Shown: positions 1 to 64,000 of the stretch, piece after piece
How the letters are laid out: every line of letters begins with the position of its first letter
How positions within the stretch are numbered: position 1 is the first letter of the stretch
Program-made: the position numbers and the translations under genes
The notes under the pieces: generated by a model
Told to the model about the DNA's origin: nothing
Databases searched by the model: none
The model's input: only the letters and a program-made list of their open reading frames with translations
From: Thermodesulfobacteriota bacterium
Lineage (GTDB): Bacteria > Desulfobacterota > Desulfarculia > JACQYL01
Assembly (NCBI GenBank): GCA_963675595.2
Contig: CAXXLZ010000001.1
Span: 1,376,001 to 1,440,000, forward strand
Direction of reading: 5' to 3'
Length of the DNA: 64,000 nucleotides

Positions 1-2
1 GA

Positions 3-317
3 TTGGAGCTGAAAAATTGTGTTCGCTGCGGCAGGGCTCCTGCTCCTTCGGATCCCATGTTCTTCACAGTTTCCGGAGGCGGCGTTGTGTGCCCCGATTG
101 TGTCGTGAGAGATCGACGGACATTGTCGCGGGGCACCCTGAGAGTCCTGATCCATGCTCAGGAACATCCCCTTCAATCCATGGGACAACTGCGGTTTTCT
201 TCGCGTAATCGAGGGGAAAGCAAGGGGCTTTTGAGGGCTTTTCTGGTGCGGCTGCTGGAAAGGCAGCTCCGAACCATGACTTATCTCGATCGACTGGAAA
301 AAGAGAGGACCCCATGA
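3..317 (+). CDS. recO: DNA repair protein RecO, C-terminal part (5' truncated by window)
   Basis: CxxC...GGxxCxxC zinc motif typical of RecO C-domain; directly upstream of and overlapping glyQ (conserved recO-glyQ-glyS order). Confidence 0.8.
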
Positions 318-1198
318 ACTTTCAAGATGTAATCCTTTCCCTTGAGAAGTATTGGGCGAATTACGGATGCCTGATCGTTCAACCTTATGACCTTGAAGTG
401 GGCGCAGGCACCTTCAACCCCGCCACGACTCTGCGGGTTCTCGGTCCGGAACCTTGGAACGTCGCATACGTTGAGCCTTCACGCCGCCCGACCGATGGGC
501 GTTACGGGGAAAACCCCAACCGACTTCAACACTACTACCAGTATCAGGTTATTTTAAAACCTTCGCCGCTCGATGTTCAGGAGCTCTATTTGGACAGCCT
601 GCGTGCCTTGGGCATCGATCCTTTGGACCATGACATCCGTTTCGTGGAAGACGACTGGGAATCACCCACGGTGGGAGCCTGGGGCCTCGGCTGGGAGGTC
701 TGGCTCGATGGTATGGAGATCACCCAATTCACCTATTTTCAACAGGTCGGCGGTGTGGAACTGCACCCCATTCCTGTGGAACTCACCTACGGCATCGAAC
801 GCATTTCCATGTACCTGCAACAGGTGGACAACGTTTACGACCTGAAGTGGAACGACCAGGTGACGTACGGCCAAGTGCATCATCAAGGAGAGGTCGAGCA
901 TTCGACTTACAATTTCGAGAAAGCCAACGTGGAGATGCTTTTCACTCTCTTCGATCTTTATGAGGCCGAGAGTCGAAGCATGCTCGACAAGAACCTGATC
1001 CTACCCGCCTACGACTATTGCCTGAAATGTTCACATACCTTTAATCTGTTGGAGGCCCGAGGCGCCATCAGCGTTACGGAACGCACCGGCTATATCGCCC
1101 GGGTGCGCGAGTTGGCGAAAGGTTGCTGTACCGCCTTTGTGGCGCAGCGCGAGGAGATGGGACATCCTTTGCTGAAGAAAGGAGGGAGCGACTCGTGA
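314..1198 (+). CDS. glyQ: Glycine--tRNA ligase alpha subunit
   Basis: [61 protein letters not shown] signature. Confidence 0.98.
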
Positions 1199-3264
1199 CC
1201 GGAGAATTCCTGCTGGAGATCGGCACCGAAGAAATTCCCGCACGCTTTCTACCCCCGACCATGGAACAGATGAAAGCTTCCATGGCCAAAAAACTGGGTG
1301 ACGAGCGCCTCACGTTCGACCGAATAGACGCTATGTCCACCCCACGGCGTCTTACCCTGATCGTCTCGGGAATGTCCTTGAAGCAGGAGGATCAGGACCA
1401 ACAAGTCGTGGGACCTCCTGAGAAGTCGGCTTACGACGCCCAAGGAAATCCGACGAAAGCCGCGGAAGGCTTCGCACGCGCCCACGGCGTCAACGTGAGC
1501 GAGCTTGCGGTGGTGGAGACGGGCAAAGGAAAATTCGTGGGAATCCGACGTCATATTCCGGGTCGCCCCACATCGGAACTACTGGCCGACTTGCTTCCCT
1601 CGTGGGTTGCAGGGCTCGCTTTTCCCAAGTCCATGCGGTGGGGCTCGAACCCCACTCCCTTCGCCCGCCCGGTGCACTGGTTGCTTTGCCTTCTTGACGG
1701 ACGAGTCGTTCCTTTCGCCCTGAACGGGATCGGGTCCGGGGACCTGACCTACGGTCATCGTTTCATGGCTCCGCAGGCCATCCAGGTGCGGGATGCCTCC
1801 GACTACGTCGCGAAACTCGAAGAAGCCCACGTGGTCATCGATCCGGAAGTCCGCAGGGAACGAATGCTTCGATCCGTTGATGAGGCCATCAGAGAATCCG
1901 GAGGACAACTGATCGACGACCCCGATCTGGTCACTGAGAATTGTTTCCTTGTGGAGTCGACCAATGCGGTTTGCGGGACTTTCGCGGACTCTTTTTTGGA
2001 ACTCCCCGATGAAGTCCTCATCACCGCCATGCGTGAGCATCAGAGGTACTTTGCAGTGACCGACGGCAACGGCAAACTGCTGCCCAAATTCGTGGCGATC
2101 AACAACACCTTGGCAAGAGACCCCGCCGTGGTCACTCAGGGACACCAACGGGTTTTGAAGGCCAGACTTGAAGACGCCAAATTTTTCTTCCGGGAAGACC
2201 TGAAGAAGCCTTTGGCCGATCATGCGGAAGCGTTGAAGAGTGTTCTGTTTCAGCAAAAGCTGGGCACCTCCTATCAGAAGATGGAAAGGTTCCGGGAGTT
2301 GGCTTTGTTCATGGCGGACGCAGCGGCTCCTGAAGCCCGAGAGGCGGTCGAACGGACCGCCACGCTGTGCAAGGCGGACTTGGTCACGGAAATGGTTGGA
2401 GAATTTCCCGCACTCCAGGGTGTCATGGGTCGGGCCTACGCAAGACATGCCGGTGAATCCGAAGCGGTGGCGCAGGCGGTCTATGAACACTATCTCCCTC
2501 GATTCGCAGGAGACGCCTTGCCTGAATCCACCGCGGGAGCCCTGGTCGGAATGGCGGACCGGTTGGATACCATCTGCGGATGTTTCGGAATCGGACTCAT
2601 CCCCACCGGAGCAGCCGACCCATACGCACTTCGAAGACACACGCTGGCCATTATCCACATCCTTCTTGAGAAGCGGTACTTGCTGGATTTCGAGTCACTT
2701 GCCGTGAAGAGCCTTCAGATTCTGGGAGATCGTGTGGAGCGTGATCCCGAAGAGGTCCTTAAACAGGTAACGGAGTTCTTCCGGGCGCGATTCCACAATC
2801 TACTCACCGGGAAGGGCCTCCCCTTCGACGTGGTGGATGCGGTGCTCAGCTTGCACCACAATGTTCCCGGGGAAGCCATGGACCGTGTTCAAGCACTGAA
2901 CGCCTGGAAAGAGCGGCCGGAGTTCCAGCTCTTAGCCATTTCCTTTAAGAGAGTGGTCAATATTCTGAAAGATCAGGAAGCCGGCACCGAAGTGGATGAG
3001 TCTCTACTACAGGACCAATCCGAACGGGAGCTTTGGGACGAATACCTACGTGCGGATCGGACCGCGAACCAGCTCATGGCGGAAAAGCGGTACGCGGACA
3101 CGCTGGAAATCATTTTCGGTCTCAGGCGGGCTATTGACGGCTTTTTCGACGCGGTCATGGTCATGGACAAAGACGAGAAGTTGAAGCACAATCGCTTGGC
3201 TTTGCTCAACCGCCTGAGCGGTCTTTTCAAGAACATAGGGGATTTCAGCAAGTTCAGCGTTTAG
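1195..3264 (+). CDS. glyS: Glycine--tRNA ligase beta subunit
   Basis: [53 protein letters not shown]; GTG start overlapping glyQ stop with GGAGG upstream. Confidence 0.97.
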
Positions 3265-3355
3265 ACCGCTGCGGCCCAATATCCTTGGGTAAAAGGTGAA
3301 TGCGCTGGATATACCGTGTTGAAAGCCGATTCCCCCCAGTGTGTACGATTGATCA

Positions 3356-3400
3356 TAAAAATGAGGCCCGCCCCTAAAAGGGACGGGCCTCACGTTGTTT
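3356..3400. terminator. Probable bidirectional intrinsic terminator between convergent glyS and flagellin
   Basis: Stem TGAGGCCCG...CGGGCCTCA (3362-3392) with T-rich flanks on both strands. Confidence 0.7.
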
Positions 3401-3416
3401 TGCCGGTTGGTCGAGG

Positions 3417-6278
3417 TTATTTCAACAAGGACAGCAAGGCCTGAGGCAGGTTGTTGGCCTGGGCCAGCATGGCGGTTCCGACCTGTTGCAGAATCTGGTA
3501 CTGGGTCATCTCCGAGATGGCCTTGGCCATATCCAGGTCCCGGATGGTGGATTCCGCGGCCACTTGGTTCTCCTCCTGAACGGCCAGACTGTTCAACGTG
3601 TGGTCCAGCCGATTCATGTAGGCGCCCAGTCTGGCCCGCTCCGCAGAAACCAAGTCGATCGCCTGATCGATCCGATCCATGGCAAGAAAGGCTTGTTCCT
3701 GATCTACAACCAGGGCCTTGTCCACTCCGAGGGCCACCGTATCCATTTGCGCGATATAGGCGTTCATGGTTTGGCCCGGATTGGCGCCGATTTGGAAATC
3801 CGTGGTATTGCTGACCACGTGGAGAAACTCGGTATAATTCCCCTCGGTGCTGTAAAAGTCGATCTCTCTCGTGGCGGGATTCCACGAGGACCCGATGTCC
3901 ACGTTGGGATCCACTTTCAGGTCCACGCCCTGAATCACTCCATGGAGAATGTTGTCACTCACCGTATCCACGCCGATGAGTTCTCCCGTATGGGCGTTGA
4001 AGACCTCGACGGTGAGCGGGTCCACTTCTTCGCTGGGATCCTGTATGGTCGCCAGGCTGAGTGCGTTAAGCACGCCCTCCTCGGCGCTGAAGCTCAGCAC
4101 GCCTCCCGGCCCCTGCTTGGGAGATCGAATCACGATGGTCCCGGGCACGGACTCATCACCGTCGGTTGCGGCGTTGACCACGAGATCGGTCACATGGTTG
4201 ATACCGCTGCTGTCCCGCACCGTCCCCAGCCCAAGCCCCTCATATCCTTGAACCGTCGTGTCCAGACTGATGATTTGTTCGATTTTATCCGCGAGTTCCT
4301 GCAACGTGTCTCCACCGTCCACGTAGAAGGAAGCCTGGTCCCCGCTGAGCGTATACACGTTGATCCATTTGCCGTTTTCGCCTAGGACAAAATTGCCGTT
4401 TGCGTCGTAGAAACGGTCGATCTGCGAGAGATACGTGCCCGGCCCCGCCGCCTCTCCGGAACCCAGGACGGAGATGTTGGTGCTCTTGGTCTCGAAAACT
4501 TCTCCAAGGGTCACATCGATGGAACCGAATTCCACACGTCCTTCCTCGTCCATTCTGGCGAGTGTCAGCGAAGTGGTACTCCCCGCGGGTTGTGTTCCCA
4601 CGTCCACCCACAGACCGTGATTGAAGGTCGCGTAGTCGGCTCCCGCCAGTCCCTCCCTCGAATCCCAGTCGGGATCGGAGTGCTGTAGACGGGACCATTC
4701 GCCGGCCGGTCCTGTAAGACGTACAAGGTTGGCGGAAGAAGAAACCTGGTCCTGCAAACCGATGAGGAATTTATCTCCGACTTCAAAAGTACCGGTGAAG
4801 TCGATTGCGAAACGGTTGGAGGTGGAGCCTTGATCGCGAAGTATGGTGCTTCCGGCGTCATAGTCCACATAGCTGGTCCAGGTGGAGCCCTGATCCCAAG
4901 ACACGCGAAGGTCGACCTCCCCGCTTGTCCCACGCCCCAGCACCTCGACCATCACGTAGGTATTCTCCTCGACGGTCACATTGGAAAGGCCCGTCACTTC
5001 GGCGGTGGAATCGTCGTTCCGGTACGCACCCATGAGAAAACCCTGGTCCGCCGTGGTCAATGCATTCAGGCCGCTGCTCAGATCGCTGTTGGCTACGGAG
5101 ACAATGTCATAATCCCCGGCGGCAAGGCGGGCGGCGTTGGAAACCGACTCTATCACGGTGTTGTCCACCGGGTTCGCATTGTCGCTTCCGAAAGTGGCGC
5201 CCACCCCGGATGCCCCCGTTCCCTGAACGGTCAGCAAATCGAAATCGGTGAACTTCACGGTGCTGTTGAATATGTCGGACGAAGCGCCTCCGGCCGTGCT
5301 CAGGTTCCCTCCGGCCCAGTTGCTGATTTCTCCTCCCCATGCCGCGACCGTGGCCCCCGACGTGTTACCCGCACCGTCCGTGGTCACGATTTGCAGGGTG
5401 TAGTCGTCGCTGGAGTCCGTCGCCTCCTTGGAGCGAAGCACGATATCGCCGCTGGAAAGGAGTTCGGCTTCCACGAATTGGCTGACTGTGGCGTGCGAAT
5501 TGATCGTCCGAACCAGGATCTCCGCGTCCGTGAATCCCCCGGCGTTTTCCCCTGAAAGAGATGTAATGGAAACATCCATATTTTCAGTCGGATCTCCGGT
5601 AAAGTTAAACCGAAAAGTCAGGGTTCCAACCGCGTTGACGTCTCCGTCGACCCCTCCCAGATTGAATCGAAACTGATTGGGAGCCCCATCCTCTCGTTGG
5701 GAGATGGCACCTTCTTTGATCTTGAAAATATCGGTTTTCAGTACATGATTCGCAAGTGGCGAGGCGTCCATGACCAGTTTGTAGTTGCCTTCCGCAACCC
5801 GACCCCTGATGATGGCTTCCGTCGAATTGCCGTCCGTGCTCCACAAGGCCGAAGACGATCCGTCGAGCAGCTTCTTCGTATTGAACTCGGTGGAATACGC
5901 GATTCGGTCGACCTCCTCCTTGAGTTGATCAACCTCCCTTTGCAGTTCCAGTCGATCGCTGCTCGTGAGGACACCGTTGGAGGCCTGAACGGCAAGTTCC
6001 CTCATCCGCTGAAGCACGGCTTGGGTTTCTCCCAGAGATCCTTCAGCCACCTGTAACATGGATTGCGCATCCATGGCATTTTTGCTGGCCCGAGCCAGTC
6101 CCGCGATCTGAGTTCGGAATCGCTCGGAAATGGCCAAACCGGATGGATCATCCCTAGCGGAGTTAATGCGCAGACCGGTGGAAAGCTGTGCCAGCGATCT
6201 TTGAAGATGCTCAGTGCTGGCGTTCAAGGACATTTGCGCTTTATATGCCGCAATGTTGTTAAGTAGGGATAGTCCCAT
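3417..6278 (-). CDS. fliC: Large flagellin (953 aa) with long variable central region
   Basis: N-term LSTGLRINSARDDPSGLAISE..LQRMRELAVQASNG..FNTKKLLDG; C-term FQIGAN..RARLGAYMNRL..ESTIRDLDMA..QILQQVGTAMLAQAN. Confidence 0.95.
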   Translation of the reverse strand: MGLSLLNNIAAYKAQMSLNASTEHLQRSLAQLSTGLRINSARDDPSGLAISERFRTQIAGLARASKNAMDAQSMLQVAEGSLGETQAVLQRMRELAVQASNGVLTSSDRLELQREVDQLKEEVDRIAYSTEFNTKKLLDGSSSALWSTDGNSTEAIIRGRVAEGNYKLVMDASPLANHVLKTDIFKIKEGAISQREDGAPNQFRFNLGGVDGDVNAVGTLTFRFNFTGDPTENMDVSITSLSGENAGGFTDAEILVRTINSHATVSQFVEAELLSSGDIVLRSKEATDSSDDYTLQIVTTDGAGNTSGATVAAWGGEISNWAGGNLSTAGGASSDIFNSTVKFTDFDLLTVQGTGASGVGATFGSDNANPVDNTVIESVSNAARLAAGDYDIVSVANSDLSSGLNALTTADQGFLMGAYRNDDSTAEVTGLSNVTVEENTYVMVEVLGRGTSGEVDLRVSWDQGSTWTSYVDYDAGSTILRDQGSTSNRFAIDFTGTFEVGDKFLIGLQDQVSSSANLVRLTGPAGEWSRLQHSDPDWDSREGLAGADYATFNHGLWVDVGTQPAGSTTSLTLARMDEEGRVEFGSIDVTLGEVFETKSTNISVLGSGEAAGPGTYLSQIDRFYDANGNFVLGENGKWINVYTLSGDQASFYVDGGDTLQELADKIEQIISLDTTVQGYEGLGLGTVRDSSGINHVTDLVVNAATDGDESVPGTIVIRSPKQGPGGVLSFSAEEGVLNALSLATIQDPSEEVDPLTVEVFNAHTGELIGVDTVSDNILHGVIQGVDLKVDPNVDIGSSWNPATREIDFYSTEGNYTEFLHVVSNTTDFQIGANPGQTMNAYIAQMDTVALGVDKALVVDQEQAFLAMDRIDQAIDLVSAERARLGAYMNRLDHTLNSLAVQEENQVAAESTIRDLDMAKAISEMTQYQILQQVGTAMLAQANNLPQALLSLLK

Positions 6279-6414
6279 GCTTCACCCCTCCCTGATGACC
6301 TCTACTCTCCCTGAGATAACCGGACTCATCGAATCGAGGTTCGATACCGTCTGTTTGGGCTCCGGTAGACAGCACACTGCTTGCCTCGGTGCTCCAATTC
6401 GTGCTTGTCTCAAA

Positions 6415-6431
6415 GGCAAAAAGAATGCCGG
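6415..6431 (-). promoter_or_regulatory. sigma54 (-24/-12) promoter of flagellin
   Basis: Minus strand CCGGCATTCTTTTTGC = GG-N10-GC, close to the TGGCAC-N5-TTGC consensus, about 140 nt upstream of the ATG. Confidence 0.65.
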
Positions 6432-6481
6432 CCTCTATGGAGTTCCTCGCAGATCGACAAATTAACGCTTCAGGCTATGCA

Positions 6482-6494
6482 TAACTCATTGATA
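6482..6494 (-). promoter_or_regulatory. IHF binding site
   Basis: Minus strand TATCAATGAGTTA, exact match to WATCAANNNNTTR, in an AT-rich patch about 50 nt upstream of the sigma54 box. Confidence 0.6.
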
Positions 6495-6732
6495 TTATAA
6501 TATAAGTATCATCACGCGGCTGCCGATGGGACGCAAGGCCCCAAGGGGATTCACTAGGCCGAGCCGGAATATGGACGCAGCATATTTTTCCTAGGCGCTT
6601 GCACTTTTTTCCCGTACCCATCCATGCGTGCCGCCACGGCGGATGGGTTCTGCCGGAAAACGAGACCCTCCCCTCCTCACCCCCATATCTTGTAGTCTTT
6701 CCTGATCACCCATACCGTATCTTGGATTTTTC

Positions 6733-6761
6733 TTTACACCCTCCCCCCTTTTTGTTATGTT
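6733..6761 (+). promoter_or_regulatory. Possible sigma70 promoter of smc-ftsY
   Basis: TTTACA-N17-TATGTT with TG extension. Confidence 0.4.
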
Positions 6762-6819
6762 TCAGAGTGATTTTGTCCTGATTACTCGCCCATGGGCTCT
6801 TTAACGAGGAAGCCGACTC

Positions 6820-9800
6820 GTGAAAATCAAGAGACTCGAAATACGAGGCTTTAAATCCTTCCTGGACAAGACGGTCATCGAGTTCCCGGAAGGTATCAGC
6901 GCCGTCGTCGGCCCCAACGGATGCGGTAAGAGCAACATCGTGGACGCCATCCGCTGGGCTCTGGGCGAACAGAGCCCAAGTCGCCTCCGAGGAAAGCAGA
7001 TGGAGGACGTCATCTTCGCGGGCTCCAATGCACAGAAGCCCTTCGGTATGGCAGAGGTGTCTTTGGTGATGTCCAACGACAACGGTTACATGCCGTCCGC
7101 TTACCGACAATTCAGCGAGGTCATGGTCACGAGAAGGCTTTTCCGTTCGGGAGAAAGCGAGTATCTGATCAACAAGACTCCATGTCGCCTGAAAGATATC
7201 CAAGAAGTCTTCTGGGATACCGGATTGGGCAGCCGCAGCTATTCCGTCATCGAGCAAGGCAAGGTGAGCGCCATCGTCGACATGAGACCGGAAGAGCGAA
7301 GATCGTTGATTGAGGAAGCGGCCGGAATAAGCAAGTACAAGAACCGGAAGAAAGAAGCCCTGCACAAGATGGAGCAGGCGCAGCAGAATCTTGTTCGGGT
7401 CAGCGACATCGTCAACGAAGTGGGCCGTCAACTGGCGGCGCTGAAAAGACAAGCGGCAAAAGCGAAGAGATACGGTGAGCTCAAGGAACGCTTGCGTCTT
7501 CTGGACCTTTCCAGGACTTTTTCCGATTACCGTGCGTTGGACCTCACCCAACGGTCCCTTGAAGAACGTTATGAAAGTGCCGCAAAAGAGGAAGACGATC
7601 GCCAAACCCTGCAGAACACGTTACAGGCCAAACTCGACGCACTCAAAATCGAATTCGACGAACGTGAAGAGACAATCAAAGAACGGGACAAACGGCTCTA
7701 CGCATTGAAATACCGGATTCAGGAGCTGGAAAACGAATCCCAACGCCGAAAGCAGCGACTTGCGGAGCTGAAGAAACGAGAGGAGGAGGACCGAAACGAC
7801 CTCGCTACCATCAAATCTCATCGGTTTCAGTTAGAGGATGGAATACGAAAGCGCGAAGCGGAGTTCAGCGAGCTTTCCGAAAACCTTGAACTCCAATGCG
7901 AAGAGGTCCGCCGGCTCAACAAAGAGCTCGAAGACAAAGCGGGCGACGCAGCTCGTTTCATCGAAAAACTTGAAGATGAGAAGAAGGAACTCCTCCGGCT
8001 GGCAGGGCGACGCTCCGATCTTCAGAACAAGATCGTGCGTATAGAAGATTTACGCAAGGAACTGGAACGTCGAAGAAGCATTGCGGAAGAAGACAGGGAA
8101 ACGCTCACCTACGAGAAAGAAGAAATCGAAACCGAATTGTCTCGAACGCTGGAGCGGTTGACGGACTTGGAGGATGAGCGAATACGAATCGAAGGCGAGC
8201 TTGCGGACGAAAGAACCAGACTCTCGAACCTCAAGCAGGAACTGGCCGAAAAGGAAAAGGAACTGCAGCAAGGTGAGCGTGAGCAGCACGGCCTGAAAAG
8301 TCGCCTCCAGACACTCAAGGAGCTCTGGGAAAAGCTGGAATATTTCGATACGGGAACTAAGGCTTTCGTGGAACACTCCCGAAGACCGGATACCGATCTG
8401 AAAGGAATCGCCGGACTCCTGGCGGACCGGATCGAAGTGCCGATGGAATACGAAACAGCCTTGGAGACGGCGTTGGGGCCGACATTGCAGGCCGTCTTGG
8501 TGGAATCTTTCGACCTGGGGGTAGAGAACGTCCTCACGGCCCGGAACCGCTTCAAAGGCTCCATACGCTTGCTCCCCGTACGCAGCCGGGAAGGAATGAA
8601 CGAGTGCGACGCCGACAACAAGGAAGGCGCATCCCTTCCTCTGTTGCACCGTATGGTTCGGTTGCCGGATTCTTTCAACGGGCTGAGTCGCAGGCTGCTC
8701 GAAGACATTTGTGTCACGCCGGATTTGGAAACGGCCGGGGATCTGCACCGCAGGACCGGTCTACCCGTGGTCACCCTTACGGGGGAAATGATCGGCCGTG
8801 AAGGCATGATTGTCGCGGGAAACGATAAGCGAGGCGGATCGGGGATATTGTCCAAGAAAAGAGAGATGGAGAAGATCGAAGCTCTCGTGTCCGATCAGGC
8901 CGACAAACTCTCTTCCTTATCCGAAACCGTAAATGTTCTGAGAGGCGAAGTCCTGGAATCCAAGCAGCGCCACGAGGGGATTCGAGAGGACCTGGACGCT
9001 CTGAAGAGCCGCTGTCTGGAAATGGAACAGAAAGTTTTCCGTTATCAGGAGAAGAAGAAGACCCTCTCCCGCCAGATCGAAACGGCGGAAGAAGAGTTCC
9101 TGCGTATCGACGACGAACTGGTGGAGCTGGAATCGAAACTCTCGGAGACAATGGCTGAAAAAGAAGAGGTGACAACGGAAAAATCCGTCCAGGAAACCCG
9201 GGTCGCCGATCTCACGGAAAAGTTTGAAACCGTGCGGGCCGATACGGAGGCCTTGAAGGAGCGGTTGTACAAAAACAGATTGGAGGCTCAATCCACCGAG
9301 GCGAAGAGAACACACCTTGAGACTGAAATCGGCAGGACACGGCAGCTTATCGAAGACACGGACAACCGCGTGGAGAAGCTCCAAAACCGACTCGAAGAGT
9401 ATCGAGACGAAAGAGAACGCTTGTTCACGCTGGACAAACAGGCGGAAAAAGAGGTATCCAGCGTCTTCGGGCAGATCGGGGAAATCGAACGGTCTCTGAA
9501 CGAGCTTCACGAGGTTCAGGACGAGTCGCAATCGCTGCTGAGCCGGTTGAAAAAGGAAATCCTCGAGATCGGGGAACGGGGACACTCCGCGAGAGAAGCG
9601 CTCAGCGCTTTGAAGGTCACTCTTGCTGAAAACCGTGTGACTATTGAGCATCTCTTGGAAGACGCTTACAGACGCCATGGCGTGAGGCTGGACGAGGGAT
9701 ACAATTTCGAATTGGAGGAAGTGGACCCCGAAGAAGCCGCAGCCGAGATCGATCGCCTCACCGCACGGATATCGGCCATGGGGGAGATCAACCCCGCAGC

Positions 9801-10386
9801 CATTTCCGAGTATCAAGCATTGCTCGAACGCTCCGAGTTCCTGAATCAGCAGAGAGACGATCTGGTGACGTCCATCGAAGACCTGCACCGAACCATCCGT
9901 AGAATGAATCAGGTTTGCAGGCAGAAATTTACGGAAACTCTAGATAAGATCAACGACAACCTAAAACAGGTATTTCCCGCCTTGTTCGGGGGCGGCAGAG
10001 CTGAACTCAGCCTGACCGACCCTTCCGAGGTTCTTGAGTCGGGTATTGAAATCCATGTGCAGCCTCCCGGGAAAAAACTCACGTTGATGGGGTTGATGTC
10101 CGGAGGTGAAAAAGCGCTCACGGCGTTGGCCCTGCTGTTCGCCATGTATTTGATCAAGCCCTCGCCCTTTTACCTCATGGACGAGATCGACGCTCCCCTT
10201 GACGAGGCGAACGTGGACCGGTTCAACCGACTTCTTAAGAAGATGGCTGTGGACTCGCAAGTTATTCTGATTACTCACAGTCGTCGAACCATGGAATTGG
10301 TGGATCAGCTTTTTGGAGTGACCATGGAACGTCCCGGCGTAAGCAGGCTCGTTTCCGTGAATCTCAGAGAGGTGGAAGCAGCATGA
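6820..10386 (+). CDS. smc: Chromosome segregation protein SMC
   Basis: GFKSF, GPNGCGKSN Walker A, long coiled coils with hinge, LMSGGEK signature, PFYLMDEIDAPLD Walker B. Confidence 0.98.
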   Translation: MKIKRLEIRGFKSFLDKTVIEFPEGISAVVGPNGCGKSNIVDAIRWALGEQSPSRLRGKQMEDVIFAGSNAQKPFGMAEVSLVMSNDNGYMPSAYRQFSEVMVTRRLFRSGESEYLINKTPCRLKDIQEVFWDTGLGSRSYSVIEQGKVSAIVDMRPEERRSLIEEAAGISKYKNRKKEALHKMEQAQQNLVRVSDIVNEVGRQLAALKRQAAKAKRYGELKERLRLLDLSRTFSDYRALDLTQRSLEERYESAAKEEDDRQTLQNTLQAKLDALKIEFDEREETIKERDKRLYALKYRIQELENESQRRKQRLAELKKREEEDRNDLATIKSHRFQLEDGIRKREAEFSELSENLELQCEEVRRLNKELEDKAGDAARFIEKLEDEKKELLRLAGRRSDLQNKIVRIEDLRKELERRRSIAEEDRETLTYEKEEIETELSRTLERLTDLEDERIRIEGELADERTRLSNLKQELAEKEKELQQGEREQHGLKSRLQTLKELWEKLEYFDTGTKAFVEHSRRPDTDLKGIAGLLADRIEVPMEYETALETALGPTLQAVLVESFDLGVENVLTARNRFKGSIRLLPVRSREGMNECDADNKEGASLPLLHRMVRLPDSFNGLSRRLLEDICVTPDLETAGDLHRRTGLPVVTLTGEMIGREGMIVAGNDKRGGSGILSKKREMEKIEALVSDQADKLSSLSETVNVLRGEVLESKQRHEGIREDLDALKSRCLEMEQKVFRYQEKKKTLSRQIETAEEEFLRIDDELVELESKLSETMAEKEEVTTEKSVQETRVADLTEKFETVRADTEALKERLYKNRLEAQSTEAKRTHLETEIGRTRQLIEDTDNRVEKLQNRLEEYRDERERLFTLDKQAEKEVSSVFGQIGEIERSLNELHEVQDESQSLLSRLKKEILEIGERGHSAREALSALKVTLAENRVTIEHLLEDAYRRHGVRLDEGYNFELEEVDPEEAAAEIDRLTARISAMGEINPAAISEYQALLERSEFLNQQRDDLVTSIEDLHRTIRRMNQVCRQKFTETLDKINDNLKQVFPALFGGGRAELSLTDPSEVLESGIEIHVQPPGKKLTLMGLMSGGEKALTALALLFAMYLIKPSPFYLMDEIDAPLDEANVDRFNRLLKKMAVDSQVILITHSRRTMELVDQLFGVTMERPGVSRLVSVNLREVEAA

Positions 10387-11813
10387 AAAACAGCCGTCTG
10401 AAGAGATGGTTCGGGAAAAAGAAACCGGAGGAAGCACCGGAACCGGAGGACCGGGAGATTGAGGAACCGGAAGAGGAGCCCGGCGTCTCTGAAGGCATCG
10501 AGGTAACTGAAGAGGAGCCGGACCCATTGGAGGTTGTGCCTGAGGACGAGGAGAAGCCCTCTTCGAGAGGCCTTTTCGGCTTCATCGGCAGAAAGAGAAG
10601 CCCCAAACCGGAAGAGACCGAATCGGAGGAGCCGTCTTTCGAGGAGCTGTCGGAACCCGAGTTTGAGGAAGAAATCGATTCTTTCATGGAATCCGACGAG
10701 GAGACCGAAGCAGAGGGTACAGACGAGGAGGCATGGGAAGAACCCGACCACAAGGAAAAGTCGTCGCGATTTTTGGGTTTTTTTGGAAGGAACAAGGCCA
10801 CCGAATCGGAAACGGATACCGAGACCCCGGGTGAAGAACCAACGGACTCCGACACGGACGAAGTCGAATCGGCCGAGGTCGACGACGCCCCGAAATCCAA
10901 GATGGGCTTCCTCTCCCGCCTGAAGAGCAGACTCTCCAAGACCAGGTCATCCTTCAAGAGCGGCATGGACCGCTTGCTTCATGGAAAGAAGGAGATCGAC
11001 GACGAACTGCTCGAAGAGCTCGAAGAACTCCTCATTACATCGGACCTCGGTGTAAAGACCACCATGGAGCTCATTCAGTCCATCGAGAAGAAAGTGGGCC
11101 GAAAAGAGCTCGTCGACCCTTCGGCTTTGCGAAGCTTCATGCAGGAGGAGATCGGCGGCTTGGTGGATATCGAATCTCCACCCATGAACCTTTCACACAA
11201 ACCTTCGGTCATCATGGTCGTGGGCGTCAACGGGACCGGGAAAACCACCACCATCGGCAAGCTGGCTCACAAGTTTCGTTCCCAGGGCAAAAGCGTGATC
11301 CTGGCCGCCGGAGACACCTTCCGTGCCGCGGCCATTGAGCAATTGGAGGTTTGGGCGCAACGCGGGAATTGTACCCTGATCAAGCACCAGTCCGGCTCCG
11401 ACCCCAGCGCGGTGGCTTACGACGCCGTGGAAGCGGCCACAGCCCGGCAGAGCGATATAGTCATAGTCGACACCGCCGGCAGGCTCCACACCCAGAAGAA
11501 CCTGATGGAACAACTGAAAAAGATGAAGCGGGTCATCGAGAACCGACTCGAAGGAGCTCCCCACGAAGTATGGCTCGTCCTCGACGCCACTACGGGCCAA
11601 AACGCCCTGGTTCAGGCGAGACTCTTCCATGAAGCTCTCGGCATCACCGGCTTCATCCTGACCAAACTGGACGGCACCGCCAAAGGTGGAATCGCCGTGG
11701 CGATACTACGGGAAATGCAGATTCCAATCCGTTACATCGGCATCGGCGAAGCCATTGAGGACCTAAGGCCTTTCGATTCACTTCAGTTCGTTGAGGCCAT
11801 TTTCAAGGATTGA
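10383..11813 (+). CDS. ftsY: SRP receptor FtsY with long acidic N-terminal region
   Basis: GVNGTGKTTTIGKLA, DTFRAAA, DTAGRLHT, TKLDGTAKGG. Confidence 0.97.
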   Translation: MKNSRLKRWFGKKKPEEAPEPEDREIEEPEEEPGVSEGIEVTEEEPDPLEVVPEDEEKPSSRGLFGFIGRKRSPKPEETESEEPSFEELSEPEFEEEIDSFMESDEETEAEGTDEEAWEEPDHKEKSSRFLGFFGRNKATESETDTETPGEEPTDSDTDEVESAEVDDAPKSKMGFLSRLKSRLSKTRSSFKSGMDRLLHGKKEIDDELLEELEELLITSDLGVKTTMELIQSIEKKVGRKELVDPSALRSFMQEEIGGLVDIESPPMNLSHKPSVIMVVGVNGTGKTTTIGKLAHKFRSQGKSVILAAGDTFRAAAIEQLEVWAQRGNCTLIKHQSGSDPSAVAYDAVEAATARQSDIVIVDTAGRLHTQKNLMEQLKKMKRVIENRLEGAPHEVWLVLDATTGQNALVQARLFHEALGITGFILTKLDGTAKGGIAVAILREMQIPIRYIGIGEAIEDLRPFDSLQFVEAIFKD

Positions 11814-11879
11814 CCTCAAGCCCCGTTCAAAACCGGATATTGAATTGTCCGCGTTTGGACTTGTACTGCGGAGATATCT

Positions 11880-12677
11880 ATGTTGAGCCCCGAATCCTTT
11901 TTCGATGTGTCTCGCACCCGGGAAGCATCTCTTTTTTCCGGATTGGAATTTGTCTGGGAAGCCTTGCCGAGGCTGAAAGCGTACCTCGAAGAAAACCTCG
12001 ATCCCAACGCCGCCGAAATCAGACGCCACGGAGACGTTCTTCAGTCCCCTTTCGCCTTCTGGGAGGGAAAAGTTTTCCGGGATGGAATTACTTTTCGACA
12101 CGGCGACCCGGCCAAGGGAGAATTCAAAGTCTTTCTGGACGGCGAAGAGCTGCCCGACGCTGCGGCGCTGTACCCGGGGGCCGCGTTGCTGTCGGACGAC
12201 ATCGAACTGGCCCCCGGCGTGGTTGTCGAACCCGGCGCCCTCATCATGGGTCCCACGCGCATTGGTGAATGCTCCATCGTTCGCCAGGGAGCCTATGTTC
12301 GGGGTCGGTGCTTGGTGGGTAAGCGATGCGTCGTGGGACACGCCACCGAAATGAAAAGCTCGGTCATGCTGGATGATGCGAAGGCGGGGCACTTCGCCTA
12401 TATCGGCGATAGTATCCTTGGAATGAACACCAATCTGGGCGCGGGAACCAAACTCGCCAACCTGAAACTCCTCCCAACGCCCATTTCGATTCGCATCCCC
12501 GACCGAGCCCCGGTCACCATTCCTCTGCGCAAGCTGGGGGCCATTCTCGGAGACCGATGTCAGACCGGATGCAACAGCGTCACCAACCCGGGCACCCTCC
12601 TCGGCAAGGAAAGCCTGGTGACGCCCAATACAACAACTCGGGCGCATTACTACCCACCCAGGTCCGTGGTCAGGTGA
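11880..12677 (+). CDS. GlmU-related hexapeptide-repeat (LbH) acetyltransferase-like protein
   Basis: GPTRIG..VRQGAYVRG..GHATEMKSS..AGHFAYIGDSILG..NLGAGT..RKLGAILGD..GCNSVTNPG. Confidence 0.85.
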   Translation: MLSPESFFDVSRTREASLFSGLEFVWEALPRLKAYLEENLDPNAAEIRRHGDVLQSPFAFWEGKVFRDGITFRHGDPAKGEFKVFLDGEELPDAAALYPGAALLSDDIELAPGVVVEPGALIMGPTRIGECSIVRQGAYVRGRCLVGKRCVVGHATEMKSSVMLDDAKAGHFAYIGDSILGMNTNLGAGTKLANLKLLPTPISIRIPDRAPVTIPLRKLGAILGDRCQTGCNSVTNPGTLLGKESLVTPNTTTRAHYYPPRSVVR

Positions 12678-12815
12678 TCTCTTGGCCGACCACATTGAGA
12701 TACCGTTTCGTGTCTCCGGCCCCATATGGACCGGTCGCCGGCCGTCTTTACATGGCGGCCGCAGCAAACCAAGGGGCCGCGGGCTTTCGGGATATGACGG
12801 CTGTTCCGAATTCCT

Positions 12816-13277
12816 ATGAGATCGAGGTCACTTAATCCATTGGCTTCCTCTTGGGACAAAATACGCGGCCCGCTCAGCACCCGAGAGACCTCGGCTCTTC
12901 GGGACGTTGCGGTAGCCAAAGGACTCGTGGACCCGGCCAATGCCCGACTCTACACGGTGATCCTCGCCTTTGCCACGCACCATTCTTTTCAGCTGAACGA
13001 GGTTTGCGCACTGAGAATCGAGGACCTGAATCTCTCGAAGAAACGATCCTCCGTGCGTGTTCACGGCCGCAAAGAAGGGAGAGAGGTAACTCTGGCCCGC
13101 GAATTGCGCGACCTTCTGTCCGAACATATCGCCCTTCTAAAAGAGGAGCGAAAAAGGAGGTCGGAACGCCCGCCGGAGAGAATCCTGGAATCCGCCTCGG
13201 GTGCTCCCCTGAGTCCACGCGACATTGAAAGGATTCTCGGGGAACTCCTCCGCATCGCCGGAATTCCTAATATCTAG
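12816..13277 (+). CDS. Degenerate or partial tyrosine-recombinase-fold protein
   Basis: ILAFATHHSFQLNEVCALRIEDLNL..VHGRKEGREVTL resembles box I/patch II, but catalytic Arg appears replaced by Gln and the ORF ends before HxxR/Tyr. Confidence 0.55.
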   Translation: MRSRSLNPLASSWDKIRGPLSTRETSALRDVAVAKGLVDPANARLYTVILAFATHHSFQLNEVCALRIEDLNLSKKRSSVRVHGRKEGREVTLARELRDLLSEHIALLKEERKRRSERPPERILESASGAPLSPRDIERILGELLRIAGIPNI

Positions 13278-14071
13278 AGGGACTTCAGGAAGCGGATCAC
13301 AGGCTCGTTGAAGGAGGAAGGCTCTTCCATAAAGAAGAGATGACCGAGGTTGGGAACCATTTCGACCTTGGCGGCGGGGATCTGCGCGGCGAGATATCCC
13401 GCCGTCTCGGGCTCTATGAGACGGTCCCGCTCCCCGTGGAGGATCAGAACGGGTTTGTCGATCTCCTTTAAGCGCGAACACACGTCGAACTTCAATATGG
13501 CGTCCATCTGAAGAGCGAAGGTGGAATACGGAGGGCGATTCTCCAGGCTCACGCGCAGATACCGTTCCACCACCTCGGGCCGATCTTTGATTGTGCCTTG
13601 CGAAAAAAGTGCCGGAACAGACCTTCTTGCATTTTCCTCATCCGAAGCTTCCGGAAGGGTCTTGAAAAGCTCGTGCACGTCAGGATCGCGGGTGAAACCT
13701 TTCCGGCCCGCACAAGTCGAACACCCCAACACCAGGCTCTTCACCACTTGCGGAGTATCCAAGGCCGCCTGAAGAGCGATCATGCCCCCCATGGAAATAC
13801 CGACCAGATGGGCGGATTCGAACCCTTCCCTCCGTATGATCCCTGCGATGTCCGAGGCCATGTCTCCAATGGTATAGCCGGCGGACGGCTTGTCACTCTT
13901 TCCCGTGCCTCGATTGTCGGGAACGATGACTTTGAATTCTTCCGACAGGGCGGGAATTTGATCGTACCAAAGGGCGCCTGAGTTGGCGTATCCTCGGATC
14001 AGCACCAAGGGGTCGCCTGTGCCCTCCACCTCATAGGCAATGCGCACTCCGTTGTTAAGAATCGACGGCAT
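13274..14071 (-). CDS. Alpha/beta fold hydrolase
   Basis: DNRGTGKS, GISMGG nucleophile elbow, HGERD, GH catalytic His. Confidence 0.92.
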   Translation of the reverse strand: MPSILNNGVRIAYEVEGTGDPLVLIRGYANSGALWYDQIPALSEEFKVIVPDNRGTGKSDKPSAGYTIGDMASDIAGIIRREGFESAHLVGISMGGMIALQAALDTPQVVKSLVLGCSTCAGRKGFTRDPDVHELFKTLPEASDEENARRSVPALFSQGTIKDRPEVVERYLRVSLENRPPYSTFALQMDAILKFDVCSRLKEIDKPVLILHGERDRLIEPETAGYLAAQIPAAKVEMVPNLGHLFFMEEPSSFNEPVIRFLKSL

Positions 14072-14083
14072 AATCCACCCTTT

Positions 14084-14725
14084 TCAGCGCCGGTTGTCCA
14101 ACCAAGGGTTCCGACGATTCCAGAACGTCTCCATGGCTGCGTCGTTGGCCACTCCCCAGTGGATCACACAGCAGCCGCCCGGATCGTCCGCCTTGAACTC
14201 CAATGTGTGGTCTCCGGCCTTGAGGTTTTCCATTCTGAGTACCGAGGGGTTCTCAGGCATGATTTCAATTCGTTCCACCGGATCCCTGGGGCCTCCGACG
14301 GAATAGGCCTCCAGCACCTGGCCGTCCACAATGACCAGCACCCGATTACCGATGCGGCTTTCGGTTGCGAATAGGGCCAGAGAGAACAAGAGATAGTGGG
14401 CTCCGTCGTTGGGAGTTCGAAACCGGTACGGATAGGGCCCGGGATTCACCAGCTCCGGAGGTACGTCACAAGACAGACTTCGGTTCCTTTCTTGATCGAA
14501 GTAGGAGGAGGCCCTGCCCTGATACTCCATTGCCAGGGGTTCGGGCTTCGCACGGCCCGGGGTCACACAGGAGCAAACCAGCATTAACTGGAGTACGACC
14601 GCGCACCAAGCCGCGGCACGGCCGAATCGAGAGCGCGAAAAGTCCGCCGGTCTCATGGAGATGGTAGCTCCCGCTGTTTTAATATCCACGGACGCCGATC
14701 TCGTTTGTCGATCCGAAATCCGCAA
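14084..14725 (-). CDS. Hypothetical protein, probable lipoprotein (start uncertain)
   Basis: Hydrophobic stretch ending LMLVCSC (lipobox-like); in operon with neighbours. Confidence 0.5.
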   Translation of the reverse strand: MRISDRQTRSASVDIKTAGATISMRPADFSRSRFGRAAAWCAVVLQLMLVCSCVTPGRAKPEPLAMEYQGRASSYFDQERNRSLSCDVPPELVNPGPYPYRFRTPNDGAHYLLFSLALFATESRIGNRVLVIVDGQVLEAYSVGGPRDPVERIEIMPENPSVLRMENLKAGDHTLEFKADDPGGCCVIHWGVANDAAMETFWNRRNPWLDNRR

Positions 14726-15137
14726 AGGGATGATCGTCCTCCGCGTCGTAGGTGCCCGAGTAATACTCGATCAGGTCCGAAGGTTCGTCAACGGCCTGGA
14801 AGCGGTGAGCCAACCGTGGATGTATGCGAATAATGTCCCCGGTTCGTATGATGTGGGCTCTTTCTTGGGATGTATCCAGATCCACTGTGTCCACGCGGAC
14901 CATGCCCCGGATGACATAGAAGCATTCCACTTTATGCAAATGATAGTGCCCTCCCCGAAAGTGTCCGGGGCCGGGCAGAATGGAAACGTAGGCCAGATGC
15001 CCGATGGGCATTCCGTCTTCGATGAGGGCCAGTTCTCCTCTGTCCTGAACCAACCTCTTCCTTGGAATGAACGCCTCGGTCAGAGGCAGAGACTCGATCT
15101 CCACCTTGTCGACCGGGTGAGCGTGTTGCGTCGTCAT
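14679..15137 (-). CDS. Cupin-domain protein (sugar epimerase/isomerase-like)
   Basis: DRG..RGGHYH..E.F..GD.I.I.P..AH cupin motifs. Confidence 0.75.
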   Translation of the reverse strand: MTTQHAHPVDKVEIESLPLTEAFIPRKRLVQDRGELALIEDGMPIGHLAYVSILPGPGHFRGGHYHLHKVECFYVIRGMVRVDTVDLDTSQERAHIIRTGDIIRIHPRLAHRFQAVDEPSDLIEYYSGTYDAEDDHPFADFGSTNEIGVRGY

Positions 15138-15176
15138 GTCACGATTCCCGCCGGTGCCGGCGGTCTAAGGAGCCCA

Positions 15177-15764
15177 TTAAAAATCAAAGGGCTTGCAGAT
15201 GATCTCGCGGATTTTCATGTCGAAGAAGTGTGCGGAGTTGGCCGGCCTGATTACTGCGGCGGTGTCCGCTCCTTTGGCCGTGCCGCCCACCGCGATGACA
15301 TCTTCGTCGGTACGCACCAAACCGGCATCGGCGGCCATCATAGTGATCTCCGCCGACACTTTGACTCCTTGGCCCAAGGTGCGCAAAGTGTAGGCCATGA
15401 TCTCGTCCACCTGAAACGTACCCGTCTTGTTTCTAAATGCCCGTCCAACGCCGCCGAAGGCGTGCCCGGCGGTGACTATGTGGACCCCTCTCCCCTCCAA
15501 AGAGCGCGCCGCGTCTTCGGAAATCTCCTGTGAGTTGGGCTCCTTAAAACCCGTCACGTGACTTACCGCGATCACCCTGACATCCTCGGGAAGCATGTCC
15601 CTCGCCTTGAGAGCGGTATCGCCGGAACAAGTGGCAACAAGTACTTTCTTTATTCCCAGTTCCATGGCTCGCTTTGCCACCGACTTGATGACGGCTCCGG
15701 TGTTTTTCGGTCCCGGTTTCCTGAAACAGAGACATTCAACAATATCGTAATCCGCCCGTTCCAT
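15177..15764 (-). CDS. Pyruvate kinase alpha/beta (PK_C-like) domain protein
   Basis: PGPKNT..VATCSGDTA..HVTGF..TLRTLGQGVKV..MAADAG..GGTAKGADTA; SD upstream of ATG 15764. Confidence 0.85.
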   Translation of the reverse strand: MERADYDIVECLCFRKPGPKNTGAVIKSVAKRAMELGIKKVLVATCSGDTALKARDMLPEDVRVIAVSHVTGFKEPNSQEISEDAARSLEGRGVHIVTAGHAFGGVGRAFRNKTGTFQVDEIMAYTLRTLGQGVKVSAEITMMAADAGLVRTDEDVIAVGGTAKGADTAAVIRPANSAHFFDMKIREIICKPFDF

Positions 15765-16102
15765 CACCCTCTCCTTTGTCCCCGGAAAATGTGATGCATT
15801 AAAGCACAAAGCCTTTGAAAAAAAAAGGGCATTCCAAATGCGATGACAGGGAGGGACGCGTTGGAAAAGGCGTCGCCTTGACTCGGATGTAGTGTGCCGT
15901 TAATATAGGTATGGTTCGATCATGACCCGGTGGCGAGAAGTACGGGTGATCCGGACCTCGCCGATGTGGCGTGAAACAATAGTGGGAATCGACGTTTGGA
16001 AGTATGCGCGAAGGCGAGCGGAAACCTTCCGATCCCGAAAGGACCGGAATACAACCCAAAATACCGCCGGTCAGGCGGAAAAAAAGTGATGGAGGTACCG
16101 TT

Positions 16103-16657
16103 ATGAAGAAGTGGTGGGTTATTGGTCTTGCAGTGATGTTCGCCCTAGGAAGCTTTACCGCATCGTACGCGGCCGACAATCCTTTGAAGGCGAAGGAAAA
16201 GGAAGTCTGGCAAGGCTTCCGTGACCTGATTCCCGCAGACCGAATTCTCGATGTGAATGCCTTTCACAAACTTTATACCGACGTCATGGCGGGCAAAGAA
16301 AAAGCGTATCTCATCGACGTAAGAACCCATCCCGAGTTCTACGCCGGTCACATTCCCGGTACGGATCACATTCATGCGGGCCACGTCTATACGATTCCCA
16401 AGTACGTCGACGACCCCGACGCCAAGATCGTGGTATGGTGCCGCACCAGACACCGCGCGACCTATGTCACGGGTATGCTGATCAAATACGGCTACAAGAA
16501 TGTCTATATCTTCGACGAAGGCGTGGTGGGCTGGATGAAGGCCGGATATCCTCTGTGCAACCAGTTCATGGGCAAGTTCCAGGTGGTGGAGTACCATAAG
16601 GACTTCTCCGGCCAGGACAAAGACCCCTTCAACTTCAGGGAATTCCATCCCTATTGA
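16103..16657 (+). CDS. Exported rhodanese-like protein
   Basis: Signal peptide MKKWWVIGLAV..ASYA; IDVRT..EF..GHIPG; active loop WCRTRHRA; GVVGWMKAGYP. Confidence 0.88.
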   Translation: MKKWWVIGLAVMFALGSFTASYAADNPLKAKEKEVWQGFRDLIPADRILDVNAFHKLYTDVMAGKEKAYLIDVRTHPEFYAGHIPGTDHIHAGHVYTIPKYVDDPDAKIVVWCRTRHRATYVTGMLIKYGYKNVYIFDEGVVGWMKAGYPLCNQFMGKFQVVEYHKDFSGQDKDPFNFREFHPY

Positions 16658-16689
16658 TTACAGCGGCCCTTTGAGCCGAGTGTCTGAAT

Positions 16690-16729
16690 AAGAGAAAGGG
16701 AGCGGTGCGGCCGCTCCCCTTTCTCTTTT
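16690..16729. terminator. Bidirectional intrinsic terminator
   Basis: AAGAGAAAGGGAGCGG..CCGCTCCCCTTTCTCTTTT between convergent genes. Confidence 0.8.
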
Positions 16730-16776
16730 GTACAGACGTTCGGTTTCTCGATGCCGACGGGCTACCGGCATGAACC

Positions 16777-17544
16777 TCACTTGACTCGTTCTATGTACGC
16801 GTAGGCGCTGTGGTTGTGAATGCTTTCGAAGTTTTCCGTTTCCACGGTGAACCAAGTGATATTGTCGTCCATATCCAGCTTCAACGCCACCTCCCTGACC
16901 ACGTCTTCCACGAACCTCGGATTCCGATACGCCCGCTCCGTGACGTATTTCTCATCGGAACGTTTCAGAATCGAATAGACCTCACAGGAAGCGCAGGACT
17001 CGACCATCTGAATGATGTCCTCGATCCAGATGAAGCGTTTGAACCGCAGCGTTACCGCAACCTGACCGCGTTGGTTATGAGCGCCGAACTCGCTGATCTC
17101 CTTCGAGCATGGGCATAGGGTGGAAATAGGAACCGTGAGGCCCACCACCAGGTCCATGCCGTGATTCAGACTCCCTTTGAATGAGCAAATATACTCCATC
17201 AAACCGCACGTACCGCTTACCGGAGCCTGTTTTTCGATGAAATAGGGAAAGGTGATCTCCATGTGGGCCGACTCTGCGTTGAGCCGCACTTTCATTTCTT
17301 CGAGGACCTGCGGAATACTCTCGATACTGATCTGATGTCTGTATTCGCTCAGAATTTCCACGAAGCGGCTCATGTGGGTTCCCTTGTAGTCCTTGGGAAG
17401 GTCCACATACATGTTGATGGAAGCCACCGTCCTCTGCTTGCCCATGTATTTGTCTTTAACCGTGATGGGATACCGGATATCCTTCACACCGACTTTGTCG
17501 ATCCTCAAATTCCGGTTATCCTTTTGGTTCTGCACGTCTATCAT
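16777..17544 (-). CDS. folE2: GTP cyclohydrolase FolE2
   Basis: IDKVGVK, KGTHMSRF, TLCPCSKEIS..GAHNQR, LKRSDEKYVTERAY.NPRFVEDVVR, ESIHNHSAYA. Confidence 0.96.
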   Translation of the reverse strand: MIDVQNQKDNRNLRIDKVGVKDIRYPITVKDKYMGKQRTVASINMYVDLPKDYKGTHMSRFVEILSEYRHQISIESIPQVLEEMKVRLNAESAHMEITFPYFIEKQAPVSGTCGLMEYICSFKGSLNHGMDLVVGLTVPISTLCPCSKEISEFGAHNQRGQVAVTLRFKRFIWIEDIIQMVESCASCEVYSILKRSDEKYVTERAYRNPRFVEDVVREVALKLDMDDNITWFTVETENFESIHNHSAYAYIERVK

Positions 17545-17822
17545 TTCGGTTATCTGCCCATAGCTGTTGATTCGGTTTGGTTCGACCGCCTGAGCGGCCG
17601 TTTGAAGGATCGAAGCGGGCAATTGGAGGTGAAACCCGGCGACGGTACCCTATTATTGTCTCGATCGGGTGCGGCAGAGTGCCGCTCGGAAGGTTGAGGC
17701 AGGATCGAAAAACGTTTAAGAATAACATGCTGAATCAAGAAAAGCCAAGCCCGTTTTCCGCTTAACCGCGCATCTTGTTACCGCAACGCGTGACCGCGTT
17801 GTGGTACGGTCCATGGGAATCC

Positions 17823-19771
17823 GACAGGAGTTTCAGAGTTGGCGAAGAAGACAGTACTCAATTAGCTGAAATCAAGACATAAATCAGCTTTGAAGTTGTA
17901 GAACCGAACCGTCGTTTATTGTGTATCCAAGGGCGTTCAGCACCTTGGTTTGGATGTCGTTGGGCTCCTCGATTTGGACGGACGGTTGTGTGGCGCCCTT
18001 CTGCCAGCTCAAGATGGAGTTGAGACTTGCCATTTCTTCGATGAGCGTTTTTGCGGTTTCGGACCCACCGACCTTGAGTTCGAGGAGTCTCAGACATGAG
18101 AGGGCGATGATACACGTCAAAAGATGACAGCGGATTTTGCTGTCGGTCCAATGAAACATCGGGTTGATCCTGACGTGGCATGGAGCCTTGCTCACCCGAA
18201 ACTGCTGCTCGATGCGGTATCTGTCAAGGGAAGCCTGGACGATGGCCTCGGTATCCCAATCATGATGGTCGGTGACGATGAGATTCTTCCCCATGACGGC
18301 CTTCGCCGCCTCGATCTCCGCATAGTCCCTTCGGAAGCTCATGATCTCTTCCGTGAAAGCCAAGCGATAGAATTTGTGACTGATATGAAGCTGTTCACAG
18401 ACCTTGTGATAACGGGTGGTGATGGCTTTAGGGTTTCGCCATTGAGGTTCCCGGTCGCGGAACTTTTGCCGGAATTGGACGAGTTCCGTTTTCAGTTGAT
18501 CCAGTTTCCGGCTCATATCGTGAAGTTTTTTGCGTTTGGTAACCGGGTTGAAGGTGACCACCACGGTGCGCTCCCGACCCCATAGGGTCAGCTTGGTCCG
18601 GTAGGCGGTGAGTCTGTCCTCGGGGCGTTCTTCGGCTTCGAGCCGATGGTTTTTGGGGATATCGAGAACCAGGAAGTGCTCGGGATTCAGGGCGGCCAGA
18701 TGGTCGGCGAAATAGGTGGAATAGGTCGTAATGAAATAGATTCGGCTTTGGGCATCGATGCGGGCCATGTTTTCTTTTGAATTCATGCCCTTGTCAAAGA
18801 CGACGGTAAGGGTTTTGTTTCCGTCCGCAAAGCCGAGGATCACGCCGAACAGCTCGTCGAGAATCCGCTCGAACAGCTTGGAATCATGGAGGTTGCCGGG
18901 ATAGACCTTGTAATGGATCGGCAATGAGGTAGTGCGATCCGTCAATAATCCGAGGCCGACTTGCCGCAGGTGGTGTTTTCCGCTCTTGTTGTAACCCCTT
19001 GCCGCCAAATCGGAACCGGTCTTGGTGGCCATGTAGGTGAAATAGTTGGTGGTGTCGAACAGCACGGTGTCGGGGTTCTGCCGGCGACCCGTCCAGAGCC
19101 TTTGGAGGAAAAGCCGACCGGCCTTCTCAACCTGTTCCCTGGAAACGCGATCCCACTTCTCCCAGTAGCGCTCGGAGGTCAGTTGAGTCAAATCCACTGG
19201 ACGAATCTGTTGGACGGCGGTCTTTCGGTACCATTCCTCAAGGGAGCGCTTGCTCTTGGGAGCGATCATTCGGTTGGCCCAGGCGTAGTAGAAATACTCG
19301 CCCACCGTGGGGCCGGTTTCGTTACGCCCTCTTGGGACAACACTGTCGATGATGCCGATCGTATCCAGTTCTTGTTCCAGGGCATGAGCCACGAAGAGGG
19401 CCCCAAAGGACTCTGTTTTAAGTCTGGACGGCTTGCCCGAAGTCTCGGCTTCTTGGAGTTTGGCGAGGATGGTTTCCGGGGTTCCGAGATACTTTTGCCA
19501 CTTCACTTGGACCTTCCCGCCGACGCGGTGGACCTCACGAAGATACCAGTAGGTTCTACCCTTGAAGGTCTTCTTATACAAATGCGGCATAATCGAATTA
19601 TGCCTAATAGGTTCTACATGTCAAGAGGAAAATCGATTGTCGTTGAAAAATAAGGCGCTTAGATCAGGATATCCGGGGCGGGAAGGTAGGTTCTACGTAT
19701 CATCGAGAGGTAACTACCCGAAACTATTATTGAATTTGCCGTTACAAAAGATTATCCCTGAAACTCCTGTC
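17823..19771 (-). mobile_element. IS1634-family insertion sequence
   Basis: Single DDE transposase flanked by a perfect 14-bp inverted repeat GACAGGAGTTTCAG (17823-17836) / CTGAAACTCCTGTC (19758-19771); no direct target duplication seen. Confidence 0.8.
17884..19590 (-). CDS. IS1634-family DDE transposase
   Basis: LFDTTNYFTY..RGYNK..LRQVGL..YPGN.HD..VFDKG..RYRIEQQFR.SK..PMFHWTD.KIRCH. Confidence 0.9.
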   Translation of the reverse strand: MPHLYKKTFKGRTYWYLREVHRVGGKVQVKWQKYLGTPETILAKLQEAETSGKPSRLKTESFGALFVAHALEQELDTIGIIDSVVPRGRNETGPTVGEYFYYAWANRMIAPKSKRSLEEWYRKTAVQQIRPVDLTQLTSERYWEKWDRVSREQVEKAGRLFLQRLWTGRRQNPDTVLFDTTNYFTYMATKTGSDLAARGYNKSGKHHLRQVGLGLLTDRTTSLPIHYKVYPGNLHDSKLFERILDELFGVILGFADGNKTLTVVFDKGMNSKENMARIDAQSRIYFITTYSTYFADHLAALNPEHFLVLDIPKNHRLEAEERPEDRLTAYRTKLTLWGRERTVVVTFNPVTKRKKLHDMSRKLDQLKTELVQFRQKFRDREPQWRNPKAITTRYHKVCEQLHISHKFYRLAFTEEIMSFRRDYAEIEAAKAVMGKNLIVTDHHDWDTEAIVQASLDRYRIEQQFRVSKAPCHVRINPMFHWTDSKIRCHLLTCIIALSCLRLLELKVGGSETAKTLIEEMASLNSILSWQKGATQPSVQIEEPNDIQTKVLNALGYTINDGSVLQLQS

Positions 19772-19870
19772 CGAGTCCGGGAAGAATAGGTCGCGGCGAA
19801 AAAACATTCAATAGCCACCTGTAACGGCCTCCCCTTCCGCGCAACAAAAGGAGCGGAACGACGTTCCGGC

Positions 19871-20257
19871 CTATCTCGGCGGAACGGGCGAATGAGGTAC
19901 ATAGGGCTTTTTAGGGTCCGGGATTCGTGGAGCATGGACTTCCGGGGCGAAGGGACCGAATTTTTCCGGCGTGGGCGGAAAACCTCCCATGGCGGGTTCG
20001 TCGCGGAACAAGTGCGGCTTCGCCGGCACCGGTTCCGGGGAGCGCGGAGGCCGCACGCCGAGTTCCACCGCGTCGGGACGGAGTTCACTGTCTACGGGAA
20101 CCTTGGCCACGGGAATGTGCGCTCGATTTTCGGCTCCAGCCTGCGAGGCGAAAAATACGAGCAACACCGTCAAGAGCACTGCGGACCGCCGGCGTAGGTA
20201 GTCGCGTGTTCGAGCCATCACTTCCCCGCCCTTCTTCCGAGCCATTGTCCCCCTCAC
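19871..20257 (-). CDS. Hypothetical exported proline-rich protein
   Basis: Signal-peptide-like segment (VLLTVLLVFFASQAGA); overlaps stop of HDOD kinase. Confidence 0.5.
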   Translation of the reverse strand: MRGTMARKKGGEVMARTRDYLRRRSAVLLTVLLVFFASQAGAENRAHIPVAKVPVDSELRPDAVELGVRPPRSPEPVPAKPHLFRDEPAMGGFPPTPEKFGPFAPEVHAPRIPDPKKPYVPHSPVPPR

Positions 20258-21978
20258 ACGGCCGACTCGTGAGCCCCCTCTTTGGAGTGCTCGCTCGAAT
20301 TCTCGGGGGGCCTGACGGGAAGCACGATTTCCGCCTTGTTCCCCAAGTCCGTCAGCCGTGAATAAAGAAGATCGCCCCCATGGATGGCCAGAATCTTCCT
20401 GGCCATGGGAATGCCCAACCCGCTTCCGAAACTTCGCGTGGTCAGGATGGGATTCATGAGTTCCGCCATGGCCTCGGGGGGGAGCGGTTTGCCCGTATCC
20501 AGGATCATCAGTTTGACCTTACGCTCCCCGCCTTCGTACTCGCAAACCACCTTTACGGTACCGCCCTGGTCCATGCTTCGAGTGGAATTGGCGATAAACC
20601 GGAGGATTACTTGAGCGATGCCTTTGGCGTCCAACACCACCGAAGGAATCTCTGGATCCATTTCCACCTGCACAACGATCTTCTTCTCCTCGAATCGTTG
20701 TTTCAGCCGATCGAGTACCGCTCCGACGAGCTTGCGCAGGTCGTGCTCACGGAATTCGGGCACATAGGCACGACTGAACTGGTTCAGGTCTTCGAGCACC
20801 CTTTCCAGCCGCGCCGATTCACTGACGATGATGTCCAAGTACTTGCCGCTCTTTTCGTCTTGAGGGAGAGTCTTCGACAGTCGTCGCGCAAATCCGCTCA
20901 AAGCGGTGAGCGGGTTGCGAATCTCGTGGGCAACGGCCTGCAAGGCGGCCTCCACGGCCCGATCCCTCTCCTGCTGGACTGCTTCTTGCCCGGTAACCGG
21001 GGATTCTTCCTCGGGAACGTGATGTTCCAGGAACCATTGCACCTTTTCTTCAAGATAGCCGTTGAGCCGGGAAAGAGCCTGATTGGCCCTTTCCATGACC
21101 TCCAACAGGTCCAGAGCGGAACGCGCCTCGAGCTCCAGCGCGTGAGACAACTCGTCCACCTCGGACATTACCCCACAGAAAAGCTCTTCCACCGCGTGAG
21201 GTCCGAGGCCGAAATCCGACTGCACCGTTTGCTGGAAACGAAATAGTTCCTCGCTGCGTCCAAAGAGTATCTCCGCTCCGCTACGCGCGGTTTCGATGAC
21301 ACGGCAGAGAGCGGGGTCCTGCTCTTCGAAGGGAGCGTTGCAGTCCGGTCTTTGGGTTTCCACCAGGGCCTTGGGAAATCGCCATTTCCTCAGAATCAGA
21401 CGTCCGACCTCCCTGTGGTTGATCTTCAGATTGTCCTGCTCCCATTTCAGAAGCTCGGACTCCGGAACGGATTCGGAGGGATAACGGCTCTTCCACTCTT
21501 CCGGAAGGGTTCGAAAAAGCATCAGACGCCCGATCTCCAGTATGAGACCCGCCACAAAGGCCTCCTCCGGGTCGGGCTGTTTCCAGCCGGCGGCCTGCAC
21601 AAGTCTTCTGGCGAGCATACCCCGATACAGACTCATGCGCCAAAATCGTTCGTAGTCAAAAACGTGTTCGTTGGAAAACGGGAAAGTATGTCTCAAGGAA
21701 ATGGAGAGGGCGAGTATGCGTACTCGCTTCAGCCCCATGATGACCACGGCCTGGGAGAGAGTGGAAATGGGTTTGGCCGGGGCGAAATAGGGGCTGTTGA
21801 CCACCTTCAGGAAACGAGTGGTCAGAGAGGGGTCCTGCTGAATAACCCGGGCGATCTGATCCGCGGAAACCGTATCTTCGGATGCGGTTTCGATGAGCCT
21901 CACCGCCACAGGGGCCAGCGGCGGCAAAGCCTCCTCTTTCTGAATCCTTTCCAGAATTTCAATGCGCGGACCGGGCAT
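20254..21978 (-). CDS. HDOD-domain sensor histidine kinase
   Basis: LPPL..DPSLT..VNSPYF HDOD; AHEIRNPL H-box; DTG..GSGLG G-boxes. Confidence 0.9.
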   Translation of the reverse strand: MPGPRIEILERIQKEEALPPLAPVAVRLIETASEDTVSADQIARVIQQDPSLTTRFLKVVNSPYFAPAKPISTLSQAVVIMGLKRVRILALSISLRHTFPFSNEHVFDYERFWRMSLYRGMLARRLVQAAGWKQPDPEEAFVAGLILEIGRLMLFRTLPEEWKSRYPSESVPESELLKWEQDNLKINHREVGRLILRKWRFPKALVETQRPDCNAPFEEQDPALCRVIETARSGAEILFGRSEELFRFQQTVQSDFGLGPHAVEELFCGVMSEVDELSHALELEARSALDLLEVMERANQALSRLNGYLEEKVQWFLEHHVPEEESPVTGQEAVQQERDRAVEAALQAVAHEIRNPLTALSGFARRLSKTLPQDEKSGKYLDIIVSESARLERVLEDLNQFSRAYVPEFREHDLRKLVGAVLDRLKQRFEEKKIVVQVEMDPEIPSVVLDAKGIAQVILRFIANSTRSMDQGGTVKVVCEYEGGERKVKLMILDTGKPLPPEAMAELMNPILTTRSFGSGLGIPMARKILAIHGGDLLYSRLTDLGNKAEIVLPVRPPENSSEHSKEGAHESAV

Positions 21979-22147
21979 ATCCTCCTCGCTGGAGGAAGAA
22001 TTCCAACACGCGGGAAATCCGCGTAAGGGTGCTGCTGGTCTGTTGTGCAGAGATTCGGGAGTGCTCGCAGCGAAAAGCCCCTGGGAGCTTTTCCGGCATC
22101 ACCCGCTCAAAAGGTCGGAGTGATCCTTCTTGCCGTTCTTCTACCCC

Positions 22148-22230
22148 GACGCTCCGCCGAAGGCGGTGCGGCTCTGCTGAAAAGTTTTGGAGGGGGGCCG
22201 GGGGGGCTTTTTCAAAAGAACCCCCCGGTG
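22148..22230 (+). repeat. Intergenic palindromic repeat, copy 1
   Basis: CTCCGCCGAAGGCGGTG hairpin then G-run/TTTTTCAAAAG/C-run hairpin; similar to reverse complement of 26011-26100. Confidence 0.6.
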
Positions 22231-22252
22231 TCGATTCAGAAAAAACGTCCCG

Positions 22253-24889
22253 TCAAAGACTCTCTTCCACGGCAGTATACACCCCGTCGAGGGCTTCGGC
22301 CAAGCGTTCCCCTTGGGGCCCGCCGGCCTGGGCCATGTCGGGTCGTCCGCCGCCTTTACCGCCCACCTTGGCGACGACCTTGCCGATGATCTTGCCCGCA
22401 TGCAGGCGGTCGGTGAGGTCTTTGGTCACCAGCGCCAGGAGAATCGCCTTGCCGTCGCTTACGGCGCCCAAAACCGCCACGCCGCTCTTCAGGCGATCCC
22501 GAACCCGGTCGCCCAGGTCCCTGAGTTCCTTGGGGTCGGACAATTCCACCTGTGCGCCCACCACGGGGATGCCGTTCACCTTCTTGACCTGCTGAAGAAC
22601 TTCACCCAGAACGTCCACCGCCCCGCCCATGCGTGCCGCGTGGAGGTCCTTTTCCAGTTTCTTCTGGTTGGCCAAAAGCTTTTCGATTCTCGATTTCAGC
22701 TCTTCCGGCCGTGCTTTGACCAGGGAAGCGGCCTCACGTAGATCGTGTTCCATGCGCCGCACCACCAGCAGTGCGTCGCTGCCGGTAACCGCTTCGATCC
22801 TGCGGACTCCGGCGGCCACGCTGCTTTCGGACAGAATCTTGAAGAAGCCGATCTCTCCCGTACGCCGCACATGGGTACCCCCACACAGCTCCACACTGGC
22901 CTCACCCACGGTCACCATGCGAACCCGATCACCGTAACGTTCTTCGAACAGCGCCATGGCGCCGCTTTCGACCGCCTGCTCCATGTCCGTTTCCACGGTG
23001 GTCACGGGATCGTCCTTGCGTATCCCCTCGTTCACCAAGTCTTCCACCGCTTCCAGCACTTTGTTGTCCAAAGCTTCAAAATGGGCGAAGTCGAACCGCA
23101 GCCGTTCCGGGGATACCAGGGAGCCGGCCTGCTTCACGTGGTCCCCCACCAGGGAACGCAACGCCGAGTGAAGCAAATGGGTGGCCGTATGATTTCGTGC
23201 GGTGCGCATACGCCGTTCGGAATCGGTCACCGCTTCCACCGAGTCTCCCTTATGGATTTCGCCCTTGTCCACCCGGCCCCTGTGAACGATGAGCTGTCCG
23301 GCGTGCTTGGAGGAATCCAGAATCTCGATCTCCACTTGGGAGGATCGAATCATGCCCCGGTCTCCCACCTGGCCTCCGGCCTCGCCGTAAAGCGGGGTAC
23401 GATCCAGCAGGATTTCCACCTCATCCCCGGCGGACGCCCGCTCCACCGCTTTGCCGTCCATGACCAGGGCCTCCACTCGGGCCGAGCAGGCTCCGTGATC
23501 GTATCCCACGAACTCCGTGGCGACGCCTTGTCCGAGCAGGGCCCGATACACTTCGGGAATTTCCAGCTCCCCGCTCCCCTTCCAGGACTTTCTGGACATT
23601 TCCCGCTGTTTTTCCATGGCGGCGTGAAAGGCGTCCATATCCACGGAAAAGCCCTCTTCCCGCCCCACGTCGTTGAGTACGTCCAGAGGAAAACCAAAAG
23701 TATCGTACAAACGGAAGGCCACGTCTCCGGCCAGCACTTTGGCCTCTCCCTGAAGTTTGGCGATTTCGCCGTAGAGCAGGCTCAGGCCGTTTTCCAGGGT
23801 CTGAAAGAAGCGTTTCTCCTCCCCCTGGACTATTTTGGACACGAACTCCTTGGACGGAAGCAGCTCGGGATAGGCCCCGGACATGGAATCCATCACGGCC
23901 ATGGCGATGTCGGACAGGAAAGGATCGTGCATGCCCAGCTTGCTGCCGAAACGAATGGCGCGGCGCATGATCCTGCGGAGTACGTAGCCTCGCCCCTCAT
24001 TGGACGGCAGGATCCCGTCGGAAATGAGAAAGGCCGTGGCCCGGGCGTGATCCGCGATCACGCGGAAACAAATGTCTTCCTTGTGGTCGGCCCCGTAGGT
24101 TCTGCCCGAACGCTCCCCAATGGCCTGCATGATGTGGGAAAACAGGTCCGAATCGAAATTCGTGCGTTTGCCTTGAAGCACCGCGGTAAGGCGTTCGAGA
24201 CCCAGGCCCGTGTCGATGCTCGGCTTGGGCAGAGGGGTCAGTTTCCCGGTTTCATCCCGGTTGAACTGCATAAAGACCAGGTTCCACAGCTCGAGGTAGC
24301 GGTCGCAGTCGCATCCCGGCGCGCAATCCGGGCGGTCGCATCCCATCTCCGGTCCCTGGTCGATGAGCACTTCCGAGCAAGGTCCGCAGGGGCCGGTGTC
24401 CCCCATGGCCCAGAAGTTGTCCTCATCCCCCAGACGGCTTACTCGTTCTTCAGGAAGTCCCACCACCGTGCGCCACAGGTCGAAAGCCTCGTCGTCGTCG
24501 CGATACACCGTGGCGTAAAGCTTGTCCGCAGGCAGGCCGTAGCCTTCGGTGAGCAGCTCCCAGGCCATCTGAATGGCGTCCCGCTTGAAATAGTCGCCAA
24601 AGCTGAAATTGCCCAGCATCTCGAAAAACGTGTGGTGACGCGCGGTAAATCCCACGTTGTCCAGATCGTTGTGTTTACCCCCGGCTCGAACGCACTTCTG
24701 AGAAGAAGCGGCGCGGGGATAGTCGCGCTGTTCATCCCCGGTGAATACCCTTTTGAACTGGACCATGCCGGCATTGGTGAACAGCAGGGACGGGTCGTCC
24801 TTGGGAAGCAGCGGGGAGCTTTTCACCACGCGATGGCCGTGCTCTTCAAAGTACTTCAGGAATCGGGATCGGATTTCACTTCCGGTCAT
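22253..24889 (-). CDS. alaS: Alanine--tRNA ligase
   Basis: [71 protein letters not shown]. Confidence 0.98.
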
Positions 24890-25935
24890 AGAGCTTCCTC
24901 GTCGGCAAATTCGGATGATTCGGGAGCCGGGCCCAACTGCTCGACCCCGGCTTGGGTCAATATCTTGGATTCAATGTCCTTCATCATGTCGGGATTCTGT
25001 TCCAGTACGGCCTTGGCCGTTTCGCGCCCCTGACCCAGGCGCTCTCCCGCGTAAGAATACCACGATCCGCTCTTTTCGATAATGTTTAATCCCACGCCCA
25101 AGTCCAAAACGTCTCCGCTTCTGGAAATGCCCTTGCCGTACATGATGTCGAATTCCGCTTCCTTGAAGGGCGGAGCGATCTTATTCTTCACCACCTTCAC
25201 CCGGGTACGGTTGCCCACCACGTCCTGACCGTCCTTGATGGGGCCTCGAGACCGAATGTCCAACCGCACGGAGGAGTAGAACTTCAACGCATTGCCCCCG
25301 GTGGTGGTTTCCGGATTGCCGAACATGATGCCGATCTTGTGCCGAATCTGGTTGATGAAGATCACCGCGGTCTGGGACTTGGAGATGATGGCGGTGAGCT
25401 TTCGCAGGGCCTGGCTCATCAAACGGGCCTGCAGGCCCATGTGGGAGTCGCCCATCTCACCGTCGATTTCGGCCTTGGGCACCAGAGCGGCCACGGAGTC
25501 CACCACGATAATGCCCAACGCGCCGCTGCGCACCAGAATTTCCGTGATCTCCAAAGCCTGCTCCCCGTAATCCGGCTGGGACACCAGCAGGTCGTCGGTC
25601 TTGACCCCGAGCTTGCGCGCATAAGACACGTCCAGCGCGTGTTCCGCATCCACAAAAGCGGCCACGCCGCCCAACTTCTGGGCTTCGGCGATGACGTGCA
25701 GCGCCAGGGTGGTCTTGCCCGAGGACTCCGGACCGTAGATTTCGGTCACCCGGCCCCTGGGAATGCCTCCCACCCCCGTGGCGATGTCCAACGCCAGGGA
25801 CCCCGTGGAAATGGCCTGAACATCCTGGACCACGCCGTCGGCACCCAATTTCATGATGGAGCCCTTGCCGAACTGCCGTTCGATCTGGCTCACGGCGACG
25901 TCGATGACCCGCTCCCGATCCTGTGTGGCGGCCAT
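24886..25935 (-). CDS. recA: Recombinase A
   Basis: [52 protein letters not shown]. Confidence 0.99.
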
Positions 25936-26010
25936 GTGTCCTCCTTGCCCGCGAAAATATCTCTTGAGGATGATTGTCGGGGAAATTTTTGTACAATGAA
26001 CGGATTATCT

Positions 26011-26100
26011 TCCACGGGGGAAAACTTTCGAGAAAGTCTTCCCCCGGACCCCTTTTCAAAGCTCGTTGAGCGGCCCTCACCGCCTTTGGCGGAGAGGGTC
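26011..26100 (-). repeat. Intergenic palindromic repeat, copy 2 (inverted)
   Basis: Minus strand CTCCGCCAAAGGCGGTG..GGGGTCCGGGGGAAGACTTTCTCGAAAGTTTTCCCCCG. Confidence 0.6.
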
Positions 26101-26411
26101 ACCCAGTCCGAACGTCCGATATTCGAAAGCCGTCACCATCCACGAGGTAGTGGCCGTTTATTCCTCTAATTGCGGCGCCGTCTCCACCTCGGAATCCGGA
26201 TCGAGCCGGGAAAAACGGCTCCCGCAATCTCTTTCGATTGCCTGTGAATACACGTTTCCTACAGATTCAATTACCACGAGGAGCACGGAAAAACAAGTAC
26301 GGGAAACAACAGGTTGGACAAGGCGGGGAATGTGCGGAATGCAGTTGACGGGCGCTTCCCAAGGGTGGTATGTGAGCGACTTGAGGGGTCGCCCCCTCGC
26401 CCTTCCTCAGC

Positions 26412-26488
26412 GCGCCCGTAGCTCAGTTGGATAGAGCGTCGGACTTCGAATCCGCAGGTCGCACGTTCGAGTCGTGCCGGGCGCGCCA
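26412..26488 (+). tRNA. tRNA-Arg, anticodon TCG
   Basis: Acceptor GCGCCCG/CGGGCGC, D arm AGCTCAGTTGGATAGAGC, anticodon loop CT-TCG-AA, T arm GCACGTTCGAGTCGTGC, encoded CCA. Confidence 0.95.
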
Positions 26489-26501
26489 AAAAAGATCAGT
26501 A

Positions 26502-27614
26502 TTAATGAAGGGTTAGATCGCTGCGATCTGATCCTTTGCTTTTTGTGGCGCTGACTGTGTGAGAGTCCGTGTGAGACTTTTCTCTCGCTCTTTCAAAAAC
26601 CACCATGGCCAAACGTTCGGCTTCTCCCAAGGTGTGCAGATATATCTCCGTGGTGCTTCTGTTCTCATGGCCCAGGATCTTCTGAATCGCTGTAATGGGC
26701 ACGTTGTTGTTTTCCAACAAGGATGCTCCTGCGTGCCGGATCGCATGAAAACGGAAATACTTCACTCCCGCTTTTCTGCAGAGCGTCCGCATAATTCGTT
26801 TTCTTTCTATGAAGGGGCCTTCCTTCCACTCTCCGGTCTTGCTGGAACAGTACCTGTGCCAGAATATCCAGGGCTTCGTCGGATCCCGTTCGTCAAATCT
26901 TCTCTTCAAGGTTTCTCGAAGTAGGGACGTCATAGAGACATGTCTAGGAGTGAGATGCCCGCCTTTCTTCTTCCTTGTGTAAAGAACGATTTGATTGCTT
27001 CTGAAATCAACGTCATCCCAGGTCAGCCGATTGATTTCACTGGTTCTGCCAAGGGTTTCCTGGAGCACGGTCAAATAATCCTTCGTATCCCGGTCTGCGA
27101 TTGAGATCACTTTCCAAATGTCCTCAAGAGGTGGGACATACTTGATTCTTTTCTCCACAGGAAAGAAATCGATCCCGTCCAAGGGATTCGAGTTCACGAG
27201 CCCCATCTTCAGACCGTAATTGAAAGTGGCCCGAAGATACCGTATCTCCTTGTTTGCCGTGTAACTAGAGACTTTTCTTCGTTTTCTCACAAATTCAAGG
27301 ATCATAGGACGATTGACGATTCTGCACGGAAGGTTTTGCCACTCTTTGACCCATCGCCTGGCCATGTACCAGTATTCTTTATAGTGACGTTCGGATCGTC
27401 CGAGTCTGATGTGATCCAAATGCTCGTTAAGCAGGTCAAAGAAGGTTATGTCTGTCGTTTGAGCGGTCTCTTCGGGATTGAGTATCTCCTCCCTTCTTCT
27501 TGCCTCCGCCTGGGCTGCTTCTCTTTTCGTTTTGAACCAGGCTTCCGTATGCCGTTGTCGGTTCAGAGTGAAGTCGTACCTCCACCCTTTCCCCTTTTTG
27601 AAATAAACGCTCAT
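26502..27614 (-). CDS. Tyrosine integrase
   Basis: TLGRTSEI (R), [10 protein letters not shown] (HxxR), [13 protein letters not shown] (H, Y); N-terminal arm-binding-like segment. Confidence 0.95.
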
Positions 27615-27759
27615 AGAGGTCCTCCTTACTTGGAAACAGGAGCGATCCCCCGAGCTTCACACCGCCGAGTTCCTTGAAGTGAAGATAGACCCAACTCCGG
27701 CTCTTCTTCAGAAACCTGGCGACTTCCTCAGGGGTTTGGATTAGAGGACTCTCGGACAT
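27436..27759 (-). CDS. Excisionase-like HTH protein overlapping the integrase
   Basis: TPEEVARFLKKSRSWVY..GGVKLGGSLLF HTH_17-like pattern; GAGGTG SD. Confidence 0.7.
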   Translation of the reverse strand: MSESPLIQTPEEVARFLKKSRSWVYLHFKELGGVKLGGSLLFPSKEDLYERLFQKGERVEVRLHSEPTTAYGSLVQNEKRSSPGGGKKKGGDTQSRRDRSNDRHNLL

Positions 27760-27836
27760 AAGTCAACACCTCGAACAGGATTGCATTCAAAAGCCGGCTT
27801 CATCCCACGAAAACCACATAACTTGTTGGGATCAGT

Positions 27837-28070
27837 TTACTTCCTCAAGAGCTTCATCACGCCGACAACAATAATCCCGATGACCGCAAGCTTTACCACC
27901 GAAGTGACCGGATCACCGGAATGATGAGCTCCCCGACTTCCAACATCCCAGGCAGTCTTCATCGCATCACCGAACTCGGACACCGTACCGGCAACAGTCG
28001 AGAGAATCGACGGCAGGTACACGGCAAGAAGAACGATCACGATCGCAAGGAATACGTTCCGCCATTCCAT
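27837..28070 (-). CDS. Small two-TM membrane protein
   Basis: Two hydrophobic segments; GAGGTGA SD. Confidence 0.65.
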   Translation of the reverse strand: MEWRNVFLAIVIVLLAVYLPSILSTVAGTVSEFGDAMKTAWDVGSRGAHHSGDPVTSVVKLAVIGIIVVGVMKLLRK

Positions 28071-28098
28071 ATGGGATCACCTCTCTTGAAAGGGTTTC

Positions 28099-28437
28099 AT
28101 GAAGAAAGTGTCCGCTGAACCTGAAATGTGTTCCTTTTTCTCCCTGCCGGAGAACTGCACTTCCTTTTCCACCGGCGCTTCGAACCTCTCCATCGATTGG
28201 CATGCGATCTCCTACCAAAGCCGCTACGCAGACAGCTTCGGCGAAGTGAAATCGAAATCCTACGCTGTCCAAATCCCGGCCTGGTACCGGGAACTGATCG
28301 ATGACAACGTGATGAGGACCGACAAAATAGGCCCCATCGCTGGAACGCTTGCAGGCCTGACCCTCGTTTCCGCCATCCTCACCATCGCGGGCCTTGCCTG
28401 GAGAAATGCCAGAAGAGAAACACGGTTTCCTCGTTAG
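28099..28437 (+). CDS. Hypothetical protein with C-terminal TM anchor
   Basis: C-terminal hydrophobic helix followed by a basic tail. Confidence 0.4.
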   Translation: MKKVSAEPEMCSFFSLPENCTSFSTGASNLSIDWHAISYQSRYADSFGEVKSKSYAVQIPAWYRELIDDNVMRTDKIGPIAGTLAGLTLVSAILTIAGLAWRNARRETRFPR

Positions 28438-28496
28438 CAGGCCTTGATCATAGGAAGACCCTATCTCCCTTTCCCGGCGGTCATCTCCACCGACAT

Positions 28497-28512
28497 CCGA
28501 AAACTATTTATA
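28497..28512 (+). promoter_or_regulatory. Archaeal-type BRE-TATA motif
   Basis: CCGAAAACTATTTATA; ATG 24 nt after TTTATA, no SD; identical 16-mer at 45506-45521 (minus). Confidence 0.65.
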
Positions 28513-28535
28513 CCCGCGCTTCCCGATCATCCAAT

Positions 28536-29708
28536 ATGGCCGGCGGCGCATTCGATGAAGTCTGGGAACTCCTTTCAGTATTCGATATCCCGTACATCTA
28601 TGACCGCTACGCTGTGGGAGTCGATTTCGTCCTCGCTTTTCTCTTCTTCCTGGGAGTCAGCCAGGTCACTCTCGGCAAGCGTTTCACAGGCAAAGGCGGG
28701 AGCCTTCTCACTGTCGCTGTATCGCTTCTCTTGTCTGTAGGATTATCTGTCGCTGAATCACGGCTCAGGTTCAGCCTCGCTTCCTTCGGCCCGATCGCAA
28801 TCTTCTTCCTTCTTTTCATCGTTGGCTTAGTGCTGTATCAACTCGCCCGGCACCTGGGATTCCATGCATCGACTGCTTTGTCCCTCGTGTTCGTTATGAC
28901 CTATTTCTCGATCCAGGCAGTGTCGCCGTCCATCATGGACTTCGTTCACCAAAGAGCGCCCTGGCTCAGGACCACGCTGTTCTGTGTCTTCGTGTTCGCT
29001 GCTGGAAAGCTCCTCTATTCGATCTTTCATACGATCTTTTCGAAAAGCTCAATCACGTCCCTCGCATCCAAGATTGAAGCAAACCCTGAATTCACCCGAC
29101 AGATTGAGCGGGATGTCGAATTCGAGGAACATGAGAACAAATCCTCGAAGAAACAGGAAAAACTCTCCAAGAAAAGCCGGGGAGATTCGGAAGATATTCT
29201 CCAACGCATAGTATCGGTCCTCAGGATTCTTGAAACAGAAGGAGTAACGCCTTTCGCGGGAAAGAAGATCGCGGACAAATTGGTCTCCATCGCGGATTCA
29301 GAACACCAAATCGAAAAGCGAATGAAACAGCTCGAGTCCGCCAACGCCGATCTCAAGCGAGTCGATGCCGACCATCTCACCCAACTCAGAGACCGGATGA
29401 GCAGAGCCCAGGGCAAGGAAAAGGAAAGGCTTCAAAGGGAAATCGAACTGGAGAGCGAAAAACTCCGACTTCACCAAGCGGTCGAAACCCTCGGCCAACG
29501 GATTGACGCTTTGATGGAGGAGTTCAAGGCCTCTCTCCGATCAGCAGCCGAACTTATCGCGCGGTCAGCCTATCCTCTGGATGCCCGGCCATACTTGCAG
29601 CGGGCAATCCAGATCGATGAGGAGGTTCGGCGGGAGCTTGACGTGATTCAAGATTTTGAGGATAAGATAGGCAAATTCGCGCGCGAGGCGAAGAAAAGCG
29701 CCAAGTAA
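28536..29708 (+). CDS. Membrane protein: about 5 N-terminal TM helices plus long charged coiled coil
   Basis: Hydrophobic first ~165 aa, then E/K/R-rich helical region. Confidence 0.8.
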   Translation: MAGGAFDEVWELLSVFDIPYIYDRYAVGVDFVLAFLFFLGVSQVTLGKRFTGKGGSLLTVAVSLLLSVGLSVAESRLRFSLASFGPIAIFFLLFIVGLVLYQLARHLGFHASTALSLVFVMTYFSIQAVSPSIMDFVHQRAPWLRTTLFCVFVFAAGKLLYSIFHTIFSKSSITSLASKIEANPEFTRQIERDVEFEEHENKSSKKQEKLSKKSRGDSEDILQRIVSVLRILETEGVTPFAGKKIADKLVSIADSEHQIEKRMKQLESANADLKRVDADHLTQLRDRMSRAQGKEKERLQREIELESEKLRLHQAVETLGQRIDALMEEFKASLRSAAELIARSAYPLDARPYLQRAIQIDEEVRRELDVIQDFEDKIGKFAREAKKSAK

Positions 29709-30516
29709 GGGATGATTTGACCTTTAGGCAATCAGGATATCGAAAGGCATTCAACGTGTTCTTAAGCCATCATTGGAAGCATATACCCATGAATAGACGG
29801 GATGTGTCTCTTTCGTGTTCAACCTAACCAATCTAAGCAAAATCATGCAAAAGAGTCATTTGCCTTCAAACTGCACCGTGTTAAAATAATTTTCCGATTC
29901 AAGTATTCTCATGCCTTAGCCTTCGTTATCCCGAAAACCGTGCGATTCCGTGGAAATCGTGCTCATGAAGGTAGATTCTCAGCCAAATCGGATACAAGAA
30001 ATAGGCTTCTCGACGAGAGCGGATTTGCGATTGGTCCCGAATTTTAGGAAGGCAAAAGACTTTACATTTCAAGGCGGCTTGAGATCGTTGTCTCGGCACC
30101 CATTTGTCGACGAGAAACAACAGATCTGAGCATTTTGTCTTGGGAGAAGAAGATGCAGTACGGTCTGCAATGGTGACGAATAGCAGACTATTTTGCTCGA
30201 TTATAGGCAAGGCCGCCGATCGATGGCGCGCTTTCTGTGCAATATCGGGCCCTCCCCGCCCCTCGTAATTACCACATTTCCCGTGAAATAAATCTGTTCT
30301 TGAATCTGGCCCGCAAGCTGTACATAATTTGCAGTGCAGAGATTTTTACGACTGCCACACCTGATGAGCTCAAATGTAACATTCCTGAAAATGTCGAGAT
30401 CAAATCGCTTTAGGGCAAGAGGGAAAAAGCCTAACTCGGGAAGATTCCGTTTCATAGTGTCCGCATTGCGCACCGAATGGGTTAATTCCAACTTTGACCA
30501 TTAAGGGAGAAGGATA

Positions 30517-31980
30517 TTGACAACATCCATGACAAAAATTGCGGGAAACAAAGGCTCCGGCCCCCCTGGAATCGTCAAAATCCCGGCCGGCATCCGGGGA
30601 CTGGATGAGGTCCTCAACGGGGGTGTTCCCAAAGGCGCAACGACGCTTCTCAGTGGCGGGCCGGGAACGGGCAAAACCATGTTAGGGCTTGAATTCCTTG
30701 TCCGGGGGGCTATGGCCGGGCATCCCGGAATCCTGTTGACCTTCGAGGAAACTGAGCTTGCTTTGAAAAACTATGCCGCCGGGTTTGGGTGGGATCTCGC
30801 CGAATTCGAATCCAAAGGGTTTCTGTCCATTGTATCGGCCCGCATCCAACCGGACGCCGTGCTTTCCGGCAATTTCGACCTGCGCGGCGTCATCGGTATC
30901 CTGCGGCAAAAGGCCGATTCCATAAAGGCCGAACGGGTGGTTGTCGATGCCCCGGACGTGTTCCTTCGCCTTCTGGGTGACATCTCCAAAGAGCGGGCAG
31001 AATTGCACCTCCTGCACGAATGGCTGCGGGAGGCAGGGATGACGGCCCTGATGACGGTCAAAAGCCGAACGGACCAAGCCTCGTCCTCGCAATACGATTT
31101 CCTCGATTACATGGCCGATTGCGTGATTCACTTGGACCAGCGGGTTTTGGAACAGGTCACCACACGACGTCTGAGGGTGACCAAGTACCGCGGCTCCGCG
31201 TACGGTCGGAATGAGTATCCGTTCGGCATCACGGACAAAGGAATCTGGATCATTCCCGTAACCCAGGCCAGCCTGAGGCACGCCGGCCTCGGCGAATGCC
31301 TCTCCAGCGGCGTGGATCAACTGGACCACCTTCTGGGCGGAGGTTACCGGCGAAACTCCTGCACTCTGCTGACGGGAAATTCCGGTACCGGCAAGACCAC
31401 CTTTGCCTGCGCGTTCGCCCTTTCCATGGTTTCTTTGGACGAACGCATCCTCTACCTGGACTTCGAGGAAAGCTGGGATGCTCTGGTCTCCTGCATGCTG
31501 AGTCCCGGCCTCGACCTGCAACCGGCCAGGGATTCCGGCAAACTGAAGTTCCTTTCCAACATGCCCGAATCCCAGGGTATCGAGGAACACCTGATCCAGG
31601 CATTCCGCGCCATCGAAGCGTTTGAACCGCATCATCTGATCATCGACGCCATTTCCGCCTGCCGCCGCATGGGTTCAGACCACGCGGCCTTCGACTACCT
31701 CCTGCGCATCATTGATTATTGCAAGCAACGCGGCATCACCACGCTGCTCACCAACCTGATTTCAGCCATGGACCCGAGCCGTGAAATTACGGGCATCGAC
31801 CTCTCCTCGGTCATCGATACGGTCATCCTTTTGCGAAATATGGAAAAACAGGGCCGCTTCGTGCGGGACCTGGGAGTTCTCAAATCACGGGGCCGCAGCC
31901 ATTCGAGCCGTATTCACGAATTCAGAATCACGAACAACGGCATCGAGATCGGCGGAAATGAGGGGGACCATGTCGAATAA
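30517..31980 (+). CDS. kaiC: KaiC-family double-domain ATPase
   Basis: GGPGTGKT/TFEE and GNSGTGKT/DFEE; KYRGS and KSRG.SH; LSSVIDTVILL at the phosphosite position. Confidence 0.9.
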   Translation: MTTSMTKIAGNKGSGPPGIVKIPAGIRGLDEVLNGGVPKGATTLLSGGPGTGKTMLGLEFLVRGAMAGHPGILLTFEETELALKNYAAGFGWDLAEFESKGFLSIVSARIQPDAVLSGNFDLRGVIGILRQKADSIKAERVVVDAPDVFLRLLGDISKERAELHLLHEWLREAGMTALMTVKSRTDQASSSQYDFLDYMADCVIHLDQRVLEQVTTRRLRVTKYRGSAYGRNEYPFGITDKGIWIIPVTQASLRHAGLGECLSSGVDQLDHLLGGGYRRNSCTLLTGNSGTGKTTFACAFALSMVSLDERILYLDFEESWDALVSCMLSPGLDLQPARDSGKLKFLSNMPESQGIEEHLIQAFRAIEAFEPHHLIIDAISACRRMGSDHAAFDYLLRIIDYCKQRGITTLLTNLISAMDPSREITGIDLSSVIDTVILLRNMEKQGRFVRDLGVLKSRGRSHSSRIHEFRITNNGIEIGGNEGDHVE

Positions 31981-32281
31981 AACTCCGACCCGAACCTCCG
32001 CGGTCATCCGCTGTGTGGCCCGCCTTTTTGTCTGCGGCGATGCCCTCTACTCGCGGAGGGCCAGAGAAAACCTCCAGCGGCTGGGGGAGACGCTTCATCA
32101 CGTTGAATTCGAGGTGGAGGTCATCGATGTTAACGAGACCCCCCAGCTGGCCCTGGACCAGGGGATTTTCGTCAATCCCGCCCTTCAGGTGCTCGAACCT
32201 GCGCCGGGAACGCTGATTTACGGAGACTTGAGCGATTTTCAGGCATTGGCCGCTATATTCCCGAAAGGTGATGACCAATGA
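31970..32281 (+). CDS. kaiB: KaiB-family protein
   Basis: RLFVCGD..SRRARENL..EVIDVNETPQLA..I.V.PAL..P..IYGDLSD; overlaps kaiC stop, SD GAGGGGG. Confidence 0.85.
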   Translation: MSNKTPTRTSAVIRCVARLFVCGDALYSRRARENLQRLGETLHHVEFEVEVIDVNETPQLALDQGIFVNPALQVLEPAPGTLIYGDLSDFQALAAIFPKGDDQ

Positions 32282-35200
32282 GCGCCTCGAAATCACCGCC
32301 TTACGATGAGTTGAAGCGGCGCATGGAGGCTGCGGAATCGGCGCTGAAGGCCATCCGGGAGGGCCGCGTGGACACCATTTTGGGCGAACGCGAGACCCTG
32401 GTGGTTCGCCTGGCCGAAGCTGAGGCCAGGGAAGCGCATCTGAAGCAGGTGCTATTGGCCATCCGTAACGTCAACCAACTCATCGTGGCAGAGGACGACC
32501 CGCAGCGCCTGATCGAGCAGGCTTGTGTGAATCTGACGGAAACAATGGGGTATCACAACGCCTGGATCGCCCTGCTGGGCGGCAAAGCGGGTCTGGGGCT
32601 GGGGCTGGGGACGGAAGGGCCGGTGGCGACTGCAGCGGCTGCTGGGTTCGACGTTGGGTTCGAGACCCTGCGCGAGCGCCTCGAGCGCGGGGAATTCCCG
32701 GAATGCATGAAGCGTGCAATGGAAAACGAGGACACGCTTGTGAAGGACGATCCCATGGTGGATTGTCCCGACTGCCCCCTGCACGCCCAATACGGCGGCC
32801 GCGCCGGTTTGGTCCGCCGCCTGGACGCGGGCGGCGTGACCTACGGCATCCTGACGGCCTCCGTTCCCGCCGCCTACGCCCGAAACGCCGAAGAACAGGA
32901 ACTCTTCAACGAAGTGGCCGGCGATCTGGCCTTTGCCCTCTACAAGATCGCAGCGGCGCGAAAATTGGAGGAAAACCGCCAACATCTTTCTTTCGTCATC
33001 GAAGGGTCGGGCGTGGGAACCTGGGAATGGAACGTCCGGACCAATGAAACCCTCTTCAACGAGCAATGGGCGACCATGCTCGGATACACCATCGAGGAAC
33101 TGACGCCTTACGACTACGGGACCTGGGAACGCCTGGTCCACCCGGAAGACCTCGAGCGGGCGCGCCAAGCTCTGGCGGATTGCGTTGAGGGCAGGACGAC
33201 CGACTACAACTGCGAATTCCGCATGAAGCACAAGGACGGCCGTTGGGTCTGGATTCTCGACCGAGGGCGCATCATGACCCGCGACGATGCGGGCAAGGCG
33301 CTATCCATGTTCGGCACGCATACCGACATCACTGATCTCAAACAGACTGAAGAGGCGCTCAAACGACAGCACACCATGCTGGCCCGGACGGAGGCTATAG
33401 CTCATGTGGGCAGCTGGGAGTGGGATATCGCCGAGGACCGTGTGCGTTGGTCAGATGAGCTGTTCCGGATATTCGGACGCAACCCCGACACTGAGGCCCC
33501 GTCATTCGCCCAACATTTGGAAATCTATTTGCCAGAGGATATGGAGCGCCTAAAGGAGGCGGTTGAACACTGCGTATCCCAGGGGACGTCCTATGAACTA
33601 GAGCTCAGGGCCATTCGATCCGACGGTGAAATCCGGCACTGCTTCGCGAGGGGGCAGGCGGAAACCGATGAGACCGGCCGGGTCGTCAGACTCGCAGGCT
33701 CCTTGCAGGACCTCACGGAACAAAAAAAACAGCACGAACGTATTTCCCTACTCGTCCGCATGCTCGACGAGGCCCCCGCTTCGATCACGATTCACGACGT
33801 CGAGGGGGGCTTTCTTTACGCCAACCGTGAGACTTTTTCGCTCCATGGGTACGATGAAGACGAATTCATGTCCATCAACCTTCATGAGCTGGACGTTCCC
33901 GAGAGCGAGGCTCTGCTGGAAGAACGCTTCCGGCTGATTTTCGAAAAAGGAGAGGCGTCTTTCGAGGTTAATCATTATCGCAAGGACGGGACCGCATTTC
34001 CACTTCAGGTACTTGCAAAGCAGGTTCAATGGGAGGACCGCCCAGCGGTGTTGAGCATCGCCACCGACATTTCAGATCGCAAGCGCATGGAGAGGCGGCA
34101 TCAGGTTCTGGCCGACATCATCAAACGCAGCCGGGACTTCATTGGTGTTGCCGACTTTCGTAAGGAGGCGTTTTTCGTGAATCCCGCCGGCCGGGAAATG
34201 GTCGGGCTCGACGGGGACGAAGAAGTCGCCGGAACAAAGATCGAGGATTATTTTCTCAAGGAGGATATCGCTTTCGTCAATAATGTCATTATCCCAACCG
34301 TGGTGCAGGAGGGGCGATGGGCGGGCGAGTTCCGGTTCCGTCATTTCAAAACCGGAAAATCGGTTCCGGTTCTTTACGATCTCTTTCGCTCTGAGGACCC
34401 TTCAACCGGAGAAATGATCAATTACGCCACTGTTACGCGCGACATCACCGAACGCAAGCGGACCGAAGACGCCCTGAAGTTCGCCAACACGAAACTCTCC
34501 ATTGCCATGCAGGCCGCAGGACAGGGTCTTTGGGAGTGGAGTCTCAGCACGGATACCGTCCATTTTGATGATGCGGCCCTGGAAATGCTAGGCTATCGGC
34601 GTGAGGATATCCAGGGGCCTATGGAAACCGGTAAATGGTGGATCAGCCAAGCACATCCCGATGACAAAGCATACATGGAGGAACGGTTCGACCGTTATCT
34701 TTCGGGCAAGGAAAAGGAATACCATGTCGAATTCCGCCTCAAAGACAAGGACGGCGGCTACCTATGGGTGGAATCGTCAGCAAGAGTGATTTCGAAGGAC
34801 CCTGCCGGGAACCCCGAGGTTGTGGTGGGTATCCACCAGGATATATCCAAAAGGAAAAGGATCGAGCAGAATCTGATCCAATCGGAAAAGAATTACCGGG
34901 ATATTTTTGACAACAGCAGCGACTGCATCTTCATCCATGACGCCACCACCGGCGCCATCGTGGATGTCAACCGAACCACATGCGAGACCTTTGGTTATTC
35001 GGTCGAGGAAATAAAGCACCTCGAGGTGGGAGACTTCAGCCTGAACCGGCCGCCTTACACCAGCGCCGAGGCAGTGGAGTGGATCAAAAAGGCCCACAAG
35101 GAAGGCCCGCAGCGCTTTGAATGGCTTGCCAAAGACCGTATGGGACGGCTGATCTGGTTCGAAAACAACCTTCTGAACGCCCAAATCGGTGGAAAAGACA

Positions 35201-37980
35201 GGATTCTGGTTTTTGGCAGCAATATTGACGACCGGAAACAGATCGAGCGGGAACTTCGCAGAAGTGAGGAACATTTTCGATTTATCGTGGATCATTCGTA
35301 TGACCTGATATGGACACTGATGGTAGATGGCGTGTTCTCCTATGTTTCCCCTTCATGGAAAACAAGACTCGGCTATCAACCGTCGGATGTCATGGGCGAG
35401 GCGTTTCAACAGTTTGTCCATCCCGATGATATTGCCGGGTGCGAAGAGTATATGTGGAAGGTTCTTGATGCACATAGCGCCTTAACCGGATATCAGTACC
35501 GAGCCAGGCATGCCGACGGGTCGTGGAGATGGCATGAAGCTGTTATGACGCCCACTTATGCCGAAGACGATTCGTTCCTCTCTTTCGTCGGCGTCTCAAG
35601 AGATATTACCGACCGTAAGCGACTGGAAGAGGTCTTGCGCGAGAGCGAGCAGCGGCTTCAAGCCGTGTTCAACGCCGTGGACAGCGTCCCGATTCAGGGA
35701 TACGACAAGGATCGGCGGGTTGTCTTCTGGAATCCCGCCAGCGAGAAGCTTTATGGCTATATCCATGACGAAGCCGTTGGCCGGCCTTTGGAGGAACTAA
35801 TCATTCCCGAGGAGTCTCGGGAATCGGTAGTGGAAGCGATCCGGCAGTGGCACGATCACGACATTCCCATCCCCGCGGGCGAGATCGAGCTTCTTAACAA
35901 GAATTGCGAGCGGCTTCAGGTCCACTCCAACCACATCATGATCACCAACCATCGCGGCGACAAGGAAATGTTCTGCATCGACGTGGACCTGACCGACATC
36001 CGACGGATCGAACAGAGCATGGCCTCCTTGTCGGCGGTTGTCGAGAACAGTGACAATATCGTGGTCGTCAAGGATTTGGATCTTCGCGTCGTCGCGACGA
36101 ACCCGGCCTTCGCGAAAGCCGCCGGCCACCCCACGGTCGATACGATGATCGGAAAGACGGACGCCGAAATTTTCGGCGTCACGCCCGACACCGAGCCGAT
36201 TCGCTCCTACATGGAAGATGAACGTCGCGCTCAGACCCTGCCGCCGGGCGAGTACATCCTGCGCGAGGAACCGGTTGTGACCCCTGACGGCGGGGTGCGT
36301 ACGGTTCTGACCAAAAAGTATCCGATCTATGACCGATCGGGGAACTTGATTGGAACAGGCAACATCTCCACCGACATCACCGAGCGCAAGCAGGCTGAAG
36401 AACGGCAGAAAAATCTAGCGACCGAACTCGAAGAGATCCTTGATTCTTTGCCTGATGCAGTGGTGTATGCCGATACGGATCGCCGAATCAAGAAGGTGAA
36501 TCCTTCGTTTACGCGCATTTTCGGATATAACCGTGATGAGATTCTTGGAAAGAAGACTCGAATTATTTACCGCAATGATGAGGAATACCTTGAGCAAGGT
36601 CGTAAGCGGTACAATCCGAAAGCCCCGCAAATGTGGGAACCATATGAATTCTATCATGTTCGAAAGGACGGGACCGAATTTATCAGTGAAACTGTCGGAA
36701 CACCGGTCCACAACTCACAAGGGGAAGTTGTCGGCCTGCTCGGACTCGTACGGGACATCACGGAGAAAAAACAAAGTGAATCAGAGAATGAAAAGCTGCA
36801 GGCCCAACTCCGTCAGGCTCAGAAAATGGAGTCGGTGGGTCGACTGGCCGGCGGCGTTGCCCACGATTTCAACAACATGCTGGGCGTAATCCTGGGCTCC
36901 GCGGAAATGGCGTTGGATGATACGAGTCCTTATGATCCGCAGTATGCAAGCCTGAAGGAAATCTACAAGGCGGCTCGGCGTTCTTCGGATCTTACCAGGC
37001 AACTCCTTGCCTTCGCTCGAAAGCAGACGATTTCTCCAGAAATCCTGGACTTGAACAAGACCGTGGAAGCTATGCTCAAAATGCTCAGGCGACTCATCGG
37101 CGAAGACATCGACCTCTCCTGGATGCCGGGAAGCCCCTTATGGAAGGTCAAAATGGATCCTTCCCAAATTGATCAAATACTGGCCAATCTATGCGTCAAT
37201 GCAAAAGATGCCATTGCGGGGACGGGCCGGGTCACCATCGAGACCGTGAATGTTACCTTGGACGAGGCACAATGTGCGGAGCAAGTCGGCTTCTTGCCCG
37301 GCGAATATGTCCTCTTGGCTTTGAGCGATAACGGTTGCGGAATGGATTCCGAGACGATGTCACACTTGTTCGAGCCTTTTTTCACCACCAAAGCGGTCGG
37401 CCATGGCACTGGGCTTGGCTTAGCCACGATCTACGGCATCGTCAAACAGAATGGGGGGTTCATCTACGTCGAAAGCGAGCCGGGCAGAGGAACAACATTT
37501 TCCATTTATTTTCCGAGACACGTGTATAAGGTGGAAGCCTTCTCCCGTGCCGAAACCAAGACTTCGGCGGAACTCGGCAGCGAAACCATTCTATTGGTGG
37601 AGGATGAAGAAGCCATGTTGAACATGGCGAAGACCATGCTGGAACGGCTGGGATACCGCGTCTTGGCCTGCGGAACGCCCGTCGAAGCGGAGCGATTGAC
37701 GCTGGAACACGGCGGCGAAATCCATCTGCTCATGACCGATGTGATCATGCCGGAAATGAACGGCAGGGAACTGGCCGAAAGGCTCATATCTCGATATCCG
37801 AACATGAGAAGCCTTTTTACATCCGGTTACACGGCGGATGTCATCGGTCGCCATGGAGTGCTTAACGAGGGCGTGCACTTCATACAGAAGCCGTTCTCCA
37901 AGAAGGACTTGGCGGCCAAGGTTCGGGAAGCCCTTTCGACAATACCTCGTCTTGGTCCAAGAGACTACCAAGGGGGCTGA
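32278..37980 (+). CDS. Giant hybrid sensor kinase (GAF, about 10 PAS/PAC, HisKA, HATPase, REC), 1900 aa
   Basis: Repeated DIT(D/E)RK PAC ends; AHDFNN H-box; FEPFFTTK..GTGLGL; C-terminal VEDE..TDVIMP..QKPF. Confidence 0.93.
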   Translation: MSASKSPPYDELKRRMEAAESALKAIREGRVDTILGERETLVVRLAEAEAREAHLKQVLLAIRNVNQLIVAEDDPQRLIEQACVNLTETMGYHNAWIALLGGKAGLGLGLGTEGPVATAAAAGFDVGFETLRERLERGEFPECMKRAMENEDTLVKDDPMVDCPDCPLHAQYGGRAGLVRRLDAGGVTYGILTASVPAAYARNAEEQELFNEVAGDLAFALYKIAAARKLEENRQHLSFVIEGSGVGTWEWNVRTNETLFNEQWATMLGYTIEELTPYDYGTWERLVHPEDLERARQALADCVEGRTTDYNCEFRMKHKDGRWVWILDRGRIMTRDDAGKALSMFGTHTDITDLKQTEEALKRQHTMLARTEAIAHVGSWEWDIAEDRVRWSDELFRIFGRNPDTEAPSFAQHLEIYLPEDMERLKEAVEHCVSQGTSYELELRAIRSDGEIRHCFARGQAETDETGRVVRLAGSLQDLTEQKKQHERISLLVRMLDEAPASITIHDVEGGFLYANRETFSLHGYDEDEFMSINLHELDVPESEALLEERFRLIFEKGEASFEVNHYRKDGTAFPLQVLAKQVQWEDRPAVLSIATDISDRKRMERRHQVLADIIKRSRDFIGVADFRKEAFFVNPAGREMVGLDGDEEVAGTKIEDYFLKEDIAFVNNVIIPTVVQEGRWAGEFRFRHFKTGKSVPVLYDLFRSEDPSTGEMINYATVTRDITERKRTEDALKFANTKLSIAMQAAGQGLWEWSLSTDTVHFDDAALEMLGYRREDIQGPMETGKWWISQAHPDDKAYMEERFDRYLSGKEKEYHVEFRLKDKDGGYLWVESSARVISKDPAGNPEVVVGIHQDISKRKRIEQNLIQSEKNYRDIFDNSSDCIFIHDATTGAIVDVNRTTCETFGYSVEEIKHLEVGDFSLNRPPYTSAEAVEWIKKAHKEGPQRFEWLAKDRMGRLIWFENNLLNAQIGGKDRILVFGSNIDDRKQIERELRRSEEHFRFIVDHSYDLIWTLMVDGVFSYVSPSWKTRLGYQPSDVMGEAFQQFVHPDDIAGCEEYMWKVLDAHSALTGYQYRARHADGSWRWHEAVMTPTYAEDDSFLSFVGVSRDITDRKRLEEVLRESEQRLQAVFNAVDSVPIQGYDKDRRVVFWNPASEKLYGYIHDEAVGRPLEELIIPEESRESVVEAIRQWHDHDIPIPAGEIELLNKNCERLQVHSNHIMITNHRGDKEMFCIDVDLTDIRRIEQSMASLSAVVENSDNIVVVKDLDLRVVATNPAFAKAAGHPTVDTMIGKTDAEIFGVTPDTEPIRSYMEDERRAQTLPPGEYILREEPVVTPDGGVRTVLTKKYPIYDRSGNLIGTGNISTDITERKQAEERQKNLATELEEILDSLPDAVVYADTDRRIKKVNPSFTRIFGYNRDEILGKKTRIIYRNDEEYLEQGRKRYNPKAPQMWEPYEFYHVRKDGTEFISETVGTPVHNSQGEVVGLLGLVRDITEKKQSESENEKLQAQLRQAQKMESVGRLAGGVAHDFNNMLGVILGSAEMALDDTSPYDPQYASLKEIYKAARRSSDLTRQLLAFARKQTISPEILDLNKTVEAMLKMLRRLIGEDIDLSWMPGSPLWKVKMDPSQIDQILANLCVNAKDAIAGTGRVTIETVNVTLDEAQCAEQVGFLPGEYVLLALSDNGCGMDSETMSHLFEPFFTTKAVGHGTGLGLATIYGIVKQNGGFIYVESEPGRGTTFSIYFPRHVYKVEAFSRAETKTSAELGSETILLVEDEEAMLNMAKTMLERLGYRVLACGTPVEAERLTLEHGGEIHLLMTDVIMPEMNGRELAERLISRYPNMRSLFTSGYTADVIGRHGVLNEGVHFIQKPFSKKDLAAKVREALSTIPRLGPRDYQGG

Positions 37981-38081
37981 GCTGAGTCGGAAGTTATTGG
38001 ATATCAGGCTCAAGCTCAAATATCCGGATCACTTTGCACAACAAGATACACCCGCATTTTCCGGAATTCATGGTGATCGAT

Positions 38082-41000
38082 ATGTCCGACCGGAACGTTC
38101 AAACCGTATTCGTGGTCAACGACGATCATGTTCAGCTTTCCATATTGGAAGCGCTGATACGAAAGGCGGGTCATGAGCCGCGTGTTTTCAGCTCTGCGGA
38201 ACAGGCTTTGAATGCCGTGGATCCGCTGCAGCCTCCTTCACTCGTTGTGACCGATTTACATATGCCGGGTATCGACGGTTGGCAACTTTGCAGACTGATG
38301 CGTTCACCCGAATATGCTTTTTTGATGAACGTTCCCATCATCGTAGTATCGGCGACCTTTTATGGTGACGAACCCGAACGGATTGCCGCGGACCTCGGAG
38401 TCGCCGCTTTTTTCACGTCTCCGGTGGATGGCGATGATTTCGTTCGGCAGGTGAGGGCCGTTCTGGAGGTAAGGCACAGCCTTATTCCTTCACGCGTCCT
38501 GATCGTCGAAGATGCACGGACCTTGTCCGGAATGATTGAGAAAGCCTTCACCGAAGAAGAGTATCAAGTCCACAAGGCATTTACGATAGAAGCCGCCAAG
38601 GAAGCCTTATCCACGGCCTTGTACGATTTGGCCGTGATCGACCATGATCTGGCCGACGGCAAGGGCGATAACCTGCTGGAACTGCTGAAAGCACAACAAC
38701 CTGATTGCGTCTGTTTGATGATGACAGGCGACTCGAATCCGCAAAGGGCGATTGATTGGATGAAACGAGGCGCCGCGGCTTACCTTCGCAAGCCTTTCGA
38801 TCCCGATCATCTTATCGAATTATGCCGGCGGGCACGACGTGAACGCACACTGCTCCGGACCCAGAACTTGCTTGAAATTCGGACGCACGAACTGAAGGAA
38901 AGCAGGCACCAATTTCAACAAATCTTTGAAGGCAGTCGGGACGGATTTGTCATCGTTGATGAACAACAGCGAATCACAAACGCGAACCGCGCCTTTTGCC
39001 GAATGTTGGGCTACTCCCTTGAGGAGTTACGGGCCATGGCCGGTTTTCAAAAGATCACCCCGTCACGCTGGCACCAATGGGAAGATGAGGAAATCTGGAA
39101 TAAACGCTTGCTGCAAGAGGGTTATTCGGGAGTTTACGAAAAGGAGTACATACGCAAAGATGGTTCAATATTTCCCGTGGAGCTCCAAGCCTACACGGTT
39201 TTGGATGAAAACGGCAAGATATCCTATCTATGGGGGGTCGCACGAGACATCTCTGAGCACAAACAGGCGGATGCATCCCTGCGTCGAAGTCAATCCCGCT
39301 ACCAATCCCTGACCGAGAATTTTCCCAACGGCGCGATTTTTCTATTTGACGAAGACTTTCGCTACCTCTTGGTAGGAGGCGAAAGCCTGCGCAAAGCCGG
39401 GCTTTCGAGTGAGGAGCTTGTGGGCAGAACGGTAAAGGAAGTTTTTCCCGACTTATGGAGCACAATACGTCCCCACGCTCAGGCGGCCTTGCGCGGAGAA
39501 AAGAGTTATTACGAAGTCGAGTATAAAGGTCGTATCTATTCGAATCAGGCGTTGCCCATCAAGGATCCTTCCACTAGCTTTCGCCAAGCCCTCGTTCTCA
39601 CGCAGGATATCACAGAACGCAAACGGATTGAGGAGGCGTTGTCCAAAAGCGAGGAAAAGTACCGCGTCCTGGTAGAGAACGCAGGAGAGGCCATCTTCGT
39701 CGCTCAAAACGGGAGGCTGAAGTTTCACAACAGCAGGACCGAGACGATGATCGGTTTCAGCAAGGACGAACTGACATCCAAACCTTTCATTGACTTCATA
39801 CATCCCGAAGACCGTTCACTCGTGCTGAATCGACACATGAAAAGACTGCAGGGAGAGATCGATGAGCCCTCCAAGTACAGCTTCAGGATCGTGCACCGTT
39901 CAGGGAAGACACTCTGGGTTGAGCTAAAGGTGGTCCTCATCGAATGGTTCGGAGAACGGGCCACGCTGAATTTCTTGTCCGATATCACCGATCGGAAACG
40001 GGCTGAAGGAGCGCTGCTCGCCAGTGAAATCCGTTTCCGTGATCTGGCAAGACAAGCACCTTTCAGCATTCAGGTACTCGATCTTAGCGGCAAGACACTG
40101 CAGGTCAACGATGAGTGGAACCGACTGTGGGGAATAAGTCTTGCCGATATCGCACATTACAACATCTTTGAAGACCGGCAGCTCCTGGAAAACGGGGTTA
40201 TAGAGCACGTCAAAAGGGCGTTTTGTGGCGAGAACGTGATCATTCCGCCGATGGAATATTCAGCTGAGAAAACCGTTGGAAAGGGACAAAGTAGGTGGGT
40301 TCAGGCACGTGCCTTTCCGGTTCGGGACGAGTTGGGCAATATCCGAGAGGTCACCCTGATACATGAAGATATTGGCGAGCGCAAGCGTGCCGAGGAGGCA
40401 CTCAAACAAAGCGAAGCAAAATATCGCGCCCTTGTTGAAAACAGCACCGACATCATATGGACTTACGATCTCGCTTCAAAGAAATATACTTTTGCAGCCG
40501 GCGCCCTCGAATCCACATTAGGATATTCGCCTAACGAGGCCTCCGGCATGAGCCTCGACGATCTGTTCGACTCAGACACCAAGAAGAGGATTTCCGCCGA
40601 ATTCCAGAAAATTTTGGAAAGTAACGGACAAGACAAAAAGATCAAGATCGAAGCAACACATCGCCACAAGAACGGCGGTTACGTCCCACTCGAGATATTC
40701 GCTTCTTTGGTGCGTGACGACAAAGAAAGACCTGTCGCTTTCAGTGGAGTTTCCCGCGACATCACGGAGCGTCTCCAAAACGAAAAGGCGCTGCGCGAAA
40801 GCGAAGAGCGATTCCGAATGCTCCTGAACGACGTATCCATGGTATCCGTCCAAGGCTACGCACCGGACGGAACGACGCTATATTGGAATGAGGGTTCACG
40901 GATTCTATACGGATATACTTCGGACGAAGCGCTCGGTTCCAACCTGTTGGACCTGATCATCCCTCCTGAAATGCGAGATGAAGTAGCCACAGCGATTCGT

Positions 41001-42338
41001 CAAATGGCCGAAACAGGACGACCTATTCCCCCTTCCGAATTGGAACTAATGCGAAAAGACGGCACCCGTGTTCAGGTTTTTTCTTCTCATTGCATACTTA
41101 AGCGATCCGGGCGGCCCCAAGAGCTCTATTGCGTCGACGTAAACCTAAGCGCCATCAAACAGGCCGAGGTGGAACGGGAAAGAATGCGGGAGCAGCTGCT
41201 TCAGGCTCAGAAAATGGAGTCGGTGGGTCGACTGGCCGGGGGCGTAGCCCACGATTTCAACAACATGCTGGGCGTTATTCTTGGCCACGTGGAATTGGCC
41301 CTGCAACAATCGGTGCCGGATGACCCGCTCTTCACCCCTCTGCAGGAAATCCAAAAAGCCGCGCGGCGATCCGCAGACCTGACTGGACAACTCCTAGCCT
41401 TCGCCCGGAAGCAGCCGGTAAGACCCAAGAACCTTGACCTGAACATTACAGTGTCAGGCATGCTTACGATGCTCCACAGGCTGATCGGAGAGAATATTCA
41501 GCTTGTATGGAGGCCCGAAGGTGATCTATGGCAAGTCAGGATGGATCCAGCGCAATTGGACCAGATTCTAGTGAATCTATGTGTCAATGCCCGCGATGCC
41601 ATTGGAGAATGTGGCAAAATAGCCATACAAACACGGAACGTCTCTTTGAACAAAGTAGAGAGTGGCATGCCTCCGGAATTTGTTCCCGGCTGCTATGTGC
41701 TCCTCACCGTATCCGATGACGGATGCGGTATGGACAAAAACACATTGGACAAGCTCTTCGAGCCTTTCTTTACCACCAAGGGAGTCGGCAAAGGAACCGG
41801 TTTGGGCTTGGCTACAGTGTACGGTATTGTCCGCCAGAATAACGGGTTTGTGAACGTCGACAGCAAACTTGGGCAGGGAACGACTTTCAGCGTTTATTTA
41901 CCTCGGCATGACAAGGCACCGGATTCCAAACCACTTGAAGCTACCGCCAGCCCATCGGTAGTCGTCCTAGAAACGATTCTGGTGGTAGAGGATGAGCCGA
42001 TGATCCTCAATATTACCAAAACAATGCTTGAGCGGTTGGGATATAAGGTTTTGGCCGCTGGTAATCCCCGCGAAGCAATTCGCATAGCCGATGAGCATGA
42101 CGAAGAAATTCATCTGCTCATGACCGACGTCATCATGCCGGAAATGAACGGCAAGGAACTGGCGGAACGTGTGAGGTCTCGGTATCCCAAAATCGGAATA
42201 CTGTTCACTTCCGGATACACGGCCGATGTCATCGCAGATCACGGGGTTTTAAGCGAAGGTATCCACTTCATTCAGAAGCCTTTTTCACAGAACGATTTGG
42301 CAACCAAAGCAAAAAAAGCCCTGGATGGCAGACGGTGA
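38082..42338 (+). CDS. Hybrid sensor kinase (2 REC, about 6 PAS, HisKA, HATPase, REC)
   Basis: Two N-terminal receivers, PAS repeats, AHDFNN, GTGLGL, C-terminal receiver; start could be 38034 or 38070. Confidence 0.92.
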   Translation: MSDRNVQTVFVVNDDHVQLSILEALIRKAGHEPRVFSSAEQALNAVDPLQPPSLVVTDLHMPGIDGWQLCRLMRSPEYAFLMNVPIIVVSATFYGDEPERIAADLGVAAFFTSPVDGDDFVRQVRAVLEVRHSLIPSRVLIVEDARTLSGMIEKAFTEEEYQVHKAFTIEAAKEALSTALYDLAVIDHDLADGKGDNLLELLKAQQPDCVCLMMTGDSNPQRAIDWMKRGAAAYLRKPFDPDHLIELCRRARRERTLLRTQNLLEIRTHELKESRHQFQQIFEGSRDGFVIVDEQQRITNANRAFCRMLGYSLEELRAMAGFQKITPSRWHQWEDEEIWNKRLLQEGYSGVYEKEYIRKDGSIFPVELQAYTVLDENGKISYLWGVARDISEHKQADASLRRSQSRYQSLTENFPNGAIFLFDEDFRYLLVGGESLRKAGLSSEELVGRTVKEVFPDLWSTIRPHAQAALRGEKSYYEVEYKGRIYSNQALPIKDPSTSFRQALVLTQDITERKRIEEALSKSEEKYRVLVENAGEAIFVAQNGRLKFHNSRTETMIGFSKDELTSKPFIDFIHPEDRSLVLNRHMKRLQGEIDEPSKYSFRIVHRSGKTLWVELKVVLIEWFGERATLNFLSDITDRKRAEGALLASEIRFRDLARQAPFSIQVLDLSGKTLQVNDEWNRLWGISLADIAHYNIFEDRQLLENGVIEHVKRAFCGENVIIPPMEYSAEKTVGKGQSRWVQARAFPVRDELGNIREVTLIHEDIGERKRAEEALKQSEAKYRALVENSTDIIWTYDLASKKYTFAAGALESTLGYSPNEASGMSLDDLFDSDTKKRISAEFQKILESNGQDKKIKIEATHRHKNGGYVPLEIFASLVRDDKERPVAFSGVSRDITERLQNEKALRESEERFRMLLNDVSMVSVQGYAPDGTTLYWNEGSRILYGYTSDEALGSNLLDLIIPPEMRDEVATAIRQMAETGRPIPPSELELMRKDGTRVQVFSSHCILKRSGRPQELYCVDVNLSAIKQAEVERERMREQLLQAQKMESVGRLAGGVAHDFNNMLGVILGHVELALQQSVPDDPLFTPLQEIQKAARRSADLTGQLLAFARKQPVRPKNLDLNITVSGMLTMLHRLIGENIQLVWRPEGDLWQVRMDPAQLDQILVNLCVNARDAIGECGKIAIQTRNVSLNKVESGMPPEFVPGCYVLLTVSDDGCGMDKNTLDKLFEPFFTTKGVGKGTGLGLATVYGIVRQNNGFVNVDSKLGQGTTFSVYLPRHDKAPDSKPLEATASPSVVVLETILVVEDEPMILNITKTMLERLGYKVLAAGNPREAIRIADEHDEEIHLLMTDVIMPEMNGKELAERVRSRYPKIGILFTSGYTADVIADHGVLSEGIHFIQKPFSQNDLATKAKKALDGRR

Positions 42339-42355
42339 GAACGCAATCTTAACCG

Positions 42356-42775
42356 TCAGAAGAAACCAAACAACCCCCGGTCCTTCTTCTCCTGCATCAC
42401 GCCTTTACGCTCTCTGGCCGACGCCGCAATGCCGGCGAGCTTCTCCAATGACTTCGCGAACCTGCTCGAAAAGACCCAGCCTTCCCGATAACCGTGCCGC
42501 TTATTGAAGCGAGAGACGTGGTCAATCAGCCCCATACGCCGCATCTTACTTCGGACGGTTTCGAGGATTCTCGATGAAAAACTGTATTTATTGCATAACG
42601 GCTGAAGGGTGCTCAAGAATTCATGCTTAGCATACTTGAGTTCGATGAAGATTGCGAGAAAAACTCGCTGATGGTTCTTGTTGGCTGGGAATAGGATAGC
42701 CGCGAGTTCATCCAGGTCCCGAGTCCTCGCGATCTTGTTATGGCTGAGTTCGATTTTGGTGCTGACGGTTGCCAT
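42356..42775 (-). CDS. Hypothetical protein, probable winged-helix
   Basis: LETVRSKMRRMGLIDH..GWVFS wHTH-like pattern; coupled to upstream stop, GAGGTG SD. Confidence 0.65.
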   Translation of the reverse strand: MATVSTKIELSHNKIARTRDLDELAAILFPANKNHQRVFLAIFIELKYAKHEFLSTLQPLCNKYSFSSRILETVRSKMRRMGLIDHVSRFNKRHGYREGWVFSSRFAKSLEKLAGIAASARERKGVMQEKKDRGLFGFF

Positions 42776-43143
42776 CACCTCGTATGCCGGCACCGGCCGA
42801 TGGCCGGCTTACCGTAACCATTCTCTTTCAGGGCTTCCTTCCGCAGTTCGACTCGTTGTTTCGCGATTTCGAGAGCCATGCCCCTAAGCTCAGTGCCAAA
42901 GGTATTTTCAACCCAATAAATCGCCTCATAGGCCGAGACGTACTTGTCACCAAAGAGCCTTTGAAACCGCCACCTGATTCCCTGGCGGGTGAGCCCAAAG
43001 GTATTCTCGATCTTGTCGCCGTAATTTCTGCGCAATACGAACCGCTTCAGGCCGTCCTCCTTCAGTTCAATCTTGAGGTCTCTATCGTCGATCAACATCT
43101 TGAGCTTTTCAATGAACTCCTTGTCCTTTTCAGTCAATTTCAT
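42775..43143 (-). CDS. Hypothetical protein, possible HTH
   Basis: FGLTRQGIRWRFQRL HTH-like; overlaps both neighbours. Confidence 0.65.
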   Translation of the reverse strand: MKLTEKDKEFIEKLKMLIDDRDLKIELKEDGLKRFVLRRNYGDKIENTFGLTRQGIRWRFQRLFGDKYVSAYEAIYWVENTFGTELRGMALEIAKQRVELRKEALKENGYGKPAIGRCRHTR

Positions 43144-43945
43144 TATAGGGCGGCTCGATTTCGATATCCGAGCCGTATTGTGTGACCCGCACTTCCCCAT
43201 CCTGAAGCAGGAAAATCAGAGCCATAAATCGCATCGCCCGATCTCTCCGGGCATTATCGATCAGGAGATCAATCCTGGAAAACAGGATTTGTTGACACCT
43301 GTGAACCGAATCCAGGATATGGCGTCTGTACCGGGACAGCCCAGGAAGATTCCCAGTCAGGGAGAACTCCTCGCCCCAAACTCCCGCGTCAAAACCCATG
43401 AAACCCGACAATGCTTCAGTAAACCCAGGCAAACGATCAAGCCGTGGTTCCTCCAGTAACGCCAACCCGCCCGACCGCTCTTCTCGACGGGCGAGCCTCA
43501 TCATCTCTCTTCGCCTTCTTGCCTTGGCTCTCGATTCAGCCATCCGTTGCCGGAAATAGGCTCGGTCGAAGACCCGTTCATCGAACAAGAACCGGGACGG
43601 CACGGTCTTCCCACAGGAAGCGCACGCATAATGAAGACTCCGCCTGACCAGCTTTGCTCCGCAGCAGCCGCTCCTTTGAAACACCACTGTGGGGTCGAGT
43701 TCATGGCCGCTCGGACAAACGGCCAGACCTGCCTCCAGCATCCGAAGTTTTTCACCGCATAGAGGACACAAATGATTCGCCAGCATAACGTCGTAGTAGT
43801 AGTCTCGGGCCGCAGCCTTGTATTGAGCAACGCCGAAAACAAACTCCCCGATAATCCGGCCGACGGCCGCCTCCGGCTCTTCCAAGTCAGAGACCATCGC
43901 TGAGTGTTCGCCAGACTGAGCCGGTTCCGGTGTTCCGCATTCCAT
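43130..43945 (-). CDS. Zn-ribbon protein with ScpA/kleisin-like C-terminal winged helix
   Basis: CPLCG, CPSGH, CCG, CASCG; C-term FMALIFLLQDGEVRVTQYGSDIEI resembles the ScpA C-terminal motif F.ALL.L...G.V...Q....DI.I. Confidence 0.6.
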   Translation of the reverse strand: MECGTPEPAQSGEHSAMVSDLEEPEAAVGRIIGEFVFGVAQYKAAARDYYYDVMLANHLCPLCGEKLRMLEAGLAVCPSGHELDPTVVFQRSGCCGAKLVRRSLHYACASCGKTVPSRFLFDERVFDRAYFRQRMAESRAKARRRREMMRLARREERSGGLALLEEPRLDRLPGFTEALSGFMGFDAGVWGEEFSLTGNLPGLSRYRRHILDSVHRCQQILFSRIDLLIDNARRDRAMRFMALIFLLQDGEVRVTQYGSDIEIEPPYNEID

Positions 43946-43968
43946 ATTTATTGGGAAGCAGAGCTTTC

Positions 43969-43983
43969 TTATAAACATTTCTC
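43969..43983 (-). promoter_or_regulatory. Archaeal-type BRE-TATA motif
   Basis: Minus GAGAAATGTTTATAA; ATG (43945) 25 nt after TTTATA, no SD. Confidence 0.55.
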
Positions 43984-44000
43984 TCCCACGCCGCAGAATT

Positions 44001-44016
44001 CGGAAAAGTTTATATA
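44001..44016 (+). promoter_or_regulatory. Archaeal-type BRE-TATA motif (divergent from previous)
   Basis: CGGAAAAGTTTATATA, then GAGGTGA SD (44039-44045) and ATG 44051. Confidence 0.65.
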
Positions 44017-44050
44017 CACCAGGGCCTTACCAAGTCCCGAGGTGATACCG

Positions 44051-44194
44051 ATGCCAAGACCCTATAAGTGCCCATATTGCGGCGCAACCCAAAGCCACTG
44101 GAAAGGATACAGGCCCCTTGTCCAGGGAAAAGTCCGGCTCCGGATGTGCACCAAGTGCCACCGGAAGTTCACGACTCGAGTTAAGATCGAATAA
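44051..44194 (+). CDS. Small zinc-ribbon protein (47 aa)
   Basis: MPRPYKCPYCG..CTKCHRKFTT; strong SD. Confidence 0.7.
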   Translation: MPRPYKCPYCGATQSHWKGYRPLVQGKVRLRMCTKCHRKFTTRVKIE

Positions 44195-44209
44195 CCACCG
44201 GACGGACCG

Positions 44210-45484
44210 TCAATGAAAACCGCCGAACGGCCCGGCACCAAATCCTTCTCTCGATAAGAACCGGTTGAGGGTTTCCTTGGGGAGCGACCTCGATATTTCT
44301 CTTGTCTGGCCGTACCTGCCGCGTGATATCAGCCGAGCGTTGATCAGCCCATAAAGGTCAAGGGAACCAATGATGTCCGAGAACCTCCGTTGCGTGAGCG
44401 GCCTGACCCGTTCCAACTCGCAGAAATTAGCGTATCGATCATAGGCTTCGCCCGTAGTGACCCGTTTCGAAGTCTTGGCCAGAAGATCGTAGCAGGAAAG
44501 AAGCGCAAGTTTTTGCTGAGGAGCGAGCGCCCGAACCATCTCTTCGGTCTTGTCCATCTCCAATCTGTGCTCAGCCATATCCACGATTTCTTCGGACAGC
44601 CTGCCGCCGGTTTCCTGCGCCACCTTGGCCGACTTTGATAGAAGCTCCACCGCCTTTCTCGCATCACCGGTGTCCCGCGACGCCAATGCCGCGATCTTTC
44701 GAACAGCAGCCACGTCCACCTTTGACTTGTCCAATGCCTTTTCCACTCGAAGATTCAGAATTTCTATCAAATCCAAGGCGTTATAGGGTTCAAAGAGCAT
44801 GTCCGTCTTCTTGAGAACACTCAGAATCCGCGGGTCCAGCATCTTGTCCCAGTTCAGTTTGTTCGTGACCATGATAAGAACCAACCGGCAGGGAATCTTT
44901 CTCGGAAGGGTCTTTCCGAGGAAGGTAATAAACTCGTCCGCATTGGGCTTGATGTTATCCGCCTCATCAATCAGGAGGCACAAGAAACCCTGGAACCGGT
45001 TCAGCTCTTCGATGATTCGTTCCTGCATCTGATCAATGGGAATGCCTTTCCTGTAGGTGCGAATCGAGTCATTGAGTGCTCTTGCAAGTTCATTCAACGC
45101 TCCGAAAGAGGACCTGGGCGAGGTCAAGTCCACGTATCTGTACTGAAACCCGATCGACTGAGTCCGGCAATATTCCTGGAAAGTTGAAAGCACGTGAATG
45201 AGGGAAACCGTTTTCCCTGAACCCGTAGGCCCGAAGACCAGCAAAGAACTCGGATGATCGCCGTCCAGGATGGGAGTCAGATGACAGACGATGCGTTTCA
45301 GCTGCTCTTCCCGGATATTCCGATCAAAAATCTCCTTCAGAACCGAAGTCCGCTCTTCTTCAGGCAACTTCTCGTCGTCCAGATAGTTGGGGTTCAAAAT
45401 AAGGCGATGATTCTTCTGTGAGTCATGCAATGTGCGGATGAATTGCAAGGAAGCTTCGGAATGATCTCCACCGGACATTTTCAA
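44210..45484 (-). CDS. cdc6: Orc1/Cdc6-family replication initiator (archaeal type)
   Basis: L.P.Y..REEQ; GPTGSGKT; LIDEAD; LDPRILS; FEPYNA.DL.EIL..R; TGDARKAVELL; wHTH TTGEAY..Y..PLTQRRFSDIIGSLDLYGLI..SRGRYGQTREI. Confidence 0.9.
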   Translation of the reverse strand: MKMSGGDHSEASLQFIRTLHDSQKNHRLILNPNYLDDEKLPEEERTSVLKEIFDRNIREEQLKRIVCHLTPILDGDHPSSLLVFGPTGSGKTVSLIHVLSTFQEYCRTQSIGFQYRYVDLTSPRSSFGALNELARALNDSIRTYRKGIPIDQMQERIIEELNRFQGFLCLLIDEADNIKPNADEFITFLGKTLPRKIPCRLVLIMVTNKLNWDKMLDPRILSVLKKTDMLFEPYNALDLIEILNLRVEKALDKSKVDVAAVRKIAALASRDTGDARKAVELLSKSAKVAQETGGRLSEEIVDMAEHRLEMDKTEEMVRALAPQQKLALLSCYDLLAKTSKRVTTGEAYDRYANFCELERVRPLTQRRFSDIIGSLDLYGLINARLISRGRYGQTREISRSLPKETLNRFLSREGFGAGPFGGFH

Positions 45485-45505
45485 GCGATTCTTCTACAGG
45501 ACATC

Positions 45506-45521
45506 TATAAATAGTTTTCGG
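45506..45521 (-). promoter_or_regulatory. Archaeal-type BRE-TATA motif upstream of cdc6
   Basis: Minus CCGAAAACTATTTATA, 22 nt before TTG 45484 and 28 nt before ATG 45478. Confidence 0.65.
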
Positions 45522-45568
45522 TAATAAGCCCTGTCGTTACTTGAAAGCGAACCGGATTTTAAGTGTGG

Positions 45569-45949
45569 GAAAGTTTCCGGTGGAACTTTCAGTTTCAGTT
45601 TTTAGTGATGTTTTCTTTTCCTTATTATTATTTATTTCTATATAGAAACTATATAATATAATATAATATAATATAATATAAAAGCCGCCAAAATATAGAA
45701 ACATTTTTAAAATAGATCACTTCAAAGTGGCAACAAAGAAACAAACATAACACACCCAACAAAACGGTTTCAAGTTTTCCACGCGACATTTACACACACT
45801 CTAAAAGCTGATTTTGGATCACTATTGAGTGACAACGTGGAGGCCATGACGTCCCTAAAAGACCTCGATCAACGACGGTATTTCAAGAAAACCCGAAACA
45901 ATCGGCCATTCGACAGTACAAGAGTAACGTTTCCACCGGAAGTTTACTC
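45569..45949. other. Putative replication origin: AT-rich DUE between inverted ORB-like boxes
   Basis: TTCCGGTGGAA (45575-45585) and its exact reverse complement TTCCACCGGAA (45931-45941) flank an AT-rich tract, adjacent to cdc6. Confidence 0.65.
45651..45680 (+). repeat. (ATATA)6 tandem repeat
   Basis: Read directly. Confidence 0.95.
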
Positions 45950-46011
45950 GGGTTCCCGAAGCCGGTTGACGTCAATCCATCCATTCCTCCGAGAAAATTC
46001 CCGAAACCAAC

Positions 46012-46515
46012 CTACATCTCATCCCAGTCGATATACTGAGGCGGACTTTCCCCCACCCTTTCGACGATCTTGGGATATTTTTCTCCCGGAGCCTCTTCTC
46101 CGATCTCGATCACCCGGATTTCGTGCCACCAATCGTCTCCGAAATCGAACCAATAGAAGAAGTGATCGCCCTCTTTCAGGTTCAGAGAGCCGATCTTGGT
46201 TCTTGAAACGTCTCCTGCAGGCGGAGGAGTTCCCAACGGATATTCCTTCATTTCGAAAGGAAGCACATACCTCTCCGCCTCGGGATCCTGCGGTATTTTG
46301 GAGAGCTGAAACTCGTAGAGGTGCTCGTCTTCACGATCAAAGGCTCTGAAGATCGCCCGGTGAAGCTGCCCCAGGGTATGCTTGCCTCGAACTTGAATGA
46401 CACGGAATACCGCCGGGTTCTTTGCGATGAAGGTCTTGCTCATGGGTCCGTTTGCAATGGAGACCTTTAAAGCGTACAGATTTTCCGCCCGCTTTCCTCC
46501 GGAACTCGTCGCCAT
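46012..46515 (-). CDS. pRiA4b ORF-3 / TnpR-like protein
   Basis: R.IQV..TL.QLH.AI..AF..EHLYEF..F.Y.FDFGDDWWHEI..YP.I....G..PPQY. Confidence 0.85.
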   Translation of the reverse strand: MATSSGGKRAENLYALKVSIANGPMSKTFIAKNPAVFRVIQVRGKHTLGQLHRAIFRAFDREDEHLYEFQLSKIPQDPEAERYVLPFEMKEYPLGTPPPAGDVSRTKIGSLNLKEGDHFFYWFDFGDDWWHEIRVIEIGEEAPGEKYPKIVERVGESPPQYIDWDEM

Positions 46516-46542
46516 TCACTTCCTCCTTGGTGATCCGAACAT

Positions 46543-46557
46543 CAAAAAACTTATAAA
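46543..46557 (+). promoter_or_regulatory. Archaeal-type BRE-TATA-like motif
   Basis: CAAAAAACTTATAAA, then GGAGGTG SD and ATG 46616. Confidence 0.45.
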
Positions 46558-46615
46558 GGAATGAACTTACCGGTATCCAACGGAATCGGCAAGAACCGAT
46601 TCGGAGGTGCACACC

Positions 46616-47059
46616 ATGGCAATGGAAACAAATTCGGCCACATCCGGCACACCATCAAGCGGCTGTCCCACTTGGGACGGAATGGGCATATCCGGCGATC
46701 TGCCGCCCTTTTTCAAGCCCACCGAAGACATGAAACGAAACGGCTTCGAAGTGATCTTTCTGTCCGACGGTCCCAGGAGAGAGACCGAGAACAACTTCGA
46801 CAAGAACTCGAAAGACCTCTGGTTCGATATCTCCTACCAGGACAAGGAAATGACCTGGACCATCAGCCAGATCAGCCTGCTTTCCGAACTGAAGAAGCAT
46901 TCACCGCTGAAGGAGAAGATCCTCAGGATACGCCTTGTTCCGGTGACCGAAGAATTCAGGAAAAAGCGGCCGAAGTACAGAGGCAGTGAGCGATACCAGG
47001 TTGAAGAAATCCGAGAAAACCGATTCGACAAGATCGACGTGGAAGAACTGACGGTATAG
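46616..47059 (+). CDS. Hypothetical protein, possibly ssDNA-binding (beta-rich, acidic tail)
   Basis: Strong SD; aromatic beta-strand pattern, C-term DKIDVEELTV; function is inference only. Confidence 0.6.
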   Translation: MAMETNSATSGTPSSGCPTWDGMGISGDLPPFFKPTEDMKRNGFEVIFLSDGPRRETENNFDKNSKDLWFDISYQDKEMTWTISQISLLSELKKHSPLKEKILRIRLVPVTEEFRKKRPKYRGSERYQVEEIRENRFDKIDVEELTV

Positions 47060-47198
47060 ATATTCTTTCTTCTTTTTGTTTCAGCCGATCGGAGATAAGA
47101 CGTGCGAAACAGACTCAAGTAATGGACGGAAGGAAAGACGGTCTGAACCGCCGACAGAACGAAAGCAGGCTGTAATCTCAGGGGACTTTATCTGAAGC

Positions 47199-47918
47199 TC
47201 AGCCCAAGGTCGTGAGACCATGGAGGATCGCGTATTTGGTCAACTGGGACATTCGCCTGGTTTTCAGCTTCTTCACAATATTCCTGCGGTGATTTTCCAC
47301 CGTATTCACGCTGACACAGAGTATGGCCGCCATCTCCGCACTGGTCTTCCCCTCGGTCATACCCTGGAGAACTTCCTTTTCTCTCGAGGTCAACGAAGGA
47401 AACGACCGGTGTCCGTTTCCATTGCCTAGCGCAAGCGCTTGAAACGCCTCAGTCATCGTTTCAGCGGATTTGCGGCAGAGATACATTCGGCCTTCGAGCA
47501 CCGAACGGACAGCCGCGACCAGCTCATGCAATCCGCTTTGACTGAGCACATACGCCATGGCCCCGGCAACGAGCATCTTGAACATGGGGTCCCATTCCGA
47601 ATCCGGCGCGAGTCCAACCACCCGGGTTTTTCGAAAACGATGCGTGATTTGACGCGCGGTCTCGATACCGTTCAAACCCTTCATGGAAGTGTTCACGATC
47701 ACCACGTCCGAGGGCGCGCTGGACAGCAGTTTAAGTGCTTCATGCCCGTCCAAAGCTTCACCCGAAACCTCAAGATCAGGAACAGAGCCCATCGCATGCC
47801 GCAAACCATCGAGAACCAGCCTTTGATTATCCACCAAAAAGATTCGCTTCTCGAACCACTCAACCGCTTCACCCTCTTCGGTTCGCTCCACGATCGCCCC
47901 CCGCAACAGACGATACAC
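47199..47918 (-). CDS. NarL/LuxR-family response regulator with atypical receiver
   Basis: LTSREKEVL..GKTS.E.A..L.VS.NTVENHRRNI..KL HTH; receiver has VIVNTSM in place of VI.D..M. Confidence 0.85.
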   Translation of the reverse strand: MYRLLRGAIVERTEEGEAVEWFEKRIFLVDNQRLVLDGLRHAMGSVPDLEVSGEALDGHEALKLLSSAPSDVVIVNTSMKGLNGIETARQITHRFRKTRVVGLAPDSEWDPMFKMLVAGAMAYVLSQSGLHELVAAVRSVLEGRMYLCRKSAETMTEAFQALALGNGNGHRSFPSLTSREKEVLQGMTEGKTSAEMAAILCVSVNTVENHRRNIVKKLKTRRMSQLTKYAILHGLTTLG

Positions 47919-48041
47919 TTCAGGATTAGATGCTCTGAAAACGAAAACCGGATCTCACGATAGAAAAATGTCAAATTTCTGAGCTTGAATGATATAAAAC
48001 TCTGAGACCTTGAACAATCGTAATAATCATGATTTTTCATC

Positions 48042-48100
48042 ATGGATTTCATGATTTCAATCTGTGGAAATCGCTAGACGAACTAATGGATTTTATGATT
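48042..48100. promoter_or_regulatory. Direct repeat ATGGATTTYATGATT x2, candidate operator
   Basis: Copies at 48042-48056 and 48086-48100, 44 bp apart, upstream of the regulator. Confidence 0.45.
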
Positions 48101-48365
48101 CAGCGCAGAAAGAAATGAAGGAACGAAAAACTATGGAAGGCTTATTCAATTGATATTATTGCATCTTATTCTTGAGCTGCGTCCGACGACCATCCCCCCG
48201 AAAACATCAGCAGCAGGTCGGCTCCCTTTTCAGTGGCCACGGCAGGTCGCCGTTTGACTCTTCACCTACGCAACCGCATCAAACATGCGGCAAACGTGGA
48301 AAGCAATCTCACATCCGCCGCTTTGGAACCCTTCGGAAGCGGCAGGCAGGAACTCCTTCGGCACC

Positions 48366-48899
48366 TCATTTTACTTCTTTTTGGGAAAGCCTGATCGTTC
48401 GAGTAACCGTCTCATGGGTATCATGGGAGATTCTTCCGTCGGCAAGCATCTCGTCCGCAAGGTCTTGTGCAGAGGCAAGATCAAGACGCCCGTCTTCAAG
48501 CCGATCCCGAAGCTCGTCCTTCATTTCCATGGCCTTTCCATCACGTCGTTTCAATATCTGATGATCCTCGGAAAGATCGATCAGCTGATCCATCGAAAGG
48601 CCCACGGAATCCAGATCTTCTTCGAACTGCTCTCTTCCCTTCTCGGAGAGATAGCGATGAAATTTGTCTTCCCATTCCGGCTGTGAGATGAATCCTTTGT
48701 CGTAAAGGTCATCGTACACTTCGAACTTCCGATCGGCGGTCAGCTCCTCGGCGTCCACAGGCTCTTCCGGATCAGTTTCGAAGGACAACAACTCCTTCCC
48801 CGCCTCCATGAACCAATCCATGAGGCCCTCCGATTTCGGATCCTCCTCAACAGAATCACAATCGAATTCCTCTTCCCCTCGTTCCCAATCCTTTCTCAC
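48366..48899 (-). CDS. Highly acidic hypothetical protein
   Basis: D/E-rich ORF; GGGAGG SD before GTG 48899. Confidence 0.6.
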   Translation of the reverse strand: MRKDWERGEEEFDCDSVEEDPKSEGLMDWFMEAGKELLSFETDPEEPVDAEELTADRKFEVYDDLYDKGFISQPEWEDKFHRYLSEKGREQFEEDLDSVGLSMDQLIDLSEDHQILKRRDGKAMEMKDELRDRLEDGRLDLASAQDLADEMLADGRISHDTHETVTRTIRLSQKEVK

Positions 48900-49037
48900 G
48901 GCAAACCTCCCTTTTCCAATAGAAGTGCTCGGAAAGAAATTTTCGTGTTTTGATTTTTTTCCCACACGTTTTCGATCGAGGGATCACTGGAGGAGTAAGG
49001 CAGGACGAAAACCACCCCAAACAAAAGGAGAAAGCCA

Positions 49038-49288
49038 TGAGATTTTCACGTCACCCCTTCACAGGAACGCTTCAGGTGAACTTCGGGCTTCCGCTTAGAA
49101 GAGACCATTTCAACCTGATTCACGATGTCAACGGAACAACCGTCGGCAGAATCGACCCCTGCGGCTTGGTCAAGGATCGCCTCGACAGAACCGTGGGGCA
49201 CTACGACATTTTCAAAACTGAGGATTACTGCCCCTGCTGCGGGAAGCTGTCGAAGCTTTGCCGGTGTCATGGCCACGACATGAGATAG
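49038..49288 (+). CDS. Small hypothetical protein with Cys-rich C-terminus
   Basis: AAGGAG SD before ATG 49038; CPCCGKLSKLCRCH. Confidence 0.5.
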
Positions 49289-49750
49289 CCGTTTCCTGAT
49301 TGAGCCCCTTCGGGGGCTCATCTTCATTTCCTTCCAGCCAAAATTCCCACAAGCCCTGTCGCGGAATAGCTTCGCTTTCGAGACGTCTCGTATCGGGTGC
49401 CCTGTCCTTGTTAATCGAGCCGTACCTGAAGAAACCGGTCGGTCGTCCACCGCAAAATGGTCAAGGTGTATAACGACAAAAGCGACGTTGAAAAAAGGTG
49501 GCATCCGCGGGATATTGGGGGTGCTCAGGAAAACTTCGAACCTTCAAGCCAACACAAGCCTGCCGACTGCCGTCATAAAGGCCCCGCAGAGCCCCTGTTT
49601 GAGAAAGATGCCGCATAATATCGGAGGACCCAAGCTGAAGCTTTTCGTAATGGCTTACAAACCCATCGCTATAGTCAATGACACTGATGATATACTGACA
49701 AAGTCGTATAACCTTTTTTCATCGGATAGGTAGCATTAAGGAGAATAAAA

Positions 49751-50638
49751 GTGTCCCTATTCACCATACTCAATAATATAGTCAATCACCCTTTTAACAA
49801 ATACAATAAGGCTGCGGCGATAGCCAGATTTGTAGGTTGGCAAATCGGCAGCAGATTAGTTCCAGGTGACGTTATTTTTGAATGGGTAAATAATTCCAAA
49901 CTTGTGGCCAGAACAGGTGAAATTGTTGTTACCGGTAATATTTACTGTGGTCTTCTTGAATTTCAAGATATGGGTTTCTTGCTTCACGTTTTGAGAGAAA
50001 GAGATATTTTTGTTGATATTGGAGCTAATGTTGGAGCCTACACTATTCTGGCAAGTGCAGCTATTGGTGCAAGCGCATATTGCTTTGAACCAGTCCCATC
50101 AACATTCCGTAGGCTAATGACAAATATTAGGCTAAACGCATTAGATAACAAAGTTATTTCATTAAATATGGCACTTGGAAATGCAAGAAAACAATTGCTA
50201 TTTTCTTCAGATGAAAGTGGCACCAGCCATGTCTTGGCAGATAATGAGAAAACTAAGAACGAAATTACTGTAAATTGTTCCACTCTTGATGATGAGCTGA
50301 AGGGTGACCCATTTCTAATAAAGATTGATGTGGAAGGATATGAAACTCCAGTACTGGAAGGTGCACAACATTCACTTAAGAATCCCAATCTTTGTGGAGT
50401 GATTATTGAATTGAACGATTCAGGACAAAGATACGGTTTTGATGAACAAATTATATTGCAAATGATGTTTGATCATGGATTTAAAACCTATTCATATTGT
50501 CCTTTTGAAAGAAAGCTAAGAATTTTGGGAGGTAAGAACGAATATGAAGGAAATACAATTTTTGTAAAGAATATCGATCGCGTCCTAAATAGAATCAATA
50601 AAGCTCCAAAGTTTGCTGTTCATGGGGTGTCAATATAG
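49751..50638 (+). CDS. FkbM-family SAM methyltransferase
   Basis: FVDIGANVGAY, FEPVP, IKIDVEGYE.PVL.GA; markedly AT-rich compared with surroundings. Confidence 0.92.
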   Translation: MSLFTILNNIVNHPFNKYNKAAAIARFVGWQIGSRLVPGDVIFEWVNNSKLVARTGEIVVTGNIYCGLLEFQDMGFLLHVLRERDIFVDIGANVGAYTILASAAIGASAYCFEPVPSTFRRLMTNIRLNALDNKVISLNMALGNARKQLLFSSDESGTSHVLADNEKTKNEITVNCSTLDDELKGDPFLIKIDVEGYETPVLEGAQHSLKNPNLCGVIIELNDSGQRYGFDEQIILQMMFDHGFKTYSYCPFERKLRILGGKNEYEGNTIFVKNIDRVLNRINKAPKFAVHGVSI

Positions 50639-51025
50639 GTGGATGCATAATCAAATTCGCTCTACCAGGACTTTAAGGCTTTACGAAGAGGGCAGTGCTC
50701 AACTTTAAATCGTGCCGCCCGGTAATTACGGGACGTCGACCATTCCTCCTCCGACGACAATTAGAATTCCTGAAGGTCTCCAACGTCGTTCGCAGGCCGG
50801 CGTTCTGCTCGATCCGCTCGGTTCAAGGAATTCCGCTCCGAACTCGGCCCGCACCAGAACAAATGGCCGTTACCTCGCTCCCGTTCCCGCCACCAGTCCG
50901 AAAGGGTCTCATCTTCCTCAAAAGGATGCGTAATCCGAAGTTCCTGTTTCATGGCCACCATTACGGCACGGTGGTATTTAAACCTGTCGAAAAGGGCTCA
51001 CGAAGAGCCCTCTTTTAACCTACAC

Positions 51026-51901
51026 TCAATCCAGAACGATCTTTCGCCGCGGCTGGTACATCAGTTCCCGCACTTGGTCATGCACGGAAGCCATCGCTTC
51101 CCGAATCCGGTTCTTGAGATAACCGCTTTCGCGAATGGACTCAGGCGACCTTCCGTCGAGCACCGACTCCGCCTGCTGCACGAGTTCCGCCAAGCCATTG
51201 TCGTCGAACACGTTTCGTTGTTTGAAGTGTTCGAAGAACTCATAGAAGTTCGTCACCGTCGATCCCTTGAACTTCTTGGCTTCGCCGTCCGGCCCAAGAC
51301 TGAACCGCTCGCAGATATGCCCGACAAGATCGGCGAACTCCTCTCGAAGACTATGCACGGCAAGCTCCCTGGCTTCTTCCATGGTTTGGATGAATTTTCG
51401 CTTTTCGCGCTCATACACTTCCGGCGCCAGGAGACCGAACCTGCCGTTGGGGACATCAAGAGCCACAAACCGCCACTCGAATGAAAACCGCCTATGAATA
51501 TCCACGGGGTAGTCCTGCTCATTGAACAGGTCACCGAGGTACGCAATGGCCGAGTCCCTGAGCGCCGGGTATCGTGAGGCAAAATCGTTCACGAGGTAGC
51601 CGAACTCAGATTGAAGCTCCCGCAACTTCGTGTCCACTTCGGTGATCAAGTCTTTCGGCACGAACATCATGCCGTGGATGGGAAAGGGCAGACTGACCGA
51701 TGTGAGGTAGAGCCGTGAATTGCCGGCCAATTTTGCGATGGGTTTCAGGCTTTCCGGATCCACGAGCTTTTTCGTTGCATGAAGCCACTCGTGGTTGCTG
51801 GTCATTTGAGCGAGTTTTCCCTGATCGATCTTTCTTCTCGCTCCCCACATGCTGATGGAGAGTTGCACCAGGCATCCTTTTTCGAAAATGTTTTCCATCA
51901 C
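51026..51901 (-). CDS. DUF3150-like mobile-element protein
   Basis: LVQLSISMWGARRK..KKLVDP..SLPF..FVP..FN..DYP pattern; family call from memory. Confidence 0.6.
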   Translation of the reverse strand: MMENIFEKGCLVQLSISMWGARRKIDQGKLAQMTSNHEWLHATKKLVDPESLKPIAKLAGNSRLYLTSVSLPFPIHGMMFVPKDLITEVDTKLRELQSEFGYLVNDFASRYPALRDSAIAYLGDLFNEQDYPVDIHRRFSFEWRFVALDVPNGRFGLLAPEVYEREKRKFIQTMEEARELAVHSLREEFADLVGHICERFSLGPDGEAKKFKGSTVTNFYEFFEHFKQRNVFDDNGLAELVQQAESVLDGRSPESIRESGYLKNRIREAMASVHDQVRELMYQPRRKIVLD

Positions 51902-52006
51902 CGTCTCCTTTCAGAGAAAAGAAAACCCCGATCTCCGAGTAACGGAAACCGGGGCATGCGTTGATTTATGGAAGTTATTTGGATACCGCCCGAGAGTTCT
52001 ATGCCG

Positions 52007-52405
52007 TCAGACTCCCGACATCCAGGCTTGCAGAGGACGTCCGCCTACCAACTCGACGAATTCAATGTCCAGAACCTCTTTCGCTGTAATGGCATAGCCC
52101 CACCGAAGATTGTCCTCACCTATAAACAGGAGATACGTCCTTGCATCCGGGTCGATGAGCTTTTGAATAAACAAGACGATTTCCCGCTCGTACGAGTGCT
52201 TTCCGTTGTAATCATCGGACTCGATGTAAATCCATTGTTTGCCGTCCTCAGACCGAAGCACGAAGTCATAGCCCAAATCTTCCGTTTTCAAAGGCGCATC
52301 CAAATGGTCACTAAAGGTTTCCTGAAAAACTCTCTCGATGTCCGAGCCGGCTTTGCACCAGGTTCTGAGCCGGTGCTCTCCTTCCAACGTTGAATAATAT
52401 CCCAT
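52007..52405 (-). CDS. Hypothetical protein
   Basis: ORF with GGAGGAGG SD in operon. Confidence 0.65.
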   Translation of the reverse strand: MGYYSTLEGEHRLRTWCKAGSDIERVFQETFSDHLDAPLKTEDLGYDFVLRSEDGKQWIYIESDDYNGKHSYEREIVLFIQKLIDPDARTYLLFIGEDNLRWGYAITAKEVLDIEFVELVGGRPLQAWMSGV

Positions 52406-52423
52406 GGTTCTCCCTCCTCCTGC

Positions 52424-52624
52424 CTACCCGCAAAGCGGCAGGTATTTTTTGACTGCCACTTCCTCTTCCACGTAATAGGCCGGTGTAAGTTCCCGCAAAG
52501 TTTCCGCTCCGAGAACCTCTTTCAGAAATTTCGATTCCTCGATACAGGCTTTGCCCTTGAACCCTCTTGTTTCGAGCTTGATCTCTCCATCCATGGATAC
52601 TTCCACAATGATTTCTTTCATCAC
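52424..52624 (-). CDS. DUF2997-like small protein
   Basis: DGEI.LE..GFKG.AC...S..L..LG..TP.YY; follows DUF1257-like gene. Confidence 0.8.
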   Translation of the reverse strand: MMKEIIVEVSMDGEIKLETRGFKGKACIEESKFLKEVLGAETLRELTPAYYVEEEVAVKKYLPLCG

Positions 52625-52630
52625 AGCCTC

Positions 52631-53002
52631 CTACATCCGGACGTGGAGCCGGATTGCATTTTCGGTTTTCTTTTCGATCACCGTGTAGCCTTTACGCCGA
52701 GCTTCGGTCCGGGTCTTCTCCACCGCATAGGCCTGCTTCAAGAGTCCTCCGTTTACGCCGATGGCTCTTTCCACGTTGGGGTCGTAGAAGTCGCACTGAA
52801 GCTGGTACCTGCCGTGCATCCTCTGAACGCCGATTTCATAATCCGCGCCGGGCAATCGAATGGCATGCTCGCACGCTGCATTGTTTCCGTACCACCGGAA
52901 CTCTTTCCTGCCTTCGAGAAACACCAGGCCCAGCCGATTACACGCAGACTTCAGGACAGCGAGGTCCTTTACTTCGAGTTCGATTTTGACGATATGACTC
53001 AT
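52631..53002 (-). CDS. DUF1257 (Ycf35)-like protein
   Basis: MSH...I..EV.DL..L..AC..LG..YEIG..Y.L..D..L.Q.YA..A...GY. Confidence 0.8.
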   Translation of the reverse strand: MSHIVKIELEVKDLAVLKSACNRLGLVFLEGRKEFRWYGNNAACEHAIRLPGADYEIGVQRMHGRYQLQCDFYDPNVERAIGVNGGLLKQAYAVEKTRTEARRKGYTVIEKKTENAIRLHVRM

Positions 53003-53481
53003 CGTATCCTCCGAATCGTTCTGACGGGTTCTTCGTCGCTTCTGCTCGCTCTCTTCGCCCGAGTCTCAGCCCAATCCCGGAGCGCTGAGAGCTGCTCCTT
53101 CATGGTTTTCGAAAGCGGAACAATGGCTTCACGAGCGTTTCCTAGGCCATCGAACAGCGAATCCTTGGCCAGCTGCTCGATCTCAGCGCCTGTCCATTCA
53201 GTGAGTTCAGCAGCATACTCGGAGGGTATTTCCGAACCGTATCGTTGATTCATGATCTCGATAATGGCTTCGCGCTCGTTTTTGTTCGGGATATCCACGA
53301 AAAAAAGGGCATCAAACCTCCCCGATCGCAGAAACTCAGGCGGAAGCCCCGAGATATCGTTGGCGGTTGCCATGACCAGAATCGGACTGGTAGTCTCTTG
53401 GAGCCAGAGGAGCAGATGCCCGAACATGGACGAGGTGGTACCGCCGTCCGTCATCCCCGAACTTTTCACCCCGGACAGCAC
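52999..53481 (-). CDS. Ycf46-like AAA+ ATPase, 3' exon
   Basis: DGGTT..FGHLLLWLQE..ATANDISGLPPEFLRSGRFDALFFVDIP..WTGAEIEQ; in frame with the 5' exon after intron removal. Confidence 0.9.
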   Translation of the reverse strand: MLSGVKSSGMTDGGTTSSMFGHLLLWLQETTSPILVMATANDISGLPPEFLRSGRFDALFFVDIPNKNEREAIIEIMNQRYGSEIPSEYAAELTEWTGAEIEQLAKDSLFDGLGNAREAIVPLSKTMKEQLSALRDWAETRAKRASRSDEEPVRTIRRIR

Positions 53482-56042
53482 GTAGGGTAGGCAGCGGCCC
53501 TCCTGCAGAAGCAGGCTAAGCCGCCACCCCCCTCCGAACCGTACGTGCGGCTTTCACCGCATACGGCTCTCTACTTACACTTACCTGGAAATCTCAGGTC
53601 AGGCAGAGTCCCGTCATGGAGTTGCCGATGGCAGTGAACGCACAAGACCAGGGTTTTCCGATTGCGTTCACGCATCAGCTCTTTCCATGGTTCGTTGCCA
53701 TCAGCAACGGCACTCATACTCCCGGCGTGGTGCACCTCAAAGTAGCCGCCTGCACGCCCGCAGAACTCGCATTTCTGAGCCCTCAAACGAGAAAGGATAT
53801 CAGAGTACGTGGCCCGATACTTCTTTGTATTGGGTACACTGTCGAGATTCTGCAACAGGGAAGAGCGGTAAAATTTGAGGTCCTTCAACCTGAAGAGCCG
53901 AGTGGTGCGTAATTTCCCATGGTACCATTCGGTAATAGCGTATTCCCCCGGTTCAACCTTCAGACGCCTCCTCACTGTTCTCTTGCTGCAGCGGTGTTTT
54001 CGGGCAAATGTTCTCGTCAAACTTCGGAACCAGACGGACTGCAGTTTCTGCAATGCCCGAACTGCCCCTTGAGCGAGAACATAGTAATTGGCAAAGCCCC
54101 TCAACTCCGCGTTGTAAATCGTGAGGATTTGTGTATCCATTAGGTTGACCAAGTTAAGTCGGGGCATGACTTCAAAGTTCTCATAGTTGCCATATCCGTT
54201 CTTCTTGCAGAACGCCGCCATCTTATCGCTTGGGACTTTAAGCTGGATTCGACCAGCCCCAAGCCTCCTGGTCGTGTAGGTCCCGCCAAGTTTTACCTTG
54301 ACCGATTTTCCCACCGGGTAGGTTGTGATGTCATACCCGAGGAAGCGCGTTTCCTCAGTACAATGACGGAGGCCTGATTTCTCTTCGGAGATCTGCAGGC
54401 GCAAATGTTCTTGGACAAAACCACGAACAGTCTGCATGACCTGCCTGCAATCCTCCTTGGAGCCGATCATGCCGATGAGAAAATCATCGGCGTACCGGAT
54501 ATACATCAGTCTCTTGTAACCTTCGTCATGGAAATCCAAGGAAGGGACTAAACGTCGCATCCTGCAATGTTCCCGAAGTTCGGCTTCTATTTCTTTGAGC
54601 TTTTCGGTCTCCCCAGCCTGCTGAGCCCGGGCGAACCTTATCCTTTGACGACGGACCAGATACTGATAGCGGAGATACTCTTCGTTCCGGCGTCTTCGCT
54701 TTCCCTTGTTGAATTCCTGAACCAGACTTTCCATGAACTCGTCGAGCTCATGAAGGTAAATATTGGCTAGGATCGGGGAAATAATTCCACCTTGAGGAGT
54801 TCCACTATACGTGGCATGGTATTTCCAATCATCAATATAGCCGGCCTTAAGCATGGCCTTGATGAGATTGATGAAACGCCTGTCGTCAATCCGTTTCTCC
54901 AACAGTCTTATCAACACCTTATGGTCGATATTGTCGAAGAAACCCCGGATATCCATGTCGATGATCCACTTAACGCCGGTCCAGTATTTCTGAAGATACC
55001 GCAAAGCGGTATGACACGATCTTTCCGGACGAAATCCATGCGAGCGATCAGAAAAGATCGGCTCGTAGATTCGTTCCAGAATCGCTCGTGTCACTTCCTG
55101 GATCAGCTTGTCATCTCCGGAAGGTATGCCCAAGGGTCGCAACTTACCGTTGGCCTTGGGGATGTAAACGCGTTTTGATGGTTTGAACTTGTAACGACCG
55201 TCTTTGAGCAGCTTAATAATGTTCTTTGCCCGCTCATCGGAAAAGCCGTCCAGGGTCACGCCGTCCACGCCCTTCGTCATAGCACCTTTGTTTGAATAGA
55301 TATTGGCGTAGGCGTCTTCCCATAAAGTCGGGTTTTCCATGAGCCGAAATAGGCCGTTAACACGTTTCCCCTGCTTGGAGAGTTTTCCAAGAGCGTTCAA
55401 CCTCTTGATGGTCGTAGCGGACAGCATCAGCACATCCTCCTTTCAGAGTGTTGAACACGTTGCATAAGCTGTCTTCCTTCCCCCGGATAGAGGACCCTTC
55501 GTCGATGTCGCCACCGACTTATAGCCATATCCGTATCCCGCAATTGCGAGATCTGCAGAACCCATTACAGGCCCACCTTGGGTACTATGAAGACTCCGTC
55601 GCCATACAGGTCCGAGCCGTGTGCTCGTGACCAGCTTAGGCGATCCCGCATTTACGCCAGATCAAAGATTCGCCGTGGTTAGGTCTCCCGTTCGTCCCTT
55701 TTATCCTTCTCGTCGAAGGCATGCCGGACAGACGGAATATGCAGGTCGAAAAGTGGGCCTACATACAGTCCGGACTGGCGTTTCAGCTACTTTCACCAGT
55801 GCCCGAGCTACGGCCATGAGGACTGGGGTTCAAGCAGTTTAGCCTTGACCATACACGGCTTACGCTGACATCATCGTTGGTCGTAGCTACCTTCTTTGAT
55901 GCCTTTTCCCAACATGCTGCACTCCCCCCTCCCTTTCGGGACAAGGACCATTGCTGGTCAGAGATAAGTTGGGTGCGTACAGGATATTTCCGTAATCTTG
56001 GTGACTTCCGTCACACTCCTATCTGGCGCCAATACGGCGCAC
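53482..56042 (-). mobile_element. Group II intron (2561 nt) with RT/maturase/HNH ORF
   Basis: 5' GTGCG at 56042; domain V GAGCCGTATGCGGTGAAAGCCGCACGTACGGTTC; domain VI ending CCCTAC at 53482; removal restores ..IDETEK|VLSGVK.. Confidence 0.95.
53571..55433 (-). CDS. ltrA: Group II intron-encoded reverse transcriptase/maturase with HNH endonuclease
   Basis: RPLGIP, SHGFRP.RSCHTAL, DIRGFFDNIDH, GTPQGGIISP, YIRYADD, FLGY; C-term CEFC..EVHH..LCVHCH..LH. Confidence 0.95.
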   Translation of the reverse strand: MLMLSATTIKRLNALGKLSKQGKRVNGLFRLMENPTLWEDAYANIYSNKGAMTKGVDGVTLDGFSDERAKNIIKLLKDGRYKFKPSKRVYIPKANGKLRPLGIPSGDDKLIQEVTRAILERIYEPIFSDRSHGFRPERSCHTALRYLQKYWTGVKWIIDMDIRGFFDNIDHKVLIRLLEKRIDDRRFINLIKAMLKAGYIDDWKYHATYSGTPQGGIISPILANIYLHELDEFMESLVQEFNKGKRRRRNEEYLRYQYLVRRQRIRFARAQQAGETEKLKEIEAELREHCRMRRLVPSLDFHDEGYKRLMYIRYADDFLIGMIGSKEDCRQVMQTVRGFVQEHLRLQISEEKSGLRHCTEETRFLGYDITTYPVGKSVKVKLGGTYTTRRLGAGRIQLKVPSDKMAAFCKKNGYGNYENFEVMPRLNLVNLMDTQILTIYNAELRGFANYYVLAQGAVRALQKLQSVWFRSLTRTFARKHRCSKRTVRRRLKVEPGEYAITEWYHGKLRTTRLFRLKDLKFYRSSLLQNLDSVPNTKKYRATYSDILSRLRAQKCEFCGRAGGYFEVHHAGSMSAVADGNEPWKELMRERNRKTLVLCVHCHRQLHDGTLPDLRFPGKCK

Positions 56043-56966
56043 CTTTTCCGTCTCATCGATCCATATGACCGCTTTTCCGAAAGCATCAATCGTTGCAGTA
56101 GCTTGCCTCATTTTTCGTTCGCTCTCTCCGACGAGAGAACCTTTCAAAGCGGACAAATCCAACCGGATGAGCGGCCATCCGAGGATCGAGGCCGCTGCCT
56201 TGCAGGAGAGCGATTTCCCGCAGCCCGGCACCCCGACCAAAAGCAAGGCTTTAGGTCTTGGCAGATGCTCATTGCCGGGCTCGAAGGCTTTCTTTCGGTT
56301 ATTGATGTACTCCTTCAGGAGATCGAGGCCTCCGACTTCTTCGATGGGCACCGGCGGCCAGAACTCCATCAGTCCCGTGCGTTTGATCATCTGCTTTTTC
56401 TGCTCGGTAACGATCTCCCTGCAGAACCGTTTTCGTTCCACCAAGGACCGGGCAAACGCGGTCTCAGCCTCGAACTCGGTAAGTCCCAGGGCAGATTCGA
56501 CAGCCTCCGCATCGGCTTCGATCCCGACGCTCTCCCCAAGCTCTTCCTGAATCCGTCGAAGTTCCTCAAGCCCCGGAAGTTCAAAGTCCAGCATGGTGAA
56601 GTACTTTTCCAATTCCGCCGGCAGGCTCACCTGAGGCCCCACCAAGACCAGACAACACCCTTGGCCTTTCCAGGAGGGCAGGCTGTTCTGGATTTCCTGG
56701 ATGATTTCCACGGAACCCAGGAAGTGATGAAAATTGTGCACGAAGAGCACGGTGTCCTCTTTTCCCGAGAGCCATTTGAGACTGCTCAAAGGATCGGTGG
56801 AATCGTCGTTTCGCATGCCGGACTGCAAATCCACGATGCCGCGTTGACAGTCCCAGGAAAATGTCCTCCATCCTTCGGGTCGAATGGAGCCGACCGCTCG
56901 ATCCGGTTCGAGGGTGATGATGTAAAGCGCCGGATACCCGGCTTTGAGATAACTCGAAATGTCCAT
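56043..56966 (-). CDS. Ycf46-like AAA+ ATPase, 5' exon
   Basis: EVGGLDLLK, GVPGCGKSL Walker A, VGESE, IWIDE Walker B; AAGGAG SD at ATG 56966. Confidence 0.9.
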
Positions 56967-57086
56967 ATCGTTCTCCTTCCGTTCGGAAACAGAAAAGGCC
57001 GCTTCCAGCTCACGGCCGGAAACAGCCCACAAAAAAAGCGGCCGAAGCCGCCGCCATCCATGCTCTTTGATTCTTTTCTTCTTTGT

Positions 57087-57380
57087 TTAGTAGAGATACT
57101 CCTCAACGAGTTTGTAGGGAAATTGCTCCACTTCCGCTTCTTCGTTGAACTGCTCGAGCCTGTCTCTGCCGGCCACCGGCTCCTCCACCGGAACAGCCCT
57201 GCAAAGGATCAAATGCCCGCCGAATCTTTGTCGCAAGACCCCGAGTTCCGAAACCGCCTCGACCGGGTCTCGGAATCCAACCGGGTCATCCTGACCCACC
57301 ACCATGGGCCCCAGCGGATGCCGTGGGTTGATGATGATGTAGACCGGAGCCTCGTTCTCGTTGATCCCGACTGACCGCAC
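57087..57380 (-). CDS. Hypothetical protein
   Basis: AAGGAG SD, GTG start, in operon. Confidence 0.6.
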   Translation of the reverse strand: MRSVGINENEAPVYIIINPRHPLGPMVVGQDDPVGFRDPVEAVSELGVLRQRFGGHLILCRAVPVEEPVAGRDRLEQFNEEAEVEQFPYKLVEEYLY

Positions 57381-57456
57381 AACCGTTCTCCTTTCTTAAG
57401 AAACAAAAAAACCGCCCTAAGACGGCTACTGATTTATTCCCGGACAAGAAGTTCAA

Positions 57457-57774
57457 TCAGACCCGGAGTCGAATCTTATCCACCTCCTTGACCTTCTTGG
57501 GCTCCCAGTAGAGGTCGCGATCCACTTCGAATCCCGGCCTGACCTTCAAAGCCCGAAGTTCGCTGAATGAGATATAGCCCCACTCAGCCATTTCCGGGTC
57601 ACCCAGGATCGCATAACCCCAGAACAGGTCTTCTCCGTCGTATTCCACGACGTACCAGTCAAAGGCTCCAAGGAAAAAATGCAGCCTGACCAGCTTCTCT
57701 TCGATGGGCGTTCCCTCGGTCTCATAGAGCCTCGGAAGCCTGTCCAATTCCTCTTTCGTCGGTATGTTCCACAT
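57457..57774 (-). CDS. DUF2958-like protein
   Basis: LP.LYETE..HFF....WY..EYD..GY..EWGY.S..EL..E.DLYW.P. Confidence 0.8.
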   Translation of the reverse strand: MWNIPTKEELDRLPRLYETEGTPIEEKLVRLHFFLGAFDWYVVEYDGEDLFWGYAILGDPEMAEWGYISFSELRALKVRPGFEVDRDLYWEPKKVKEVDKIRLRV

Positions 57775-57910
57775 GGTAAATCACCTCCCGCTTTTCCAAT
57801 TCTCCGCCGCAGAATACGCAGCGGCACTGATCGAGATAGGGAAACTCCCTTCCTTCGATGAAAACTTGAAGGAAGTACTCACTGCCGCAAAACCGGCACT
57901 GAACCCGCAT
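57722..57910 (-). CDS. Small zinc-finger protein
   Basis: CRFCG..CVFCGG; AGGAG SD. Confidence 0.5.
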   Translation of the reverse strand: MRVQCRFCGSEYFLQVFIEGREFPYLDQCRCVFCGGELEKREVIYHVEHTDERGIGQASEAL

Positions 57911-57920
57911 GACGCTCCTC

Positions 57921-58202
57921 CTAAAACAAGCTCGTGTGATGTCCGCAGTAGGGGCAAAACCTGTCGCCGAAGTCGTTGTAATCGAGCCCCAAAAAGAGCC
58001 ACTCGATTCGGTAGATGTTTCCGCAGCGTCCGCAAGTTGCCGGCTCGGGTCGATCCCTGCAGGGCTTCCGGAGCATCTTCTTCCGGTTGAAACAACTGCG
58101 GCCGCAGCTCTCGCAAATTTCCCATTCATCGAACACCTGAAGGATTCCGTTGCACTCCGGGCACTGCTTCTCTTCAACATTTGCGTAAAGCGCATGATCC
58201 AT
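57921..58202 (-). CDS. Small double zinc-ribbon protein
   Basis: CPEC, CESC, CGRC, CPYC; AGGAGG SD. Confidence 0.6.
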   Translation of the reverse strand: MDHALYANVEEKQCPECNGILQVFDEWEICESCGRSCFNRKKMLRKPCRDRPEPATCGRCGNIYRIEWLFLGLDYNDFGDRFCPYCGHHTSLF

Positions 58203-58282
58203 TTCTTCCTCCTGAAACAAAAAAAGGCCTGGAACCATTGGTTCCCGCCTCGTTAGGTCGAAACTTTCCACCTGCCGAATGA

Positions 58283-58738
58283 TCAATGAGTCTTGATGAC
58301 GCCCCGCTCAGACAGACTTTCAAAGCGGCCTTCATCGCCCACGACCACATGATCCACCACCCCGACATCGAAGAGTTCGGCACAACGGGTGAGTTTCTCG
58401 GTGATCGCGATATCTTCTGCGCTGGGTTCCGGGCATCCGCTGGGATGATTATGGATGAACGCCATCTTATCGGAATTACTCAGGAAAACCGCCTTGAATA
58501 TTTCCCGTACGGATAGAATGGTCTGGCTCAAGGTTCCCACGCTTACCAGATGGATGCAGTTCACGTAGTTCTTGACGTTCAGGCACACCAGAAGAAACAT
58601 CTCCCGGTCCGCGTTTCCCATGAACTTCAGGCCGAGTTCAGCCAAGTCCTGCGGCCCTCGGATGGGCTTCTTCCCATAGGGGATCGAGCCGTCCCGAACC
58701 ATTTTGACGCTCACGATATCGATTCTTTCCTTCATCAT
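58283..58738 (-). CDS. radC: RadC-like JAB domain protein
   Basis: DRE.F....L..KN..S.GTL..REIFK..HNHPSG.PEPS.ED..T..DHVVVG. Confidence 0.9.
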   Translation of the reverse strand: MMKERIDIVSVKMVRDGSIPYGKKPIRGPQDLAELGLKFMGNADREMFLLVCLNVKNYVNCIHLVSVGTLSQTILSVREIFKAVFLSNSDKMAFIHNHPSGCPEPSAEDIAITEKLTRCAELFDVGVVDHVVVGDEGRFESLSERGVIKTH

Positions 58739-58810
58739 AGAAACCTCCCTGGAAAACCCTTGATTGGGGCTGTCCACAAAGCTCGGACAGCCCGTGAGGT
58801 CGATGTTGCC

Positions 58811-59068
58811 CTAAAACGGAATTTCGTCTCCGGCCTGACCCATCGACTTGATGCCGAAGTCCAGGAATGCCTGCCTGAACAATTCAGAGGCGGTCGGGAG
58901 ATCACCCGCCCGAAGGTTGGGTGAGGTCTTCCAGTTGCCCTCCGAATCCTTGAACACGCGTTGCAGACTGAAGGTATGGTAGTTTCCTTTTGCGCCGTCG
59001 TTTTCCCAGACACTAACGACGACTCCGTTTGCCCGATACTTCCTCACCGGTTTGTTGCTCTCGCTCAT
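58811..59068 (-). CDS. Small nucleic-acid-binding-like protein with SSB-type acidic tail
   Basis: KPV..V.VWEN..R.FKD..G.WK..DL; ends DEIPF. Confidence 0.6.
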   Translation of the reverse strand: MSESNKPVRKYRANGVVVSVWENDGAKGNYHTFSLQRVFKDSEGNWKTSPNLRAGDLPTASELFRQAFLDFGIKSMGQAGDEIPF

Positions 59069-59387
59069 GATTTCTCCTTTTCTTTTTTGTGGGGCCAATA
59101 ACAATCTATGGACATCCAAAGCCGAACATAGGGAACCTATGGCCGGTTACCAGCATCCATCAGCTGCGCATACTCTTCAGTTCATTTATGATCGCGCTGA
59201 TTTCCGATTCACTTGAAACCGAGTAAATATCAATAACCTTATACTCTGGGAAATATACGAGTATTATGGATGAAGCGTCCTTCGTGAAAATCCTCAACGA
59301 CCAAATCCGTTTTTTGTTTACCCTGTTAAATTGTACACGAGTTTAAACCCTATTTCTGACAATTGCTTCGAAAACCCTATAAACTTG

Positions 59388-59699
59388 TCATAGGAATTGC
59401 GGAAACAATCGAGTTCTAGATACATGATAAGCCCTCTCCATTTCTTTAAGCTCGTCAAGTATTCTCCAAGTGGCCGTATCATCGCCTATGGATCGAAGGC
59501 ACAAAATGTTCTTCTTCGGCCAGTAATAAAGCACAATTGAACTGATTGAATTGTCGCTCTGCTTGAAGTACCTTACCCAGCAATCAAGCCCACGGGTCTT
59601 GCCTCTGTTGTCATACTTGACCTTGAAAGAAAGGTATCTTAATTCCTCAGTAACCTTGTTGAATCTGTCCTCGTCATTTAGAAAACAATTCAAATCCAT
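59388..59699 (-). CDS. Hypothetical protein (lower GC)
   Basis: GAGGAGGA SD before ATG 59699. Confidence 0.55.
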   Translation of the reverse strand: MDLNCFLNDEDRFNKVTEELRYLSFKVKYDNRGKTRGLDCWVRYFKQSDNSISSIVLYYWPKKNILCLRSIGDDTATWRILDELKEMERAYHVSRTRLFPQFL

Positions 59700-59771
59700 A
59701 ACATCCTCCTCTAACAGCCGCTCCATCCGCAGCGGATGCACAGCGGACATCCTCCGTCGCGGTAAAGAATT

Positions 59772-60071
59772 TCACCGCAGTCCGGACATCGCTCGACCCT
59801 TCTCGGACTCGGTTTGTTCGGTTGCTTGACTTCCGAGGTAACGAACGGCCTTTTTGACGGTTTCTTGGTGATCATCGAATTCATCCAACAGCTCCTTTCT
59901 CTTGAGTAACTCATTGGTCTTGAAGATTTCCTTTGCTTCGAGATGCAGTCCGATCAGTCCCAGTAAAAGCTCCGCCCCGAATTGATGGGACGGCTGAACC
60001 GACTGCGCCGCTTCCCGCCACTCGCGTCTCAGGCTCCGGAGGCCCCGACGCAACTTGGACGACGCACCCAA
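59772..60071 (-). CDS. Hypothetical protein
   Basis: GAGGTGA SD before TTG; helical composition. Confidence 0.45.
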   Translation of the reverse strand: MGASSKLRRGLRSLRREWREAAQSVQPSHQFGAELLLGLIGLHLEAKEIFKTNELLKRKELLDEFDDHQETVKKAVRYLGSQATEQTESEKGRAMSGLR

Positions 60072-60285
60072 GATTCACCTCGTCTCTTTGGCTAGAGTGT
60101 TTGTTGTCGTAGGAATGTGTGATTGAAGCTCTCGCTAAAACGAATGGGATACGGGCCGTCTTCAGGGACGGCGCGCCTTAAACGGTGGGTACAGGCTTCA
60201 CCCGACAAAATCGCTATTGGTGTTCCGGGGAAACCCGCATTGGTGACACGGATCGTCAAGCGCCTGGCCCTGCAAAGGTGTTCGC

Positions 60286-62262
60286 TTAACGTTCCGCTTT
60301 TTCGGTGAGTAGGATGGGAATGATCTTTTCGATAAAATCTTTGGCGAGGTAGGCTTGAACGCCTTGAATGGTGAGGAGTGATTGGATTTTGGTGAGGGCT
60401 TCGGGGTTTGTCGCGATCATGAACTTCTGAATGGAGGCGTGGTTCGAGAGGGTCTCGACGTTCTTCCTGATGTCCGATTTTCCGGTCTCGACCTGAACCG
60501 CCAAACCACCGTTCCAGTCCGCCACGAGATCGAGATTGTCTTTTTCCAGGAACACTCGGCAGTGCCCGGCAAGCGCCAGTCGGATTCTTTCGACCCAGTA
60601 GTTGTGCTCTACTCCGCCCCGAACTCGAGAATTCTCGAGTTTCAGGCCTTCTCGGTGGAGCTGCTCTCCGGCCTGCGGCGTCAATTCAAAGAGCCGGTTT
60701 CGATCCACAAGAACTTCCTTGAGCAGGCCTTTCTCCATGAGACCGTCCAGGCAGAGGGTTCCCTCCCGCGGGTTCATTCCGAGCTTCTTGTAACGTTTTT
60801 GAACTCCGTCGAAAGGATGACGCGCGATGTCATCCAGCAGAATCCGCTCCATGGGGGAGAGTGTTTCCGGATTTGAAATCTCATGAAAGGAGTTTATTTC
60901 CGGCTTTAGAGCTTGGTTTGGATATTCATTTCCTGAAGAAGAGTTTATTCTAGTTTGTATGACTTTATCCCGGATCATTCCCTTCTCGATTTTGAATTCC
61001 GGCACCGTTATCAGGAACGGAAACGGGACCCTTCCGGTCTTCACAATGGCCTCTCCCACCTTGAGCATGCCGTAGTAAGTCTCATTCCCAATGGGAATGA
61101 GCTGGGAACGGCTCAAACTCGAGAAATCTTGAGACAGAGAGGTTTGAAAGCCGATCCGGGTGTAGACATTCCCAAGAGCTGAGACTGAGACTTTGTGGGG
61201 ATGCTGATCGAGAATCACGATGCCTTCCCCGAGTTCCCTGATCTCCCTCATCATGACGTCCGTGATATCCTCTTCCTTGCTCGTTCGAAGGAGCAGGTGA
61301 TGGGCTTCCTCAATGACGATCATGTGCTTTAGAATCTCTCTTTCCGGTTCCTGCATCCGGTAGAAATAGATCCAAAGAAGCAGGCTTCCGATGATGAAAG
61401 TCTTGTCCGAATCCGAAAGTCCGTCCAGTTCCAGGATCACGTTTTTCCAGAGCAGTTCCGGGATTGAAATGGGACTGAGACTGGGACTGGGACTGACGCT
61501 GGGAGATTGAAAATTCACAACCTCGTTCAGGCCCGGGAAGGTGAGGCTGTTCAGGGTTCGCTTGGCGGAACTCAGCCAAAGCATTTCTCTGCCTCGGCGG
61601 TTTTGCTTGTCGATATAGCGCTTCATTTCCGCGAAGTCGGGCAGGCTCATGGCGTCCATCAAAACGTCCGACGCACCGGGCCCTAACAGATAAGCCTTCT
61701 CGATGATCTCCATCAGCTTCTTCGACCAGATGTGAGACTCCACTCCGGGCGGAGGAATCTTTGGATTGAAACGGAAAGGGCTGACCTCCCTTCCCACGGT
61801 ATAGATCAGGATGTCCTCGTTCCGGAAATCCGGATGTGTCAAAAGGTCCCGGTAGTTTCGTTTCCAGTCGAAGATCAGAAACGGAATCTTCGCCTTGACG
61901 AACTCTCCCAGAAGATTCATGCAAGCGGTAGTTTTTCCGGAACCGGTCTGCCCGAAAAGTCCCACATGGCGAATCAACTCGTCCTTTCTGAGACCGAAAG
62001 GATAGAGCTTCTTGCCGCAATAGGAGACGTGTCCGAGCTGCAATTGCCCGGCCGCTTCATCTTTCCCAGGCGGCGGCAGCATAACGGCGTTCTCGAACGC
62101 CACTCCCGTATGCTGCAGGAGCATGGAATCGACCATGGATTCGATCTCGCGCTTGGCTCTCGGATTCTCCTCTATCTGATAAAGCGACCACAGAGCCCGA
62201 AGTTCTCCTGAAGAGACGAAGGGCTCGAGCCGTCTCAGTTTTTCGGCAACAGTTACGATCAT
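60286..62262 (-). CDS. HerA/FtsK-superfamily (DUF87/VirB4-like) ATPase with C-terminal wHTH and nuclease-like domain
   Basis: RHVGLFGQTGSGKT, IFDWK..Y, FNP, IVIEEAH, REIRELG..ILDQHP; C-term GGVEH..DLV..AVQVETG. Confidence 0.85.
   Translation of the reverse strand: MIVTVAEKLRRLEPFVSSGELRALWSLYQIEENPRAKREIESMVDSMLLQHTGVAFENAVMLPPPGKDEAAGQLQLGHVSYCGKKLYPFGLRKDELIRHVGLFGQTGSGKTTACMNLLGEFVKAKIPFLIFDWKRNYRDLLTHPDFRNEDILIYTVGREVSPFRFNPKIPPPGVESHIWSKKLMEIIEKAYLLGPGASDVLMDAMSLPDFAEMKRYIDKQNRRGREMLWLSSAKRTLNSLTFPGLNEVVNFQSPSVSPSPSLSPISIPELLWKNVILELDGLSDSDKTFIIGSLLLWIYFYRMQEPEREILKHMIVIEEAHHLLLRTSKEEDITDVMMREIRELGEGIVILDQHPHKVSVSALGNVYTRIGFQTSLSQDFSSLSRSQLIPIGNETYYGMLKVGEAIVKTGRVPFPFLITVPEFKIEKGMIRDKVIQTRINSSSGNEYPNQALKPEINSFHEISNPETLSPMERILLDDIARHPFDGVQKRYKKLGMNPREGTLCLDGLMEKGLLKEVLVDRNRLFELTPQAGEQLHREGLKLENSRVRGGVEHNYWVERIRLALAGHCRVFLEKDNLDLVADWNGGLAVQVETGKSDIRKNVETLSNHASIQKFMIATNPEALTKIQSLLTIQGVQAYLAKDFIEKIIPILLTEKAER
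61471..61506 (-). repeat. Degenerate 6-bp tandem repeat encoding a Ser-Pro linker
   Basis: GGGACT GAGACT GGGACT GGGACT GACGCT GGGAGA = SPSVSPSPSLSP. Confidence 0.7.
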
Positions 62263-63029
62263 TGAAATTCCCTCTCACACCATCCACCGCATAGACAGGG
62301 GTAGTCCTCTTCACGCTCCGACTCGGTCAGCTCGTGCATTCGGCGGATTTCTTCCGCAGCCCAATCCACGAGTTCTTGGGTAGGCTTGAAAACCTTGGGA
62401 TTGTCTTTGGAGGATGGGAATTTCAGGAAATGGACTGAGACTCGATCGGGAAGTTTTCCGTGCACTTCCTGCTCGAGGAGGGCGTAGATCGCAAGCTGGA
62501 GTTTGATGCCGGGGGTAATGTCCTGGTATTTCGAAGTCTTATAATCCCTGATCTCGATGAATTCTCGAGAATAGCGGGCATCCACGATACCTTGGGCACC
62601 ATGAAGTTGACTCAATAGCCGTTTTTCCGGCTCAGGCGGGCTTCTTCCTCTGCTTACTTCTCGGATAAACTGGTGAAGCCAGTTCAAAGCCATCTTCCTG
62701 GCCTCGACGAGTTGCCCTTCGGCCTCGTCCCGACCGCCGGAGAGCTTCCGAATCTCGAGAATTCTCGAGTTCCACAGGAAATCCACCCTGTCCAGTATTC
62801 GACTTCGCGCATCTGCGTAGGGCGCGTCGAGAAACTCGGGAGTATATGCCCGAACAAAGGCTTCCGCAGCCTGGTGAACCACCTGCCCCACGATGAAGCA
62901 CATCTTGGGTTTGGTCTTCAGTTTCCTGACGTATCTAAGATAGAACTTTCTCGGGCATCCCCATCGGAACTGCGCATCCTTCTTATAGGAAAGAATCGCC
63001 GACGGGCTCAGGATTCGCTTGAAGGTCAT
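62259..63029 (-). CDS. PD-(D/E)XK RecB/Cas4-like nuclease
   Basis: LSPS.I..CPRKFY..G..VH..E..GIVD..DYKTS..QLAIY..C-terminal Cys cluster. Confidence 0.88.
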   Translation of the reverse strand: MTFKRILSPSAILSYKKDAQFRWGCPRKFYLRYVRKLKTKPKMCFIVGQVVHQAAEAFVRAYTPEFLDAPYADARSRILDRVDFLWNSRILEIRKLSGGRDEAEGQLVEARKMALNWLHQFIREVSRGRSPPEPEKRLLSQLHGAQGIVDARYSREFIEIRDYKTSKYQDITPGIKLQLAIYALLEQEVHGKLPDRVSVHFLKFPSSKDNPKVFKPTQELVDWAAEEIRRMHELTESEREEDYPCLCGGWCEREFQ

Positions 63030-63187
63030 TTTGATCGGTCGTAACGGCTCCGCACCTGCATTTCCCTCACAAAGTACACGATCACTTTTTCCAGTTGATG
63101 TTTTTCCATGGCGAGCGCGAAGGCTCCAGGCACTTCATAGAGCTTCTCCACGTCCGTCATGGTGACGTCCTTATATTGGTATTTCAT
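63026..63187 (-). CDS. Small hypothetical protein (53 aa, not in ORF track)
   Basis: MKYQYKDVTMTDVEKLY..YDRSK*; GGAGG SD; stop overlaps nuclease ATG (ATGA). Confidence 0.55.
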   Translation of the reverse strand: MKYQYKDVTMTDVEKLYEVPGAFALAMEKHQLEKVIVYFVREMQVRSRYDRSK

Positions 63188-63189
63188 TC

Positions 63190-63711
63190 TCAGGTTTTTC
63201 CTCCCAGCAGCTTGGCCTTCTCCTCTATCGACCTCCGGTACTCCACGGTATCCCTGAGTTCCTTGCCCAAAAACAGAATGTCCCTGAAATAGGCGGCAAG
63301 TTCCATTCTCCGGTCCCGCTCGAGATCGATCTTCCGCGTCTCCAATCCGATCCAGTCCCGGTCCCTTCGATAGACCTTGTAGCCCATCTCGAAAATAAGA
63401 TTCTGGCAGGCGCAGAGATCCCGCTCGATGCCGTATAGGTTCTCCTCCTTGATCAGCCTCCGCTTATCGATGGCTTCGATCACGGCTTCGATCCGATCTT
63501 CCCTCCTTTGAATCTTCGCTCCCAACATCCCTTCCAGGCTCAGAAACCCCACACTTTTTTCCGAGGGCACACCTTCGTAAACAGAGGGGGACGCCAAGTA
63601 GGACGCTCCGCTTCCGTAAGGGGAGACCAAGTAAGATGCTCCGCTTCCGTAATCAGGCGTGGGTCGTATAGGAGAGTACGAATCAAGCCGCGAAAAATAA
63701 TCATCACTCAT
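63190..63711 (-). CDS. Coiled-coil hypothetical protein with YGSGASYLxSP repeat
   Basis: 33-bp tandem duplication 63587-63652; charged helical C-terminal half. Confidence 0.65.
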   Translation of the reverse strand: MSDDYFSRLDSYSPIRPTPDYGSGASYLVSPYGSGASYLASPSVYEGVPSEKSVGFLSLEGMLGAKIQRREDRIEAVIEAIDKRRLIKEENLYGIERDLCACQNLIFEMGYKVYRRDRDWIGLETRKIDLERDRRMELAAYFRDILFLGKELRDTVEYRRSIEEKAKLLGGKT

Positions 63712-63732
63712 AAGTAGTTGAAATGAGATTCT

Positions 63733-63749
63733 TATATAAAAAGCTTTCC
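63733..63749 (-). promoter_or_regulatory. Archaeal-type BRE-TATA motif
   Basis: Minus GGAAAGCTTTTTATATA; ATG 63711 is 24 nt after TTTATA, no SD. Confidence 0.6.
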
Positions 63750-63937
63750 CTTTTTCCCGCTCAAATGAACGAACCGAAGCCAAACAGCTACACACAAACT
63801 CCCTTCAGAGGCCACTTACTGGTCAATGGCGGATGAAATAGCAGGCATCCCCGCCGTCCCCAACCCCGAACGAAAGGAGGAGATATCCGACCAAAAACGC
63901 CTCTCGTAACCTTCTTTTGAAAAAGGAGACCCAAGCC

Positions 63938-64000
63938 ATGGCTGCAAAAGCATCCTGTGGAAGAGGAAATCCGCCGGCATTGAAGAGCGGCAACACCGGT
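63938..64000 (+). CDS. Start of a gene truncated by window end
   Basis: AAGGAG SD then MAAKASCGRGNPP. Confidence 0.4.
   Translation, partial: MAAKASCGRGNPPALKSGNTG

What the first reader, a model, noticed from the sequence alone, without database searches (positions are those of the whole stretch)
28497..63749. A set of archaeal BRE-TATA promoters with leaderless geometry inside a bacterial integrative element
Seen: six motifs precede backbone genes. CCGAAAACTATTTATA is identical at 28497(+) and 45521(-); the others are GAGAAATGTTTATAA (43983-), CGGAAAAGTTTATATA (44001+), CAAAAAACTTATAAA (46543+) and GGAAAGCTTTTTATATA (63749-). For three genes the ATG lies 24, 25 and 24 nt after TTTATA with no SD. 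For cdc6 the candidate starts lie 22 or 28 nt away, and the other two genes have GAGGTG(A) SDs. Known: a purine-rich BRE plus TTTAWA centred about -26/-27 from a start coinciding with the ATG is the archaeal TBP/TFB leaderless promoter, whereas sigma70 -10 boxes lie only about 7 nt from the start. Inference: the backbone is of archaeal origin. Because the motifs look intact while the genes appear host-like in composition, either the element still cycles through archaea, or an element-encoded factor (possibly beyond the window) reads them in the bacterium.
Basis: partly seen in the sequence, partly recalled or inferred. Interest (0 to 1): 0.92.

Follow-up and report, generated by a model that had tools for sequence, protein, structure and literature searches.

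The report
Archaeal-style promoters in bacterial mobile element
A family of large mobile elements sitting in bacterial chromosomes keeps, under selection, promoters built like those of archaea, although the host bacterium has none of the archaeal proteins known to read them.

Summary
All six motifs are at the stated coordinates with the stated spacings. Site 5 is the weakest.

The window's island is one of four copies, 90-96% identical. Each is integrated at a tRNA gene of a 6.8-Mb bacterial genome. Relatives sit in chromosomes of Desulfosarcina variabilis, strain NaphS2, Desulfatiglandales, Desulfarculaceae and Hydrogenedentota.

Across copies and distant relatives the same layout recurs. It is cGAAAA at -38..-33, a T/A box at -31..-24, then an ATG or the Shine-Dalgarno GAGGTGA 22-23 nt later. 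The spacer sequences have diverged while their length is kept.

In this genome the composite motif with that geometry occurs 16 times inside the elements and 0 times in 40 sites outside. Backbone genes are under purifying selection (cdc6 dN/dS 0.01-0.04).

The sites fail a sigma-70 consensus test. The genome has no TBP or TFB, and the islands carry no sigma gene.

Best reading: these are functional promoters of archaeal design, kept together with an Orc1/Cdc6-ORB replicon. What reads them in bacteria is unknown. Recent archaeal origin or cycling through archaea is not supported.

No transcription start sites could be mapped. This scan had noted an Orc1/Cdc6 origin module on other bacterial DNA (e1-2078176), but not its promoters.

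The parts
26412..26488 (+). tRNA-Arg(TCG). Its 3' 48 nt (from 26442) form attL. The repeat (attR) lies about 91.7 kb downstream, beyond the window.
26502..27614 (-). tyrosine integrase
   Evidence: Phage_integrase 1.2e-25
28497..28512 (+). BRE/TATA motif CCGAAAACTATTTATA. The ATG of the 390-aa gene follows 24 nt after TTTATA, with no SD. The motif is identical in all 4 copies while the spacer differs.
28536..29708 (+). p390, a backbone gene of unknown family, predicted to be leaderless
   Evidence: dN/dS 0.11-0.40
42356..43945 (-). operon p271 (Zn-ribbons plus a C-terminal winged helix), p141, p145 (winged-helix protein). It is syntenic with cdc6 in the relatives.
43969..43983 (-). BRE/TATA motif GAGAAATGTTTATAA. 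The ATG at 43945 follows 25 nt after TTTATA. The four copies have four different spacers, all giving distance 25.
44001..44016 (+). BRE/TATA motif CGGAAAAGTTTATATA. After 22 nt comes GAGGTGA (44039-44045), then the ATG at 44051.
44051..44194 (+). 47-aa Zn-ribbon protein (weakly NrdR/Lar-like)
44210..45484 (-). Orc1/Cdc6 initiator. The conserved start is the ATG at 45478, with an in-frame TTG at 45484.
45506..45521 (-). BRE/TATA motif CCGAAAACTATTTATA before cdc6, identical in all 4 copies. The relatives carry an A-rich stretch plus a TATA-like box here.
45560..45950 (.). origin-like region with ORB-like boxes (TCCAnnGGAAA) and an AT-rich (TATATTA)n tract. A further GAAACATTTTTAAAAT site at about 45698(+) is conserved in E1, E2 and E4.
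46543..46557 (+). site 5, CAAAAAACTTATAAA. This is the weakest site. The SD GGAGGTG lies 45 nt downstream and the ATG is at 46616.
60286..63711 (-). operon p173, a small ORF, a PD-(D/E)XK nuclease and a HerA/DUF87 ATPase
63733..63749 (-). BRE/TATA motif GGAAAGCTTTTTATATA. The ATG at 63711 follows 24 nt after TTTATA. Copy E3 has CCGAAAGCTTTAAATA at distance 25 with an unrelated spacer.

Best explanation
The motifs are the core promoters of a family of tRNA-integrating mobile elements that live in bacterial chromosomes and carry an archaeal-type Orc1/Cdc6-ORB replication module.

Their layout is that of archaeal TFB/TBP promoters. A cGAAAA (BRE-like) sits at -38..-33, an 8-bp T/A box at -31..-24, a T at -11 and a pyrimidine before the start. 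The predicted start falls on the A of the ATG (leaderless mRNA) or on the first base of a GAGGTGA Shine-Dalgarno.

Shown: selection keeps the boxes and the spacing while the spacers drift, and the genes behind them are under purifying selection. The design is therefore in use.

Inferred: transcription starts about 22-23 nt after the box. Also inferred: because every host found is bacterial and lacks TBP and TFB, the promoters are read in the bacterium by the host RNA polymerase helped by an unrecognised element-encoded DNA-binding factor. Candidates are the core winged-helix and Zn-ribbon proteins p145, p141, p271 and Znr. The design was probably inherited, with the replicon, from an ancient archaeal plasmid-like ancestor.
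For: (1) Island specificity and distance specificity are shown (16 of 24 against 0 of 40).

(2) Paralogues. There are four islands at four tRNA genes with dS 0.1-0.3. The boxes are identical or nearly so, the spacers are diverged, and the spacing stays at 24-25.

(3) Distant relatives, with Cdc6 54-64% identical. The Zn-ribbon gene has CGAAA, a T/A 8-mer, 20-23 nt and then (G/C)AGGTGA in L003, L012, L013, L020, L032, L033 and L036. L042 has this layout without CGAAA. The p271 gene, an inserted lipoprotein-like gene, and cdc6 of L002, L018, L020, L021, L042 and L044 have the box followed by about 22-23 nt and then an ATG.

(4) The anchored profile of 27 promoters shows information only at -38..-33, -31..-24, -11 and the start.

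(5) This matches the archaeal consensus quoted in PMC4983044. Passages of PMC5378194 place BRE/TATA about 19-22 nt from the start.

(6) The sites are not sigma-70-like. None of the sites lying in 43800-46700 is called by the scan. A at -11 occurs in 1 of 27 and T at -7 in 4 of 27.

(7) Purifying selection is strong: cdc6 dN/dS is 0.01-0.04 and other genes are at 0.05-0.40.

(8) The start codon is ATG wherever the geometry is leaderless. In L012 the p271 homologue has a leader, an SD and a GTG start.

(9) The hosts are bacterial.
Against: No transcription start was mapped, because no RNA run holds the locus. The position of the start is therefore inferred from geometry alone.

No reader was found. 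The genome has no TBP, TFIIB or TFB Zn-ribbon, only one beta' gene, and none of its 9 sigma-70 genes lies in an island.

The p271 and p145 models give only weak winged-helix matches, with no E at or below 0.001. Nothing in them resembles TBP, TFB or sigma.

The 27 promoters of the profile were chosen partly by having the motif within a spacing window, and they are related to one another. The sharpness of the profile is therefore overstated.

In many cdc6 relatives the box lies 31-60 nt before the conserved ATG, so not every promoter is leaderless. Site 5 does not fit the geometry.
Confidence: 0.55

Rival explanations
1. These are ordinary bacterial promoters. The T/A box serves as a sigma-70 -10 element and transcription starts about 7 nt downstream. 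That would give 15-17-nt leaders. The cGAAAA would be the operator of an element-encoded regulator.
For: Any TATA-like box partly resembles TATAAT. Some variants score 5 of 6 (TATATT, TATTAT). The host has 9 sigma-70-family genes. The elements encode several winged-helix and Zn-ribbon proteins.
Against: None of the sites lying in 43800-46700 passes the sigma-70 scan. All 5 calls of that scan fall in the AT-rich origin tract. Reading by eye, there is no -35 element 17 bp upstream of site 4. The conserved TTT before WWAW and the lack of a final T do not fit TATAAT. A start 7 nt after the box does not explain why the ATG or the SD is held at 22-23 nt while the spacer sequences diverge.
Confidence: 0.15
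2. The promoters are read only by archaeal TBP, TFB and RNA polymerase. The elements would shuttle between archaea and bacteria, and selection on the promoters would act during an archaeal phase.
For: The promoter design, the Orc1/Cdc6 initiator and the ORB-like origin are all archaeal in kind. From recalled knowledge, leaderless AUG mRNAs and the GAGGTGA SD can be translated in both domains. By features, the nearest large Atlas clusters of the Cdc6 are archaeal (a lead only).
Against: All 10 relatives in named genomes are bacterial. The named metagenome proteins are from Thermodesulfobacteriota. In the phylum sample, carriers hold 2-4 copies each. Archaeal plasmid Orc1 proteins are only 26-31% identical. 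The elements use tRNA-linked integrases in bacterial chromosomes and carry bacterial-type accessory genes and a group II intron. No archaeal member was found.
Confidence: 0.12
3. These are promoters of an alternative sigma-70-family factor, for example an ECF-like one. The cGAAAA would be its -35 element and the C/T-T around -13..-11 its -10 element. The T-rich box would be part of an extended -35 or of the spacer.
For: cGAAAA lies near the usual -35 position if the start is at the ATG. T at -11 occurs in 21 of 27 and C at -13 in 17 of 27. From recalled knowledge, ECF -35 motifs are GAAC-like and followed by T runs.
Against: Position -32 shows no C preference (A8, C7, G8, T4), so the ECF 'AAC' core is missing. 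The -10 region carries little information. No sigma gene lies in any island. The motif is absent from core DNA, so a host sigma regulon is unlikely.
Confidence: 0.08
4. The motifs are not promoters. They would be binding sites for a partition, silencing or replication protein, or inherited sequence of no present function.
For: No expression data exist. The motifs sit beside an origin region bound by Orc1/Cdc6-type proteins.
Against: The motifs stand at the heads of at least five separate transcription units, up to 35 kb apart. They keep a fixed distance to the start codon or the SD across lineages whose spacers are unalignable. A gene newly inserted in L003/L007 carries the same design. They are distinct from the ORB-like boxes.
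Confidence: 0.05

Closest known systems
Archaeal TBP/TFB core promoters with leaderless mRNAs (haloarchaea, class II methanogens)
   Same: A purine-rich BRE (CGAAA) lies directly upstream of a T/A box centred near -27. There is a T/A position near -11 and a pyrimidine-purine start. The ATG sits at the predicted start with no SD (consensus quoted in PMC4983044).
   Different: The elements sit in bacterial chromosomes whose genome has no TBP, no TFB and only a bacterial RNA polymerase. No start site has been mapped.
Archaeal Orc1/Cdc6-ORB replicons of plasmids, viruses and chromosomes
   Same: The Orc1/Cdc6 is full length (E 2.8e-51 to Sulfolobus Orc1-1, PDB 2qby_A). ORB-like inverted boxes and an AT-rich tract lie beside the gene. 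One box overlaps the cdc6 start.
   Different: This clade was found only in bacteria. It is 26-31% identical to archaeal plasmid initiators. No MCM helicase was recognisable in the genome (where the control did not discriminate).
Phage-encoded redirection of bacterial RNA polymerase to simple T/A boxes (T4 late promoters TATAAATA read by gp55/gp33; recalled, not from a call)
   Same: A mobile element uses a T/A-rich 8-mer that host sigma-70 does not read well.
   Different: T4 late boxes sit at -10 and need no upstream element. Here the box sits near -27, has an obligatory cGAAAA beside it, and keeps a fixed 22-23 nt distance to the ATG or SD.
tRNA-integrating genomic islands and ICEs of bacteria
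   Same: A tyrosine integrase lies next to a tRNA gene. Direct repeats of at least 45 nt bound islands of 76-130 kb. There is variable cargo (PAS kinases, IS elements, a group II intron) and accessory genes such as RadC and DUF3150.
   Different: The replication module and the promoter design are archaeal in kind. No relaxase or type IV secretion genes were looked for.

Membership tests
Archaeal BRE-TATA (TFB/TBP) promoter | Purine-rich BRE immediately 5' of the TATA box | tested here: met
   cGAAAA at -38..-33. A occurs at -35 in 24 of 27, at -34 in 25 of 27 and at -33 in 20 of 27. 'CGAAA' is quoted for haloarchaea in PMC4983044.
Archaeal BRE-TATA (TFB/TBP) promoter | T/A-rich 8-bp box of TTTAWATA type | tested here: met
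   T at -30..-28 in 19-23 of 27. Only A or T at -27 and -25, and in 26 of 27 at -26.
Archaeal BRE-TATA (TFB/TBP) promoter | Transcription start about 22-27 nt downstream of the box | not testable with these tools
   No RNA run holds the locus. Only the ATG or SD position is known.
Archaeal BRE-TATA (TFB/TBP) promoter | TBP and TFB present in the cell | tested here: not met
   PF00352, PF00382 and PF08271 gave 0 matches in a genome that is 98% complete. The controls responded in the 4 archaea for TBP and TFIIB.
Archaeal BRE-TATA (TFB/TBP) promoter | Archaeal-type RNA polymerase | tested here: not met
   There is a single Rpb1-domain gene, the bacterial beta' of 1368 aa.
Bacterial sigma-70 promoter | TTGACA-like -35, a 16-18 bp spacer, and a TATAAT-like -10 with A2 and T6 | tested here: not met
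   None of the sites lying in 43800-46700 is called. With the start at the anchor, A at -11 occurs in 1 of 27 and T at -7 in 4 of 27.
Leaderless mRNA | AUG at the 5' end, with no SD | tested here: inconclusive
   The ATG lies 24-25 nt after TTTATA with no SD in the spacer, for three genes in 4, 4 and 4 copies. The 5' ends have not been mapped.
Orc1/Cdc6 replication initiator | AAA+ module, Cdc6 lid and C-terminal winged helix, full length | tested here: met
   Pfam Cdc6_C 1.6e-24, Cdc6_lid and AAA_22. PDB 2qby_A 2.8e-51 and 2v1u_A 5.3e-51 over residues 58-416.
tRNA-integrated genomic island | Integrase beside a tRNA gene and a direct repeat of the tRNA 3' end at the far border | tested here: met
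   There are four islands: tRNA-Arg 91.7 kb, tRNA-Val 130.3 kb, tRNA-Arg 93.4 kb and tRNA-Phe 75.6 kb. Each has a repeat of at least 45 nt.

The most novel reading that the evidence does not exclude
A widespread family of bacterial mobile elements initiates transcription from archaeal-type BRE/TATA promoters inside bacterial cells. It would use an element-encoded initiation factor that positions the bacterial RNA polymerase about 23 nt downstream of a TATA box, without a -10 element. That would be a sigma-independent, or sigma-replacing, TBP/TFB-like mode of initiation in bacteria. Alternatively, the elements are true inter-domain shuttles whose universal signals (leaderless AUG, GAGGTGA) let one gene set work in both domains.
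Probability: 0.3. Interest if true: 0.95.

Novelty: new variant of a known kind. Interest (0 to 1): 0.85.

Why it matters
Promoter incompatibility is thought to be a main barrier to gene flow between archaea and bacteria.

Here a whole family of elements resident in bacteria keeps an archaeal promoter design under selection, together with an archaeal-type replication initiator and origin. The hosts lack the known readers of that design.

One possibility is that bacteria can be made to read such promoters by a factor nobody has described. The other is that these elements move between domains. Either answer would change how inter-domain transfer and the evolution of transcription initiation are viewed.

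The question is directly testable, because at least two carriers are named strains: Desulfosarcina variabilis str. Montpellier and strain NaphS2.

Tried and rejected
RNA evidence. The look-up of sequencing runs listed no RNA holder (6 holders, 2 studies, kind unknown). Read laying on 25001-45000 gave only short metagenome contigs. It neither bridged the tRNA junction nor showed starts. Nothing is concluded from it.

First genome-contig scan. The single Cdc6 protein as query found no relative. The alignment query did.

Organism names. The listing of cluster members gave no organism names.

MCM search. It gave only weak AAA+ matches and its control responded in all 14 genomes, so it is uninformative. 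The T7-type polymerase search found nothing and its control was silent, so it is also uninformative.

Candidate readers.
- p271 has Zn-ribbons plus a winged helix. Its best fold matches are kleisin C-terminal winged helices at E 0.01. It is not TFB- or sigma-like.
- p145 is a winged helix. Its best matches are archaeal AbfR2 (E 1.4e-3) and TFE-alpha (E 5.2e-3), with TM 0.45-0.52. This is a lead only.
- The Atlas lead linking p145 to archaeal AF_0843 (score 0.92) was not confirmed by Pfam.
- Pfam, NCBIfam and PHROGs gave nothing for p390, p271, p141, p145, p147 and p173.
- The 458-aa plus-strand ORF at 55998-57374 is probably spurious. The minus strand there is exon 1 of an AAA ATPase gene.

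A loose regular expression for collecting promoters caught much noise. I replaced it with a hand-curated list addressed by coordinates.

Rows dropped from the dN/dS analysis. These were the pairs with p145 of copies E2 and E3 and with RadC of E4, where my extraction broke the frame. p271 of E2 was also dropped, because its blastn match covered less than 90%.

The candidate TTTAAA box before p143 (46471-) is not conserved in E2 and was dropped.

Literature. Searches found no paper describing bacterial Orc1/Cdc6 elements with archaeal-type promoters. I read passages only of PMC4983044, PMC5378194, PMC3914693, 10.1101/2024.09.03.610885 and 10.64898/2026.05.20.726742. All other papers were seen as search listings. 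Supplements are closed, so the promoter logo in the supplement of PMC5378194 was not seen.

Recalled, not from any call: the T4 gp55 late promoters, the ECF consensus, the ORB consensus, the TATA box centred at -26/-27, and cross-domain translation of leaderless mRNA.

Full report
THE OBSERVATION.

The 16-mer CCGAAAACTATTTATA is exact at 28497-28512(+) and 45506-45521(-), with none expected in 100 shuffles. Reading the sequence confirms the other four motifs and the stated geometry.
- The A of the ATG lies 24, 25 and 24 nt after TTTATA for the genes starting at 28536(+), 43945(-) and 63711(-). None has an SD.
- cdc6 has a TTG at 22 and an ATG at 28.
- GAGGTGA (44039-44045) precedes the ATG at 44051, and GGAGGTG precedes the ATG at 46616.
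- Site 5 (46543+) is the weakest. It has no GAAA, its box is TTATAAA, and the SD is 45 nt away.

HOST AND ELEMENT.

The left flank of the window is plainly bacterial. It carries glyQS, a flagellin, SMC, FtsY, AlaRS and RecA. tRNA-Arg (26412-26488) is followed by a tyrosine integrase.

The window is C1:1376001-1440000 of a 6.79-Mb genome in 3 contigs. The 3' 48 nt of the tRNA recur 91.7 kb downstream.

The same backbone occurs four times in the genome at 90-96% nucleotide identity. Each copy is bounded by a tRNA gene (Arg, Val, Arg, Phe) and a direct repeat of at least 45 nt of its 3' end. The islands are 76-130 kb long. A chimeric assembly is therefore very unlikely.

In window coordinates the shared backbone is 27570-31364 plus 42348 to about 68500. 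The KaiC and PAS-kinase block between them is variable cargo.

The backbone genes are:
- Orc1/Cdc6, which matches Sulfolobus Orc1-1 and Aeropyrum ORC1 over its full length at E about 1e-51;
- a 47-aa Zn-ribbon protein;
- p271, p141, p145, p390 and p173, all of unknown family;
- a pRiA4b-ORF3-like protein, DUF3150, DUF2958, DUF1257 and RadC;
- a PD-(D/E)XK nuclease and a HerA/DUF87 ATPase;
- an AAA ATPase gene split by a group II intron.

ISLAND VERSUS CORE.

AAA-N1-3-TTTATA occurs 55 times in the genome. The matches that are followed by a long ORF at the right distance cluster in the four copies.

TTTAWA followed at 22-26 nt by an ATG opening an ORF of at least 60 aa occurs 52 times. Of these, 18 are in the elements, which are 3.7% of the genome. 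The same test at five other distance bins gives 2-6 in the elements. TATAAT and TTGACA show no such enrichment.

The composite GAAA-N2-4-TTTAWA occurs 64 times, 24 of them in the elements. With an ATG or an SD at 22-26 nt the count is 16 of 24 inside and 0 of 40 outside. By the att borders, two of the 40 outside sites lie in the distal cargo of island E2. Neither has the geometry.

The four copies are paralogues, so these counts reflect about five promoters, each seen up to four times.

SELECTION.

Between copies, dS is 0.1-0.3. dN/dS is 0.01-0.04 for cdc6 and 0.05-0.40 for p390, p271, Znr, p141, p147, p173, HerA, the nuclease, DUF3150 and RadC (the dropped rows are listed under Tried and rejected).

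The motifs before p390 and cdc6 are identical in all four copies, while the spacers differ. The p271 promoter has four mutually unalignable spacers, all placing the ATG at distance 25. The p173 promoter of copy E3 has a different BRE-like stretch and box (CCGAAAGC, TTTAAATA) and an unrelated spacer, at distance 25.

RELATIVES.

Cdc6 homologues at 60-69% identity are numerous. Those that carry names come from Thermodesulfobacteriota and strain NaphS2.

In a sample of 401 genomes of the phylum, 4 genomes carry a match. These are this genome with 4 copies, G067 with 4, G306 with 2, and one weak hit.

An alignment-based scan of named genomes confirmed 10 relatives, and all 10 are bacterial. They are a Desulfatiglandales chromosome, NaphS2, Desulfopila, a Thermodesulfobacteriota MAG (two contigs), Desulfosarcina variabilis str. 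Montpellier, a Desulfarculaceae chromosome, two Hydrogenedentota, and one unclassified bacterium.

Archaeal plasmid Orc1/Cdc6 proteins are 26-31% identical. A metagenome scan added 13 family loci.

PROMOTER CONSERVATION IN RELATIVES.

The gene order cdc6, Znr, p271, p141, p145 is kept.

The Zn-ribbon gene carries CGAAA (GGAAA in L032), 2-3 nt, a T/A 8-mer, 20-23 nt of unrelated sequence, then (G/C)AGGTGA and the ATG. This holds in L003, L012, L013, L020, L032, L033 and L036. L042 has the layout without CGAAA. L043 has an ATG in place of the SD.

p271 has CCGAAnn, a box and about 22-23 nt before the ATG in L003 and L020. In L012, L013, L032 and L036 the box is degenerate (TTATTATG type) and is followed by a longer leader. 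L012 and L036 show a clear SD and a GTG start.

A lipoprotein-like gene inserted in L003/L007 carries ACCGAAAAG, CATATAAA and 22 nt before its ATG.

Upstream of cdc6 I read 25 non-identical relatives by eye. Of these, 24 show an A-rich stretch followed by a T/A box (TTTATATA, TTTAAATA, TTAAATA, TTTATAAA and similar, two with one C). L033 shows only a weak one.
- In L002, L018, L020, L021, L042 and L044 an ATG follows the 8-mer by 22-24 nt.
- In the others the conserved ATG is 31-60 nt away.
- In L012, L013, L032 and L036 an extra in-frame ATG lies 24-25 nt after the box.

In 149 kb of relatives' loci the strict composite occurs 9 times. Five of these have an ATG or SD at 22-26 nt. Five of the eight other distance bins have none. 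Of the rest, five hits at 37-41 nt (four of them the same sites) and one at 27-31 nt (L036) are mostly the ATG behind the SD.

PROFILE.

I aligned 27 distinct promoters on the ATG or on the first base of the SD. Information is seen at -38..-33 (c, g, A, A, A, A), at -31..-24 (t, T, T, T, W, W, A, W), at T-11 (21 of 27), at A-7 (17 of 27) and at C-1 (16 of 27).

Passages of PMC4983044 quote 'CGAAA' for the BRE, 'TTWT' for the TATA box and 'WW' for a -10 element in haloarchaea. Passages of PMC5378194 place BRE/TATA about 19-22 nt from the start in a methanogen.

A sigma-70 -10 element would need A at -11 (found in 1 of 27) and T at -7 (found in 4 of 27). The consensus scan of 43800-46700 calls five sigma-70-like sites. 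All of them are in the AT-rich origin tract and none is at the motifs.

Caveat: the 27 were chosen partly by motif and spacing, and they are related to one another.

WHO READS THEM?

The genome is 98% complete. It has no TBP, no TFIIB cyclin domain and no TFB Zn-ribbon. It has one beta' gene. It has nine sigma-70 region-2 genes, none in any island, and no T7-type polymerase (control silent).

The p271 model (pLDDT 80) has a long helix, Zn-ribbon strands and a C-terminal winged helix. Its best matches, at E 0.01, are kleisin C-terminal domains.

The p145 model (pLDDT 69) is a winged helix. Its best matches, at E 1.4e-3 to 7e-3, are archaeal regulators and TFE-alpha. These are candidates only.

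No RNA run holds the locus, so the start sites remain inferred.

READING.

The simplest account of fixed boxes and fixed spacing, drifting spacers, strict restriction to the islands and genes under purifying selection is that these are working promoters of archaeal design. They would start at the ATG or at the SD.

Every host found is bacterial, and the backbone mixes archaeal-type and bacterial mobile-element genes. I therefore think reading inside the bacterium by an unrecognised element factor is more likely than an archaeal phase. Neither has been shown.

The Cdc6 clade is deep (54-69% identity within it, about 30% to archaea). The archaeal heritage is therefore old, not recent. GC3 of the backbone is 0.63, against 0.69 for the flanking host genes.

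PRIOR KNOWLEDGE.

Five literature searches found no description of such elements or promoters.

This scan had already noted an Orc1/Cdc6 origin module as the backbone of bacterial mobile elements on other DNA (e1-2078176). It is a distant relative, and that note says nothing about promoters.

Noticed in passing
window 53478-56042 (intron); exons at 56019-57032(-) and 52999-53481(-): A group II intron (RT/maturase at 53571-55433) splits an AAA ATPase gene. Exon 1 matches AAA profile positions 1-69 and exon 2 matches 77-130. The intron is present at the same site in all four copies, and the blastn pattern suggests a tandem duplicate in copy E4.
   Followed up: partly
window 45560-45950 and loci L002-L044 upstream of cdc6: ORB-like boxes (GTTCCAnnGGAAA) lie upstream of cdc6 in all relatives read. 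An inverted copy overlaps the conserved ATGTCC(G/T)(G/A)TGGA start, even where it is out of frame (L003/L007). This suggests autoregulation of cdc6 by its own product.
   Followed up: partly
L013, L042, L043 (Znr promoters); L012, L013, L032, L036 (p271 promoters): A motif CCAGGTCTCT recurs 3-25 nt downstream of the T/A box in both divergent promoters of several lineages. It may be the operator of an element regulator.
   Followed up: no
window 26442 (att core boundary), run X3: A 6.3-kb metagenome contig matches 26442-27746 with 56 differences. It carries unrelated sequence immediately before 26442. This would be a relative integrated elsewhere, or a circular form.
   Followed up: no
window 46580-46610: A perfect 7-bp hairpin (GAATCGG, 6 nt, CCGATTC) sits directly before the GGAGGTG SD of the 147-aa gene behind site 5.
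   Followed up: no
window 49751-50638: An FkbM-type methyltransferase gene has GC 0.36 and GC3 0.28. This is far below both host and backbone, so it is a recent foreign insertion within the element.
   Followed up: no
L003/L007 between Znr and p271: An inserted gene encodes a protein with a lipoprotein-type signal (…LLLAACGH). It has acquired the same CCGAAAAG, CATATAAA, 22-nt, ATG design.
   Followed up: partly
genome C1 and C2, for example window coordinates 82005-83392 and 91164-93053 (beyond the window): Two IS-like repeats of about 1.39 kb and 1.88 kb occur in more than 10 and more than 20 near-identical copies across the genome. Some copies lie in the distal cargo of the island.
   Followed up: no
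window 3417-6278: An unusually long flagellin (953 aa) has canonical N- and C-terminal helical domains.
   Followed up: no

What the first reader, a model, noticed from the sequence alone, without database searches (positions are those of the whole stretch)
42356..43945. Orphan kleisin-C-like / Zn-ribbon gene with two HTH partners next to cdc6
Seen: three overlapping genes behind a BRE-TATA. The first has Cys clusters, a basic helix and a C-terminus (FMALIFLLQDGEVRVTQYGSDIEI) resembling the ScpA winged helix, but no recognisable kleisin N-domain. No SMC gene is seen in the island part of the window. Known: the kleisin C-terminal wH binds the SMC head cap. Inference: an adaptor that recruits, or a mimic that blocks, host SMC or Wadjet-type complexes, serving segregation or anti-defence of the circular element.
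Basis: inference. Interest (0 to 1): 0.7.

Follow-up and report, generated by a model that had tools for sequence, protein, structure and literature searches.

The report
Half-kleisin gene trio beside bacterial Orc1/Cdc6
Three co-translated genes on a bacterial mobile island, one ending in a domain that looks like the part of a kleisin that grips the SMC chromosome motor, sit beside an archaeal-type replication starter gene and may couple the island's DNA to the host's chromosome-folding machine.

Summary
The three overlapping minus-strand genes are real: gA 43130-43945, gB 42775-43143, gC 42356-42775. The setting was misread. The host is a bacterium (smc-ftsY, ScpAB), so "BRE-TATA" does not apply. 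The genes are not orphans either: gA has 207 representative relatives, gB 605 hits and gC 1158 hits, none with a Pfam family.

The trio sits at the edge of a ~26 kb core. That core occurs four times in this genome, here inside a ~92 kb island integrated at tRNA-Arg. Across bacterial metagenome contigs gB precedes gC in 46 of 47 loci and gA in 24 of 25. An Orc1/Cdc6-like gene, a small Zn-ribbon gene and archaeal-type ORB-like boxes usually lie next to them.

The kleisin idea is partly supported.
- The gA C-terminus is a confident winged helix.
- Foldseek's top rows are Scc1/ScpA C-terminal domains, but none reaches E <= 0.001.
- A profile comparison with ScpA gives P = 7e-4, against 0.06-0.71 for controls.
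- A co-fold with the host Smc head scores 0.74 against 0.23 for the best control. Like complexes are solved, so this may be recall.
- gA has no kleisin N-domain, and no SMC gene is linked.

Best reading (about 0.4): a DNA-anchored "half-kleisin" adaptor to host Smc. Binding is unproven.

The parts
43130..43945 (-). gA: 271-aa protein (longest ORF runs to 43978). It has an N-terminal long helix, two Zn ribbons, a long basic helix, a variable linker, and a C-terminal kleisin-like winged helix (residues ~212-276 in 282-aa numbering).
   Evidence: ORF. Family alignment A1 of 51 sequences, with invariant C71 C74 C88 D95 Y117 C119 C122 S128 Y141 R150. AlphaFold2 model pLDDT 84.7. Foldseek and VIA results. 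hhalign against ScpA. dN/dS 0.26-0.40 among the four genomic copies.
42775..43143 (-). gB: 122-aa highly conserved small protein. Layout is helix, beta-hairpin, then an HTH-like helical part. Its start overlaps the gA stop by 14 nt.
42356..42775 (-). gC: 139-aa probable winged-helix DNA-binding protein. Its ATG shares one base with the gB stop (TGATG).
   Evidence: 1158 homologues, none with a Pfam family. Alignment A3. Weak Rrf2-type wHTH matches at E 0.59 and 0.98, not significant. Language-model neighbours are archaeal AF_0843 at 0.92 and HTH_CodY at 0.91. dN/dS 0.06-0.19. No structure was predicted.
44051..44194 (+). Small Zn-ribbon protein. The conserved part is ~47 aa; the longest ORF starts at 43904. 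It is divergently oriented to gA and lies between cdc6 and gA.
   Evidence: Pfam Zn_ribbon_NrdR E = 1.2e-5, 25.5 bits, below the 27.2 cut-off. tblastn relatives occur between cdc6 and gA in 5 of 11 genome loci and in 7 of 15 metagenome loci with at least 2400 nt upstream of gC.
44210..45484 (-). Orc1/Cdc6-family AAA+ initiator gene, immediately upstream of the trio on the same strand.
   Evidence: TIGR02928 253.8 bits (cut-off 181.3). Cdc6_C 1.6e-24, Cdc6_lid 2.3e-11. dN/dS 0.03-0.04 among copies. Linked to the trio in 6 of 11 genome loci and 6 of 9 metagenome loci with at least 4500 nt upstream.
45466..45945 (.). Origin-like region upstream of cdc6. An AT-rich (TATAA)n stretch at ~45620-45685 is flanked by ORB-like boxes: TTCCACCGGAAAC at 45573-45585 on the minus strand, and near copies at 45466 and 45931.
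   Evidence: Sequence and repeats. The pattern TTCCANNGGAAA gives 2 matches in the window against 0.35 expected. The same box lies within 300 bp upstream of cdc6 in 8 of 9 other loci. Pyrococcus ORB and mini-ORB oligonucleotides in PMC1904270 hold TTCCACTGGAA and TTCCAGTGGAACT (passages read).
42348..64000 (.). Repeated ~26 kb element core, running on to about window coordinate 68100-68500, beyond the window. The trio is its first gene block. Four copies exist in the genome.
   Evidence: blastn of the window against its own genome gives 88-98% identity to C2:903702-927179, C2:1658055-1628647 and C2:4271208-4298435. The left edge falls 10-30 nt after the stop of the 1434-aa histidine kinase.
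26412..27614 (.). Island boundary: tRNA-Arg (26412-26488, +) and a tyrosine integrase (26502-27614, -). The other end lies outside the window.
   Evidence: ARAGORN. Phage_integrase 1.2e-25. A 48-bp perfect repeat of the tRNA 3' half lies at C1:1494191-1494238, which is window coordinate 118191-118238.
6820..10386 (+). Host smc (1188 aa), the proposed docking partner of the gA C-terminal domain. It is followed by ftsY and lies outside the island.
   Evidence: SMC_N 4.3e-67 and SMC_hinge 3.1e-17; ftsY SRP54 1.1e-78. In the co-fold, the interface covers Smc residues 30-35 and 1155-1186 and gA residues 233-272.

Best explanation
gA, gB and gC form one conserved, translationally coupled module. It belongs to an archaeal-type replicon (Orc1/Cdc6 initiator, ORB-like origin boxes, small Zn-ribbon protein, sometimes ParA) carried by integrative elements of bacteria.

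I propose that the module is a DNA-anchored 'half-kleisin' adaptor. gB (HTH-like) and gC (winged-helix-like) would bind element DNA. gA would be the scaffold: its two Zn ribbons and long helices hold the complex together, and its C-terminal kleisin-type winged helix docks on the 'cap' surface of a host Smc head. That is the surface ScpA's C-terminal domain uses.

gA has no neck-binding N-domain, so it cannot close an SMC ring. It would instead tether or load host Smc-ScpAB at the excised, replicating element, to resolve and segregate copies. I prefer recruitment to blocking because a pure decoy would not need two strictly co-inherited DNA-binding partners.

Shown:
- gene structure
- conservation and linkage
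- bacterial host and mobile context
- winged-helix fold
- best similarity to kleisin C-WHDs
- an in-silico docking pass

Inferred:
- real binding to Smc
- DNA binding by gB and gC
- formation of a gA-gB-gC complex
- the direction of the effect
For: 1. One operon-like unit. gA/gB overlap by 14 nt and gB/gC by 1 nt.
2. Strict co-inheritance. gB lies upstream of gC in 46 of 47 metagenome loci with at least 700 nt of room, and gA in 24 of 25 with at least 1600 nt. In 11 genome loci gB was found in 10 and gC in 7.
3. All three are under purifying selection among the four in-genome copies, with dN/dS 0.06-0.40.
4. Replicon context.
- cdc6-like gene in 16 of 32 long sources, ParA in 6.
- L011 reads cdc6-ParA-121aa-70aa-gA-gB-gC.
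- ORB-like boxes in the window and in 8 of 9 other loci.
- gC and Orc1/Cdc6 co-occur in the only 2 of 301 sampled genomes of the phylum that hold gC, with 4 versus 4 and 4 versus 5 copies.
5. Kleisin-type WHD.
- The model has pLDDT >= 91 over residues 211-280.
- Foldseek ranks 1, 3, 4, 5, 7 and 8 are Scc1-C or ScpA-C, with TM-target 0.60-0.79 and rmsd 2.3-3.1 over 65-71 columns.
- hhalign against ScpA gives P = 7e-4, against 0.06-0.71 for seven control pairs. gA F251 aligns with the Phe of ScpA's helix-3 motif.
- ScpA fragments 5xg3_C and 5h66_C appear in the PDB profile search.
- ScpA clusters appear among language-model neighbours.
6. Co-fold of gA 195-282 with host Smc 1-200 and 990-1188.
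- Score 0.74 (runs 0.71, 0.74, 0.74); best of 3 controls 0.23.
- The mark was reached by 116 of 157 solved complexes and 2 of 215 mismatched pairs.
- The runs agree in at least 83% of contacts, and the partner's pLDDT is at least 74.
- The interface is gA helix 3 and wing against the last ~30 residues of Smc.
- ScpA's WHD binds the bottom 'cap' of one Smc head (PMC4442127, introduction passage).
7. The predicted interface residues are more conserved than the rest of the WHD: entropy 1.70 against 2.28 bits, permutation p = 0.013.
8. The host has a canonical Smc-ScpAB to dock on.
Against: - No similarity measure reaches a database-level threshold. Foldseek has 0 matches at E <= 0.001, best 9.3e-3. 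The PDB profile E values are 0.75-1.1. hhalign probability is only 14-26%.
- The co-fold can pass from memory of solved kleisin-SMC head complexes. The partner-replacement controls were unrelated proteins, not other winged helices. My own alignments and a three-chain set-up lie outside the tool's calibration.
- Interface conservation is confounded, because helix 3 also carries core residues.
- The module is linked to Orc1/Cdc6, never to an SMC gene: none recurs in 32 sources.
- The hosts span very different phyla, whose Smc proteins differ.
- gA lacks any kleisin N-domain. Pfam SMC_ScpA gives no hit at E <= 1, and hhalign aligns only the C-terminus.
- gB is not KITE-like.
- No RNA data were found.
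Confidence: 0.4

Rival explanations
1. Replication-initiation accessory. The trio works with the Orc1/Cdc6-like initiator at the ORB-like origin, for example as an adaptor that brings a bacterial helicase or primase to an archaeal-type initiator, or as an origin-remodelling or copy-control complex. On this view the kleisin-like look of the gA winged helix is generic or convergent and has nothing to do with SMC.
For: - The strongest and only conserved linkage is to cdc6, the small Zn-ribbon gene and ORB-like boxes.
- Genome-level co-occurrence with Orc1/Cdc6 in 2 of 2 gC-positive genomes, with matching copy numbers.
- Zn ribbons and winged helices are common in replication factors. This is general knowledge, not a call.
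Against: - It gives no explanation for why sequence-aware methods single out ScpA/Scc1 among all winged helices.
- It does not explain the docking pass on the Smc cap.
- No helicase or primase gene is conserved next to the module in 32 sources.
- Some loci have the trio without cdc6 within 4.5-8.6 kb upstream: L066 and L093.
Confidence: 0.3
2. Element regulators. gB and gC are transcription factors and gA is a Zn-ribbon co-regulator. Together they control excision, replication genes or immunity of the island, with no structural role on DNA and no contact with SMC.
For: - gC resembles Rrf2/CodY-type wHTH weakly.
- A conserved ~300-nt non-coding block lies between gB and gC in 37 of 56 loci and could hold regulatory sites.
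Against: - Three strictly co-inherited, translationally coupled subunits, including a 271-aa multi-domain scaffold, is unusual for a simple repressor.
- It gives no explanation for the ScpA-specific signal.
Confidence: 0.15
3. Anti-SMC decoy, the reader's 'mimic that blocks'. The gA C-WHD competes with ScpA (or a Wadjet/Mks kleisin) for the head cap. This opens or inactivates an SMC complex that would otherwise restrict or entrap the circular element.
For: - The same kleisin-like WHD and docking evidence as the main reading.
- The absence of a neck-binding N-domain fits a dominant-negative design.
- gA is the fastest-evolving protein of the module: dN 0.065-0.081 against 0.006-0.009 for cdc6.
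Against: - No Wadjet/Mks marker (DUF4194) was found in this genome, which is 98% complete.
- A decoy would not need two conserved DNA-binding partners.
- Four expressed copies blocking the host's only Smc-ScpAB would be costly. This is inference.
- dN/dS stays below 0.4, so there is no sign of positive selection overall.
Confidence: 0.1

Closest known systems
ScpA / Scc1(Rad21) kleisins, C-terminal winged-helix domain (PDB 4i99_C, 5h66_C, 5xg3_C, 1w1w_E)
   Same: The domain is at the extreme C-terminus. It has the same three-helix plus beta-hairpin fold (rmsd 2.3-2.8 over 65-70 columns, TM-target 0.70-0.79). The helix-3 motif is aligned, including the conserved Phe. It is predicted to sit on the same C-terminal 'cap' strands of the Smc head.
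   Different: There is no N-terminal neck-binding domain and no Pfam SMC_ScpA match. In its place are a long helix, two Zn ribbons and a basic helix. The gene is not encoded next to smc or scpB. It is carried by a mobile element beside an Orc1/Cdc6 gene. The similarity is below database significance.
KITE subunits (ScpB, MukE, Nse1/Nse3)
   Same: Small proteins encoded directly after the kleisin-like gene, at least one of them with a winged-helix-like sequence. A pair of partners follows one scaffold, as in Nse1/Nse3.
   Different: The gB model is a single HTH-like unit with an inserted hairpin, not tandem winged helices. Neither gB nor gC matches SMC_ScpB or DUF4194 at E <= 1. The ScpB row in Foldseek has E 0.88 and rmsd 8.8, which is meaningless. 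Binding to gA was not tested.
Archaeal Orc1/Cdc6-ORB replication origins
   Same: The neighbouring gene scores above the TIGR02928 cut-off and has the Cdc6 lid and WH domains. An AT-rich stretch is flanked by inverted TTCCAnnGGAAA boxes like the Pyrococcus ORB/mini-ORB core.
   Different: It is found in bacteria, on integrative elements. In 14 control genomes TIGR02928 rings only in the 3 archaea named. It is accompanied by the gA-gB-gC trio and a small Zn-ribbon gene, which are not known parts of archaeal origins as far as I recall.
ParB/parS as SMC loader on chromosomes and plasmids
   Same: Proposed logic only: a DNA-bound, element-encoded factor that brings host Smc-ScpAB to a defined site near an origin. 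ParB's loading role is described in PMC4442127 (passages).
   Different: There is no ParB-like sequence. The proposed contact is with the head cap through a kleisin-like WHD. Some relatives also carry a separate ParA gene, in 6 of 32 sources.

Membership tests
Kleisin superfamily (ScpA/Rad21/MukF-type SMC bridging subunits) | C-terminal winged-helix domain of the kleisin type | tested here: inconclusive
   - Foldseek's top rows are Scc1-C and ScpA-C, but the best E is 9.3e-3 and none reaches 1e-3.
- hhalign P = 7e-4 against controls of 0.06-0.71.
- PDB profile E 0.75 and 1.1.
Kleisin superfamily (ScpA/Rad21/MukF-type SMC bridging subunits) | C-terminal domain binds the cap of an SMC head | tested here: inconclusive
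   This is an in-silico test only. The co-fold score is 0.74 against a best control of 0.23. The mark was reached by 116 of 157 solved complexes and 2 of 215 mismatches. Contacts agree in at least 83% and the partner's pLDDT is at least 74. Like complexes are solved, so the pass may reflect likeness. No experiment was done.
Kleisin superfamily (ScpA/Rad21/MukF-type SMC bridging subunits) | N-terminal helical domain that binds the SMC neck coiled coil | tested here: not met
   There is no SMC_ScpA match at E <= 1. Full-length hhalign against 31 ScpA sequences aligns only residues ~195-275. In the model, residues 35-167 are a long helix, two Zn ribbons and a long helix. The N-part was not folded and searched alone.
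Kleisin superfamily (ScpA/Rad21/MukF-type SMC bridging subunits) | Encoded with, or dedicated to, an SMC-family ATPase | tested here: not met
   No SMC-like family recurs in 31 long related loci plus the window. There is no SMC_N match inside the window's island, C1:1402412-1494238.
KITE proteins (ScpB/MukE/Nse1-Nse3), for gB and gC | Tandem winged-helix domains that bind the central part of a kleisin | tested here: inconclusive
   The gB model is one HTH-like unit with a hairpin. There are no SMC_ScpB or DUF4194 hits. gC was not folded.
Orc1/Cdc6 replication initiators (neighbour gene 44210-45484) | AAA+ initiator module, lid and C-terminal WH above the curated cut-off | tested here: met
   TIGR02928 253.8 bits (cut-off 181.3). 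Cdc6_C 86.1 bits (cut-off 25.1). Cdc6_lid 43.8 bits (cut-off 27).
Orc1/Cdc6 replication initiators (neighbour gene 44210-45484) | Adjacent origin with ORB-type repeats around an AT-rich stretch | tested here: met
   Boxes at 45573-45585, 45931 and 45466 around a (TATAA)n run. The same box lies upstream of cdc6 in 8 of 9 related loci, and 10 of 16 hits fall in 2.4% of the sequence. The ORB core was taken from PMC1904270. Origin activity was not tested.

The most novel reading that the evidence does not exclude
A family of bacterial integrative elements replicates with an archaeal-type Orc1/Cdc6-ORB origin and carries a 'half-kleisin'. This is a Zn-ribbon scaffold whose kleisin-type winged helix plugs a DNA-bound gB/gC complex onto the free cap of the host's Smc head. 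The element thereby hijacks the host condensin for its own resolution and segregation. It would be the first mobile-element-encoded kleisin-like SMC adaptor.
Probability: 0.3. Interest if true: 0.85.

Novelty: new variant of a known kind. Interest (0 to 1): 0.7.

Why it matters
Kleisins are known only as dedicated ring-closing subunits of SMC complexes. A mobile-element protein that keeps just the head-cap-binding winged helix, and couples it to DNA-binding partners, would be a new way for selfish DNA to use or evade the host's chromosome-folding motor. It would also give a natural tool for probing the free cap of Smc-ScpAB.

Whatever the SMC link turns out to be, three abundant protein families have no annotation (207 representatives, 605 hits and 1158 hits). 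Here they are placed in one module with a bona fide Orc1/Cdc6 gene and ORB-like boxes in bacteria. That makes archaeal-type replication initiation in bacterial mobile elements directly testable.

Tried and rejected
FAMILY LIBRARIES
- Pfam, NCBIfam, PADLOC and PHROGs give nothing above cut-off for gA, gB or gC. Only Zn-ribbon noise appears for gA.

COLLECTIONS
- PLSDB plasmids with gC and gA: no match.
- GenBank phages with gC: no match.
- IMG/VR with the gC alignment: 97 pattern hits, none confirmed.
- So the module was not found on sequenced plasmids or phages in those collections.

TOOL ERRORS AND RETRIES
- The search for related loci with alignment A1 failed because no stretch was conserved enough. 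I repeated it with the single protein.
- My first hhalign run used a global mode by mistake and was discarded.

OTHER NEGATIVE RESULTS
- Rfam on six loci found no family for the conserved gB-gC spacer, only group II intron parts in L059.
- There is no tRNA-derived repeat near the end of the 26 kb core. The att repeat lies at 118.2 kb instead.
- The island's remaining 50 kb is sensory-kinase, chemotaxis and regulator cargo. No T4SS, relaxase, helicase or primase family was found in the 29 ORFs scanned.
- No RNA holder was listed among 9 runs, so expression could not be examined and no reads were laid.
- PF27297 (AF_0843) is not in the local Pfam, and the only paper hit was irrelevant.
- The search of earlier findings gave nothing for this place or sequence. 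One unrelated ORC-like ATPase note did not bear on this report.

LITERATURE
- Searches for bacterial Cdc6 elements and for kleisin-like mobile-element proteins found no description of this module. This covers only those term sets in the held library.

REJECTED READINGS
- An archaeal host.
- An orphan gene.
- A chance ORF: dN/dS is well below 1 and there are hundreds of relatives.
- A Wadjet target in this genome: no DUF4194.
Full report
WHAT IS THERE

The region holds three consecutive minus-strand genes.
- gA: the longest ORF is 43130-43978. The real start is most likely M12 at 43945, because homologues start there and the paralogues P0001 and P0002 are 271 aa.
- gB: 42775-43143. Gene callers use the 122-aa form, P0262.
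- gC: 42356-42775, the 139-aa form P0382.
- gB starts 14 nt before the gA stop. The gC ATG shares one base with the gB stop (TGATG, read). This arrangement suggests translational coupling.

gA has two Cys clusters. C71, C74, C88, C119 and C122 are invariant in a 51-sequence alignment. None of the three proteins matches any Pfam, NCBIfam, PADLOC or PHROGs family above cut-off.

NOT ORPHANS, AND NOT ARCHAEAL

gA has 113 word-index hits. Among 1.84 billion cluster representatives it has 207 relatives at E <= 1e-3, of which 55 are at E <= 1e-30. gB has 605 hits and gC 1158. All are unnamed 'hypothetical proteins'.

Several lines show that the host is a bacterium.
- The eleven named genome contigs that encode a gA relative are all bacterial MAGs: Syntrophobacteraceae, Deltaproteobacteria, Balneolales, Planctomycetota, Pirellulales, Phycisphaerae, Alphaproteobacteria, Gammaproteobacteria and three labelled only as uncultured bacteria.
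- The window's own genome is 6.79 Mb in 3 contigs. It has smc directly followed by ftsY, plus scpA and scpB.
- The island also carries LuxR-type and sigma-54-type regulators.

The 'BRE-TATA' reading therefore falls. The sigma-70 scan found promoter-like sites only upstream of cdc6, not in the 43946-44050 gap.

MOBILE CONTEXT

- The trio opens a ~26 kb core, from window 42348 to about 68100-68500. This core occurs four times in the genome at 88-98% identity.
- The window's copy lies in an island bounded by tRNA-Arg (26412-26488) and a tyrosine integrase. The other boundary is a perfect 48-bp repeat of the tRNA 3' half, 92 kb away.
- The core also holds DUF3150, DUF1257, an AAA gene split by a group II intron, RadC, a HerA-like ATPase and a PD-(D/E)XK nuclease.
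- The remaining island is sensory-kinase and chemotaxis cargo. No conjugation genes were found in the 29 ORFs scanned.
- In a sample of 301 genomes of the phylum, gC occurs in only two, each with four copies.
- Those same two genomes hold 4 and 5 Orc1/Cdc6 genes. TIGR02928 is above cut-off in only 3 of the 301.
- The module was not found in PLSDB plasmids, GenBank phages or IMG/VR.

A CONSERVED MODULE

In 80 metagenome loci recovered with gC, I counted how often each gene lies upstream of gC, given enough room on the contig.

| Gene | Room required upstream | Loci with the gene |
|---|---|---|
| gB | at least 700 nt | 46 of 47 |
| gA | at least 1600 nt | 24 of 25 |
| small Zn-ribbon gene | at least 2400 nt | 7 of 15 |
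| Orc1/Cdc6-like gene | at least 4500 nt | 6 of 9 |

- L082 is the one exception for both gB and gA.
- In the 11 named genome loci the counts are gB 10, gC 7, cdc6 6 and Zn-ribbon 5. Many of these contigs are short.
- I clustered all ORFs of 31 long loci plus the window. The only further recurrent neighbours are ParA (6 sources) and a HerA-like ATPase (6). No SMC-like family recurs.
- L011 reads cdc6-ParA-121aa-70aa-gA-gB-gC.

The neighbour gene at 44210-45484 is a true Orc1/Cdc6-family member: TIGR02928 253.8 bits against a cut-off of 181.3, and Cdc6_C 1.6e-24.

Upstream of it lies an AT-rich (TATAA)n stretch flanked by TTCCACCGGAAAC-type boxes.
- The same TTCCAnnGGAAA box lies within 300 bp upstream of cdc6 in 8 of 9 related loci.
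- 10 of the 16 hits in those loci fall in 2.4% of their sequence.
- The box matches the core of the Pyrococcus ORB and mini-ORB oligonucleotides printed in PMC1904270 (passages read).

The trio therefore belongs to an archaeal-type replicon module carried by bacterial integrative elements.

All genes are under purifying selection among the four copies.

| Gene | dN/dS |
|---|---|
| cdc6 | 0.03-0.04 |
| gC | 0.06-0.19 |
| gB | 0.08-0.12 |
| gA | 0.26-0.40 |

gA is the fastest-changing protein of the module.

IS THE gA C-TERMINUS KLEISIN-LIKE?

The AlphaFold2 model has pLDDT 84.7. Its layout is helix 35-66, two Zn ribbons at 70-125, helix 139-167, a less confident linker, and a confident winged helix formed by H214-228, H243-259 and the hairpin 264-275.

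Evidence for a kleisin relationship:
- Foldseek against the PDB finds nothing at E <= 0.001, but the list is headed by kleisin C-terminal domains. These are Scc1-C 1w1w_E (E 9.3e-3, TM-target 0.70), 6qpq_B and 6qpq_D, ScpA-C 4i99_C and 4i99_D (TM-target 0.72, rmsd 2.3 over 70 columns), 5h66_C (0.79) and 5xg3_C, and several RAD21-C chains. They rank ahead of MarR and ArsR regulators.
- A profile of the family against PDB sequences lists ScpA C-fragments at E 0.75 and 1.1. These are not significant, but they cover exactly the winged helix.
- hhalign of the gA C-terminal profile against 31 ScpA sequences from the phylum gives P = 7e-4 (probability 26%). It aligns gA F251 with the Phe of ScpA's helix-3 motif.
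- Seven control comparisons among other winged-helix-containing profiles (gC, gB, Cdc6, ScpA) give P 0.06-0.71.
- Language-model neighbours beyond the family's own clusters include two ScpA clusters, at 0.78 and 0.75. These are leads only.

Evidence against:
- The alignment-free VIA search shows a generic winged helix. Z runs from 9.4 (Rpc34, 2ns0) to 8.2 (Scc1-C, rank 7), 8.0 (6qpq_D), 7.9 (CAP-H2) and 7.7 (ScpA-C, rank 34). All are effectively tied.
- The N-terminal two-thirds of gA have no similarity to ScpA. I could not fold that part alone.

My reading is that the domain is probably, though not certainly, a kleisin-type WHD. gA is not a kleisin in the full sense.

DOES IT DOCK ON Smc?

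The chains were host Smc 1-200 and 990-1188 (alignment of 28 Smc sequences) and gA 195-282 (alignment A1).
- The model supports binding but does not show it.
- The score is 0.74 (runs 0.71, 0.74, 0.74), and the best of three controls is 0.23.
- The mark was reached by 116 of 157 solved complexes and 2 of 215 mismatched pairs.
- The runs agree in at least 83% of contacts, and the partner's pLDDT is at least 74.
- The interface is gA helix 3 and the wing (233-272) against Smc 1155-1186 and 30-35. That is the bottom of the head.
- ScpA's WHD is described as binding the 'cap' of one Smc head, while its N-domain binds the neck of the other (PMC4442127, introduction passage; see also the figure legend in PMC4989898).
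- The interface residues are more conserved than the rest of the domain: entropy 1.70 against 2.28 bits, p = 0.013. Core residues of helix 3 confound this.

Caveats:
- Like complexes are solved, so the pass may only restate the likeness.
- The controls were unrelated proteins, not other winged helices.
- The set-up differs from the tool's calibration.

THE PARTNERS

MECHANISM

Best reading (0.4): the trio is a DNA-anchored half-kleisin adaptor.
- gB and gC bind element DNA.
- gA bridges to the cap of a host Smc head. One cap is free in Smc-ScpAB, because a single ScpA bridges the dimer (PMC4442127).
- This loads or tethers condensin at the excised, Orc1/Cdc6-replicated element for resolution and segregation.
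- I prefer recruitment to blocking because a decoy would not need two co-inherited DNA-binding subunits.

Rivals:
- A replication-initiation accessory of the Orc1/Cdc6 origin with a merely generic winged helix (0.3).
- Element transcription regulators (0.15).
- An anti-SMC decoy (0.1). No Wadjet/Mks marker is present here.

NOVELTY

My searches of the held literature found no description of this module, or of a mobile-element kleisin-like protein. I rate it a new variant of a known kind. It has a kleisin-type head-binding domain in a new architecture and context, alongside a rarely noted archaeal-type origin module in bacteria. The central claim, binding to Smc, rests on weak but concordant similarity and one in-silico docking. 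It needs the bench tests listed under next steps.

Noticed in passing
window 45466-45945, and L011, L059, L064, L099, L100, L102, L111, L114 upstream of their cdc6 genes: Archaeal-type origin signature in bacteria. Inverted TTCCAnnGGAAA boxes, like the Pyrococcus ORB/mini-ORB core, flank an AT-rich (TATAA)n run next to a bona fide Orc1/Cdc6 gene. The signature is present in 8 of 9 related bacterial loci. TIGR02928 rings only in archaea among the 14 control genomes.
   Followed up: partly
L053-L127, between gB and gC (e.g. L059:9676-10000, L099:7141-7463): In 37 of 56 metagenome loci a ~230-330 nt spacer separates gB and gC. It carries strongly conserved nucleotide blocks and no conserved ORF. 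It gave no Rfam match in the six loci scanned. The spacer is absent in the window, where gB and gC overlap. It could be a cis site or a small RNA.
   Followed up: partly
window 42775-43143 versus its three paralogues on C2: Between the four element copies, gB has synonymous divergence of 0.8-1.1, while its flanking genes have 0.16-0.42. Its dN/dS stays at 0.08-0.12. This suggests module exchange or older alleles at this one gene.
   Followed up: no
window 26412-64000 and on to C1:1494238: A ~92 kb island sits at tRNA-Arg with a 48-bp att repeat. Its cargo is dominated by giant PAS/GAF hybrid histidine kinases, MCPs, CheW and response regulators. Three further diverged copies of the core lie on contig C2, at least one of them also bounded by tRNA-Arg-like repeats (C2:1712168 and 1618717). 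Another genome of the phylum (G067) also has four copies of gC.
   Followed up: partly
window 52999-55433: A group II intron (RT, maturase and HNH ORF at 53571-55433) sits next to or inside a truncated AAA gene (52999-53481) of the element core. The copy at C2:4281042-4290282 shows this stretch twice (52428-56042 and 53478-59085 both match).
   Followed up: no
L013:7827-11299: In one related locus the trio is followed by a JAB peptidase, an E2-E1 (Prok-E2_B/ThiF) fusion, and an HTH_3 plus M78 peptidase pair. This is a ubiquitin-like conjugation cassette of the kind seen in defence islands.
   Followed up: no
gC (window 42356-42775): Language-model neighbours of gC include the archaeal AF_0843 family (score 0.92, 4 hits). 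This hints that the partners, like the Orc1/Cdc6 gene, may have archaeal relatives. That Pfam family is not in the local library, so this could not be tested.
   Followed up: partly
C1:1458005-1514220 and many sites genome-wide: The genome is very rich in IS-like repeats. Units of 1.3, 1.4, 1.6 and 1.9 kb occur at 99-100% identity in dozens of copies on all three contigs.
   Followed up: no

Follow-up and report, generated by a model that had tools for sequence, protein, structure and literature searches.

An archaeal-type Orc1/Cdc6 gene with a box-bearing AT-rich spacer: a candidate replication module of tRNA-integrated islands in a bacterium

The orc1/cdc6 gene and its product

The window analysed here (the whole stretch of DNA, 64 kb in length) carries an orc1/cdc6 gene on its minus strand at 44210..45478, which encodes 422 amino acids from an ATG at 45478 and is matched by the models TIGR02928, Cdc6_C, Cdc6_lid and AAA_22. 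On translation, the reading frame 44210..45484(-) is free of stop codons. The ATG at 45478 is the likely start, being kept as ATGTCCGGTGGA in all four copies found in the genome, and a TTG at 45484 was set aside in favour of this conserved codon. With 253.8 bits the protein scores above the family threshold of TIGR02928 (cut-off 181.3). AAA_22 (49.1 bits) covers residues 77-207, Cdc6_lid (43.8 bits, cut-off 27) residues 241-304 and Cdc6_C (86.1 bits, cut-off 25.1) residues 316-405. The Walker A (GPTGSGKT, residues 85-92), Walker B (DEAD, 173-176), sensor-2 (GDARKA, 273-278) and wing (RGRYGQTREI, 388-397) motifs are present, and GPTGSGKT, DEAD, GDARKA and RGRYGQT are invariant across 19 clade members. 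An earlier note on this DNA had recognised a full-length Orc1/Cdc6 with the GDARKA sensor-2 and a C-terminal winged helix-turn-helix; family score, domains and motifs agree on this, and judged by its sequence the product of 44210-45478(-) is a true Orc1/Cdc6-family protein.

The best relative of solved structure is Orc1-1 of Sulfolobus (PDB 2qby_A, 2.8e-51 over residues 58-410), followed by ORC1 of Aeropyrum (PDB 2v1u_A, 5.4e-51, reaching residue 416); the Pyrobaculum Cdc6 chain 1fnn matches far more weakly (5.7e-20). Walker A, Walker B, GDARKA and RGRYGQT align with the same motifs in 2qby_A and 2v1u_A, both DNA-bound initiators. However, the archaeal alignments begin only at residue 57-58, and the N-terminal 57 residues are conserved inside the bacterial clade (16 of them invariant, the segment 31-57 included). 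In a phylogenetic tree the protein falls into a separate clade with an SH-like support of 99, the outgroup consisting of 100 rows without taxon labels in which Acidilobus is the sole named cluster. It groups with Orc1/Cdc6 initiators and not with other AAA+ families. The equivalog level for the archaeal chromosomal initiator was not reached, the best model, NF001625 ('ORC1-type DNA replication protein'), giving 244.7 bits versus a cut-off of 501. Among the four orc1 copies, pN/pS amounts to 0.009-0.048 at a pS of 0.19-0.25, and all four genes are under strong purifying selection.

Boxes and AT-rich tract in the upstream spacer

Upstream of orc1 lies a spacer of 533 nt (45479-46011) between co-directional genes, bounded on its far side by a PRiA4_ORF3-family gene (46012..46515, minus strand; Pfam PF07929, 2e-22). 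Since this gene is co-directional with orc1, the spacer does not separate divergent promoters. Four boxes share the mini-ORB-like core TTCCAYNGGAMAT. Box 1 (CTCCACCGGACAT, 45466..45478, plus strand, 23.8 bits with the matrix described below) overlaps the orc1 ATG and does not differ among the four copies. Box 2 (TTCCACCGGAAAC on the minus strand, 45573..45585, 27.2 bits) is inverted relative to the other three, and Box 3 (TTCCACGCGACAT, 45777..45789, plus strand, 20.2 bits) and Box 4 (TTCCACCGGAAGT, 45931..45943, plus strand, 22.4 bits) are conserved in copies A, B and C. The position of Box 1 over the start codon points to autoregulation; taken by itself it argues only for that, which speaks against a replicon.

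Two exact inverted boxes at 45575 and 45931 had been reported in the earlier note. Both exist, TTCCGGTGGAA being found exactly at 45575-45585 on the plus strand and its reverse complement at 45931-45941, but the count was too low, as there are four related boxes. The first of the two is indeed part of a longer imperfect palindrome, which measures 22 nt (45569-45590, 9 pairs) and is centred on Box 2. When up to one mismatch was allowed, TTCCGGTGGAA matched 10 times in the window versus 2.14 expected, and none of 100 shuffles reached 10.

Between the inverted Boxes 2 and 3, a strandless AT-rich segment (45586..45776) forms a candidate unwinding element. The two boxes flank the AT-richest 100 nt of the window (45617-45716, 86% AT; next best 74%), and the tract includes (ATATA)6.2 at 45651-45681, a repeat whose length differs among the island copies; the description of this region as the most AT-rich one, with (ATATA)6 upstream of orc1, was thus accurate. 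No G run stands beside any spacer box, so that the extended G-string of classical ORBs is missing, as had been noted before, and the boxes are of the mini-ORB type only. DnaA boxes (TTWTNCACA) were not detected in the spacer, and the two matches in the window both lie outside it. A scan of the spacer for sigma-70 promoters and terminators returned merely consensus-level matches. GC skew was rejected as a sign of an origin: it turns at about 42 kb, away from the spacer, and is uninformative because it tracks gene strand.

Box specificity and conservation at other loci

For genome-wide searches, a position weight matrix was built from 19 boxes taken from other genomes only and used with a threshold of 20 bits. 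In the 6.79-Mb genome it gave 23 matches of at least 20 bits, with a chance expectation of about 13 in 13.6 Mb (two strands) as estimated from 2^-20 per position. The matches are specific in their location: 12 of the 23 precede one of the four orc1 ATGs by at most 450 nt, and five more lie inside the four islands described below. The remaining six are isolated high-scoring boxes inside open frames of ordinary AT content. One intragenic, isolated box (about 62766-62786, 22.0 bits) recurs at the corresponding position of each of the four islands.

The same pattern was observed at 19 metagenomic loci (Orc1 protein identity 53-64%), where 51 matrix matches fall into 10,865 upstream nt versus 2 in 128,315 nt elsewhere. 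A box at -20..+8 is present at 13 of these 19 loci, one in the orientation of Box 2 at -91..-128 at 16, and at least 75% AT over 80 nt at the same position at 11. The full order of distal box, AT peak, inverted box at -91..-128 and ATG box occurs at 10 of the 19, and the box/AT/box layout was also found in named bacterial genomes, among them NaphS2, Desulfosarcina variabilis, Desulfatiglandales and Hydrogenedentota. Boxes and AT tract are therefore retained at homologous loci of other bacteria, a point on which the earlier note had made its interpretation depend. A co-variation of central box bases with the locus was considered and dropped, as CACAGG-type and CATCGG-type boxes are mixed within single loci.

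A tRNA-integrated island and its sister copies

The locus is part of an island of about 92 kb (91.7 kb) which extends past the window. At its one end a tRNA-Arg(TCG) gene was located by ARAGORN and Rfam (26412..26488, plus strand), the 3' 48 nt of which (26442-26489) constitute attL; BLAST detected the identical 48-nt repeat, attR, outside the window at window-equivalent positions 118191-118238 (C1:1494191-1494238). Next to the tRNA gene, a tyrosine integrase is encoded (26502..27614, minus strand; Pfam Phage_integrase, 1.2e-25). With a tyrosine integrase, a tRNA gene and direct repeats at both ends, the island is a tRNA-integrating element, and the location of orc1 within an integrative element is borne out. 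Paralogous integrases of 43-55% identity are found beside tRNA-Val, tRNA-Phe and tRNA-Arg(ACG) at three sister islands. The four islands measure 91.7, 130, 75.6 and 93.4 kb and are delimited by perfect tRNA 3'-end repeats of 48, 45, 48 and 49 bp, respectively. Four near-identical initiator/origin pairs thus reside together, a situation that free plasmids of the same incompatibility type would not tolerate but that is tolerated if they are integrated.

Neither type IV secretion genes nor a relaxase, traits of integrative and conjugative elements, were detected by Pfam in the ORFs scanned over window coordinates 26.5-119.3 kb, which take in the right boundary of the island and many of which are unannotated; the HerA/FtsK-like ATPase described below is the sole candidate of this kind. 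Virion genes were not seen in the island either. A search for MCM or primase in the rest of the island, as proposed in the earlier note, came back empty: no recognisable helicase or primase and no second replication initiator was found in the 92 kb. However, more than 20 island ORFs are without annotation and could include a further replication gene. A KaiC-like protein (30517-31980) was dismissed as helicase candidate; it passes the KaiC equivalog cut-off (473.9 versus 408) and heads a block of signalling cargo. A methyltransferase is also encoded in the island.

Several neighbours travel with orc1. Directly downstream, and convergent with it, lies a small zinc-ribbon protein gene (44052..44194, plus strand; Zn_ribbon_NrdR 1.2e-5, below cut-off), with a 68% identical ORF in locus L022. 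Beyond it on the minus strand, P0124 (43130..43978, 282 aa) is 37-43% identical in L021, L022 and L024 and has two Cys-rich, zinc-ribbon-like motifs; its Cys columns remain invariant when L054 is added to the alignment, with only weak zinc-ribbon matches in Pfam, and in the Atlas it belongs to unnamed Thermodesulfobacteriota clusters. P0123 (42775..43200, minus strand) is a small conserved protein, 53-66% identical in L021, L022, L024 and L027 and without a family in Pfam or NCBIfam. P0122 (42356..42775, minus strand, about 139 aa), 61-64% identical in L021, L022, L024, L027 and L054, is probably a winged-helix protein by its motif; Pfam, NCBIfam and PHROG gave no match, and the Atlas places it in unnamed clusters of Thermodesulfobacteriota and Planctomycetota. 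Near the integrase, P0125 (28536..29708, plus strand, 390 aa) recurs close to orc1 in L021, L022 and L045 (BLASTP). Its sequence reads as hydrophobic towards the N-terminus and as charged and repeat-like towards the C-terminus, and Pfam, NCBIfam and other family searches assigned it to no family. A HerA/FtsK-like ATPase (60286..62262, minus strand) and a PD-(D/E)XK, Cas4-like nuclease (62259..63029, minus strand), both identified by Pfam, NCBIfam and PADLOC, form a backbone pair. This pair recurs in L054, the HerA-like ATPase in L021 and L029 and a PD-(D/E)XK nuclease in L024. Neighbours of orc1 at other loci include ParA, Replic_Relax, RadC, ImpB and a HerA/FtsK-like ATPase.

The public runs, 11 in number, are all contig sets and none is recorded as RNA; contigs of four of them were compared with 16501-36500. 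In these contig-level data neither a circular form nor raised read depth over the island was seen, and no trustworthy attP/attB junction emerged. Contigs of run X3 cover the flank to about 26457, and the bins from 26506 onwards have zero or near-zero depth; this is an uncovered part and no bridged empty site, and it does not count as evidence of excision. Loose contig ends at the tRNA may derive from other organisms.

The host and the distribution of the family

The genome encodes two DnaA proteins (151 and 146 bits) and one DnaB (589.5 bits), and the named relatives of its DnaA belong to Deltaproteobacteria, Desulfatiglandales, Thermodesulfobacteriota and Desulfobacteraceae. The host is a bacterium of the sulfate-reducer type, and the earlier description of the locus as part of a bacterial chromosome fits these data. 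The lack of an MCM helicase, first remarked for the window, extends to the entire 6.79-Mb genome: the best PF00493 match is partial, with 35.6 bits and 121 of 224 positions aligned, and it is unspecific because this model matches all 14 control genomes, including E. coli.

The orc1 family is spread over Desulfobacterota and Hydrogenedentota, but its occurrence is sporadic and multi-copy, with three of the 401 genomes in a phylum sample carrying 4, 4 and 2 copies. In D. variabilis the gene is flanked by tRNA-Phe on one side and a 43-bp repeat of this tRNA on the other, and in Desulfarculaceae it lies 8 kb from a 54%-identical integrase which adjoins tRNA-Arg. Among the 72,556 plasmid records of PLSDB there is no close relative: 418 records match, all below 60% identity, and the best 40 of these are all archaeal, with only 25-30% identity between their Orc1 proteins and that of the island. 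The sole match in a phage collection is the pleolipovirus SNJ2 (23% identity), and IMG/VR contains no close Orc1 relative. Terminal overlaps, as a sign of circularity, were found in none of 20 complete short contigs. Searches of the openly accessible literature, PMC3914693 and 10.1101/2024.09.03.610885 included, found no description of a bacterial Orc1/Cdc6 replicon.

Discussion

Replication initiation is non-homologous in the two prokaryotic domains, bacteria using DnaA and DnaB and archaea Orc1 and MCM. Against this background we lean, by a little, towards the view that orc1 and the 533-nt spacer are the rep/ori module of tRNA-integrating, plasmid-like islands which use the bacterial replisome. 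By sequence comparison, islands of this kind appear to form a family in Desulfobacterota and some other bacteria. The earlier note had proposed that the excised element replicates from its own archaeal-type origin. Protein family, spacer layout and integrative context favour this, and it is from them that we infer box binding, melting, helicase hand-over, excision and replication. The note's refuting conditions, as far as sequence analysis can address them, did not apply. Points against the replicon are the host's lack of MCM, a spacer free of DnaA boxes, the co-residence of four such pairs, and the absence of close relatives among the plasmid and IMG/VR records and of circular forms among the 20 contigs.

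In such a module, the winged helix of Orc1, aided by the AAA+ domain, would bind the mini-ORB boxes, and the ATP-bound protein would distort and open the AT-rich tract bracketed by the two inverted boxes. As the host has DnaB and lacks MCM, the open complex would have to be passed to a DnaB-based replisome, either directly or via a conserved small neighbour protein; we know of no Orc1-to-DnaB hand-over so far. By means of the start-codon box and the box about 100 nt upstream, Orc1 may repress its own gene and keep the origin quiet as long as the island is integrated. The integrase would excise the island at the 48-bp att repeats, and the resulting circle could then replicate from the spacer origin.

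A bolder version, which we hold to be possible though somewhat doubtful, is that the islands replicate autonomously: their archaeal-type Orc1/Cdc6 would open a mini-ORB/DUE origin and pass it to the DnaB replisome without MCM, by a hybrid pathway gained from archaeal mobile elements and now present in several bacterial phyla. The recipients would have been sediment bacteria living beside archaea, and the clade-specific N-terminal segment or the conserved small neighbours may serve as adaptor to the bacterial helicase.

The main rival to a replicon is that Orc1 is a self-regulating DNA-binding ATPase with a mainly non-replicative job in regulation or maintenance of the element; the boxes would then serve as operators and the AT tract as promoter or UP DNA. 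Box 1 on the ATG and Box 2 about 100 nt upstream bracket the promoter zone, which would suit such a protein, and a precedent is given in PMC9738581, where Orc1-2 of the Sulfolobales, with the same domain layout, is described as a non-initiator regulator. In island D, moreover, an IS of 1553 bp interrupts the AT tract at its start and orc1 is still under equal purifying selection, so that the constraint on Orc1 shows no obvious dependence on whether the spacer is intact. However, a regulator should have more targets, and high-scoring boxes are found almost only upstream of orc1, plus one intragenic site per island. The distal box or boxes and the AT tract, 190-470 nt upstream and conserved in layout, go beyond the needs of simple repression, no divergent gene is present at the spacer, and the initiators Orc1-1 and ORC1 match the protein far better than 1fnn does. 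Autoregulation and origin function also coexist at archaeal origins. On balance we regard a mainly non-replicative role as rather unlikely.

A role in segregation or anchoring seems improbable. In this view Orc1 on the clustered boxes, possibly assisted by the conserved small neighbours, would act like a centromere complex for the island, whether excised or integrated. Clustered, oriented repeats do adjoin the gene, D. variabilis has a ParA gene immediately upstream of the spacer (L024:6401-7186), and in the Atlas a weak lead, with a score of 0.78 where the line is 0.9, connects P0124 with ScpA/kleisin-like clusters. However, no case is known to us in which Orc1/Cdc6 binds a centromere, neither ParA nor ParB was found in the 92-kb island, and an AT-rich tract between inverted sites is a trait of origins rather than of centromeres.

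A function as ORC/STAND-type NTPase in anti-phage defence or conflict, as part of a defence island, is still less credible. The HerA-like ATPase, the Cas4-like nuclease and the methyltransferase of the island would be fitting company, and the protein has weak STAND-type matches (nSTAND_NTPase5 21.1 bits, NACHT 17.3 bits), both below cut-off. It lacks an effector domain, though, in length and domain order it corresponds exactly to archaeal Orc1, and PADLOC yields marginal P-loop matches only (mad8 20.2 bits, GajB 17 bits); known defence NTPases have no cognate DNA boxes beside their genes. Archaeal DNA mis-binned or mis-assembled into a bacterial genome, a thought suggested by a gene family that is otherwise archaeal (Cdc6_C matches 3 of the 14 control genomes, all archaea), can practically be dismissed: the four genes are embedded in contigs of 1.78 and 4.73 Mb, where a bacterial tRNA gene and its att repeat enclose each of them, islands C and D carry insertions of IS copies that also occur elsewhere in the genome, the neighbours are of bacterial type (LuxR-type response regulators, sigma-54 activators, MCPs, a group II intron), and close relatives exist in the complete D. 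variabilis genome and in chromosome-level MAGs.

The proposed rep/ori module has counterparts in several known systems. In iteron plasmids of bacteria (RepA, pPS10 type), the initiator binds repeats beside an AT tract, represses its own gene and recruits DnaB. This is the mode of action proposed here, but our initiator is a full-length AAA+ Orc1/Cdc6 and not a winged-helix-only Rep. Replicating integrative elements of actinomycetes combine an integrase, a replication gene of their own and an FtsK-like translocase, a plan that the island resembles with its integrase, candidate replication gene and FtsK-like ATPase. The WH1 domain of iteron-type Reps was proposed to be related to the winged helix of Orc1/Cdc6 (10.1101/2024.09.03.610885); in the accessible text of this survey of bacterial plasmid initiators, Orc1/Cdc6 is mentioned only as a distant relative.

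On the archaeal side, origins are described in PMC1868953 as having a long intergenic AT-rich region with the DUE upstream of cdc6/orc1, and minimal autonomously replicating fragments of 633-692 bp are given there. In the available accounts of ori-pHV1/4 and oriC1 of Haloferax volcanii, cdc6/orc1 likewise stands beside an intergenic region of 0.5-0.9 kb which holds an AT-rich unwinding element and repeats; in contrast to these haloarchaeal replicons, the element studied here is tRNA-integrated and its host is a bacterium with DnaA and DnaB and without MCM. The 13-bp mini-ORB of Pyrococcus, TTCCAGTGGAACT, with its perfectly conserved TTCC and GAA (PMC1904270), has both of these in common with the island box core. 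Several boxes, an inverted pair and AT-rich regions also appear in the accounts available for oriC of Pyrococcus, Sulfolobus and Methanothermobacter. Unlike these ORB origins, the island loci have no extended G-string ORB, carry only 3-5 boxes per locus and have one box fused to the start codon. Integrated archaeal elements and proviruses (SNJ2; thaumarchaeal elements) are, according to PMC5861418 and PMC6563490, of the tyrosine-integrase, tRNA type with an Orc1/Cdc6 of their own, as in the present case, but their hosts are archaea with MCM.

If bacterial mobile elements have kept an archaeal initiator and its cognate origin DNA under strong selection and without MCM, two conclusions are open. 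Either an Orc1-type initiator can work with a bacterial helicase, or Orc1 and mini-ORBs have a second, non-replicative use, and either outcome bears on the coupling of initiator and helicase, on gene flow between the domains via mobile elements and on how varied the replication systems of plasmids are. Since a relative is present in the cultured Desulfosarcina variabilis str. Montpellier, the module is directly testable, and if it works it would provide a new replicon for genetic tools in Desulfobacterota.

Orc1 initiator homologue in a bacterial host

The minus-strand frame 44210..45484 translates without stops and has its first in-frame ATG at 45478, where the start reads ATGTCCGGTGGA in all four genomic copies. 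Since this start is common to all of them, orc1 was taken as 44210-45478 (minus strand, 422 aa). The earlier note had assigned the product to the Orc1/Cdc6 family, and this identity is borne out by TIGR02928 (orc1/cdc6), which gives 253.8 bits against a curated cut-off of 181.3. A profile search revealed the Cdc6 winged helix (86.1 bits), the Cdc6 lid (43.8 bits) and the AAA+ base. The top matches among solved structures are Sulfolobus Orc1-1 (2qby_A, 2.8e-51) and Aeropyrum ORC1 (2v1u_A, 5.4e-51), both DNA-bound initiators whose alignment covers residues 58-410/416; weaker matches are Orc1-3 (2.5e-31) and the Pyrobaculum Cdc6 chain 1fnn (5.7e-20). Intact versions of Walker A (GPTGSGKT), Walker B (DEAD), sensor-2 (GDARKA) and the wing (RGRYGQT) are present; each aligns with its counterpart in the archaeal chains and does not vary among 19 relatives.

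The host is bacterial and lacks MCM. Its genome (6.79 Mb in three contigs, here C1, C2 and a third, with the window at C1:1376001-1440000; completeness estimated at 98%) contains one DnaB (589.5 bits) and two DnaA-domain matches of 151.2 and 146.1 bits (C2:1988135-1988617 and C2:3059530-3060012), the open frames of the two genes being 505 and 441 aa long. Named kin of the host DnaA are found in Deltaproteobacteria, Desulfatiglandales, Thermodesulfobacteriota and Desulfobacteraceae. The lack of MCM, previously noted for the window, extends to the whole genome, where the best match reaches 35.6 bits over about half of the model; comparable matches are given by this model in 14 of 14 control genomes. 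The Cdc6_C model matches in three of the 14 control genomes, all three archaea, and in six of 401 sampled genomes of the host phylum, strongly in three. In this sample orc1 itself is present in three genomes, with four, four and two copies.

A word-indexed search detected 465 Orc1 relatives at E <0.001. Among the best 120, 119 show 61-93% identity over at least 90% of the query, and the remaining one, a fragment of 286 aa, covers 63% of the query at 98% identity; named among these 120 are Thermodesulfobacteriota and strain NaphS2. Genome records with an orc1 relative include Desulfosarcina variabilis str. Montpellier (complete genome), Desulfatiglandales, Desulfarculaceae, Desulfopila and two Hydrogenedentota. 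Among 1.84 billion representatives, 3117 matched at E <=0.001 and 193 at E <=1e-30. A FastTree phylogeny of 127 rows combined 19 clade members with 108 of the best 150 representatives (those of 360-470 aa; the other 42 fell outside this length range and were left out). The bacterial Orc1 clade and eight unnamed representatives form one group with SH-like support of 99, separate from the other 100 rows. Apart from an Acidilobus Orc1 cluster, these outgroup rows carry no taxon labels.

Boxes and AT-rich tract upstream of orc1

The spacer 5' of orc1 (45479-46011, 533 nt) is flanked by two co-directional genes and is therefore not a divergent promoter region; neither an Rfam family nor a DnaA box was found in it. 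Two exact 11-mers, a run of (ATATA)6 and an AT-rich tract, all reported in the earlier note, are located where it had placed them, and the AT peak (86% over 100 nt from 45617) is the top value of the whole window. The two boxes described there are present; repeat finding and a weight matrix, however, bring the number of related boxes to four. Their cores lie at 45466-45478 (box 1, plus strand, overlapping the orc1 start codon), 45573-45585 (box 2, minus), 45777-45789 (box 3, plus) and 45931-45943 (box 4, plus). Boxes 2 and 3 are mutually inverted and enclose the AT-rich tract (45586-45776), and about 90 nt in front of orc1 are enclosed by boxes 1 and 2.

By sequence, the four boxes are mini-ORB-like, since their multi-locus consensus TTCCAYNGGAMAT resembles the Pyrococcus mini-ORB, printed as TTCCAGTGGAACT with TTCC and GAA 'perfectly conserved' (PMC1904270). 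The same source describes the Pyrococcus oriC with inverted ORBs and AT-rich regions (PMC1904270). The G-string is absent from the boxes, as had been remarked before. On the gene strand, box 1 reads ATG TCC GnT GGA; across loci with 53-64% protein identity, either the DNA site dictates the N-terminal MS(D/G)G of Orc1 or the protein dictates the site.

A matrix of 19 distinct boxes, taken from other genomes only, was scanned over both strands of the whole genome and gave 23 matches of at least 20 bits. Twelve are located at most 450 nt upstream of the four orc1 start codons, one corresponds to island D's distal box, past an insertion sequence (IS), and four represent one equivalent intragenic site in each of the four islands that carry orc1. 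This intragenic box (22-23 bits) lies inside a PD-(D/E)XK nuclease gene (window 62766-62786, C2:921815, C2:4293414 and C2:1635279). Pyrococcus similarly has a second ORB cluster inside the dp1 gene, whereas the islands have a single box in coding DNA. The remaining six matches, in coding DNA of ordinary composition, are compatible with chance, about 13 being expected by our own estimate.

The arrangement was also followed in 19 metagenomic loci (53-64% identity, none used for the matrix) at a match threshold of at least 15 bits. Here, 51 matches fall into 10,865 upstream nt against two in 128,315 nt elsewhere, and 18 of the 19 loci have at least one upstream box. An inverted box at -91..-128 occurs in 16 loci and a box at -20..+8 in 13; in 11 the AT content between distal and inverted box reaches 75% or more over 80 nt, and the full order of distal box, AT peak, inverted box and start-codon box is seen in 10. 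Named genomes have the same layout of boxes and AT tract. Homologous loci devoid of tract and boxes, which the earlier note had named as evidence against an origin, are thus not what is found, because the layout is kept in both sets.

Four integrated islands

All four orc1 copies (protein identity 98-100%) lie inside a repeated block, which starts near window 27600 and continues beyond the window end. Each island extends from a tRNA gene to a perfect direct repeat (att) of the tRNA 3' end: tRNA-Arg(TCG) for island A, the copy in the window (att 48 bp, 91.7 kb), tRNA-Val for island B (45 bp, 130 kb), tRNA-Phe for island C (48 bp, 75.6 kb) and tRNA-Arg(ACG) for island D (49 bp, 93.4 kb). In island A, attL occupies 26442-26489 of the window and attR C1:1494191-1494238. 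A tRNA-adjacent tyrosine integrase is present in every island, with 43-55% identity to that of island A. The tRNA-Arg(ACG) att sequence occurs in three copies (C2:1571114-1571159, 1618672-1618720 and 1712089-1712137); so a second segment between att copies, about 47.5 kb long, follows island D and forms a tandem array with it at a single tRNA gene. This second segment is without orc1.

An IS of 1553 bp is present in the genome as at least 14 nearly identical copies. One splits the integrase of island C (C2:4230477-4232030), and another interrupts island D precisely where the AT tract begins (C2:1653243-1654795). The four orc1 copies show a nucleotide identity of 93.3-94.7%, with pS of 0.19-0.25 and pN/pS of 0.009-0.048, which indicates that none of the four genes has lost its function since the divergence of the islands, those of the IS-hit islands C and D included.

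The shared backbone of island A spans 42.3-68.5 kb. Its cargo (window 30517-42338 and C1:1444570-1493982, equivalent to 68.5-118 kb) is almost all signal transduction, with a KaiC homologue above the equivalog cut-off, giant PAS/GAF histidine kinases of 1900, 1434, 1456, 1183 and 1155 aa, chemoreceptors, CheW, a sigma-54 activator and response regulators including an HD-GYP-like one. Type IV secretion genes, relaxase, capsid, primase, helicase and a second initiator were not found in island A, where more than 20 ORFs are without annotation. Within 52999-57032 (minus strand), a group II intron (Rfam domain V/VI 53482-53571, RT/maturase/HNH ORF 53571-55433) splits a classical AAA ATPase gene (about 500-570 aa, phrog_8638) into exon 1 (about 56019-57032) and exon 2 (52999-53481), which is followed by a DUF1257 gene (52631-53002). 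In island C the intron region occurs twice in tandem (BLAST rows C2:4281042-4284656 and 4284653-4290283). The best NCBIfam match of a HerA-like ATPase (within 60286-63029) is CedD of the Sulfolobales DNA-exchange system (72 bits, cut-off 600), and that of the island A integrase (26502-27614) is archaeal XerA (79 bits, cut-off 220). Matches so far below cut-off give only a weak hint that the backbone beyond orc1 may have archaeal kin.

Three genes downstream of orc1, P0124 (43130-43978, minus), P0123 (42775-43200, minus) and P0122 (42356-42775, minus), and also P0125 (28536-29708, plus), recur with orc1 in other genomes; no family was found for any of the four. P0124 (282 aa) has two zinc-ribbon-like motifs, P0125 (390 aa) is hydrophobic in its N-terminal part, and the two small neighbours of about 140 aa are probably DNA-binding proteins. 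A small zinc-ribbon ORF (44052-44194, plus) lies between P0124 and orc1. These recurring proteins are candidates for an adaptor, partition or control role in the module.

The context of orc1 in other genomes is also mobile and plasmid-like. Neighbours there comprise a HerA/FtsK-like ATPase with a PD-(D/E)XK nuclease, Replic_Relax proteins, ParA, RadC and a Y-family polymerase. In D. variabilis, orc1 is located in a 115-kb interval that separates tRNA-Phe from a 43-bp repeat of this tRNA, and in the Desulfarculaceae genome the distance from orc1 to an integrase (54% identical) next to tRNA-Arg(CCG) is 8 kb. No comparable integrase/tRNA-repeat arrangement was found within 60 kb of the Desulfatiglandales orc1.

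A putative initiator-plus-origin module

In its anatomy, orc1 with its spacer corresponds to an archaeal origin adjoining the initiator gene, an arrangement known from archaea (PMC1868953; PMC4010727). We lean towards an initiator-plus-origin module, because this anatomy is combined with a plasmid-like element and, genome-wide, the only strong predicted Orc1 sites are beside its own gene and around the AT-rich tract. If Orc1 were purely a regulator, further targets would be expected. The start-codon box would add autoregulation of orc1, which is compatible with origin function.

The initiator-plus-origin module would require Orc1 to cooperate with a bacterial helicase, because the host has DnaB and no MCM; we know of no precedent for this. 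The origin reading is weakened because neither free plasmids with a close Orc1 relative (72,556 plasmid records; IMG/VR) nor circular forms (terminal overlap in none of 20 short contigs) nor extra read depth over the island (public runs, all of them contig sets) were found, and also because orc1 of island D is still constrained despite its interrupted AT tract.

Such genes are already automatically annotated, for instance as 'replication initiation protein, orc1/cdc6 family' in NaphS2. Full-text searches of a literature library found no description of an Orc1/Cdc6-based replicon or origin in bacteria. In the available text of a recent survey of bacterial plasmid initiators, Orc1/Cdc6 is named solely as distantly related to the winged helix of Rep proteins (10.1101/2024.09.03.610885).

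The orc1 module is carried by an integrative, plasmid-like element of bacteria, and the IS insertions in islands C and D represent natural knock-outs which could bear on excision and on the function of the spacer.
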